A DNA stretch of 64,000 nucleotides from positions 6,634,001 through 6,698,000 of the forward strand of contig NW_027266274.1 in NCBI RefSeq assembly GCF_022045235.1, in the 5' to 3' direction. A program made the position numbers and the translations under genes. Each line of letters starts with the position of its first letter. Within the stretch, counting starts at the first letter, position 1. Shown piece after piece: positions 1-64,000 of this stretch. Under the pieces are notes generated by a model that searched no databases, was not told the origin of the DNA, and was given only the letters and a program-made list of their open reading frames with translations. Source of the DNA: Haliotis cracherodii (lineage: Eukaryota).

Positions 1-836
1 AACCCAACTCACTCTCTCACATAATCCAGACTGATTATTCTCTGTCATTCTTAATAATCATAATGATATCGTAATCACTAAAATTATTGCCAAGATGTAT
101 CAATGTCTATTTTATGTAACCACACTGTAACATGTCCTATATGTGATATATATATATACAAAATTGAGGTAAATTTTCACTCGGTGTACATGTAATATAT
201 GATAAAATGATAAAGTCCACGTGAGTCCAACAACTTTTTTATATCAGTTTATATATATATATATGATGGTTCGGTCAGTGTTTGCATCGTGCTTTCTCGA
301 AACAAACAATACACATTGAACCAGGTTAGCTACAGGGACCTTAAAGCTTCCTTTTAGATTCAGTAGCAAAACGTAACATCTGACAACTTCTTGTACGCTT
401 GGCAAACAACGTTCGTCCATGTGCAACCTTTGTGCGGATACGTTTGATGTACTACCACTCCATGTCTGCCCACACCGGTAGCGTACTCGGGTCATGGTAG
501 GTCCTTCGCTGGCTGAAGAGGCGGCCAAATGGATCATGATCAGATGGTCAGATCGGTTACATGGTTGAATAGCGTAGCATCGTACCCCGACGGCGTGGAT
601 CGTAGTTTTCACTGCTAATTTTCCTTTTACGTCCGAAGGATAATCGAGACTGGTTGCTCTCTGGCATTGACGTTATTTTTTAAATATCAGTCACTTAACT
701 GTCTGGTCCGGACTCGAGTTTTATAGCCCGCCGACTTATAGCAGGAATATTGCTGAGTGAGGCGTTAAACAAACAAACAAACAAAACCATGTCTACACTT
801 GATACACACTTCAATACAAAGAAACAGGTAATAAGT

Positions 837-1099
837 TTGTTTTGATTTGTGTTGTTTAACACCGCACACAGCAATATCCCAGCTATATGACGGTGGTCTG
901 TAATTAAATCTGGACCAGACAATCTAGTGATTAACATCATGAGCATCGATCTGCGCAGTTGGGATCGGTGTCATGCATCAATCAAGTCAGTGAGCCTGAC
1001 CACCCGATCCCGTTAGTCGCCTCTTACGACAAGCATAGTCGCTTTTTACGGCAAGCATGGGTTGCTGAAGACCTATTCTACGCCGGATCTTCACGGGCC
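837..1099 (-). mobile_element. Short retroposon family A (no tRNA head), full length
   Basis: 5' cccgtgaagatcc to 3' gcggtgttaaacaacacaaa. Imperfect TSD caggtaa(t/a)aagt. Confidence 0.85.
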
Positions 1100-1104
1100 A
1101 GGTA

Positions 1105-1955
1105 AAAAGTAAACACGTAATACACGTCATAAGTAAACATGTAATAGGTATGAATGGGTATAATAGGAGTAAATGTAATATATGCCATAAGTAAACATCT
1201 TACATGTCATAAGTAAACATTTAATATGTCATAAGTAAATATCTAATACATGTAATAAATCAACATCTAATAGGTGTTAAACGTAAACATCTGATACATG
1301 TAATAAGTAAATATATATGAGTATACGTGTTACACGTAAACATGGAATACATGTCATAAGTAAACATGGAATACATGTAATACATGTTATAAGTAAACAT
1401 GGAATACCTGGCATAAGTAAACATGGAATACATGTCACAAGTAAACAAGGAATACATGTCATAAGTAAACATGTAATGCGTGTTACAAGTAAAGATGTAA
1501 TGCATGTCAAAAGTTATCATGCAATTCACGTCATAAGAAAACATGCAGTACATGTCATAAGTAAACCTGTCACACCTGTCTTAAGTAAACATGGAATACC
1601 TGTCATAAGTAAACATGGAATATCTGTCATAAATAAACATGGAATACCTGTCATAAGTAAACATGTAATACCTGTCATAAGTAAGCATGTAATACCTGTC
1701 ATAAATAAATATTTAATACATGTCACAAGTAAACATAGAGTACCTGTCATAAATAAACATGTAATACATGTCACAAGTAAACATGTAATACATGTCACAA
1801 GTAAACATCTAATACATGTTGTAAGTAAACATATAATACATGTCATAGGTAAACATGGAATATATGTCATAGGTAAACATGGAAAATATGTCATTAGTAA
1901 ACAAGTAAACACGTAATACGTGTCGTAAGTAAACATGTAATACAAGTAATAAATA
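1105..1955. repeat. 24-bp minisatellite (taagtaaacatggaatacatgtca)
   Basis: Direct tandem units. 8-aa periodicity in the spurious ORFs. Confidence 0.9.
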
Positions 1956-2630
1956 AGATGTTTGCAGTTCTTCTAAAACATATCGCCAGTGCTCAAATCA
2001 CACTCTAAAGCTTTCTGCTTACTTAACTGAAGAATTAAAGTTCCCGTGGTTTAGGTGTATGTATTTCAAGGTCTTCTGTTGAGTGCCAATTAGCCTCCGT
2101 AACAATTTCCGGCAACACGAGATGAGAGTATTTCGAGGTAATGAGACATGAAGAGAATTTATTTATGACATAATGATTGCCTGGGGAAACATGTGCACTC
2201 GACACTGACCTCCTTGCTTCAATTATCCATCAGCGGTTTTCACATAGGAACGGAACTTTGAAAATGTATCAGATGCTCAACTATAAAAAAATACGCACGT
2301 TTTTGTTTTCTTTACACTTGTGCTAATTAATCGCACCAGAACAGAATATAGTAATGGAACGTGTTTATAACTGGAAAACATAATATATAGGTCGTCGTTC
2401 ATGGTAACAAATTTGAATCATTTTGTTATTTTCGGCGGTGGGTTAATAAGTCCTATGTTTAAAGCTTCACTTCGTTACGCCGAAAATACCGGTTTGATTT
2501 TACACTTTGGGACACCTCTTGGTGTTCTGTGCCTTGCTGTGAGCTGAATATTGCATCAAAGTGGTGGAGAAACAATTCCAATTATCTCACCATTGATTAT
2601 AAACACATAGCAATCATGCTACACTTGCCT

Positions 2631-2792
2631 CGGGAGGTGGTCGAGTTGTTAAAGCGTTTTCGTCGTCACGCCGAAGGCCCGGGTTCGATTCCCCGCATGA
2701 ATACAATGTGTGAAGCCCATGTCTGGTGTACCCCGACGTGATATTGCTGGAATATTGCTAATAGCGTCGTAAAATCATACTCACTCATTCAC
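2631..2792 (+). mobile_element. SINE family B
   Basis: B box and shared 3' tail. Further copies at about 5586-5735 (+), 9310-9452 (-), 29830-29972 (+). Confidence 0.8.
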
Positions 2793-2949
2793 ACAGATAT
2801 TGATTCATATGTATAGAAAGCCATGGCGAGTAGCTATTCATGCACTTTGCTGTAGGTATCGATACCTATCACAACCTAGAGTCCCAGTAAACTACAAACT
2901 ACAGAGGTATATCCTGGCTAGATCCTTTGCAGTTAGTGAACCTTTACAT

Positions 2950-3180
2950 GTTTTTTGTGTTTTGTTTAACACCGCATTTAGCAGTATTCCAGCTATATCA
3001 CGTCGATATGTATATAATCGAGTCTGGACCAAACAAACCAGTGATTGACATCATGAGCAGCTATCCACGAAATTTGGATACGGTGACATGCATCATCCAA
3101 GTCGGCGATTCCACCTGTTTGGCGCCTCGTACGTCAAGCATGTGTTGCTGAGGACCAATTCTAACCCGGATCTTCGAGTG
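2950..3180 (-). mobile_element. Family A retroposon, diverged
   Basis: Recognisable homology to the 837-1099 copy. Confidence 0.7.
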
Positions 3181-5204
3181 GGACAAATGTCATCTTCTTG
3201 CACAATAAACACATTGCAAATAATGTTATCGACGTAATGTAGACGTTCCCTTAAAGGGGTGTTACTTTTCATAAGTCAATCTACCGCAAAGACGTGCCAG
3301 AGACAGGGACATGTTTACTACTTCAAACATGTTAAAGAACTCCCACATTTGGAAGGCTGCGTGTTGCAATACTAACCAGCCATGACAGATTAACTATAGT
3401 CAAATGAAAAAATCGGGTGTTCTTTAACATCTTCTGGGTAGTAAATAACATTAAAAAAAGCATTATCTGATAGGAATTTGATGCTGAAAGAGCATTCTTT
3501 AGCAACATGGAGGTCGGTCTACGATCGAGCCTGTAACATATAAACATTGACTTGCCTTTGCATGTGTTTATGGCGGCTGGGTCAGGATACACTCATCTTT
3601 TCCCGAACAGCTAAATTATCACTATTTGATAGTGATTTATAAACACATGCTGATGATCATGGCAAGTGACGGGTGCCATGGGTCAGGATGGTGCCGATGG
3701 GAAAGGATACAATCACCCCTTTCCCGAAAACCTAATTTTATCCCTATTTGATGGTGATTCATAAACACATGTTTATGATATAGTCGGACTCGTACACATG
3801 ACTTTTAGCAGAGATGAGTTATGTAAAATTGTGAGGTGTTTTGCCGCTTTTGTTGAAAAAGGGCTTGTCAGTTAAGTGTAGGAGGAAACTCAGTGTGACG
3901 CAAAAACGCAACCACTTTGCGGATTGTGAAAATCTCTATAGGTAAACTCCACCTTAAAATGTTTCTAAAGTTTCCGTTATATTAACATGGTTGCTTCTTT
4001 TTTCACGTACACTTGTAACATTTAGCCTTAAATTCCCCTGTCAAATGTAAATTTGATGATTTACGCATAGCAAAATCGTACACTACAGTGGCACCTAACC
4101 ACTTCACATACTCAAAATGCAGTAAGAGAGCAGATCTTCAGGCTGTCGCGTTGGACATATTTTGAGAGCGCCTCTGTAAAGGTTCATTTAGACCAACAGA
4201 ACAAACAGCCACATGCCTTTAATCTCCGTGTCAGCGCACGATGGCGCGATCTACTTATAGAATATAAAGCCCTCTACTGGAGCCTACTTTTTTCGTCCTC
4301 TGTGAAGATTTAGTTAGAACCACTCCAGCACTGATGTTCCTGGGACGAGAAAGATGCTTAGGAGTTAGTGACGCCGCGGCCATGACGTGCCGGCATCAGC
4401 AAGCTCACACTTGCCAGGATCACTTAAATCACATCAAGACAAATGAGCTATGTCAGGAATCAGATATCGTGATTCTTAAGGCGACAATTAGCAATCAGGG
4501 GCTTTGGGCCAGCCTCACGCCTCTCTCTGTCCATAATTCGACGAAATACCTGACATTGCCATAGAAGGAGCACACTTTCTTTTCTTAAAGATTACCACCG
4601 TTTGTTAAGAGAAAGAGGAAATTGTTTAAGCTCTACAGGAAATCAAGGTTATACACAATCTCAGAAGAGGTCGCCGGAGATACTGACTGATGGAACTGGA
4701 TGTCTTGTTTGTCGTTACAAGATAATCAAAAAGGGGTATTGACTCGCTCCCCCTACTTAGAGGCGATAATGAGAGTAGGGGATGAACGCTCCTCTATTCT
4801 CCGTTAAAGGGACGTGTTCAGGACCAGTAATAAAGGCTTATCTTCTGTGTGAATGGAGTGCCCTATTTCTGAGGTTCCTGTGACCTACTTCCGGTCACAA
4901 GGCCTAATTTCATGCTGCGTGTTTAGAAGCGTATCACGCTATCCATTGATATTCACGACTTTGGCCAAAGAACTTGGGCCCTGGAGGATGCTATAGATTT
5001 AATCACTGAAGAATATATTTATGTCACGGTATTACATCTTCAGTCGGAAGCACCATGGCCCGGTACGGTTCCTGCCAGGATTCTTTGTCTGGGGTTCGAA
5101 TACCAGAATTGAGTTCATTATGACCCTTGGTATTTTGATACCCTGGTTCCACTTAGATTGGAAACGTCCAAGATCTTAGTCACATTGGTCTTACTTTCCA
5201 AGAC

Positions 5205-5462
5205 GACCCGTGAAGTTCCGGGTTAGAATAGGTCTTCAGCAACCAATGCTTGTCGTATAAGGCGACTATGCTTGTCGTAAGGGGCGACAACGAGATCGGG
5301 TGGTCAGACCCACTGACTTGGCTGATGCATGTCATCGTATCCCTGTTGCGTGAGTCGATGCTCATGACATCAACCACTGGATTGTCTGGTCCAGACAGGA
5401 TTATTTACAGACCGCCGTCATATAGCTGTGACATTGCTGAGTGCGTCGTTAAACAACAAATA
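5205..5462 (+). mobile_element. Family A retroposon, full length
   Basis: gacccgtgaagttccgggttagaataggtcttc...gttaaacaacaaa. Confidence 0.85.
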
Positions 5463-7083
5463 AAAAAACGTAAAGGTTCATTGAGATAAAAATCTAACAA
5501 GGAGTCCGTTGGCTCCGTACACAATTTCTCCCTATTCACATTCCCTATTCACCGTGCTCCCATTTCTCTAGATCTATTACTGGGGTCATTGGGGTGGCCC
5601 AGTGGTTAAAGCATTTGCTCGTCACGCCGAAGGCCTGAGTTCGACTCCCCACAAGGCATACAAATTGTGAAACCCATTTGTTGTGTTACACGGCTTGATA
5701 TTGCTGGAATATTGTCAATAGCGGCTTACAACCATATTAATGCCAATACTATTTACACAGATATATAAAAAAGTTATGTTATTTGTAGCGTGGCAGAAAA
5801 AGGTTTACTTTGAATTTGGTTAACGTACACCGGGTTGTTGGCAAGTAGCCTCACCGATGCATTACATTAAAGACAAACAGAATACAAAAAAGCTCTTGTT
5901 AATGTATTGAATTTTACATCAAGTCGAGCACTGTGTTTCAAGATTTGTACATAAGGCCGAATGATGCTTTTACACTTTGTCAGTAAAAATTATTTCACTT
6001 TAGAGACGAAAACTGATGCATCAGCCGTGCTGCTGAGTATTTACTGAGTGTTAAAACCGTAAGATTCCAAAGTCTTCTTCCCTGAGAGAATAAGATTCCA
6101 AGATTGTTTAAGAACACCCAAAGGTCTAGAGAGACTTCGACTAAGGTCAAAAAGGCATCCGGTGTATGACCCAGGGGAACCTTTGTTGCACTACGTTAAT
6201 ATAAATCTAATCGATCCTACTTTGTGATACTAGAGGAGAGGTTCTTGGGGCCGCTAAATCACAAGATGCATTGTCAAGTGTAAAAGCCAACATTGAAGTT
6301 CTCCCAAGGCAACCAACTCTTGTGTTTACACTCCCTGAAAAGCTTTTTATTTGCCGAAAGCATTTATCGCTTTGTTAGTAATGCTAAGACTTTGAAAGCC
6401 TTGTGTTTCAGATCTTCAAATATGTAGCAGTCTGTTTTATTCTATTTTTGTAGCCTTAAAACTAATTCTGTGACACAGGAGAAGATTAAAGCTCGATTAT
6501 TACATCAATATGGGTTCCTTTTGTCTTTTCTTAATAAACGATTATTCCTCGGGTTTTCATATGATTGTGTGGTAGGAATTGTTTCAGATGGGCTAGCGAC
6601 AATGAGGCTGTGTTGTCGTGGATAGTTTTCTCCCTTGATTGGCTGTCACATTTGATAGCGTGCTCATGAAATATAGTTTCGGCATTTTAGCGTCTATTCA
6701 AGCTTTTTGTGGTTGCTCGTGATTGTCCCGTATTTTGGTGAACGTGTCTCTTGGCATTGTGATTCTGTGGATATTCTTGCCCAAAATAGATACCATGCCT
6801 GTGCAAATACACTTGATACACTTGAAAATATAATTTGACCCAAAAATCTCATATGTTATCAAAACGTTACAAGGCTGATAACAGATGCCGAAACACTGCA
6901 GGTCCAAAACGCAACTATGATAGCCGTATCAAATATGTTACAATCCTACAACCATTTCTTGTTTGTTTCATTTTTAGCCACCATTTTTAGCCATTTTTAC
7001 ACAAGGGTGTATACTTTCTTTTGGTCGGCAGTATATAAGCCAAATGAGGATTAGGTGGTCGCATTGTCTTGGGCGTTATTACA

Positions 7084-7363
7084 GTGAGTGAGTGAGTGAG
7101 TGGGGTTTAACGCCGCTTTTAACAGTATTCCAGTTATATCGCGGCGTTTCAGCTTAATGTGGGAGGAAAGCCTCAAGTGATGCAGTTCTCGGACGTTTAC
7201 CACTTCGGTGAAACCCACGATCACGGGTATGGTGCTGACAAAACCTAGAAACATAATCGGGGCGAACCGGGATTCGAACCCACAATCATAGGTTTCTGGC
7301 GTGCCCAAGGGACGCGACTCTGCGAATCGCGGGGCCTTAGACGACTGAGCCACCCGTGCCCCC
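7084..7363 (-). mobile_element. tRNA-derived SINE family C (about 280 bp, tRNA-Leu-like head)
   Basis: A box ggtggctcagtcgtctaaggc, B box ggttcgaatccc, TSD tgggcgt(t/a)attaca. Confidence 0.9.
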
Positions 7364-9541
7364 TGGGCGTAATTACAACCCGACGGCATTGATCAAGCTA
7401 CTCCATTGATTAGCCTAAACTATTCCCAGTCCGCTCGAAATAGCAATTATGTCCTATGGTGCAAATAGGATTCATGGCCTTTACTTCTACAGAAGGATTT
7501 AAACTTAAACTATTATAAAGGTCGGTTCCTTGAACAAGTAAGCGACAAAACTGAAAATATAATTGAAATAAAAAATTTAAAATGTAAAAGGTGGACAAAT
7601 AAAATAAATATATTGAATGAATTCATGTTATTCATTGTGTAAACATATTCCAGCCTAAACACTTATTTGATGTTCCTGATATGAACCATGACTAAAAGAT
7701 GAGTTTTAAAAGGGCATAGATATAGACCAGTTAGCAGCCCGATCCAGTTTTATTCAAAGCTTTTAAACATACCTGGCTTGATGACTCGAGTGTTAGGATC
7801 TAACTGTAAATGACCCATTGTCTCAAGTTCCCTCATGCCATTGATCAAATCATGACCCTGAGGAGATTCTTGCTCAAAATAGAAACCAAACCTGTGCAAA
7901 AGAAAGTATACACTTGAAAATTGAATTTAACCCCAAAATCACAAATGTTATCAAAACGTTACAAGGCTGAAAACAATCGTTGATTATAACACCTGCTGCA
8001 CCTATATCTATCAATGACCACAGGGTCATAGTCCCATAACGTGCACTGAACAACATCCTTCCTATTCCGGAGTGAAATGCAGTTTTATTTGCTCCCCGAC
8101 CAGTGGATCCGTTTGCATTCCAAGTATCATTCTTAAGTGGTATGTGGTAAACGTCTAAGACCTGCAACACTTCGGGCTTTCCTCCCACATCAATCTGACA
8201 CCGAATGAACCAAACTCACCCACACATCCCAAAACCTGTCACAAGAACTTCAAGATGCACACTCATAGTTGACCAAAGCGACCGGGGCAGATCTGGACCA
8301 ATTGCCCTTTGTCCAACTGATTCTGCGTTGCTGTTCCTGTGAATCAATGGTGTAGCGGTCCGATTGCATCGAAAACCGCTGCGGTCGTAATGCTATATGG
8401 CTGATTGACTTACAAAAATCCATTCAATCACTCAAACTTGTCCAATGTCACCATATGGACAGAAGGTAGATCTATTTAAGTCTTCGATAAGCCGAGTGTG
8501 AAACGCTTCCACATGGCATGTGGCGTCCCTGTCTCAATCAAACACCGCCATTGGGGATAGCATTATCAGTGTACCAATCGATATATATTCTTCAGATTTT
8601 ACCAACAAACATTGCAAAATGTTAAAAATCATGTTGAGAGAAGGGATCCGTTATGACAGTATCATTCCCTTGTCCATGCTCATGTCTTGGTAAGAGTCAT
8701 CGTTTCCTGGCGACGTCATGGCATGGATCAATATCTAGCTGAGCAGGAACGAAATGTACCGTTTGAAATATATATGTCCACGTGTCGCAGGGCCAATAAT
8801 AGTTAACCAATATACTTTGCTAATTGTTTTGATGTTGTGTTTTTTACATCCAAGTTCACGATGGAACATACGCTTCACTCACACAGCTTCTTGGTAGCTG
8901 ACAGCTCGATCGCTCTTAGAGTCCTCGCTTAGGAAGATAATGTCTTCGCTGTGGTTCTGGGGTCAGCTTGTCGTTTGGTTCACATCAAGTATAAACCTCT
9001 CTGATAAATGGGTTCCATTCTCATGACAGCGTAGGTACCATGCACTTAAGGTGTAAGTGTATAGTCTTAAGGTGTGAGATCTGTAATGAGGTGTCCCGAG
9101 TATACACTGTCCGTAATAATGAGGGTTCAGAGTTATAAATTGTCCATAGTAATGAAGTGTCCAGTATGAATGATATTGAATGTTGTAATAGGTTACTCAA
9201 ATGAATCAATTTTCAGTAGTCAAGAGTCGTTAGAATAACAAATTGTCAGTACTAACGAGGTTTCCAAGGTAACTGGACCCCATAGTGGGAAGGTTTTCTA
9301 AAATAAAGGTGAGAGAGTGAGAATGGTTTTACGCCGCTTTTAGCAATATTCCAGCAATATCAACAGGGGACACTAGCCCATATGGGCAGTCGAACCCGAG
9401 TCTTAGGCGTGACGAGCAAACGCTTAAACCACTAGGCTGCCCCTCTACCCCCAAAGTAAAGACGTGTCCGGAGAACACTGTGTCCGGTTGAAAGAGGCGT
9501 CTTCAGGGAACAGGATCTCCGGAGTCGTTGTTACTATTTCA

Positions 9542-9923
9542 GACCGCCTCCGTGGTCTAGTGGTAGAGCGTCCGCCCGGAGAGCGGAATGTACGGGGTTC
9601 GATCCCCGGCCGCGCCATACCAAAAAAGGTTAAAAGATGGTACTTGTTGTTATCCTGTCTGGCGCTCGGCATTAAGGGGCTAAAACAAGGACTGGTCGGC
9701 TCGGTGTCAGTATACTGTGTCTGAGTTGGGTATTCATGTTAAACTGCGGCATGGTATCTCAGTGGGCTAGCACTATAAATCGGCATCAGTCCGGACTAGT
9801 ACAAGCAGCCACACACACACACACACGTGATTGCACGTCGCTATATAAGTGCAATAATCTTGGACGCGACGTTAAACCCAATTTCACCTCACCTCACCTC
9901 ACCTCACCTCACCTCACCTCACC
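9542..9923 (+). mobile_element. tRNA-derived SINE family D (about 380 bp, Meta/MESC-like central domain)
   Basis: A/B boxes, central cataccaaa...aaaagatggtac...ggcgctcggcattaag, (CA)n, (cacct)n tail, TSD tgttactatttca. Confidence 0.88.
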
Positions 9924-10917
9924 TGTTACTATTTCATCTGTTTTACTCAAAGTCTGTCATAAATGCCGGCCACAACGTATATTGTTTAGTAATGACACCA
10001 ATCTGACTAATCTTTTACCTTTACATTTTTCTTGCTCGAAGATTACTAATGCTACAGCACGTCATTGCTGCCATACTGTCAGTTTCAACGTTTTTAGTAT
10101 GACAAGATATTGATTACTGTATTATTAAATATCAGGTAAGGCTATGGGGATAGAATATGTAGTTTCCCCGCTCTTAATAAATAGTATCTAAGATATGTCG
10201 CTAGTTAATGAAGGAGATATAACACCAGCTCCCAGCGTGGAGGTTCTCGGGTTTAGCCGAAGACGAGCTATCTGAACAAGGAGTACCATCAATAGCTTCA
10301 TCTTGTTGAAAGGAATATTGGCATATGCGTCAATGTAATGTCACAATATATTCCAATACCTTCGTCAGATATATCCATACCCAAAAGCTTCTCTCTATCT
10401 AAGAACAATCAGAACTATTTCAGTAGCTTGGTCTTTAATAAGCGTATAGAGTGTTTCAAGCTTAAAACGCCCTCTGTCGTGCACTGAGAGAGCTTCCGGT
10501 GCCCCGACGCTTGAGGACGTTTCACGTCGTGTCAAAGACTGAACTTGACATCATTTCCGGGAGTGATCGCTAATGTGTTTTGATAAAGATGGATGGAAAG
10601 GGGTCTGACGTCAGGTGGTCTTGTCATTTCACAAGCGGGGGTATGCAAGACTTATGCTTGAGACTAGATGGCGCTCTCATCTCCTTCATCTTGTGACGGT
10701 AAAGACAAAATAATTACTTTGATCTGAGTCAAGGGAATCACTTTTTCTTTTTCTGTAAGCTTGTCCACATGGTCGTCATAAACAGAAGTATATATTCCTC
10801 ATTTTCATTTTGAATTCAATTATCAATAAACATATTTTTCCATAGTAAAGAATAGCATATTGTACGTGGCATGCTTTCGTAAAAACACTATCAGCGTGGT
10901 GTGTATACGAGGCGGGG

Positions 10918-11156
10918 TTGGTTGGTTGGTTGTTTTACGCCGCACTCAGCAATATCCTAGCTATATGACGGCGGTCAGTAAATAATCGAGTCTGGACCGG
11001 ACAATCCAGTGATTGATGCCATGCGCATCGATCCACGCAATTGGGATCGTTTACATGCATCAACCAAGTCAGCGAGCCTGACCACCCGATCCCGTTAGCC
11101 GTCTCTTACGACAAGCATGGGTTGCTGAAGAGCTATTCTACCCCGGATCTTCACGG
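10918..11156 (-). mobile_element. Family A retroposon, full length with perfect TSD
   Basis: TSD gtatacgaggcgggg at 10903-10917 and 11157-11171. Confidence 0.9.
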
Positions 11157-11472
11157 GTATACGAGGCGGGGATGCATGGGGGGAGTTTTAATTCAAATGT
11201 GAGATTGTGAAGATCCGTCATGGATGGACATAAGAAAAAAAATTATGTTCATCATAAACTGACGGCCAAAAAAAATTGGTTTTGTATGTGATACGCCTAA
11301 ATATAGTTAGTGTAACCATTTTTATTTCTCTCTCTATTTCGTGTGATTGTTTTTTACATGACTGTAATGCACAATATTGATTGGCGAATGTGGACAAAAA
11401 CATGTTGTTTCTAAGTAGTTTTATTCGACTTCCCTCATCTTATCTATAAAAAATGCATTGTCTCTTTCATAA

Positions 11473-11727
11473 GCCTGGAGAGTGGAAAGTCGGGGTTCGA
11501 TCCCCGGCCTCGTCATACCAGAAGACGTTGAAAAATGGTGCTTATTGTTACCCTGCCTGGCGCTCGGCATTAAGTGGTTTAACAAGGCCTAGTCGATTCG
11601 GAGTTACACTGTGTCTGAGAGGGGTATCCATGTTAAACAGCGGTATGGTATCTCTCTGAGCTAGCGCTATAAAACCGGCAAAAGTGTAATAAATTTGATC
11701 GCGACGTTAACCCCATTTCACCTCACT
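11473..11727 (+). mobile_element. SINE family D, partial
   Basis: B box and central domain. Confidence 0.75.
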
Positions 11728-13474
11728 CTTTCAATGAGAGCATCATGCCAAATACGGTAATGACATACAATTTAAAGGGTTCAAAATAGATGGTGCATAT
11801 GTATGTTTTATGAGTGGCAGTTCCCCAGATAACGGGATACAGCATCATTTGTAAGTAGGTCGTGAAATAAGTTGTAATTGACTCTTTTGACTCCGGTCAT
11901 GAAATGTCTGAACGGATTTTTAAATCATTTCTCCATGATACACGCTGTGGACGAAAGACAGGACATCTCGATCCCCGTCTGGGTCAGCTTGCCTGGGATA
12001 CCACTCCAGACATTGATCCTTGAAACATCCACTGATGGAGGACAGCTCTATCAACTACCAGTCAGCTGGAAAACGATATACTATCCTAACGTGAACCTTG
12101 GTAATGTAACGGTATATTTCAGACGTATTTATACACGATGAGGGCAGCATGGCCAAATAGTGAAGCCCTACGAAGTTGTTATGCTACATGATATTGAACA
12201 ATAGCAGTGCATGTGATGGACACCCTGCATAAACAGTTAAGCCGTGGACGTGGGTATTATACAATATATATTAACGTTTTGTAAACATGCATGTTAAGAG
12301 CACGTCTGTAAAATCATGGAACCCTGAACGGGAATATTCATTTCTAGACGGAAGGACAGTTTCGTCCCAAATACAATACATTTAGCTGTTAGTTTGGTCT
12401 GCATTCTTAAGAGAGTTGAAGTTTGTATAACATAATTATTATACGCATGGGGTTTATCGCTCCATTGATTAATCACATTTACTCGTTTCGTACCTACTGC
12501 TTGAGGTCTTCAGAGGAGAAACCCTGGTCTAATTTGATTTAAGAATGATAAATTAACCCCACCAATTGTTTCTATTTTCGAACAGTCTGCCCATGACGCC
12601 AATAGAAATGTTTAAATCGATGTCAGTTCAAGCGTGCAACATATTGCTTTTTCTAGCGCTGTGTAAGGTTTGCGTAAAGCGGACATTTTCAATTCTTGAC
12701 GTGAATATTTCATGTTACGTCGGATTGATCAATACGACGGAGCGTTCATACATGCTCACGTGTTCTTGGTTTCTTTAATATTTCGCAGTTTGTTTTTACG
12801 ACACATACGGTTAATGTTGCAAAACGGTCCAGTGGGGGATATGTTTGGAATTAATGTTCTCTGGTATCCCATATAGAGGCTAGAAAACATGGGAACTTCG
12901 GCTGAGATTATCCAACCTTACCACGTGTTGCGTGTTTACTGTTAGATGTAATCATAGCATGTATTTCTGCTTGGACTAGCAATTGGTCCAAATTGATCCA
13001 ATGAATGATAAATATGCATATTGGGATACCGACCTGGTGAATGTGTTTCCTCGGTCTTGTGCATTAAAACCTTTTTGCTTTGTTATTGGATATAAGAAAA
13101 TAATAAATTTACAGTTATTATTATCAGGAAAGCAGATGATTGCGGTCTTTCGCGTATGACCACGTACGTATGACAATATGTCAACATGTGACCTGAACGA
13201 CACTCTGAAAATAACATTTATCATCCAAAACTGGCTCCCACGGGAGATATCGCTTGGGTGAGATCAAGCGATATCTATACTGTAGATATAGCTGCAATGA
13301 AATTGCATCACAATGCTTTGCAGACCATTGTGACGTCATTGGTTACCATGACGTCACAATCAAATGACATCACTAATGGCTCTGCTACTGAAGCTGTTAG
13401 CAGTACATTTTACACTTAAGACACTGCTTATTACTTTCTACAAACTGAAAAAGTTGGAAGAATGATGTTGGATG

Positions 13475-13636
13475 ATAAATAAAATCTCTCCCTCTTGTCT
13501 TTGGATATCAAATACATCAACACTGGTTGATAAAAGTCGAAAACATTGCTCGGCAAGCCTCGGAGTTTTTCCACTTTTATCAACTTGTGTTGATATATTT
13601 GATATCAAAAGACGCTCGGGTGAGATTCTCTATATC
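13475..13636. mobile_element. Palindromic (fold-back) MITE-like element
   Basis: Arms gatatcaaatacatcaacactggttgataaaagt and acttttatcaacttgtgttgatatatttgatatc around ctcggcaagcctcgg. Confidence 0.65.
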
Positions 13637-15137
13637 TGTGTCCAAAGATATCCGAACAGTTGCTGCCACAACCCGGATCGAGGATAAGTAAAGTCATCTA
13701 CATCTCTTACGTTTGTTTGAAAGGAGAAGACAATTTTCTCGGATCTCCATAGCTGCACGAACGTCACAGTTAAAAGGGGATGCTATATCGAGCGTCAATA
13801 CATGCCCAGGCGGGCAATAAAGCGGATATGGAGGGCCAGGCAACCAACTGTGCAACGCTGAATGGAGCCCTAATTACAATCTCTGCAAAGAAATAATTAC
13901 CATGTTACAAGGAGACTATTACATTTAACTATATATAGTATAAAATCCGTTCACATTTGTGTAAATACAACCAGCTTGATATCACTATTTCAACCTTCAT
14001 TTGGACGTGAATTTTATTGTAAGTTATATAACAATTAAAAAGTTTCGAATTCCATTATCTCTATTATTAGCGTTATTGACCTGAATAGGTCTGTTATTGT
14101 AAGGAGCCAACAGATCAACGGATTGGTATATTTTGTGACAAACATTGTATTGGAAATGAATGTCATTTCTTATTTTTATGTGAATATTATTGTGAGATCG
14201 GAAACAAATATCTTTGGGAAAAGTACTATAATTAATCTACCGTCAATACATAAATTTATTATGCTATTGTCATCCGCAAATGTTGATGTTACATACAATT
14301 TGTCGATGCACATTTATCATGCAAGTCAAAAATGTCTCAAACCTGTTATTTAACCATTATTGTAATATGGTCCGATGGACTACATTACATCACGAATAAA
14401 AGAATTGAATTGATAATAATAGTAATTCAATTCAATTCAATTTTGTCGTGATTATTCATTTCCATGTGAGGATTTACCGTTAAATTTTAAAAAAACCCTT
14501 GTAGAACTAGTTTATATAGAATGAGAAAATATACCCAGATTTCTATCGCTTTGTATCATATTGGGTTGTTTGATGTTGGTCTGTATACCAGTAATAACAT
14601 ATCTCAAACATTTAGAAAATTGTATTTTTGTATTAAAAAGAACGTAGTTTCAGGTTTAAATAGGTTAAACATTTTCGGATGAATGTTTTTGTGCACCATG
14701 ACCACCATCAAAATCACATTTCGGGATAAATCGTAACAGAAAACACGCCCATCTTATTTCCCTGTATGATACTGAACTAAATTCAATTTGATAAGCAAGA
14801 CAAACTCAGAGATACGATCTGAAAATATGTGCCTGCAAGCGAATCTAATTAAACCTATAATCTAAACCTTGTAGAGACGCGTAGGTAATATTAACCCTAC
14901 ACATAGGAGATGCTTCTACATGTGTACTCATGGCTTCCAACGTTTGTCGGTCGATACATATTTCAGTTTCACCCCTGGAACCTCTTTGACGGTGCTTTAG
15001 TGTCTCAAACCAGTGAATATTGGTTCATTGAGTAAACATTATTCCCCCAAAGGACAATAATTCCGGTGCGATTTCTGAAGCAATTCCTTATCTTGACTTG
15101 TGCTATGGTATGTCCCCGTGCTTTTTTCAACTGAATA

Positions 15138-15300
15138 ATTGACTTGCCTTTGCATGTATTTGTGACAAGTGTCACCGGTGGATCAGGATACGCTTACCTT
15201 TTCGCGAACACCTGGTATCATCGTTATTTGATTGTGATTCACAAAGACATACTCATGATGTAGTCGGAATCGTACAATGGACTTTTAGCAGAGATTTCTT
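15138..15300 (+). mobile_element. Dispersed repeat family E (attgacttgcctttgcatgt...ggatacgcttaccttttc.cgaacacctgg...), possibly the 3' end of a Penelope-like element
   Basis: Related copies at about 3545-3810, 23380-23495 (-), 27890-27980, 33650-33740, 42928-43090. A Penelope-RT-like remnant (DDFNFP...SNIP...GVNIS) is at about 19200-19302 (-). Confidence 0.5.
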
Positions 15301-15504
15301 TTGATTATGGAAATAGTTCCGTCTCTCTTATTGATATATCAAACCCGCTCATGTGTCACCAATGAGAAGTCTAGTTCATTGACACCCTTGTCATGTTCAT
15401 GGGTGTTCCTGTTATGTTTGACGATGTTCTTTCGTGTTTCTGTTCATGGCGCCGTCTTCTGTGCTCTTGCAATGGTTTTCGATGTTCCTTTCACTGTCAT
15501 ATAT

Positions 15505-16300
15505 GTTCTTGTCACGGTCCTCTGTTCTTGCCACGGTCATCTGTGCTCTTGCCACGGTCATCTGTGCTGTTGTCACGGTCATCTGTGCTGTTGTCACGGT
15601 CATCTGTGCTGTTGTCACGGTCATCTGTGCTGTTGTCACGGTCATCTGTGCTCTTGCCACGGTCATCTGTGCTGTTGTCACGGTCATCTGTTCTTGCCAC
15701 GGTCATCTGTGCTGATGTCACGGTCATCTGTGCTCTTGCCACGGTCATCTGTGCTGTTGTCACGGTCATCTGTGCTGTTGTCACGGTCATCTGTGATGTT
15801 GTCACGGTCATCTGTGCTCTTGCCAGGGTCATCTGTGCTGTTGTCACGGTCATCTGTTCTTGTCACGGTCATCTGTGCTGTTGTCACGGTCATCTGTGCT
15901 CTTGCCACGGTCATCTGTGCTGTTGTCACGGTCATCTGTGCTGTTGTCACGGTCATCTTTGCTGTTATCACGGTCCTCTGTTCTTGCCACGGTCATCTAT
16001 GCTCTTGCCACGGTCATCTGTGCTGTTGTCACGGTAATCTGTGCTGTTGTCAAGGTCATCTGTGATGTTGTCACGGTCATCTGTGTTCTTGCACAGCTTT
16101 TTATGTTCCTGTCAAGGTCATCTGTGCTCTTGCACAGCTTTTTATGTTCCTGTCAAGGTCATCTGTGCTCTTGCACAGCTTTTTATGTTCCTGTCAAGGT
16201 CATCTGTGCTGTTGTCACGGTCATCTGTTCTCTTGCCACGGTCATCTGTGTTCATGCACAGCTTTTTATGTTCCTGTCAAGGTCATCTGTGCTCTTGCCA
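15505..16300. repeat. 21-bp minisatellite (gtcacggtcatctgtgctgtt)
   Basis: Homogeneous tandem units. Confidence 0.92.
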
Positions 16301-16563
16301 TGTTCATATATGTTCCCTTAACAGTCACTGTATGGTTGTGGAAATGGTTTGTCGGTCTTATTTACAGTATCGCCGTGGCTCAGCTTCACTTGTGGATAAC
16401 CCACACTGACGAATATATTTGACGTTTACCACTGTGGTAGAACCAGGTGGCACTGGTACGCTGGTATGTCAAGGATCAGGATTAGAACCCCCTGACATCA
16501 GCTCTTGGGATAATGGTTGAGGGACGCAAGTCTTTATAGTAAATTGCCACCCATGCCCAGTTA

Positions 16564-16729
16564 GTGTGTGAGTGAGTATGGTTTTACGCTACTTTTAGCA
16601 ATATTCCAGCAATACCACGGCTAGGGACACCAGAAATGGGATTCACACATTGTGCCCATGTCGGGAATCGAACCCGGGTCTTCGGCGTGAAGAGCGAACG
16701 CGTTACCCACTAGGCTACCCGACCGCCCC
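16564..16729 (-). mobile_element. SINE family B
   Basis: TSD cccatgcccagtta at 16550-16563 and 16729-16742. Confidence 0.9.
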
Positions 16730-16969
16730 CCATGCCCAGTTAATCATAAAGGGTAGTGTTGTATCTGATTTAATTATACAACGTCACATGTTGTGGCTTG
16801 AATATTCAGCAGTCAAACGATGACATAATGAGACCCATTGCGATTAACACTTCTGGTGTTGGAGTTCGGAGTCATAACAGATGCTGAAGGTGAAACAAAT
16901 ATTGCCCGATGCTTCACATCCCTAACTGATGCAGAGGTAAAAAAAACAAAAGTCGTTCGATGGTTTAGG

Positions 16970-17432
16970 TACATAACGGTTGCTGTGTTGGAGACAAATA
17001 TGTCGCCAGAAGGTTTTTTTTCCATAACGGTTGTTAAGTTGGAGACACATATGTCGTCAGAAGGCTCATATTTACAAAGGTTGTTTAGTTGGAGACCAGT
17101 ATGTCGCCAGAATGTTTATGTTTATAACAGTTGTCAAGACAAATATGTCGCCAGAAGGTTACTATTTATAACGTTGTTGAGTTTGAGACAAATATGTCGT
17201 CAGAAGGCTCATATTCATAATGGGTGTATAGTTGGAGCGACAGATCATATCGTCAGAATGTTTATATTCATAAAAGCTGTTAAGCTGGAGACAAATATGT
17301 CGTCAGAAGGTTTATGTTCATGAAGGTTGTTGAGCTGGAGACAAATACGTCGTCAGAAGGTTCATATTCATAACGGTTGTTGAGATGGAGACAAATATCT
17401 CGACATAAGTTCATATTCATAACGGTTGTCGA
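16970..17432. repeat. About 50-bp minisatellite, about 9 copies
   Basis: ataacggttgttgagttggagacaaatatgtcgtcagaaggttcatattc units. Confidence 0.85.
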
Positions 17433-20382
17433 GTTTTTCGACAGCTGGTGGTGATCATCTCATCTTGAAACTGTCTCGTGCAGCCTAAGCCAAAGGGAGA
17501 TCTATCCAGGATGCCCTATACTGACCCATTCAATTTTTAGCCTGACTGCTCGCATTTTAGATCGATTGCTCGATCTTTTAAGCAAAGCAGGGCGATACGA
17601 CCAGTACAATGGCTGACGAGACAACAACGAGCGCCTCCTAGCGGCAATAAAGAGTCTTGGCGGATGTCATTCGGACAGAATTGAAGTCACGACGTGATTT
17701 GAATGTATAGTCAAGGGCAGATAAGCGAGGCGACAATCGCATTGTGATTAGTTTAACCCCGCTCCATGAATTGAGGCCTGTTAACGTTGTTGAGCTGATC
17801 TACTTTGCAGAGGCAATTACAAGTCTCCGTGCTCTGTCCGTTTCACGGCCTGTATGTAGCTGTGACGCTGGAAACGAGTACTAGTTTGACTCCAAATTGA
17901 CAATTGTCAGAAGAATAAGGTGATTTGTCTGCACGTTTTGGTTGCCAGTGGAATGCAGCCTAAATTCCCTAAGTTTTGCAAATGAAACATCTTGATCATA
18001 CCAGTCATTATGGAATCCTAGAAGGGCCAATATTACAATGCAACAACGCGACCATGTCTCTTTCAGGATTCATTTACCATAGCTTTTCACGAGTCTAAAC
18101 CTTTGATCGTGGATTCGAATCACGAATTGGCGCTGATTGTGTTTCTTGGTTTGTCAACACCATACCTTAAAATATCCTCATACATGTAGGTTTCACAAAA
18201 CTGGTAAGAGAAGAACCATTTGATATTCTTGGGGTGTGGTGATGTCATTTGGCCCTCAATAAATTGGCCCTGCAATTTTTAAAAATAATAATGCTGTTTG
18301 AAAAAAGAAATTGCCTGCTGCAAATATTACATCGTTGCAAGGTGGTTTTCTTAAACAAACTTCAGGCACATTGTCTTATTAAAAATCATCTTGTTTTGTA
18401 GCTGTAGCTAAAAAATATCTAATCTCGATACAAAATCGCAGCTGTTCATTATGACAGTGTCTGTCACTACTACTGTGCGGCGTCAGGTGACAACCAAATA
18501 CTTGTTTCTGTATGCAGTTTGTATAAATGGAGGACACTACAGGTAGGACAGGGCTTGCTTATCTTTTTTGCGAACACCTGGTGTCATCACTAATTTTTAA
18601 CGATTCAGGAAACGCATTTCTCATAAATAACCAAAATGGATAATCAATATATATACATAATCGAAGCAATATGTTAGGGATCATGAATCCTTTTGGGTAA
18701 TTTTTTATGAAACTGTGTGCTCAGTCTTCGCTACAAAAAAATATATATAAAAAAATATTCAGGGTCACTTCTTTTATTCAGCATATATATCCTAGAATGG
18801 AAGTCTTCCACGAAGTTAGAAGATAATGACAAGTGATACTTAGCTATTCATGTCAGCGTACACCAATCCGCCTCGGGAAGAATTTTTCAATAGATACCAG
18901 ATTACCCAAGGACGGAAATTTGATTTCGCCGCACTTTTTTGGTGATCGGCTGATTTCGCCTGTAATCTAGCGTCGCCGTCTGACAGACGGTTTCTCAGTC
19001 TTACATGATCACATCAATATTTACCTTCACTTGTGTCCCGTGTAATCTGATTTACAACGACCAGAAAGAGGAGAAATGTCACGGAGGAACAAGGCTTTGT
19101 GACCTTGACCTTGACCTTCAGTTAATTTCATAATTTGCATAATATTGTAAGATCTATCAGAGACCCGCACCGCCGACAAGATAAACTCCTTGTGGAAAAT
19201 GTTCGGTTGTACAATGTCCCTCAAACGTGATATGTTGACACCAACGGTTGGATCAATTTGTTGGAATATTGCTCCACATAAAGGGAAAGTTGAAGTCATC
19301 CCTTGTTTAAATTGAATCTGAATCTATTTCGCTCTGAATCTTTCAGAATAGAGTTAGATATTAAAAAGTTCACTGCTCTCCTTTACTTCTAGCTCAGTTG
19401 GGTAGTGGAATATTTAGTGGAAGAGAATTGGTTAGTTGTCCATAAGTTAACATCAGTTCATCGATACATCAAAGATCAGATATATATTTAATGGTAACAG
19501 TAACGAGGAAAGAGGGGTTCTGGGTCTAACCGGATTCTTGCTATTTCCATGAAATTGCAGGTAATGAAGAAACCTCCTGAATGCGTTGTGCCTCGTGATC
19601 GCAAGTAATGTTATCTAAATAATATATCTCACCACGACGTTCGTGTATGACATGGTAACATATGTTATGTGTAATAGACGTTTTGCCAGACCTTTGATAC
19701 CGTGTTGCAATGCTTCTCATTCGTTGTGGCGCTCTGGCTAACGACCATGTACGAAACATATTGATTGGCGGTTTTTGGACGTATTGACGTCATATAAAAA
19801 TGATGTCTTGCCATTTCCTTATTTCTTTAATATGTTCTTTAGAAATGTGTTTCCGTTGAACCTCTCCGCACTCTTCCAGCTTGTGCATCATGACTTGCGA
19901 CGAAGCTACTCACCTCACAACTATATTATACATAAATAATAACAGTATGCTCGAAATATCTTTCGCGAACTAATGAATAAAAACCCGAGACTGCATTGAT
20001 ACGGTGAAATACTGTTAAAAGAACTTTCCCACTGTAGTCGTCCGGATTAATTGATCATATATACGGATTAATAATGTCCAGTTGTAAGATAAACATTCCG
20101 ATTACATATGTTTTGTTTATTTTAGTTTATATCAATGACAAAAAAGAGCCTAGAGCATCTCTTCAAATGTTAGAACAATGAAATATTCATTTGCCAAAAT
20201 ATTGCGCACTTGCTCTGGAGTTGTGAGACTAGTCAGTCTGAAAAGATAGACATAATGGAACTCGGAGTTTAACACGATTCTCCTATATTAGATCATTTGG
20301 TGTACATGTATTCTACATATTACCTTTTGTATTAATAAAAAAAGAAATACATAAAAACGGTATATGAAAAGTCATCCGTTGG

Positions 20383-20521
20383 AGTGAGTGAGTGAGTATG
20401 GTTTTACGCCGCTTTTAGCAATATTCCAGCAATATCACACATTGTACCCATGTCGGGAATCGAACCCGGGTCTTCGGCGTGAAGAGCGAACGCTTTAACT
20501 ACTAGGCTACCCGACCGCCCC
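20383..20521 (-). mobile_element. SINE family B, internal deletion
   Basis: Homology to the 45249 copy. Confidence 0.85.
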
Positions 20522-20649
20522 CACCCCTTGGAAGTCAGCTACATGATCAGTGTCGAACGTCATGAACAACGGCGCGTCACATGGTAGTGTTTTCGTCACA
20601 GCAACAGACTGATGCGACTTTGCTTCATCTTGACCTTCAGCTTTAGGTA

Positions 20650-22018
20650 TAGTAATGAACTAGCTGCACAAATTAAGGAAATTTGTACGGATGGTATACA
20701 GCTGCATCCAGATATTGTTAAGATATTTCTGTTGCTTTTTGCTGATGATATAGTCCTGTTCTCTAGTACGATAAAAGGTTTACAGAATTTGATAGATCAA
20801 CTGGAGCTGTACTGTTCTAATTGTAAACTCCAAGTGAACACTGAGAAAACGAAAGTGTTAGTTTTCAAAAAGGGAAATAAACTATCAAGTAGGGAAAAAT
20901 GGTTCTTCAACTCACAACCGTTAAAAATTGTCACTTCTTATAAATATCTGGGAGTAACCTTCACAGGCAGATTAACGTGGAATTATCACACCAGTAATGC
21001 AGCAATGCAGGCAAAAAAGATACTAATGGGAATCTTACATAGTTTGAAAACGTTCACTGATCTCTCATATCAAACCTTTTTTAAAATATTTGATACAAAA
21101 ATTACTCCAATTCTTTTATATGGAGCAGAGGTCTGGGGGCATACTGAATACAGAACTATTGAACTGGTCCATCTATATGCTTGTAAACGATTCCTTGGCG
21201 TAAAAAACTCTACATCGAGTGTTATGGTATATGGTGAATGTGGACGTGTACCACTTTACATATTTCAGCATATTAGAATTCTCAAGTATTGGTTCAAGAT
21301 TCTTAAAATGCCTATTGATAGATTACCTAGAAAATGTTACAATATGATGTTATTGTATGAAAAACATGGAAGCCGCAGTTGGGTATATGATGTAAAGTCG
21401 TTATTAAATGATTGCGGCTATGGGTATGTTTGGCGTAATCAATGTGTACCAAACAATCCAGATTCATTTTTAGTTTCTTTACGCCAGAGACTTAAGGATA
21501 TATACTTGCAAAAATGGGCATCGCATGTTTTAAGTTCAGAAAAATGCAATTATTACAAGCTTTTCAAGACAACAATTTCCCCAGAATACTATTTGTTTGA
21601 CATCAACTTTAAAAGGTTTAGAATAAGTTTAGCACAATTTAGATGCAGCTCTCATAGACTTAGGATCGAAGTAGGCAGGCATAGAAACATAGACAGAGAA
21701 TTGAGAATATGTGAGCAATGTGATTTAAATGTGATTGAAGATGAGTTTCATTTTCTGTTAGTTTGTCCAAAATACGACCACCTTAGAAGAAAATATATTG
21801 ATCTGCCTGGTTATGTACATCCCACTATACAAAGATTTACAACGATCATGTCAACAACTGATAAAGATACTCTAAAAAATCTATCAATGTTCATTTATCA
21901 TGCTATGTTAATTAGAATATGACCTGTTAAACGGATCTGTAACCACTCCCGAAAACAGAATTGTACTATGGGCCTGAGGCCTTTCAGTATGGAATAAAAC
22001 TTATCCTATCCTATCCTA
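20650..22018 (+). mobile_element. 5'-truncated non-LTR retrotransposon (RT C-terminal half plus Cys/His C-terminal motif; RTEX/CR1-L2-like, clade tentative)
   Basis: ORF 20612-21922 contains LLLFADDIVLFS, YKYLGV and HRLRIEVGRH...RICEQC...EDEFHFLLVCPKY. Short 3'UTR, AATAAA and a (TATCC)n tail. Confidence 0.9.
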
Positions 22019-22802
22019 GAACGCGCATGTGCAAACATTGGACATGTATTATACGAGTCGTTCTGCTCTGATGTGTAGTATAGGGATTTTAGTGTGAGTA
22101 AAGTGTTCTTGTTCACAGACAGTGTGTAATAATGCCATCAAATTTCAGTATTTACGCCGAACATCAATGAAAGGTACATGTGGACAGAAGAATATATTTC
22201 AAGAATATTCTACTTTGAGACATCAAAAACTTTCTGCTCCCTTGTGTTTATCAGCGACTACGATCAGCTAACACTAATTTTGCTACACTCTCGTGCCTTT
22301 AAAAACAAATGCACAAAGCCCAGTGTCGTCATAGTTTACTTCCGTATCGGAACTTTATCTTGAATGTTCTCCAAGGACTTCCTGGGTATCTGGTTCTTAA
22401 GGTCGACATTTCCGTTTCAACTCTTGATAACGCCACATAAATCAATACTGTGGGATAAAGACCCTGCCCAATCAATTGGTGCTTGAATTGCCATCCCAAG
22501 GCACCGAATGATGCTGGCAGGGAGACTACAGGATACATACATGGAAGATACAAGTACACTTATAGATCACACAGTAACTGATGTGGTGATATTTAACTAC
22601 ATGCATCTGAAAAAATTATATGTGATGATGATGTGATGCTGGTGATGTTGTGACGTGTCTATTTTAAAATATATTTAATATTCTAGACGTGTCATGTTAA
22701 AGTAGGAGTGATCAATAAGAACAATTGACTTGTACGTCAACTACGGACGTGACGAAGTGCTACGGAACGGAAACAGCAGTTCGATATATCCAAACCGGCA
22801 TC

Positions 22803-23000
22803 TATGCTTGTCGTAAGAGGCAACTAACGGGATCGGGTGGTCAGGATCGCTGACTTGGTTGATGCATGTCATCGTATCCCAGTGGTGTGGATTGATGCTC
22901 ATGTTATCAACCACTGGATTGTCTGGCTCAGACACGATTATTTACAGACCGCCGTCATATAGCTGTGACATCGATGAGTGCGTCATTTAACAACAAATAA
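22803..23000 (+). mobile_element. Family A retroposon, 5'-incomplete
   Basis: Homology to the 5205 copy, including the downstream flank. Confidence 0.8.
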
Positions 23001-23774
23001 AAAGACATGTAAAGGTTCATTGACATAAAATTCTAGCCAGGAGTCCGTTGACTCCGTACACAATTTCTCCCTATTCACATTCCCTATTCACCCTGCTCCC
23101 ATTTCTCTATTACTGGGGACATTAGGGTGGCCCAGAGGTTAAAGCATTGCTCGATTATTTACAGTCCTATAGTTGGAATGTTGCTGAGTGCGGCGTTAAA
23201 CAAAAAACAAACGAACCCAAATCTTTGTTCATCTCTAGATATTTTGATTATCATGAACTGGGGACCTACATACATTACATGCCCGGATTCTATACATGAT
23301 TCATGATTCATATCAGTATCTCGACACGATACGCACACACGTACACGTGAAAAATACCAAAACATACAATACAATGTATCAAATAGTGATAATACTAGGT
23401 GTTCGGGAAAAGGTGAGTGTTTCTTGACCCACCTGCCCCCATCACATCCTAAGGCACCCGTCACAAACACACTCAAAGGCAAGTCAATGTTTACCTGACA
23501 AAACACGGAAACATGTTGCTAGAGATCACTCTTTCAAGATCAAAGTCGCTATTAGATAATATGGTAGAGCGTCTGCCCGGAGAGTGGAAGGTCGAGGGTT
23601 CGATATCCGGCCGCGTCATACGTTATAATATGGTACTTGTTGTTACCCTGCCTTTCACAAGGAATTAAGGGGATAATACAAGGACTGGTCCGCTTAATAT
23701 ACTGTGCCTGTGGTATCCATGTTAAAGAGTTACCTGTCCTTAAATCTGTATGAGTTACTTACATAATAGACAAC

Positions 23775-23827
23775 GTGAGGTGAAAAGGGGTTTAAAGTCG
23801 CCCCCAAGATTATTGCAGTTATAAAGC

Positions 23828-23859
<32 letters not shown>

Positions 23860-24118
23860 GCTGCTTGTTTTGGTCCGGACTGATGCCGATTTATAGTGCT
23901 AGCACGCTGAGATACCATGCCGCAGTTTAACATGAATACCCCACTCAGACACAGTATACTGACTCCGAGCCGACCAGTCCTTGTTTTAGCCTCTTAATTC
24001 CGAGCGCCAAACAGGGCAACAACAAGTACCATCTTTTAACGTTTTTTGGTTTGACGCGGCCGGGGATCGAACCCCGGACATTCCGCTCTCCGGGTGGATG
24101 CTCTACCACGGAGGCGAT
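23775..24118 (-). mobile_element. SINE family D
   Basis: Homology to the 9542 copy. A degenerate + strand fragment lies at about 23560-23730. Confidence 0.85.
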
Positions 24119-24218
24119 CACTTGTTTATGGTGGTACAATGGCTACGCATTAGTGGATGCGCCAAAATGTTTCAATAATCATGTTTCTTCGTCTTAATTA
24201 TCTTTTTTTTTCTTGCAG

Positions 24219-24272
24219 GTTTCCTTAAAAATACTATGCGCGGGTTCACACTTTGTAAAAAGAAAAATAGAG
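24219..24272 (+). CDS. Voltage-gated proton channel (Hv3-like), internal exon: end of S2 and S2-S3 linker (VSLKILCAGSHFVKRKIE)
   Basis: Strong acceptor tttttttttcttgcag| and donor |gtgagt. 54 nt, phase 0/0. Peptide resembles the Hv1 segment IIFKLFVFRLEFFHHKFE and joins in frame to VFDA of the next exon. Confidence 0.85.
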
Positions 24273-24975
24273 GTGAGTTTTTACATATACGTTTGATTAT
24301 GTTTAATAAAACGCTGACGATTTTTTTGTTCTGATGATATTTTGCTAGTTGAGTGTCATACGAACATTTAATGAACATATACATGCTCACACGCGACGCT
24401 GATGCTGAGATACTGATGAAAAGGAAGACTCACCAATAAGACATGCGTGCATGTTTATTTCCAGATGAAAAAAACCCAGCAGAATTCATAAGGAATAACA
24501 AATGTTACAGAGGCGTAGTGCTGATAATATAACTGTTTTGTTGTTACGGCTTCTAATTGAAGATCTTAAAGGCAGCGCACGTCTTTCAATGTCGTCTTTT
24601 TTGGATCCTTTAGAACAAAATAGTTCTCATCAAGAGATGATGGAAATAGATTGATTTTGAGCTTTGACTTGGAGAATTATCTTGCCAGTGCATCTTGGGC
24701 GAAGAGAAATTGTCATGGAAGTGACATTTAACAATTTGGATATTTTAATGGATTTGTTGGAAAAAGCAGAATGGGTATTGTAAATCGATCGAATACACGA
24801 CGTTTTCCCTAGCAACTAATTAACACACTTGAAACCCGATCTAACGTTGCCAATATCCGTTTGAAAGTGGCTTAAAACTTTTTACAACAATACAACTGCG
24901 GAGGGTATTGATGCTAAATAAGTGTCTGAACTACTGTTTCGTGTATGAGCGTATGAATGGAAAACCGATGGTGAC

Positions 24976-25303
24976 GACCACCTCCGTGGTCTTGTGGTAG
25001 AGCATCTGACCTGTGAGTGGAAGGTCCGGGTTCGATCCCTGGTCGCGTTATTCCAAAATACTTGAAAATATGGTACTTGTTGTTACCCTGCCTGACGCTC
25101 GGACTAAGGGGGATAATACAAAACTGGTACACTCGGAGTCAGTATACTGTGTCTGAGTGGGGTTTTAGTGCTGAACTGCGGCATGGTATCTCAGTGGGGT
25201 GGGAATTAGTCCGGACTAGCTTGTACTAGGAGCCACACACGTAAACGTGCGTGCTACGTGCAATAATCATCACGCGGCGTTAAACCCCATTTCACGTCAC
25301 CTC
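24976..25303 (+). mobile_element. SINE family D
   Basis: Imperfect TSD accga(a)tggtgac. Confidence 0.85.
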
Positions 25304-25745
25304 ACCGAATGGTGACATCACTCATTATGGGCCAACATGGGACATGACGATTGGATCGGACTTCCCCCGAACAACCTGATTTCATTGAAATAATTCCTAG
25401 TCACCACACTCTTCGGACTTCAAGGATATCAGAAGGGCACTTGAGCTCCGTAGCCCTACGACGATACTACGTCAGTGTTAATGAACATGTAGAGGAATTA
25501 AGATAGGCATAGCGCCAAGATCACTTCGTGGAAGGAGGCCAAAGTAGGTGAACTGGTGAGCAAAATTACAGAGGCATGTAAATCATATATTCGAATCTGG
25601 CCCAGACAAACCAGTGAGCGAATGTATGAGCGATGTTTGTACCCGTCGGAGTCCGAAGTCATAGTACTTGACCATCCAATTCCCTTTTTAGTACGCTATA
25701 TGCTTTCATAAGTAGAATATTTGCTATAGACGACAAAAGGAGACG

Positions 25746-26460
25746 GGGGAACGTGTGGCCCAGTGGTCTAAGGCGCCGCGATTCGCCGTGCAGAGTTGCG
25801 TCCCTTGGGCACGCCAGAAACCTATGATTGTGGGTTTGAATCCCGGTTCGCCCCGATTATGTTTCTAGGTTTGTCAGCACCATACCCGAGCTCGTGGGTT
25901 TCACCGAAGTGGTAAACGTCTGAGACCTGCATCACTTCGGGCTTTCCTCCCAAGCCGTGATATAACTGGGATACTGTTTTGAATCCCGGTTCGCCCCGAT
26001 TATGTTTTTAGGTTTGTCAGCGCCATACCCGTGCTCGTAGGTTTCACCGAGGTGGTAAACGTCCGAGACCTGAATCAATTGGGCCTTTCCTCCCACATTA
26101 AGCTGGCACGCCATGATATAACTGGAATAATGTTAAACCCAACTCACTCACTCACTCAAAAGGAGACGCTGTACTGGTGGGTACAGATATCCTTGTGGTT
26201 TCGGTCGCCGCATGTCGCTGTGGAGAGTTTCGTCCCTTAAGTATGTCAGAAGCCTGTGATCATGAGTTCGAATCCACATTTTTCCATTGATAATATTTCT
26301 AGGTTTGTCACCACCATACCCGCTGTCGTGGGTTTCTCCGAAGCGGTTGATGTCAAGGACCTGCATCACTTCGGGCTTTCCTCCCACATCAAGCTGACAC
26401 GCCGTGACATACCCGAATACTGTTGGACTTCCAATGGGAGAGGTCAAAACTCACTCCTCC
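25746..26460 (+). mobile_element. Cluster of three family C SINE segments
   Basis: Copy 25746-25977, headless copy 25978-26158, diverged copy about 26168-26460. Confidence 0.8.
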
Positions 26461-26774
26461 ATACGTGGACCACTTGCGCGTTGCAAAGCCTTTCACGTGT
26501 CATCGTTTTGGTAGAACATGCAAATTGAAACACCGATGTAATTGCCAAGAACTCATCAAGACACATGACAGGAACATCAATGAACGTGATCGGAACATCA
26601 ATGAACACGACAGAGACATCAATGAACACAACAGCGACATCAATGTACATGACAAAAACATTGATGAAGACAAGCACGTCAATGCACCTGCTTTGAACAA
26701 CAATTCACGTGCAATGAGCATCTATGCACATGACCAGAACATTAATACACTTTACTACAACACCAAAGCAAACA

Positions 26775-27045
26775 GTGAGTAAGTGAGTTGGGCTTAACGC
26801 CGCTTTTAACAGTATTCCAGTTATATCACAGCGTGTCAGCTTAATGTGGGAGGAAAGCCCCAAGTGATGCAGGTCTCAGACGTTTACCACTTCGCAGAAA
26901 CCCACGAGCACGGGTATGGTGCTGATAAACCTAGAAACATAATTGGGGCGAACCGGGATTCGAACCTACAATCATAGGTTTCTGGCGTGTTCAAGAGACG
27001 CAACCCTGCACAGCGAATCGCGGCGCCTTAGATGACTGGGCCACC
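26775..27045 (-). mobile_element. SINE family C
   Basis: Near full-length homology. Confidence 0.85.
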
Positions 27046-28039
27046 GAGTTTCAGTATATTTCACCACATTACTGTGGTTGTTTAATAAACAGCCTTTGAA
27101 TAACGAACCCGGTGCTGGCTTGTTTTTCGTAATTCGAAAAAAGAATAACGAGTAACGAACCCATTGCTTACTTCAGGCCCCTTTATAAAACAGAAGTTCC
27201 CTTAAGACAATATAGGTTCACGTGAACAGGCTTAGATGTTTACGACATTATTCAACCCACGTAACACGACTATTGTGCCGACACACCAAGAATCATACTC
27301 AGTGTCAGTCTGAGGCTCCAACTATAAACCAGCGGATCCTACGATATGATAAGAGGCGTTACTCAACACACAAACAAAAGCTGTGCCAATTCCCGAAAAA
27401 GCACGCAACGCCGATGCTGACGCTAATATTCATACAAAAGAAAAGGCGAAAATCATCACCGATCTGCCTTGACTAGTCGGGCTCAGATCTATTTTCTATT
27501 GCCATTAAGAACAGTTTACTGCAGATGGGTTGGCGAGCAGGTACTCTTGCACTCTTCCATGGTGAAGATGCGGAGATGTGAAGCATCATTTGAAAGACGT
27601 AAACTGTTGTGAATCACGAATAGCGCAAGCTGAGATCTCGAACTGAAGAAAACTAACCACCTGTGAGAACTGTTCCTGGTCATCCCTGTAATTGCATATA
27701 TAATACAGGTATTGATTCTGTGTGGGAGGGGATATAAATCAAGTACAAGTAGAGTTCTGTGGGTTTCCGTTTGCATATTTGACCTCTTTGTGTATACCCT
27801 AGACGGAGAGGTCCTCTGTGGATTCATATTTCATTCATTTCCTATTCCCTGTTCCCCCGCAGTAACTTAATTACATTGTGGGATGTTTGGTTCACAAACT
27901 GATCGTGATTCCTACACACGTTTTTATGATACAGTCGTAATCGAATAATCAACTCTTGCTTGAGCAGATTGTTATGGAATAATGATCATGGAATGGTTTT
28001 GTTTATTTGTAAACAACGCTCATGTAACCAATGGAAATT

Positions 28040-28640
28040 GCTTACATTAATGCTATTGTCATGTTCATTGGTCTTCCTGTCATGTTCGACGATGTTCTTT
28101 TCGTGTTTCTGTTTCTGTCACGGTCATTTGTGCTCTTACAATGGTCTTTGATGTTCATTCCACTGTCATCTATGTTCTTGTCACGGTCATCTGTGTCCTT
28201 GCGATGTTCATCGATGTTCTTGTCATGTTTATCGATGTTCTTGTCACAGTTATCTGTGTTCATGTCATGTTTATTGTCTTCTTGCCATGTTTATCAATGT
28301 TCTTGTCATGTTTATCGGTGTTCCTGTCACAGTTATCTGTGTTCATGTCATGTTTATTGTCTTCTTGCCTTGTTTATCGATGTTCTTGTCATGTTTATCG
28401 GTGTTCCTGTCACAGTTATCTGTGTTCATATCATGTTTATTGTCTTCTTGCCATGTTTATCGATGTTCTTGCCATATTTATGGAAGTTCTTGTCATGTTC
28501 GTCGATGTTCCTGTCACGGCCATCAGTGTTCCTGTTACGAACATCGGTACTCTTGTTATGTCATTTGTCTTCTTTACATACTCTGCTATATACATTTTCA
28601 TCGATCTGCTTGTCATTTTCTTAATGTTCTTGTCGTATTT
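28040..28640. repeat. Degenerate 21-bp minisatellite related to 15505-16300
   Basis: cttgtcatgtttatcgatgtt-type units. An inverted relative lies at about 26540-26750. Confidence 0.8.
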
Positions 28641-29057
28641 AGATTTATTCGTGCCACATTCTAAACTTCGCGGCGATCATGTTCTTCTACAATACGATTT
28701 GTTCACTCGAACTCACAGGGTCTTTTGAAATATATTGAGTTATCCGGTATTCGAGACAAGCTTTATATGAAGTTTCAAGCACCCTTACAGCTAAGCCTAA
28801 ACCATTACAGCATATTCGAAATTATGTCGGTTTTTTTTAAAAAAAACATGCAGAAACCTGTTTCCCTCCACGTAAGTACCTTATATATCAACAGTTCCAT
28901 ACAGCTATCGACATTTAGTTAAGGGTTTTATAATCATTAATGCGAATAATCTGCTATCAAAACATTTCATTTAAAGTCATGTTCATTCACATTTATCACT
29001 TCGACACCCACCCTTTTGGCCCAATTGAATCTGTTTTGACAGATAATGGCAGATACA

Positions 29058-29320
29058 GTTTTGTTTGTTTGTTGTTTAACACCGCACTCAGCAATATTCC
29101 AGCTATATGACGGCGGTCTGTAATTAATCGAGTCTGGACCAACAATCCAGTGATTGACATCATGAGCAATTGGGATACAATAACATGCATCAAACTAAGT
29201 CAGCGACCCTGACCACCCGATCCCGTTAGTCGCCTCTTACGACAACCATAGTCGTCTCTTACGTCAAGCATGCCTTTTGGGTTGCTGAAGACCTATTCTC
29301 TTCCCGGATCTGCACGGGTC
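29058..29320 (-). mobile_element. Family A retroposon
   Basis: Full-length homology with a (tttg)n tail. Confidence 0.85.
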
Positions 29321-29489
29321 AAGTACGTACTCGGGATAATGACTAAACAAACCAGCTGTCTCAACTGGCTTGGAAGAGATACCCAGTCGAGGGGTTTGCA
29401 ATCACTCACAGAGTCCCAGTGGTAGCAAACAAGACATACCAGAGTCAGCTGATCGTTTGTTCAAGTACCAGACCCTCACTTATTTATAG

Positions 29490-29767
29490 GGGGTACGGGT
29501 GGCCCAGTCGTATAAGGCGCCGCGATTCGCTGTGCCGAGTTACATCCCTTGGGCACGCCAGAAACCTATGATTGTGGGTTCGAATCCCGGTTCGCCCCGA
29601 TTATGTTTCCAGGTTTGTCAGCACCATACCCGTGATCGTGGGTTTCTTCGAAGTGGTAAACGTGTGAGACCTGCATCACTTCGGGCTTTCCTCCCACATT
29701 AAGCTGACACGCCGTGATATAACTGGAATACTGTTAAAAGCGGCGTTAAATCCAACTCACTCACTCA
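29490..29767 (+). mobile_element. SINE family C
   Basis: TSD tatttatag. Confidence 0.9.
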
Positions 29768-30601
29768 TATTTATAGCATTGGTTTGTCAGTACCCGTGCT
29801 CACAATGGTAAACGTCCACCACCTGCTCCGATTGGATTTACTTTTAAAGCGTTCGCTCGTCTCGCCGTATACCCGGGTTCGATTCCCCACATGGGTACAA
29901 TGTGTGAAGCCAATTTATGGTGTCCCCCGACGTGATATTGCTAAAAGCGGCGTAAAACCATACTCACTCACTCCTTCCCAGCTGAAACGCCTTTATGCGC
30001 TACTACATCCCCTTCCTCATAAGAATTCCAAATTCAATCATAAATAAATATCCTCGAGGTTTCCTTTGAGATTAAGTAGCCTGACAATCATCTCGTGATC
30101 AGAGTTTCTCGTCTTGATGTGTGATAAAGTATAATGTGTAAGGCAGTGGACTAAGCCTACCTGCTTTTAGAACAGAACGCCAAGGAAATGCGTTTATGGG
30201 CACATATAAGGATAACCACGCGATAAATCGCAATGAACAAGGAAGTGCGGTTTATTTCATGATAAAATATTGTTCTTTCATGACGCCATTTCTGGAGATT
30301 CGAACAACTTGATGACATCGCATATTGGACGACGCTATTTTTGAGAGGGAAGTGCCAGTGAGTTCCTCGTAGCTGTAGCTCGGCAACATAGATATACGCA
30401 ATGGCCAAACGATCTCTTCCAAAATTGGGAGAGGTATGACAATCGGTGTTGGGAAAAAAAGTACAGATATTTAACCGACGTGAAAATTGTGAGAAAATGC
30501 GGGAAAGACCAAATGAAACCCCCTGTTGATTAAATGGACTTGTCCGACGGATTCTATTCAGAGAATCATCATTATTTAAATACGGGTAAATATATTTAAA
30601 G

Positions 30602-30780
30602 TATAGTTAACTACGGTTATAACGAACACGCTTATAACGAACTAACGGATATAACGAACTAACTTTTTACTCCCGTCTATATGCTGTAGTTATGCTGTAT
30701 ATATGCTTATAACGAACTACGGTTATAACGAACTAAAATTAGTAGTCCCTTTGAATTCGTTGTAACCGTAGTTTACTATA
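30602..30780. mobile_element. pogo/Tigger-like MITE
   Basis: TIRs of about 25 bp (tatagttaactacggttataacgaa / ttcgttgtaaccgtagtttactata), internal ataacgaac repeats, TA ends. Confidence 0.75.
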
Positions 30781-30829
30781 TGTACCTTTTACTTACATTC
30801 TGTCAAAGGCTGTACGTAATGTTGACATC

Positions 30830-30972
30830 TCATATAAGACATAAACGACTCGTGGTCGTTGTTTATCATACAATAAAACACTGCAGGGAGAATAAACCAT
30901 TCATGGTTTATTCTCTCTGCAGTGTTTTATTGTACGATAAACAACTCCCACTCGTTTATTTCTTGAATGAAT
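30830..30972. mobile_element. Palindromic (fold-back) MITE-like element
   Basis: Arms of about 70 bp centred on aataaaccat-tc-atggtttatt, few mismatches. Confidence 0.7.
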
Positions 30973-31388
30973 ATGTTTTTGCCTTCCGAGACAAGCGATC
31001 CGTTATGCAGATTGGAACCCATCATATTAGTTCCGTCAACTTGATACAGGCGACCAATTACGCTGGAACTCTGTAATAATTAAAGCTATGGAAACTTGTA
31101 CAATCAATAACGCGCGTGGACCGATGTATCACGAGTTCCATTCTTTGAATAAAGCCTTTGAATTGTCACTTCAAAGAAAATATTTATACCTTATTCGATA
31201 TCGCTGACAGAGCGATATAAAACGTTCCCTTACTAACACTAATCTATACTGAGATTAGTTCACCGTGAATGCATTCTGTCATGTCCTATATATCAGTCAT
31301 TGCCTTGTCTCAGTGGCATGGTAGCAATTCCTGCAACTGACTGCGCGAGAAGGAAGGTTGCATGCATGGAATGAACACCTGTGTTCAG

Positions 31389-31430
<42 letters not shown>

Positions 31431-31432
<2 letters not shown>

Positions 31433-31992
31433 TACCCAGAATATGTAGAGGGCGTCATGGAAAATGATAAATACAAAATTCTTTGGAATAGGCCCTTTTG
31501 CAGTATCCAGGCCAACAAACCTGATCTTGTCCTTTTTGATAAATCCAATGAAATCATTTATATCATTGAATTTTCTGTCCCTTCTGACAGTAATGTGATT
31601 GACAAGATTAAGGAAAAACATGGCAAATATGCAGACCTCGCATTCGAAATGTCACGCTTGCATCCAAAGTACCATGTTGTCCGACTCCCCATTGTTCTCG
31701 GTGCCTTAGGTTTGGTATCTCCCAATCTGTTGACTGACATTGGGAGAGTACCCGGGTTTGCAAGCAGGAATACAGCCCTTCTGACAATCTGGGTAATGCA
31801 GAAGGCTGCAGTGTTGGGGAGTCTTCACATTCTTAAATGTTCTGGGTGGGTTTGAGTAGGCAGCGCTTCCTGGGAGAAGTCCCATTCGCTGTCTAGGCTG
31901 CGTGTAGAGGGGGCAAGGGCCCTGAGCTGATGATGAGCCTAACCTGACTGTGCCAGGATCACCAAAACCCTATTTGCTGCAATTAATCTGTA
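31431..31992 (+). mobile_element. 5'-truncated R4/Dong-type (restriction-like endonuclease) non-LTR retrotransposon inserted in a (TAA)n tract
   Basis: Peptide ENDKYKILWN...NKPDLVLFDK...IIEFSVP...KYADLA...PIVLGALG...QKAAVLGSLHIL matches the RLE domain. (TAA)n lies on both sides (31391-31430 and about 31993-32036). Confidence 0.85.
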
Positions 31993-32037
<45 letters not shown>

Positions 32038-32479
32038 GCATTCATAGAAGATATTTATACCTTCTTAATAACGCCGATCTATACTTAATCTGTAGATAAT
32101 AAATGAATGAATGAATGAATAAAGCTGCTCTTTTCGGCACAGATTTACATTTGAAACAGCGTGGGGGTCTTGTGGTTGCAGATTCATATCTTACCCGAGT
32201 GTTCATTGAAACATTTTATTTTTACACCAAGTTACCCAGCCACAGATTACTGTTAATTTACTGTTGCAGGAATGAGTGATGGTTAAATAATCATAATATA
32301 CATTTAACAACATTTTTTTTTAATTTCATTAATATAAAAAAAAACTCGGTATACTTCCTTTTCCTCCTCAGTTTAGATAAAACACAGAACGTGAACGAGA
32401 GAGCTTAAAATTAAAGCTTTCAACAATATTTCAGTTATATCGCAACATTTTGAGAATCGGGTTGGAAGCGGTCTTAAAG

Positions 32480-32685
32480 AACCCATGCTTGTCGTAAGAG
32501 ACGACTAACGGGATCGGGTTGTCAGGCTCTCTGACTTAGTTGATGCATGTCATCATATCCAAGTTGCGTAGATCGATGCTTAATAATGTCGATCACTGGA
32601 TTGTCTGGTCCAAACTCGATTATTTACAGACCAACGTCATTTCGCTGTAATATTGCTAAGAGCGACGTTAAGCAACAAATAAACT
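32480..32685 (+). mobile_element. Family A retroposon, degraded 5' end
   Basis: acccatgcttgtcgtaagagacgactaacggg...gacgttaagcaacaaat. Confidence 0.8.
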
Positions 32686-32931
32686 AACACACATATCATG
32701 CAATATTATGTCCCTTCAATGAGGAAATCGCCCAGATCTTAAACCAATCTCTCTATGGTAAAAAACCCACGAGCATGCTTATGTTGCTGATAAACCACAA
32801 ACAGTGCGAATCTGAGAGTTGAACCCACGATCATACAACTCGGTTAAACCAAAGGGGCAATTTGCGGCGTCCAGGAGACGCTGGCCACCTGACTTCAAGG
32901 CAATAAACGCATAAGATAAAGAGACAAATAA

Positions 32932-33082
32932 CTACAGTAAACAACGGTTATAACGAACTCAAAGGGTCCAATAATTTTAGGTCATTATAACCGTAGTTCG
33001 TTATTAGCATGTATATAGCAAATGGACGGGTCCAATAAGAAGTTCGTTATATCCGCTAGTTCATGAGAAGCGTGTTCGTACA
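32932..33082. mobile_element. Second, inverted and partial copy of the pogo/Tigger-like MITE
   Basis: Starts tacagtaaacaacggttataacgaac. Body is the reverse complement of 30602-30780. Confidence 0.6.
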
Positions 33083-34944
33083 AGGGGATTTGTTATCCCA
33101 TTTAGAAACATTTATTTAGCTAAGCCACTCTCGTGTTCTGAAAACGTAATAAAAGCCCCCTTTGCTGTTTTTGAGGAAAAAGTGACTGAATTTACATTCG
33201 ATATATTTCAATCAGCATCAAACAAACTATAACGAAAGAGCTGAAAGGAATATTTGCAACGTAATGCTATATACATAAGACAGGATATTATGGCAAGAAT
33301 GAGACATCCCAGGGACACCAATTACGTTTGCCAACATTGAGAAAACGGGAATTTGGCCATAAAGTTTAAATTAAATTTAAGGTATATCGTCATCTCATAT
33401 CGTTAATAATTGACAAAAATCCTATTCCCGTTCACTGATTTACCCAAAGCTAGAAAAATTAAAACTAGTGAAACAGTCTCATTGTTTCATATTCAGATCC
33501 ATGCGTACAGATTCATACGACTCTTGCTCAAAAGTTGGTTGATCACGTTACAGCAAGGCCTTTCAAAATTTGAAGCATCAGTGACCAAAAAGGTCAAATG
33601 CAATTCTCTGTTTTGACTTGTACAATATGTTCAACAACTGACTTGTCATTTAGCGAACACCAGGTATCATAACTATTTGATAGTGATTCATAAACAAATG
33701 CAATGATATAGTCGGGTTCCAACAATGGACTCTGATTGTGATAATGGAAAAAGTTTTGCCGGTTGTAAACTCATAATAATTACTGTCAATTAAAAGATTA
33801 CCTCGTTTACGTGTACGTAGATCTGACCCCAAAAGCGATGTTATATTGCCGTTATAGCGTTAAAAGCGTTCATTCTCTCGTTATGTGAAAATCTAGTTAT
33901 ACAGACCGACCAGTACACGTTCAAAGCCAACATAAGTCCAATGGAAGTTTTCTCGCCCAGACGCCAAGGTCATGGCTGAAGAAACTCAAACAGTCCAAAC
34001 GTGGCTGCTAGAAGATATCAGGGTCATTATGGAGATTTGACGGGATCCTGTTGAAACTGGCACAGTGATTTGCACTTAAGCTGAGGAGAATTGAAACCAT
34101 CACACAATGGTTTGGGTGCAATTAGGTGAAATCCATTGTCACAGTTAACGAACAGTAGATCCGCATCGTGCCAATATGTTCCATAGGATTACCACATACG
34201 TGGCTTACGATCCTATTGATTCTGATGAAGACGTGAATTTATATACCTGATACTGATTTGCCACTTGGGCTTAAGTGTGCAATTATTGGATACCAAGTGT
34301 ACGTTGTGTTGAATCCGTTTCTTGCTAATAAAACAAAGGGATTGTAACGGCATAATTGGTTTCCAGACGTGAAAACATGAAAGTATTCTCCAACTGATCA
34401 GTCTCCATACATTTGACGAGTCTCTGTAGACGAAAACAAATATAAGAAATTATGTAAGAAAAATGGAAAGCGAAGTGTCACGTTTGTGTAGGTTTGAGGG
34501 AACATCTTTCGAGAACATTCAACTCTCGGTGCCTACAGCAATATTACAGCTTTATGACGTTGGTCTGTAAATAATAGGGTTTGAAAACAAGCCATTGCAC
34601 CAGGAGGAATTCCCATGATGGCGGCCATATTGGATATTGTATGGATATTTAAGACAAGTGTTTGCCACAGTGGTGAGTGAATGAATGAGTGGGATGTTAA
34701 GCTCCGTAACGCAGCATCCCACAGCAATATCACGATATCGGCTTTACACCTTCACATACTGTTCTCAAGTTGGGAATCGTAACAGGATCTTATGCGTGTC
34801 GAACGAACGCTGAAACCAGTAGGCTATCACATCCCAAAATATCAGCAACAGCTGAACGAGGGCGTAGCGATTATGTAATACATTGTACTTACGTTATCTG
34901 TTGCTGAAAAAGTTTACATTGTCCCTTGTTTGGGTCTATATTTT

Positions 34945-35349
34945 TGTGTTTGTTTGTTTGTTTGTTTAACGCCGAGTTGCACCAGACAATCAAGTGATTG
35001 ACATCATGAGCATCGATCCACGCAGTTGGGATACGATGACATGCATCAACCAAGTCAGCGTGCCTGACCACCCGATCCCGTTAGTCGCCGTAAGTTGCTT
35101 AACGTCGCTCTTAGCAATATTACAGCTTTATGACGTTGGTCTGTAATTAATCGAGTTTGGACCAGACCATCCAGTGATTGACTTAATTAAACATCGTTCT
35201 ACGCAACTTGGATATAATGACGTGCATCAACCAATACAGCGTGCTTGACCACCCGATCCCGTTAGCCGCCTCTTACGACAGGCGTAGTCGCCATTTACGG
35301 CAAGCATGGGTTGCTGAAGACCTATACCAGCCCGGATCGTCACGGGTCT
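34945..35349 (-). mobile_element. Two adjacent family A copies (deleted copy about 34945-35090, near-full copy about 35094-35349)
   Basis: Two successive homologous blocks, each with accacccgatcccgttag. Confidence 0.8.
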
Positions 35350-35891
35350 TGAGTCAGTAATATGTTTGATCATATTATTGATCCTACTTTTATTACTATC
35401 ATAACATTACTTTTCTAAAATCCGGGTTTTTTTCATGTCGTAACGTTTGGTCAATTCAGACTCTTGTTAACAGCATCAAACAATTATTTCAACCACAGCT
35501 ATCATTTCAAAGTTGTTTCTCAGTGTTACTGTCCTGTGAGTTTACATTTTCAAAGAGAGACGGAATGTTAAGTTTCACATTTAACCTGATAATGAGACAG
35601 GTCGACTGGAGGTAGATTCTTGGAAGATTTTGTTTCAAGATATAAAATCAATATCTGTTAAAGGTCAAAGTTATTAGAAGCCTCCTTGACGCTGGTGATA
35701 ATTGGCAAATTACGAATTGATTTCTGACGTGGAATACCACAAAATGTAGCAGATTTTCGACAGCTTCAAGGTGACATATCAGAGACGCTCAGAAGTGCCC
35801 GCGTAGCCGCCGGTTATCAGGAAACCACCACGGACTGGAGGGAGACCATGGCGTATTCAAATACATTGCGGTACACGTGTCCTCCTCGTCA

Positions 35892-36152
35892 TGGGGGCAC
35901 GGGTGGACGAGTCGCCTAAGGCACGCAATTCCTTGTGTAGAGATGCGTCACTTGGGCACGCCAGAAACCTATGATCGTGAGTTCGAATCCCGGTTCGCCC
36001 CGCTAATGTTTCCAGGTTTGTCAGTTCCAGTTCGGTTTTACCGAAGTGGTAAATGTCTAAAAATGGCAACACCGCTGGCTTTCCTCCCACATCAAATAAA
36101 CACGCCGGGTCATAACTGGAATACGGCTAGAAGCGGTGTGAAACCAAACCAA
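35892..36152 (+). mobile_element. SINE family C, diverged
   Basis: Homology to other family C copies. Confidence 0.8.
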
Positions 36153-36898
36153 TAATTAGAATGGCCTTGAACATTGAAGGCTTGTTTACTCTTTGTTTGC
36201 GTGAGCAACGCATTTATTTTCGAGTTATCAGTTCTTCGAGACAAGCGAGTTTACTCTATTAGAGATTATGGGGTGGGGTGGGGGCAATGATGAAATAACA
36301 GCGAAAGAAGGGGTCGCCAATACTTATCACACCAAATAGGGGAGGGAGGCATGAAAAAAACAGGGTACTATTTTTCAAATAAAAAGTTTTTTTAAGGACT
36401 AGTCATGTATCATAAGGGCGGAGGAGGGGTGGTGAAAGGGTCATGGAAAACTGTTACCTAAACACTAAAAATCCAAAGACCAATCGCTCTCTTTCTGTGT
36501 CTCTCTCTCTAGGTCTCTCTTCTGTTAGGTGTGATGACATTTTACATCATTTGAGGCAGCAGACAAAGTGTGTTTTGAATGTCTTACCAAGACAGACTGG
36601 ACTGACTTAGTCCTTTCATATAAAGAACAAATGAAAGTGCACAAAGCCAAGTATATCAGTAGCTGAATGTGCGGGAGTTTGTTTATTACCGCTTTGAACA
36701 GTATTTCAGTTTAATCACGGCAGGTCAGCTTAATGAGGTGGAAAGCCCGAAGAGATGCAAGACTAAGGAACAAAAGTCTGTACAGCTTATTACAGTTCTT
36801 GTGACGACTGGGCCACCCGCGTCACCCGTATGCATAGTTGCACCAGAACAATAACACTAATAAAATGAAACGGTAATTATTATTCAATGTCTTTGCAG

Positions 36899-37037
36899 GT
36901 GTTCGATGCACTCATCATCCTTGCGTCCTTCATTGTCGATCTGGTGTTCCTCAAGGGGCTTGCAGACTTCGCTATCGATGACTCCATATTTATACTCGCC
37001 TTCCTCCTTCCCTGGAGAGTTATACGTGTCGTAAATA
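36899..37037 (+). CDS. Hv3-like proton channel exon: S3-S4 (VFDALIILASFIVDLVFLKGLADFAIDDSIFILAFLLPWRVIRVVN)
   Basis: Acceptor tctttgcag| and donor A|gtaagt (phase 1). S3 keeps both Asp of Hv1 (LDAVVVVVSFILD). S4 has the Hv signature WRxxRxxN. Confidence 0.93.
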
Positions 37038-38399
37038 GTAAGTTACCTCCCTTGACCACTGCCATAACGCTTTGTTGGAACGAATAGGAGGGTCATCTGG
37101 CTTAGGGACTGGTCATTTATTATAGGTGGAGGTGGAGGAATGATGGTCAGGACTATGTCACATTTTGCCTCCCCCAACCCTACATCCCCATTTTATATGT
37201 AACACTTATTCTTCCTCTTCTTCCTGATTCTGAATCATCCTCTCCCTTTAATAAACTATCAGACCCTAAGTAATTATCGAATTTATATTAAAAATGTATT
37301 CGACGCTTTATCATGCCCTGTATTGTTGTGATAAATGTTGGCGGTGATATTTTTATAATCCCCCAATTTCATCACGTTACTCCTCCCACCACTGTAATAA
37401 ATTACCATTTCCTAACACAGGAACCGTGATCAGGATTCGATACATTCCTGTACAGAACTGCCAAATTTATTGCATATTAAGAAATCGAGTCGGTAAGGTC
37501 GATTAGAAACCGGTTTCCAACCCACATTGCAACAGGAAAACTTTCCTTGGAGACCAAGCCTACATTTACTTCGTCATCCGACCCTTTAGCCACCTCATGG
37601 CAATAAAGAACCTTGGGAAAAAAGCACGGATTTATTTTTAACTCAACACGGACAATCATGTCGGGGGAAAGTAAATGTCATCAGATATATCGATTTTGAC
37701 TTGAGGAATCGCATCACTGTCTTCGAGTGAGTTTATGCGGCCTGTGGCAAATGAGACTGGCCATTACCACGAGAACTGTAGATGCCGGAGTTCTCGGTCA
37801 GAACGAGATGGCCTTCGCCGTCTGATTTGGCGCTTGAAACATTTTCTCTCAGGGGTAGGAGGGTTAATTATATCACGCGTTTCGCCAGGCATTATATTGC
37901 TGTAGTGGAACTTTGCAAATAGTTTTCGAATGAGGACACCGTGTAGTCGTTATTATTTCAAATTATTTCTATCCTGCGCACAAAATTGGTATTTTCAGCT
38001 TTATCACGAAATAATCAACTTTCACATAGAGCCATCTCGCTGAATCTTAGTACACAAAGTTGATGCACGATATTTGTGACTTGTAGTGTGATGTTTAATG
38101 ATACGCACATGAAGATGCTTTGTCTGTTGCTTTAACATACGTTTATGCAGTATTGAATGAAGCAGGATACATTGAACAAACGGAAGCAGATTCTCACGTG
38201 TAGGTTTGGGCTTTTGTCGCGTCCATTTGGTGACTTCAGTTTGAAGTAAACCTAAGCCGCTTAAAATGTTTTTCTTCGAAATGGTGGTGGCTTTTAGTTT
38301 CAGTATACACATTTTTCGTTATTATTATCATTATTATTATTATTGTTGTTATTATTATTATCATTATTATTATTATTCCATAGTAGTGGAGTTGCAGTT

Positions 38400-39260
38400 C
38401 CATATACATCTAGCGTAACATTTTACATCGATATACAGACTGAACTGTTGAAATCTCTTTTCGGGAATCTATATACCCACACTTATGAATGGTTCTCAAA
38501 GATGCAATGTCATTAGCTTAAGTCCTACGAACAGCCACTGCAGTACCGCATGGCGGTATATTACATAAACAACATTACATCCCTATCATCGCTGCCATAC
38601 ATACACAACGTCCGCACAATGATGTCTTTTAATTGCATAAGGAGTCCTGTTTTCCTCGGTTAGAGCAGCGGATCCATAAATCTCTCCTCAGGAACTATGT
38701 TCTCTTGTCATATAGTGCTATACGATGACGTAATCTTCCTCCTTCCCACGATTAACATCACCCAGATGAATATCTGGTGACGAAACTAAGTTAGAACTGC
38801 CAATCCAATAAGTGATTTTTCATGTTTACCCCATGCTTAACAAACCCGGTTTAGACGTATATATTTTTAAGCAACAGGGAGTGTTGTACAAACCCAATCA
38901 GCGAGAGTCCGCAGCGAGTAGGAGTGTTGGTTTGTCCCATTTGCCTGCACATCAAACGAAACTTCATCCATACCCTGGGATGACACACTGGTGGCTAGTC
39001 CCCAATTAGCCAGTGTTTCCACTCGGTTGACTTCTGTAGACTCTCCCAAGAGAAGAGGCAGTCAAACGCCATTTGGCCTGACATAAGCTGGAAGACACTT
39101 CTGACTGCTGGCGTCCTCTCCGACCAGTCATGTATGAAGGACTCGGGACGAGACTTCCTCGGGGAAAGGGGTTTTATTGATGGGGAGACTTGAACCCATT
39201 TGTTTGGTCTGGAAATGAAATGGTGATTTTTCAGATGACATGATACATCTTTGCGTCATT
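38400..39260 (-). pseudogene. Possible very decayed DIRS-type (tyrosine recombinase) retroelement remnant
   Basis: Only short motifs, such as SSLCQAKW resembling the DIRS YR N-terminus. Similar weak hints at about 4750-6450 (+) and 10150-10450 (-). Confidence 0.25.
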
Positions 39261-39745
39261 ATGTTTGGGATGTCTGATGCTCAGAGAACAGATGGACAAA
39301 GTATGTTAAAACTCTTAGATGTAGCTACTTCCGGGTAGTTTTCCATCTGGCCGTCTGTGCAGACAACTGCGATACGTTGTTTATATCTGGTGAAGTGTCC
39401 TGATGTTGGGATGTGGACTTCAAAACCCATCTCTTCTTAACCCATAATTGACACTGACATGCGAATATGAGATTCCCAAGGTAAATATAAAAAAAACACT
39501 GAACACAACATGTACCTTTTGGTAAATAACATTGGCACATAACCCTTTTACTATAATACCCTTTGTTCTTAAAACGTTGCTACCGACCATGAAATAACGT
39601 CAAAATATTATGTTTCTAAAGACACCTCCAACCCCTTTACCCATCCGAAAATGACCACGCCCATACACTTTCGCGCATTCCCGACGATAAAATACTCCAT
39701 CTGAACCGGCATATTGTCGTTGTAGGAGAATCTGGCTTGGGGGAA

Positions 39746-40745
39746 CATTATTTTATACTTTCTTGCAGATGCCATTTTAACACCAATACGCTGTATACCA
39801 CATGTACATACGCAGATTATGGATGTAGTAAAGATACATTATTTTATACTTTCTTGCAGATGCCATTTTAACACCAATACGCTGTATACCACATGTACAT
39901 ATGCAGATTATGGATGTAGTAAAGATACATTATTTCATACTTTCTTGCAGATGCCATTTTAACACTAATACGCTATATCCCACATGTACATACGCAGATT
40001 ATGGATGTAGTAAAGATACATTATTTTATACTTTCTTGCAGATGCCATTTTAACACCAATACGCTGTATACCACATGTACATACGCAGATTATGGATGTA
40101 GTAAAGATACATTATTTCATACTTTCTTGCAGATGCCATTTTAACACCAATACGCTATATCCCACATGTACATATGCAGATTATGGATGTAGTAAAGATT
40201 CATTATTTCATACTTTCTTGCAGATGCCATTTTAACACCAATACGCTATATCCCACATGTACATATGCAGATTATGGATGTAGTAAAGATACATTATTTC
40301 ATACTTTCTTGCAGATGCCATTTTAACACCAATACGCTATATCCCACATGTACATATGCAGATTATGGATGTAGTAAAGATACATTATTTTATACTTTCT
40401 TGCAGATGCCATTTTAACACCAATACGCTGTATACCACATGTACATACGCAGATTATGGATGTAGTAAAGATACATTATTTTATACTTTCTTGCAGATGC
40501 CATTTTAACACCAATACGCTATATCCCACATGTACATATGCAGATTATGGATGTAGTAAAGATACATTATTTTATACTTTCTTGCAGATGCCATTTTAAC
40601 ACCAATACGCTGTATACCACATGTACATATGCAGATTATGGATGTAGTAAAGATACATTATTTTATACTTTCTTGCAGATGCCATTTTAATACAAATACG
40701 CTGTATCCCACATGTACATATGCAGATTATGGATGTAGTAAAAGA
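39746..40745. repeat. 91-bp tandem repeat, about 11 near-identical copies
   Basis: Unit starts at 39746, 39837 and so on. Confidence 0.95.
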
Positions 40746-41499
40746 TAAATTATTTAAGGATAAACTGTAATAATTTGACATTATGATAATTGATCATAAT
40801 TGACTTGTTCGGTACATTTTGAATGAAGTTTCAATGAATGCAGCATTGCCATAGTAATCGTCTTTCAGACACTGGGGGTCGTTTTGACCATAACTTTTCA
40901 GATTATTGCCTCGCGTGATATTGATTTGTCTGGTTCAATTGGTTCAGTGCTTGTCATGCTCAAAACAAATGTATTTTTCCAACTTATTTGTCGGGAAGAC
41001 ATGATCAGCTATGTCACTTTTATGTAAGTTAATTGCAGTTTAACCCAGAACTATCAGACTTGAAATATTGAGAGAATTGGATTCGTGTCTTGTTCGCGTA
41101 TGTGTAGCAATAATTTTAGTTACGTGACGCCCATTCTGAAAATGAAAGTTGTAGAATTCAGGTTTTGGGTTATCAGCTGTCACAGTTGTGATTGAAGTAG
41201 ACCTTAGGCCATTAAAAGTGTGTTAAGACTCTTTATGTTATGGATCGGAATTGGCTTATTGTAAAACGTTCAGTCACGCGGGAAGGGTTAGCTTTATTCC
41301 AAGCAATCATTAAAAAAAATACTTCTGATAAATAGACAGTATACATCGACTTGAACTGTTTATAAAAAGAAAAGAAAATGTATACAATTCATTTAAAAAT
41401 ATTTTGTTGTTCAGTCATAAATGGTACAACAAGTCAAAAACAACAAATTCGTGGCACTTTGGATGAAGCTAAAAAAGCAATGAAACACATCTGGGGGCA

Positions 41500-42350
41500 T
41501 AACTGTCACTTTTCACACAAAAATAGATGAAAGCTTCTGAACACTTCCATAGCACCTCAAGTAATGGATTCGATGTCTTGTGTGACCTTTATTGGGTATG
41601 CGACCCCGCTCCTCCAATAACACACGTTCCTGCTGCTGTACTTTGTTCACAAGCTTGGACGTTGTATTATCTACTGCGTAAGATGTTCCCAAAAATGTTC
41701 TATCAGTGAGAAGTTGGGTGAGCAAGACGGCCAAGGAGTATGTTAGCAGCGTGATGCCTTGCATTGTCCTGTTGGAGCAGTATCCCTTGGGGCTGTCTTC
41801 TGTGAAAGGCTGCGGAATGGCATCTCTGTAACGTTGGGTGTTCACAATGTATGTCCTCGGATGACGTGCCTTCCTGACACCACAAATCAGGCCTCACACC
41901 AAGATGCCCCCGCCTCAAAAAGGTTGGCATCATCGGATGCATCCAAAAGCCAATCGTCGTTACCCGCGCATCCGATCATCAGAGTGGAACACGTTAAATC
42001 TGCTCTCGTCACTGACCAATACCCTTTGACGTTGGGCGTTCATAAATGTATGTCCTTGGATGCATCCAAAATCCAATCATGGATACACCCTCGTGCGATA
42101 ATCAGGATGGAACACGTTAAACCTGCTCTCGTAGCTGACCAGTACCCTTTGACCAATTTCATCGAACAGTTCGAGACCACTGGCGTCTTTTTCGCCGATG
42201 ATGACGGGTCATGTGATCAAGGCCAGTCTGCGGTGGGTTCTGTAGGTCCAAATTCCTGCAGCATACGAAAAAGTCTTGACAACGTCCATGACGTCACCGC
42301 AGATGGTAGCCTCCTGTTGGGTGGTCACACATGGTCTACCGATTGGTGAC
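41500..42350 (-). mobile_element. Decayed Tc1-like transposase fragment
   Basis: Frameshifted pieces LQRYRDAIPQP and LLQQDNARHHAAN (QQDNARPH motif). No clear TIRs found. Confidence 0.65.
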
Positions 42351-43454
42351 TTGTCCCTCATGTGCTCAGCATGGTAGTATCGCTGAAGTCATGTGGCATT
42401 TGTTTCGCATGTTTTTATGGACAGTGATGTTTTGAGATTGTATACTCTCTATTCATTTTCATCTAGTGCTGTCATAAAACACCTTTTTCATAATTCAATC
42501 TAACACTATATACTTTCCTTTGATCTGTAGTATGCTTCAGCTCGAGGGTGGCCAAGCATGTAAAGATTAGTTTGTTTGTTTTTTGCCGCTATACGTATAT
42601 ATATCGATGAACAAACATACATATGGAGGATTGCCCCTTTCATACACGAATGCTTAGGAAGGGAACGTAGAGACATATGACAAACAAAAGAAGGTTTACG
42701 GTTTTATATTATGAACATATCACATCCTATCGACAAATAACACCAAGTTGGGAGTATCTGATGGGAGAATAAATCTTCAAACAAGCTGAGGTCTCCGCAA
42801 TGCTTAATGATGTGTTTCGCGACCAGATTATCATCTGAGGGATGCTGAACCTAGGGATGAGGAAGATTATGTCGACGTATTCACCTACAATCACCAACTG
42901 ACAAACAATGAGTGATTTCAGATGAACAATTGACTTACCTTTGCATGTGTTTGTAACGGGTGACACGGGTGGGGCAAGATGCGCCAAAAATCATCACTAT
43001 TTGATAAGGATTCATAATCACATGCTCATGCTATAGTCGGAATCGTACACTCGACTTTGCTCTCGGCAGATATGTCTTATGAATATGGAAAGGATTTTGT
43101 CGCTATTATTCCCAGACCCGATGCTCGTACTGAAAATGAGTCCTTATGCAATTACGATGGCGATCCATAACAGTATTGTGTATGTGGGCGTTGTGAATGT
43201 ATGGTTTCAATAATAAGGATATTATTTTTTGGAAAAAATACCGTCTTTCAGAACCAAAGTAATTATTCATTTTTTTCAAGTAAATGACATTTGTTGTTTG
43301 CCCTGCTATTTGTCACTGGTGTTAATCGACATTCGGAAAGTCATTCTTTCCAAATATAAGGATGGTTGTGGCGTGATGAGGTTGTATATCCCTAGCTAGC
43401 TATTGTTGAGTTATTGAGTTATGAGTATGTATGTATTCAATCATGTATTACCAG

Positions 43455-43570
43455 GCCTGCTGGTAGCTGTGATCGACCATGAGCACGTCAAATTACGGCT
43501 GCTATACAGTCGGAAGAAAAAATTGGACAAGACTGTCGAGAATCTCCGGAACGAGGTTGACGAGCTCAAG
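43455..43570 (+). CDS. Hv3-like exon: end of S4 and coiled coil (S-LLVAVIDHEHVKLRLLYSRKKKLDKTVENLRNEVDELK)
   Basis: Acceptor ttaccag|GC completes AGC (Ser) with the previous exon. Donor AAG|gttggt (phase 0). Heptad-like Leu/Val spacing as in the Hv dimerisation coil. Confidence 0.9.
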
Positions 43571-44092
43571 GTTGGTGTCATGTTTCGTGAGGCTCACGGA
43601 ACTGTTTACATTTCTACACAAATCATCTGGACGTTATGCCACGGAATTAACAGAAGACATTACTACCATGGACTTTGGTTTTAAGAATTGGCATAAAGGC
43701 ATTATTTTCGTCTCGATACTGACACTTGAGAAACATAATAAATAATAAAGCACGCGTCATTGTAGGTCAATTAGAAGGATGTCTGTCGTATGTTTGTACT
43801 GATAACTTGGGTTCTGGATTGTGTCACTGTGCTTTCCTTTCAACCCTTTCAAAATATTTTTTCTTTTGCTGTTTTGATGTAAAAAAAAGGTTAAGGAAAT
43901 GTCATGTTGCTGTATCGGATCTGCCTTAATTTCTGTCAGTATGAAAAAAGTTCCTGGTTACAAAAGAACGTAGTATTACAACAGTCCGGTTGTTTAACTC
44001 GATTCAGTTTAAGATGCCCTCGTTTTTCGCGTGATTGCATAGAAACATTCATTACCTCGGTTTATAACCTCATTCTGTCTTGCTCTAAACAG

Positions 44093-44165
44093 GGTCTGCT
44101 TCAAGATGTTCGGAGTTTTTGTGTGAAAGAAGGATTGGAGGAATGGAAGCTTGATAACCTCTTGG
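44093..44165 (+). CDS. Hv3-like exon (GLLQDVRSFCVKEGLEEWKLDNLL-G)
   Basis: Acceptor ttgctctaaacag| and donor G|gtaagt. Phases 0/1 fit both neighbouring exons. Confidence 0.85.
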
Positions 44166-45248
44166 GTAAGTTAAAACTATATGTACTGTTACGATGGAAT
44201 ATTCCACATATGTGCATTTGTTACATGTCCAATGTTTCTCATCAGAGCTTGGTTCAAAATGACAAGGTCACAATGTCTTTTTTTTATTTTTAAACGTCAG
44301 GCAAAACATTTGTTCAAAGTTAGCAACAATGGATGAAAAATGTAGGCAGGAAAAGATAACTCTGCAGTTAAAATCCGGAAAATCGTGGTCGAGGATAAAA
44401 ACCGGACGATATGCCGGACAGAACCAATGACTACAGATTACCTTTAAATTGTTTTTTAAAAGACTCGTACGATGATGAGAGACTTTGTAAGACCTTTTTA
44501 GAACAGCTTAACATACCTTTCTAATTTGTAGTGGTTGTATTTCATCCTGAAACATCCTTGTGTAATGCAGTTTGATGGAAGTTGTACATCTTCCGTACCA
44601 CCTCTCATTAATGCCAGGCTGCCGCACTTTCCTCATCAGAAATCCTTCTTCCAAACTTCCTAATACGATTTTACATTTGAAGCTCCCTTTATTTCAAAGT
44701 TTCCGGGGTTTTTTTTTCATTTCGGGATAATGGGAGCGACGTCATCAGTTTGAAACTTACGTGACCTCGTAAGGAAGAACAGTCACTTTGGATACAATTG
44801 ATTTGTTAAATGTGCAGAAGATACCTACAAAACCGGTTTATCGATCCTATGAGTAGCGGCAACGCCAATTCAATTTAGCGGTATCTTCACATTTCACTTA
44901 TTACGTAACCACACATCAGGTTATTTAAGTCGATTAGGCTTTTAAAGCACCAAGGAACGCTCATAAAACACCTGTGTTGCACATTTATTGGGCTTTAAAA
45001 GCATTTAGGTATTGGAGCTGATGTTTCTGTCCTAATAATTCTCATGCCCAGGCGTTCTAAAGCACTCGAATGGAATTACCTTAAACAGAGGGAGGTTGCT
45101 CCTTGTGTTAATGCATTTAAATGTTCAGACTTGTCAGTGACATTAGTATATCCGTTGGTACCATGGCATACCTCAAGGCTGTTTTGTCTTAACGCATTAA
45201 TCACACTGGTAACTTATTTGCTTCAAGCTGGCCACTCAGCCAAGCCAG

Positions 45249-45413
45249 TGAGTGAGTGAGTATGGTTTTACGCCGCTTTTAGCAATATTCCCGCAATATC
45301 ACGGCGGGGGACACCAGAAATGGGCTTCGCACATTGTGCCCATGTCGGGAATCGAACCCGGGTCTTCGGCGTGACGAGCGAACGCTTTAACCACTAGGCT
45401 ACCCGACCGCCCC
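45249..45413 (-). mobile_element. tRNA-derived SINE family B (about 170 bp, tRNA-Asp/Glu-like head), young copy
   Basis: A box gtagcctagtggtt, B box ggttcgattccc, (tgag)n tail, TSD tcagccaagccag on both sides. Confidence 0.9.
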
Positions 45414-46602
45414 TCAGCCAAGCCAGAGATGTATAGTAAGTCATAAATAAACATGTATTATAGCTACGATTGTATCCATAATATCTTCAGTACACAAGAG
45501 GGAGAAACATATGAGTCATTTTTACCCTGTATTCTAAGGGGATAGTTTGGAATACATGCTCTGGCACCATAAGTATAGCTTGTTAACATAAACGAACTGA
45601 CAATCGGACGAAAAAAATCAAACGGAATTTTCTTTTCGGAACATGCGTCTCCCTTTTAAGCGAAAAGTAATTTATTTTTTTTGTGGCTCACCCAATCTAT
45701 CACTCTCCGTCTATAGCCTGTATTAAGCAAACAGAGCTGGTGCACAATCCACCAGGCTTAACACGAAGACGTCATGGAGCAAATAACACAGGACCCTTAA
45801 CATCCCATGCCATACTTCTCTGCTCCCTGTAGGAAAGTAACGTGATCGATCAACAACCATATCACTGTAAGATCTGGCATAACTGATGTTTTCCTTTGGA
45901 CATATGCAGGTTTACCTAAGTATTTTTTAGCTTCCAGTACATGTATATGATTTAGCTCTAACACTTTCGCCCTGATATATAAACAGATCCTCCAGCCATG
46001 ATAGAGTACCAAACTTCCATATGTAAACAGTTCAATAGCTGATATATTTTGCTCCCAATTGCGCAACACGATCCTACTTTTATATCAGCCACCACGTGCG
46101 TTTCACCGCCGTTGCTATGTAACATTTGATGTATTGTTTGTTGGTTTTCCCTAACAGCCGTCTCATGCGCAGACTACCAGTTTGTGTGGACAGCGAGTAG
46201 GCTGTTGAAGTGAGTGACGCACGCATCTTATGACGTCAGCTTAGCCTATTATGACGTCATCGTTATTGAAAACACGTGCACGTTTCACTTCACTATTATA
46301 ATCTCAATCTAGTTTGCAGTATATGCTTTTTGTTTAAATACACTGTTATAACTGAGTTTCAAATCTGTTTATCAATGATTTCTACTAATTCAAATGCAAG
46401 GACTATGAGAGTTATGAAACATTTAATCCGAATTCAATAACTTCAGGTTTCTTTTCATTTTTTCTTTCCGATTATAGTTCCTTGCAACAATTTCTTGAAG
46501 AATGTCACAGATGTAACCAATATATTGGAAACATGTAGGGCTACTGTTGCATGGTCACTGTTAAACAAATACTTATACTTGTCTTGTGTCTTCATACGAA
46601 TG

Positions 46603-46835
46603 TACCCGGCTAGAGAATATGTCTTCAGCAACCCATGCTTGCCGTAAAAGAGGCGACTAACGGGATCGGGTGATCAGGCTCGCTGATACATGTCATCGTA
46701 TCCCAACTGTGTAGATCGATGTTCACGATGTCAATCACTGGATTGTCTTGTCCAGACTCGATTATTTACAGACTGCCGTGATATAGCTGGAATATTGCTG
46801 GGTGCGACCTTAAACAACAGACAAACAAAACAAAC
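46603..46835 (+). mobile_element. Family A retroposon
   Basis: Homology, with an (acaa)n tail. Confidence 0.8.
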
Positions 46836-47495
46836 AATGCTCATGATTGGGGTTCGAATCCAAGAATTGCCCTCATGATTATGTCATCCTCGGTTTGGCA
46901 GCACTATACCAGTGCTGGTTTCACCAAAGTGACTGAAATTCTGTTCAAAGCGGCGCAATACCCCTACCATTGACACTCTCACATGGATGCCCTTTATAAG
47001 TCTGAATATTCTACACCGCCAACTCATCAACATTTTCAATCATGCACAAGTCTGTAACTCTTCATTTGTCTGTCTATCCATCTTCGTCAGCAGCAAAGTA
47101 ACCAATATGATTTGTCAGTGTGTATAATACAATATACATGTATTTGCAATTGTACATGTAAATTACTATTTAGTTTTAACAAATGATCTCCATTTTTAAT
47201 ATTGATATTTGTCATAGTACCTTTCCTTATAAGAAATAACATTTTCTTGCAAAATGAATGTCTTTTAGAGTTATGCAGTTGTACAAACATATTATTACGC
47301 TTGTCAAATATAATAATGATTCCTGTGTTTAAAAATGTAAGTTATATGTAAAAAGAATCAAATGTTGGCTATAACTTTCATGTCTGAGTATTATTTTCGA
47401 ATTAAGCGTACGGAAGTAATTGGGTTTAATGTCCAATATGTTAATATGATCTGTAATAATGATGATAAAATAATACCCCCTACTCCTATACACTA

Positions 47496-47740
47496 CCCGT
47501 GAAGATCCGAGTAAGAATTGGTCTTCAGCAAACCATGCTTGTCGTGAGAGGCGGCTAACGGGATCGGGCGGTCAGGTCGCTGACTTGGAAGATGCATGTC
47601 ATCGTATCCCAATTGCATGGATCGATGTTCATGATATCAATCAATGGAGTGTCTGATCCAGAATCGATTATTGACAGACCGACGTCATATAGCTAGAAAT
47701 ATTGGTGAGTGTGACGTTAAACAACAAACAAACAAACAAA
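47496..47740 (+). mobile_element. Family A retroposon, full length
   Basis: acccgtgaagatccgagtaagaattggtcttc...gttaaacaacaaacaaacaaac. Confidence 0.85.
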
Positions 47741-47800
47741 CTGAAGGAGCAAACAAAACGCAAGGTGGCCCTTTTACACCATTTTGTTATCTTAAGGATA

Positions 47801-48853
47801 TACTCTTCACAAAAAGAAACGCAAAGCCAGATTTGTGTGAGGTACGAAAATACAGTCATTCATATGAGGAACCGTAGATGGTATTGAGCTAAACTGTTGT
47901 GGAGAGAACACTTGGTGATTGTTGTCATCTTAGTTATCGGTACATAGGAAAAGTCCAAGGTGAAGGTCAGCTACCATCAATAACGCTGTATACGATCGGC
48001 CGTTGTCCTTCTGTAATACACCGTTGCCGTTGGCTGGACGTATGGTAGGAGAATTTCGTTGATGTATCGTTGAGCCGTAAGATTGCCCTGGATATGGACC
48101 AAACCTGTCCTCCATGATGAGAGATAACCGCCCACATCATAACGCTACACCCACCAAACCTGTCCACTTCCTGTACGTAGTTTCCGGCGTAACGTTCTCC
48201 CTGACGTCTGTAGACCCGTTCTCTTCCATCCCTTCGACGGAGGATAAATCTTGATTCGTCGCTGAACCAGACGTCTCTCCATTGTAGTTGAGGCTACACT
48301 TTGTGTTGACAACACCAATGCAGTCGTTGTTGACGATGTTGTCGAACAGGACGTCTTGCTCATAGACCAGTTGCTCTTAAACGTACTGTCTGGTTGGAGA
48401 TTCTGCACAGTCCTGATATTTGGGATGCGGTTGAGGTGGCTGTGTTCGTCCTTTCATGTAGGTGGCGCAGTCGGATGTAGAGATCTTGGGCGGGGATGGT
48501 TACTCTTGGTCGTCCCGACCTTGGTCTCGGCATGTTGTTGAACTGTCACTGTTCGATTGACACAGATGCTATGCAATCAAAAAACATACACATCAATACC
48601 GTTCATAGTGCTGCTGCATGGGCAGTGCGTGCAGCTCCATGGCCCTTTTGTTAATGCACTGGGTGCGTTATTTTCCGAATCCTACGTGTTTCCCAACTAA
48701 TGGTTTGCATGTCCTTGTTGGGATCATTTTGATCCGGGAAATTTGTTACTGACTCTATAACACATGAAACCTCTTCATTTTGCACCTATTGGTCCAGTAA
48801 TTTTGCTTTTATAGCCAAACATATCCGTATTGCGTTTCTTGTTTTGAAGAGAA
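47801..48853 (-). mobile_element. Decayed Tc1/mariner DNA transposon with TIRs and TA target-site duplication
   Basis: Left end TA|tactcttcacaaaaagaaacgcaa is the inverse of right end ttgcgtttcttgttttgaagagaa|TA. Frameshifted transposase pieces (DRFGGCSVMMWAVIS) on the - strand. Confidence 0.8.
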
Positions 48854-49557
48854 TACATGCATGTACACCCAGTTGTATGTAAAAAGAATTAAAAAAAGGG
48901 AAAACGTACGTTCCCCGTTTGGATAAAATGCAATCGAGCCACCATCAGCTGTTGGAAACTATTCGTCATCCCAACTAAGAAACGTTTGGCATTGGCGTTC
49001 ATTCCATGTTGTTTCGATACTTTTTTTACAAATAATGTGCCGGGCAAAAGAAAATTTTGACCCATATTTGATGGTGGCTAAAATGAAACAAACAAGAAAT
49101 AGTCTTTGAAAGGCATTTAGAAGTGATACACGTAAGGAAGAGAGTTCATGGATGCCAACTTCTTTATTGAATGTTGTCTTCCTCCTAATATGGCGTTGAC
49201 ATCCATAAATAGCTTCCTGAAAACAAGAAATAGTTATTCGTTTATGGTGCATTTGATATGGGTATCGTGGTTGTGTTTTTTACCTCAAAGTGTTTTGGCG
49301 ACTGCTTTCAGTCCAATAACGTTTTTTTAACGTTTGTAATTCTCTGGTCAATTTCAAGTGTACACTTTCATTTGCCCGACAGTATAATTCTTACAGTGTA
49401 AACTAAACTGCCAAAAAATATAAAATAATAGTATCTTGCTGAAAACCAGATATTCTTACCTAAATAACTTAGATATAGATGTAAAACACAAATTGGTGTC
49501 ATCAACATAATACACTACCCTTACGTCAGTTTCAATTTGCCTGTATCTTTTTTACAG

Positions 49558-49925
49558 GAAGATTCGCCCCAAGACGCCGAAAGGACTCCAAGTTCTACAC
49601 ACTGGTGAAGCTAGTAATGAGCACAGCATCAGTAGCTGATGACAAGGACTCTGTCAGTTCCTCCTCCATGGAGATGGAGATCAATGAGTTCGCGCGTAGG
49701 AACACAGTGCTTAATGACGAAGGTAGCACATGCACCAGCAACGAGAACACTGTTAGCAGTATAAACTTTCTCACTGTGCCCACCTACGATGATTGCCGTT
49801 CCATGTCAGACAACGAAAGCGATAGGGGTGACTCCTCTCGGCGAAGCTCCTTCAATGACTTAAATTCTGCATCTAAGAAAAAACGAAAAAAATCCCCGAA
49901 TCGTGTAAATTTCAAAATACCCTAG
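49558..49925 (+). CDS. Hv3-like terminal coding exon: Ser-rich cytoplasmic tail ending ...KKKRKKSPNRVNFKIP*
   Basis: Acceptor tcttttttacag|GA completes GGA. Open to TAG at 49923-49925. The five exons total 750 nt (249 aa plus stop) with no internal stop. Confidence 0.85.
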
Positions 49926-51704
49926 AATTTATGGGACCTCGTTTTTGTTCACAGACGAAAGATGTGCATTGGACTATTTTGGTAAAAATATGACCTCAAG
50001 AGGGAAAATGTTCATTTTAGTGGATTGTGATGAGATTCCGGATTGATCATTCCTACGCTTATCCATGCTGCTAAATTAGAGATTATTAAGCTGGAAAACA
50101 TAATATATAAAAAGCTACTGAGGAAGGAAGTAAAAGATACATTGAGATGATCATGTTGTTTTTTTAATTGGCAATTAAAACCGAAAACATATCCTGTGAA
50201 TGAAAAATTATCACGATGTACGACGCTATTAACAATGTTTCAGCAATTTCATTTCAATGAGATTGTAATGTTGTACCCTCGTAAGAAATCAAACCCGGGA
50301 TTTCGGCTTGATGATACAACGCTTCCCCAGGCTACCTCACTGCCCCCTCATGAAAATAAAGCATGACGCATCTGATACAACAGGAAAAACTATAATTGAA
50401 TATGAAAATATAGCAAATCACATCAAAGTATGCAATGGGATGTCAGAAGAGGATTGGCATGATTTCATGGGTTCAGATCACAAACAACACAATACTTTAG
50501 ATCTATTTACAAACAATCTACAATTACAAAGTAACAGCATATCAGCTTTCATGATGCACCATTCTGCCATTTACAAACCACGCCATACCATAAATGCGTT
50601 TTGGATCCCAATTTTCAGAAGGAACGCCAGGTATAAATCGATTGTTGTCACACGAAGTGTAAGCTGGTAGGAAATGCCAGAGTTCTAGTATCACGCTAAT
50701 TGGACATTACAGACTGTGGCCAGATTCGACAAGTCCCCATAGGTCAGCCCGAGTAGATCATTAGATCGGAGGAGTATTGGTATGATAAAGACGTTCGTAC
50801 AAATGGTATGCTTGACAACAATGCTGGATATCCCATCGGATCCTTTATGCTTGGCGTGCTGTAATATTTAACGGTGGGCAGACGTTAGGTATCAGTATAT
50901 CATTACATATCAATATTTTATTAAATGCTTTCTGAAAAAGGTTCCATGTACATTATTATGAATTATTATATGAATATAACTTTTGTAATAGCCCAACTAG
51001 AGGTTTAATTGGATGGATGGATATTTTAAACAATTAAATCAATGAACATTCTTTCACTATGTGTTGAAAGCAATCATTTATGCCGTAATCCCGGTCTGAC
51101 ATCAATAATCTTGTGCTTATTGATCACTTTTTTGAGCATCGAAGTAACCAATCTGTCTTCGAATACTTCAATCAGAATGGCCATTAAGTGACGTTACGTC
51201 GGAGTGTTTGATTGGTCCGACCAACCCCCGCCACTGTCAGTGTCTGTGATTGGCTGAAGTGCCTTGCTAGAATACCTCTGTCGGAAGCCTGGATTTGTGG
51301 AAATGTTGTAGATACCCATGCAAAATACTTGTTAAGTCAGTTAGTTCGTACGAACTAAACTAATTTTGATTTGATTTGAACTTGTTTTATTCACACAATT
51401 GACCTTCTGAAATACAAGTGAATGAAAGTTATGATACTTTCTCATAATCGCTTCTTAGTTTCGTTTTAGTTTTTGGTTGTTATTGTTCTTTTTAAGGTAG
51501 GTGGGGGTTGGAAGAATGTGGATCCGAGGCAATGTGCTGTGTTTGAGAAAATAGTGTCCTTCCGTGGTATTCAATCAGGACTGTCTAACTTACTTCCGTC
51601 AACTAAAACGTTGATTTGTTGGTCTTGTTAAATCTGAGAAAGCATAACTATTTTACGCGTAGCATTATGATAATTTATTTGTACATTTGACCATATATTA
51701 GATT

Positions 51705-52165
51705 AACTACTAGACAATTTAAACACAAACTAGCTACAGTCACAGACAGTTTAAACACAAACTAGCTACAGCTACCAGACAGTTCAAACATAAACTAGCA
51801 ACAGCTATCAGACAGTTTAAACACAAACTAGCTACAGCTACCAGACAGTTCAAACATAAACTAGCAACAGCTCTCAGACAGATTGTACATAAACTAGCAA
51901 CAGCTATCAGACAGTTTAAACATAAACTAGCTACGGTCACAGACAGATTGTACATAACAAGCTACAGCTACAAGTTCAAACATAAACTAGCTACGGTCAC
52001 AGACAGTTTAAACATAAACTTTCTACAGCTACCAGACAATTTAAACATAGATTAGTCACAGTCACAGACAGATTAAACATTAACTAGCTACAGCTACCAG
52101 ACAGTTTAAACATAAACTTGCTACGGCCGCAGACAAATTAAACATTAGCTAGCTACAGTCAATAG
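51705..52165. repeat. 33-bp minisatellite (agacagtttaaacataaactagctacagctacc)
   Basis: About 14 units. 11-aa periodicity in the - strand ORF. Confidence 0.85.
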
Positions 52166-53631
52166 CCTGACTGAACATGCAGTAGAATCGTAAATATTCC
52201 AAGCAACTATGCTCACAACATTTTATCAATTTTCGACTTTTCTGTTTCTCCAGCTTCTACCTTTGTCGTTAAATCTTTCCATTAGTAGCCCCGCAAAACG
52301 TTGGTCCAGAACATAAACTCCCAAATCGTTAAGACTATGACAATGTGCTTGTGCTGTAGCTCTCACATGACGCCACGACGTCCTCCAGCAACAAGAACGC
52401 ACATGCCACTTGCTTTCCTTGATGCATATTGATCACGACGATATATGATAACGTAAGGTATATTTTTGTAAATAATAGGGTAATATATAATGACAAATGT
52501 ATACGGTGTTGATAATCATGCTGTTTGTAGATATGTACATTGCTATGAAAGTATTTTCCTGATTATGACACGTGCTAGGCAAAAATGGTAGCGAATGAGT
52601 GATATTGTATACCTGTTAAAATGTAACCTTAGGATGGCAGTACAAAAAACATCGTTATCCTCACTACCCCGGATATGTAGTCGTGCTCGGATATGCTAAC
52701 GAATATGTTAACCGTCCCTGATATGCTGAATACTGTGTCAACGAGCCAGGATGTGCTGATGAAATAATTATCGTATCTGTTTATCTGATGGTGTGCTAAC
52801 TGATCTGGTGTCCTGTTGAATGTGTCTCCTGACCATGATAAGCTGATGAATATGGTAACACGCTAATATGCGGATTCACTGGATCGCGGATGAAGATGTT
52901 AACGGCTAAATGGACCAGATATGCTGTGACATGATGTTGCGGATGACATCACCAACAGCTTTTCTCAGCTACAGAGCGGAGGTTATGATATACCATCAGC
53001 TACTGGAATGACATGTGATAGCACCAGAACTGAATATCCACAAGATATCCTCAAAGACCCAAATGTGACGAGGAATATGTTTTGTTACCGTGATAGGATC
53101 AGTGATATTATCAGTTACCTGGACATACTGAGATATACCTGAAGTGAACCACACACTGTATATATCATGTTTGATATATCCAATGAACCAATTCAGGGAA
53201 ATGAATGAAAAGAAGCAACTGTGTTGTCAGATGTCGTGTCGTTGTTTGTACATATGACAGAAGAATGTTTCAAAACTTGTTTTGTGCTGTTTGTATATTT
53301 CCCAAACATAGATGTAAATATTATGTTGATGCAAACAAAACTGGTGTAGCTAACTTATTTGTGTTGGACAACACTCATTTATTGATATACTTCTTTTCAG
53401 GTGAGGCCACAGGGATTATCATGGAAGTGATAGATGGAGATCTACACTAGAGGGTTAGGTTTAGCATATGACGTCACATTCACTGACCAAAACCACGTGT
53501 GTATTACGATCTTTTACTTCATGACTTACTGAATCTTAAGAAACCTAATTTCCTAAAGATTATTGAGATTTCAAATAAGAGCTTAGAGGTGGGAAATCAG
53601 GTTGTTGATGCAGTTATGTCTGAGCAAGAGA

Positions 53632-54000
53632 AGGGGCGGTAGATAATGTAGCCTAGTGGTTAAAACGTTCGCTTATCACGTCGAAGACCTGGGTTCAATT
53701 TTCCATAGAGTTACAATGTCTAGTGTCACCCGCCGTGATATTGCTGGAATACTGCTAAAGCGTGATAACCACACTCACTCACTGAGCAAGATAACCCCCT
53801 GAAAGTGAAATGTATTTGATGAATGAGGGAATAGTGCAGACGAATGGGTAACCTGGTAGTTAAAGCGTTGGCTCGTCACGCCGAAGACCCGGGTTCTATT
53901 CCCCACGTGGGTACAATGTATGAAGCTTATTTCTGGTGTCCCCTGCCGTGATATTGCTGGAATATCGCCAAAAGCGGCGTAAAACCAAACTCACTCACTC
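53632..54000 (+). mobile_element. Two SINE family B copies (about 53632-53782 and 53845-54000) in the putative 3'UTR
   Basis: A/B boxes and (actc)n tails. First copy has TSD ctgagcaaga. Confidence 0.85.

Positions 54001-64000: not shown

Follow-up and report, generated by a model that had tools for sequence, protein, structure and literature searches.

The question raised by this locus is whether the black abalone, Haliotis cracherodii, carries an orthologue of AcHv3 from the sea hare Aplysia californica, the protein that typifies the 'unconventional' Hv3 group among voltage-gated proton channels, and, if so, whether its product may be expected to leak protons. The window, i.e. the whole stretch of 64,000 nucleotides analysed here, contains five exons pointing in this direction. 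The best explanation, which we regard as probable, is that they are exons 4-8 of the gene orthologous to that of AcHv3, with leaky H+ conduction predicted by homology. The identification as Hv3 is correct, and the abalone gene adds a member to the already published Hv3 family.

The window holds the 3' part of an eight-exon gene

A first-pass annotation had assembled five exons with canonical splice sites and matching phases, and these stood at exactly the coordinates at which they were first placed (Table 1). Their total length is 750 nt, i.e. 249 codons and a stop; all internal boundaries are of the ag...gt type, the start phases are 0, 0, 1, 0 and 1, and the codons split across the joins are AGC (Ser) and GGA (Gly). 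Exons 1-3 are found upstream of the window, at a distance of 16-94 kb, and code for the N-terminus, S1 with its selectivity Asp, the loop between S1 and S2, and S2 apart from its inner end. The translations of all eight exons are matched exactly and in order by an abalone RefSeq 'uncharacterized protein', P0152, on which the whole-protein analyses were run as a stand-in for the joined window sequence. The gene had also been described as missed as a whole by the open reading frame track. This means no more than that the gene is spliced, and RefSeq already holds it.

Table 1. Features of the gene; positions refer to the window unless a contig is given
Feature	Position	Strand	Length	Content
Full gene, 8 exons	G000:C11:6540456-6683925	+	about 143 kb	448 aa
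Coding exon 2	G000:C11:6609868-6609992			outside the window; carries D46
Coding exon 4 of 8	24219..24272	+	54 nt	residues 200-217 (VSLKILCAGSHFVKRKIE), matched exactly by P0152 200-217; ag...gtgagt, phase 0; inner end of S2 with K203 (= hHv1 K157) and S2-S3 linker
Coding exon 5	36899..37037	+	139 nt	residues 218-263 and base 1 of codon 264; S3 (D220, D231) and S4 (L254, P255, W256, R257, R260, N263); translation VFDAL...FLLPWRVIRVVN
Coding exon 6	43455..43570	+	116 nt	residues 264(2/3)-302; helix prolonging S4, with conserved DHEH motif and basic YSRKKK stretch; likely start of a coiled coil
Coding exon 7	44093..44165	+	73 nt	residues 303-326 and base 1 of codon 327
Optional cassette exon	46158..46209	+	52 nt	ag...gtgagt; translation equals the tail of P0154
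Coding exon 8	49558..49925	+	368 nt including TAG	residues 327(2/3)-448; largely disordered cytoplasmic tail, last residues KSPNRVNFKIP

The 249-aa product proposed at first is indeed free of stops, but it is not a complete protein, as it corresponds to residues 200-448 of 448. One could still imagine that the window alone encodes a small stand-alone channel of this size, given that the frame is uninterrupted and the phases are consistent. However, such a product would start with a Val at a splice acceptor instead of an ATG and would lack S1 and most of S2, while three phase-matched upstream exons yield a 448-aa protein identical to the RefSeq model. As the eight exons translate exactly to P0152, we rejected this idea and give it practically no credence.

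The gene is transcribed, spliced and conserved among abalones

Exon 7 is joined directly to exon 8 in contigs of two likely RNA runs, so that spliced contigs do exist for this gene: in record 1 of X1 (4227 nt) and record 16 of X4 (744 nt), window positions 44164 and 49557 are found at adjacent record positions. The RNA type of the runs is a guess, and the junction evidence in their contigs concerns exons 7 and 8 only. In unique intron bins, contig depth is zero, and exon 8 is covered by contigs from all four runs. The gene is thus transcribed and spliced. The cassette exon shows no more than a trace of contig depth, in run X7; its inclusion shifts the frame and would yield a truncated isoform of 370 aa, for which a sister species has an annotation (P0154).

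The family numbers at least five copies in this genome and the introns of this one are full of repeats, which is what one might see if the locus were a decaying pseudogene copy of an Hv3 gene. Against this, the exons are intact (8/8), the splice sites are all canonical and spliced contigs are present. Moreover, a comparison of the orthologues of four abalone species showed 2-16 differing sites out of 448, none of them within residues 179-404. We therefore find a pseudogene very hard to believe in.

The S4 segment lacks its first arginine

Residues were numbered against human Hv1 by a phmmer alignment to 5oqk (human number = chain index + 79). Both the exon 5 translation and this alignment confirmed the earlier observation that S4 lacks the first Arg and S3 keeps both acidic residues: S4 reads LPWRVIRVVN, with Leu-Pro in place of the canonical R1-Leu (human R205 -> Leu, L206 -> Pro; W207, R208, R211 and N214 retained), and D174 and D185 correspond to D220 and D231. 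The three-arginine signature of the Hv family, RxWRxxR, is thus incomplete, R1 being Leu254 and W, R2 and R3 being present. What is found instead is the Hv3 voltage-sensor motif xPWRxxR, as defined in the accessible part of a review (PMC10377628). Replacement of R1 (LPWRxxR) is the defining feature of the Hv3 branch.

The S1 selectivity Asp, whose absence would have spoken against a proton channel in the first-pass annotation, is in place (D46, encoded by exon 2 and aligned to hHv1 D112), as are the S1 acids E53 and D57 and the S2 residues E199 and K203. Two of the four hydrophobic-gasket positions are altered, with Thr at hHv1 V109 and Leu196 at hHv1 F150, F150 being the conserved S2 Phe of the charge-transfer centre. 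Of the two histidines of hHv1 that serve as external Zn2+ sites, H193 is replaced by Ala in the abalone protein.

Most of these changes recur when 34 xPW proteins are set against 18 conventional Hv proteins. R205 is replaced by L (31/34) or V (3/34) and L206 by P (34/34), whereas all 18 conventional proteins have R and L there. The S2 Phe, found in 18/18 conventional proteins, occurs in 0/34 of the sampled xPWR proteins (L 27, I 5, V 1, one gap). The V109 position, V in 18/18 conventional proteins, is small or polar in nearly all of the xPWR proteins (C 13, N 10, T 4, A 3, M 1, V 1, two gaps). The selectivity Asp is kept in 31/34. In the Hv3 clade as a whole, the gasket residues Val109 and Phe150 are therefore replaced in addition to the S4 change.

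The protein groups with AcHv3

Searched against 1.84 billion representatives, the 56-aa S3-S4 exon had 166 matching proteins with E<=0.001, 35 of which reached E<=1e-10, and therefore the similarity is not due to chance; xPWRxxR was present in 106 of its 150 best matches. In PDB this exon matched Hv1 chains only (2/2), and Hv1 was also the top match of the whole protein among solved structures (E 7e-10 and 4e-8), with Ci-VSP at 1.2-1.8. An affinity with voltage-sensing phosphatases, one of the groupings considered at the outset, is thus not favoured. A fold comparison reads differently: the sensor domain of the AF2 model aligned with the Ci-VSP voltage sensor at the highest Z (13.4, 135/136 residues) and with the Hv1 chimera 3wkv at Z 9.3 (139/140), while Foldseek gave no match at E <=0.001 (best 0.22), and Hv and VSP were not separated by fold. 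When P0152 was scanned with Pfam (E<=1), Ion_trans came up and no phosphatase family, which means that no phosphatase domain follows S4; this, together with the weak Ci-VSP sequence match, speaks against a VSP identity. The Ion_trans match itself (28.3 bits, cut-off 25) covers profile positions 23-106 of 241 only; the protein consists of one voltage-sensor domain of four helices and lacks the S5-S6 pore module. The same scan left VGPC1_C, the Hv1 coiled coil, unmatched.

A carefully built tree (52 rows, 299 columns), with P0152 standing for the window gene, splits the xPWRxxR clade from conventional Hv at 100/100 (UFBoot/SH-aLRT). Nested within it is a 7-row gastropod clade, again at 100/100, which contains both P0152 and AcHv3; a quick tree concurs. 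The 18 conventional rows are all Hv, and the tree is without TMEM266 because no TMEM266 sequence was among any of the search matches. Combined with 73% identity to AcHv3 over the S3-S4 exon, this clade upholds the proposed Hv3 orthology. Across the genome the family is well represented, with at least five xPWR-type loci in total and two canonical Hv loci.

The protein P0009 could be recognised as AcHv3, since it has 980 aa with L429 and P430, as stated in the accessible part of PMC10911540. The abalone protein shares with it an identical S4 core, the selectivity Asp, Thr and Leu at the V109 and F150 positions, the post-S4 DHEH...YSRKKK helix and, in the last exon, a conserved start as well as the C-terminal RVxF ending. 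It is nevertheless much shorter. Its S1-S2 loop has ~125 aa (residues ~58-182) with 6 His, compared with 299 aa and 13 His given for AcHv3 in what is accessible of PMC10911540 (our recount over residues 61-360 gave 14), and its C-terminus past N263 has 185 aa compared with 535 aa. Both regions are of a size characteristic of Hv3, though below that of AcHv3, and trafficking and regulation may differ as a result.

With conventional Hv proteins (human Hv1, AcHv1 and the Hv1-like abalone protein P0226) the protein has in common the four-helix sensor without a pore domain and the residues D112, E119, D123, H140, E153, K157, D174, D185, W207, R208, R211 and N214. Apart from the substitutions described above, it differs from them by an S3-S4 loop longer by 3 residues, by the long S1-S2 loop (roughly 10-20 aa in conventional Hv) and by the sequence after N214 (SLLVAVIDHEH instead of GI..SVK).

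A weakly gated proton leak is the predicted function

To our knowledge, proton leak through a natural Hv channel has been reported for Hv3 proteins only. As far as the accessible text of Chaves et al. (FEBS J 2023, PMC10911540) goes, AcHv3 shows a proton-selective leak, and its gH-V slope is about 60 mV per e-fold, compared with 4-6 mV for AcHv1 and AcHv2. By analogy, the abalone protein would conduct protons selectively through the sensor itself, and its leak and weak voltage dependence would be those of AcHv3. Two gating arginines only, an S4 proline and the weakening of the gasket would together leave little gating charge to move and no closed-state seal. The net effect would be an H+ shunt that depends weakly on voltage and is in part constitutive, and which may reside on intracellular membranes and may dimerise via the post-S4 helix.

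Work on leaky hHv1 mutants bears on this prediction. The natural abalone changes fall at 109, 150 and 205, positions at which mutation of hHv1 causes closed-state H+ leak and lessens voltage dependence, although Thr, Leu and Leu-Pro differ from the substitutions tested. According to the accessible part of Banh et al. (2019, PMC6754559), hydrophobic-gasket mutants of hHv1 can leak in the closed state, but the singles V109T, V109A and F150A did not, and the double V109A/F150A alone leaked, its closed-state conductance being 0.16 of open gH; in that part of the paper, F150L does not appear among the mutants. As single gasket mutants did not leak, the gasket argument is suggestive only. The leak of hHv1 R205W is called 'comparable' to that of AcHv3 in the accessible text of a further study (Biomolecules 2025, PMC11853527).

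One might argue from the silent gasket singles V109T and F150A, and from the two arginines, countercharges and Asp that are retained, that the S4 change has little effect and that the protein extrudes protons under the ordinary, steep voltage gating of the Hv1/AcHv1 type. Yet AcHv3, with the same LPWRVIRVVN, is both leaky and shallowly gated, R205W alone is enough to make hHv1 leak, and the extruder role is already filled in this genome by two canonical RLWR genes. We hold this alternative to be quite improbable. A sensor that no longer conducts protons, being TMEM266-like or regulatory and signalling via the long tail, also seems unlikely to us. The missing R1, the replaced F150 and the S4 proline would fit it, and so would the RVxF-type ending, conserved in 8/8 gastropod orthologues and suggestive of phosphatase docking; an initial suspicion that Hv3 proteins no longer work as channels is indeed mentioned in the accessible part of the review (PMC10377628). 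On the other hand, the protein retains the selectivity Asp as well as R2, R3, W207 and N214, and the orthologue AcHv3 does conduct protons selectively.

The leak of Hv3 channels could be more than a quirk of one Aplysia protein. Given that the S2 and gasket changes of the clade add to R1 -> Leu/Val and L206 -> Pro, we raise, tentatively and with more doubt than conviction, the idea of a leak evolved as a clade-wide design. Three further features are shared in the clade, namely the partly conserved loop module and the DHEH motif described below and, among the gastropod orthologues, the RVxF ending. If that idea were true, the five Hv3-type genes that abalone keeps in addition to two canonical ones would be in keeping with regulated H+ shunts, perhaps in organelles or connected with the shell, and less so with voltage-gated extruders. 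A calcification or neuronal role of abalone Hv3 would be an extrapolation from Aplysia, and any tie to shell building or to the way abalones respond to acidification is so far speculative. What the assignment does provide is a functional name for a gene listed as 'uncharacterized protein' in four abalone genome annotations, and a vetigastropod with at least five Hv3-type genes plus two canonical ones. The protein, whose 448 aa make it less than half as long as AcHv3, should also be an easier construct for dissecting leak and weak voltage sensing, for which R1 -> Leu, the S4 Pro, Thr at 109 and Leu at 150 are the candidate causes.

Features outside the sensor core

The AF2 model shows four long helices followed by a soluble one, with pLDDT >=90 in the sensor domain, an unbroken helix at 243-314 (about 88-97) and values below 50 from residue 376 on. 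The S1-S2 loop carries N-glycosylation sequons at 113, 124, 152 and 155, and its proximal part, which the model predicts with confidence as an ordered extracellular module, is partly conserved in the xPWR clade (F75, Y83-P84, W108). The DHEH motif at the cytoplasmic foot of S4 is conserved in 28-30 of 34 proteins and could serve as a pH or metal sensor.

The window carries the last five of eight coding exons

The first-pass annotation had read five exons in the window as a 249-residue Hv3-type proton channel with the S4 motif LPWRxxRxxN. Our reading of splice sites and phases agreed exactly with its five exon coordinates and with the length: the exons sum to 750 nt (249 codons and a stop), two codons, for Ser and Gly, are split between them, and the window contains no N. 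As a whole protein, however, the 249-residue product did not stand, being part of a 448-aa product. P0002, a protein of 448 aa, aligned to the window from residue 199 onward only; tblastn with seven homologues gave no match above noise to residues 1-198 in the window, and a hydrophobicity scan of its plus-strand open segments revealed neither S1 nor S2. When the genome that contains the window was searched in six frames, exons 1-3 came up further upstream, on the contig and strand of the other five. The window starts at position 6634001 of contig C11, so exon 3 ends 15.9 kb ahead of the window and exon 1 is 93.5 kb away. Together, the eight exons amount to 1347 nt (448 codons and a stop) over a coding span of about 143 kb, and all their translations are exact substrings, in order, of P0152, a RefSeq abalone protein from the cluster of P0002 whose public record reads 'uncharacterized protein'. 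Orthologues of 448 aa are present in sister species. Given the upstream exons and the exact match to P0152, exon 4, which came first in the five-exon model of the first pass, is not the first exon of the gene; it opens at a splice acceptor, its first residue is Val200, and it covers the S2-S3 linker together with the inner end of S2. P0152 served as the query in whole-protein analyses, standing in for the window gene.

Exons of the channel gene, Hv loci of the genome and tandem arrays of the window
Feature	Position	Strand	Details
Exon 1	G000:C11:6540456-6540517	+	six-frame search, splice sites
Exon 2	G000:C11:6609868-6609992	+	S1; six-frame search, splice sites
Exon 3	G000:C11:6617692-6618101	+	S1-S2 loop, most of S2; six-frame search, splice sites
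Exon 4	window 24219-24272	+	start phase 0, ag/gt flanks
Exon 5	window 36899-37037	+	S3-S4; start phase 0, ag/gt flanks
Exon 6	window 43455-43570	+	start phase 1, ag/gt flanks
Exon 7	window 44093-44165	+	start phase 0, ag/gt flanks
Exon 8	window 49558-49925	+	start phase 1, ag at 5' flank, TAG at end
xPWR locus, window gene	C11	+	protein and profile searches
xPWR locus (L006/L009/L017/L022/L026/L031/L036)	C11 6.18-6.26 Mb	-	protein and profile searches
xPWR locus (L007/L024/L025/L028)	C22 ~2.0 Mb		protein and profile searches
Two xPWR loci (L011/L027/L034; L014/L021/L033/L037)	C7 27.67 and 27.82-27.83 Mb		protein and profile searches
RLWR locus, P0226 'Hv1-like' (L008/L016/L018/L030)	C3 ~2.47 Mb		protein and profile searches
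RLWR locus (L015/L029/L032/L038)	C1 ~38.44-38.45 Mb		protein and profile searches
Tandem array	window 15491-16297		21 nt x 39
Tandem array, intron 5	window 39745-40755		91 nt x 11.1 copies, 96%
Tandem array, downstream of gene	window 56975-58308		89 nt x 15, 444-nt super-unit
Tandem array	window 58924-59579		AGT run x 219

A cassette exon of 52 nt, bounded by ag and gt, was also noted at window positions 46158-46209. Its inclusion would change the reading frame and truncate the product to 370 aa, which corresponds to P0154, the X2 isoform in a sister species; contig depth over it was at trace level, in sequencing run X7 only.

The encoded protein is almost certainly an orthologue of AcHv3

Single exons were of little help in Pfam, which returned no family for any of three exon pieces. 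With P0152 it returned Ion_trans only (residues 171-262, 28.3 bits versus a cut-off of 25). Searched against the PDB at E<=10, the S3-S4 exon translation matched just two distinct sequences, both Hv1: the mouse chimera 3wkv (E 6e-4) and human 5oqk (E 0.043). In the alignment with 5oqk, where the human residue number equals the chain index plus 79, both S3 acids, W207, R208, R211 and N214 are kept, R205 is replaced by Leu and L206 by Pro. The whole protein matched solved Hv1 structures at E 7e-10 and 4.3e-8. Kinship with VSP, a possibility raised at first pass, was checked as well: Ci-VSP reached E 1.2-1.8 versus 7e-10 for Hv1, and the sensor of the sperm Na+/H+ exchanger E 0.9-1.9.

Among 1.84 billion representative proteins, the 56-residue S3-S4 exon had 166 matches at E<=0.001, 35 of them at E<=1e-10. 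In the best 150 of the 166, the motif xPW(R)xxR occurs 106 times and canonical RxWRxxR not once; another W-R motif is found in 41, mostly LLWR..R in short fragments in which the R1 position is Leu too, and three have no W-R motif. A word-indexed search with P0152 retrieved 73 proteins, mostly 'uncharacterized', some called 'voltage-gated hydrogen channel 1', and every named one was molluscan.

P0009, a 980-residue protein recorded under Aplysia californica, was identified as AcHv3 by its Leu429 and Pro430, the residues that AcHv3 is stated to carry (PMC10911540). We built a tree (IQ-TREE, LG+C20 PMSF, 299 columns kept) from 34 Hv3-type proteins with Pro in S4 (xPW) and 18 conventional channels, sponge to mammal, which were collected with a canonical Hv exon of the abalone itself as the query. 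The xPW proteins separated from the conventional ones at 100/100, in a set of rows that excludes TMEM266, VSP, AcHv2 and Hv4 and whose non-bilaterian outgroup consists of two long rows that do not fall on one side of a branch. P0152 and AcHv3 share a 7-row gastropod clade (100/100), and a second abalone protein, P0173, lies elsewhere, with cephalopod and bivalve sequences. The Hv3 assignment made at first pass is thereby borne out, and we have hardly any doubt that the window gene is an orthologue of AcHv3. The locus is a new, compact member of Hv3, annotated without a name. The literature searched yielded no paper about an Hv channel from abalone; the supplements of PMC10911540 may list abalone sequences.

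The selectivity Asp is kept and two positions of the hydrophobic gasket are altered

The S1 selectivity Asp, which had been singled out as a decisive residue, is kept in the alignment with hHv1 (D46 for D112). So are E53 (E119), D57 (D123), H186 (H140), E199 (E153), K203 (K157), D220 (D174) and D231 (D185), as well as I223 and I224 at the V177 and V178 positions, W256, R257, R260 and N263. Changed residues are L254 for R205, P255 for L206, T43 for V109, L196 for F150 and Ala for H193. At the F150 position, the 34 xPW proteins have L (27), I (5), V (1) or a gap (1), versus F in 18/18 conventional channels; at the V109 position they have C (13), N (10), T (4), A (3), M (1), V (1) or gaps (2), versus V in 18/18. 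Judged from these alignments, both replacements are clade-wide among xPW proteins.

V109, F150, V177 and V178 form the hydrophobic gasket of hHv1, and making it less hydrophobic results in a closed-state H+ leak (Banh et al., PMC6754559). According to Table 1 of that paper, the single mutants V109T, V109A and F150A do not leak, and V109A/F150A leaks at 0.16 of the open conductance. A 2025 study of hHv1 R205W reported faster kinetics, weaker voltage dependence and a closed-state leak 'comparable' to that of AcHv3 (PMC11853527). AcHv3 itself gives a proton-selective leak with a gH-V of about 60 mV per e-fold, and its authors suggested an intracellular location (PMC10911540). We consider it rather probable that the sensor of the abalone protein itself carries H+, with little gating charge being moved and a poor seal. 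No statement of the F150-position replacement was found in the literature searched, the main text of PMC10911540 included; Fig. 1 of that paper, or its supplementary alignments and cladogram, may show it.

Part of the S1-S2 loop is predicted to be ordered, and two motifs follow S4

The AF2 model of P0152 (142-row alignment, mean pLDDT 71) reached a pLDDT of about 85-97 at residues 21-110 and 181-330. It has an S1 helix (33-82) that extends beyond the membrane to form part of the loop, then a short helix (94-103), a disordered stretch (118-167), S2 (174-207), S3 (215-237) and S4 as one continuous helix (243-314), with the tail beyond ~355 mostly disordered. Foldseek gave no PDB match at E<=0.001 (best 0.22), and VIA-align indicated a generic VSD fold in which Hv and VSP were not told apart.

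The proximal ~50 loop residues, encoded by exon 3 (positions 1535-1944 of locus L001, outside the window), are predicted to form the S1-helix extension and the short helix at pLDDT about 85-92 and are partly conserved: among the 34 xPW proteins, F75 is kept in 25, Y83 in 20, P84 in 26 and W108 in 27. The distal part, disordered in the model, has four N-x-S/T sequons. As the AcHv3 loop was described as being without obvious organisation (PMC10911540), the predicted ordered part would be a small addition to that description.

After S4, at its cytoplasmic foot, lies a D-H-E-H motif (D271, H272, E273 and H274, window 43473-43484; kept in 30, 28, 28 and 30 of 34 xPW proteins), which the conventional rows shown lack. 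The motif could act as a site for metal or pH; no account of it was found in the literature searched. The C-terminal ending K-S-P-x-R-V-x-F (window 49890-49922, the last 11 codons) is kept in 8/8 gastropod orthologues compared, and its sequence fits a putative RVxF-type PP1 docking site. Differences among four abalone orthologues number 2-16 sites and are confined to residue 7 and the stretches 69-178 and 405-432.

Assembled contigs join exons 7 and 8

The last exon was found in nineteen runs, none recorded as RNA; 14 of them are guessed to be RNA, with contig totals of 58-117 million letters. Contigs of four guessed-RNA runs from four studies (X1, X2, X4 and X7) were compared with window positions 44000-49950. 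In X1 record 1 (4227 nt), positions 43-116 match 44091-44164 and positions 117-510 match 49557-49950; X4 record 16 (744 nt) likewise passes from the exon 7 side (positions 1-71) to the exon 8 side (72-465). Since both alignments are contiguous, both contigs run over the predicted junction of exons 7 and 8 and lack the 5.4-kb intron; for this junction, splicing of the kind that the first pass looked for in junction reads is thus seen at the level of contigs. In X2 and X7 the exons are covered too, by separate contigs. For the remaining six junctions the basis is their canonical sites, their phase and agreement with the RefSeq model. Past 49950 the X1 contig continues for another 3717 letters, possibly a long 3' UTR several kb in length. 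Contigs of three runs show an A>G difference at 49892.

Unique intron bins had zero depth, the deep bins being repeats. Over four segments of intron 7 (45194-45591, 46587-46984, 47383-47780 and 48975-49173), contig depth in each of the four runs was between hundreds and nearly a million, and chimeric joints were numerous; these segments are short interspersed repeats, either strongly expressed or present in high copy, and lie outside the channel mRNA.

The genome has at least seven Hv loci

Protein and profile searches returned the same seven Hv loci, a lower bound, with xPWR S4 segments at at least five and RLWR at at least two. The minus-strand Hv3 paralogue on C11 lies ~0.3-0.45 Mb from the window gene. 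One further weak match was on C78 (E 0.005).

Other content of the window

Nested genes in introns were considered: three of four ORFs tested were without a family, and the fourth, a 444-aa open frame in intron 3 (20588-21919, +), matched reverse transcriptase (RVT_1, E 3.8e-10) and is what remains of a retroelement. Pfam gave no match for the transposase-like fragments around 41.7-42.3 kb and 47.9-48.5 kb. The large tandem arrays give rise to long spurious ORFs in the ORF list.
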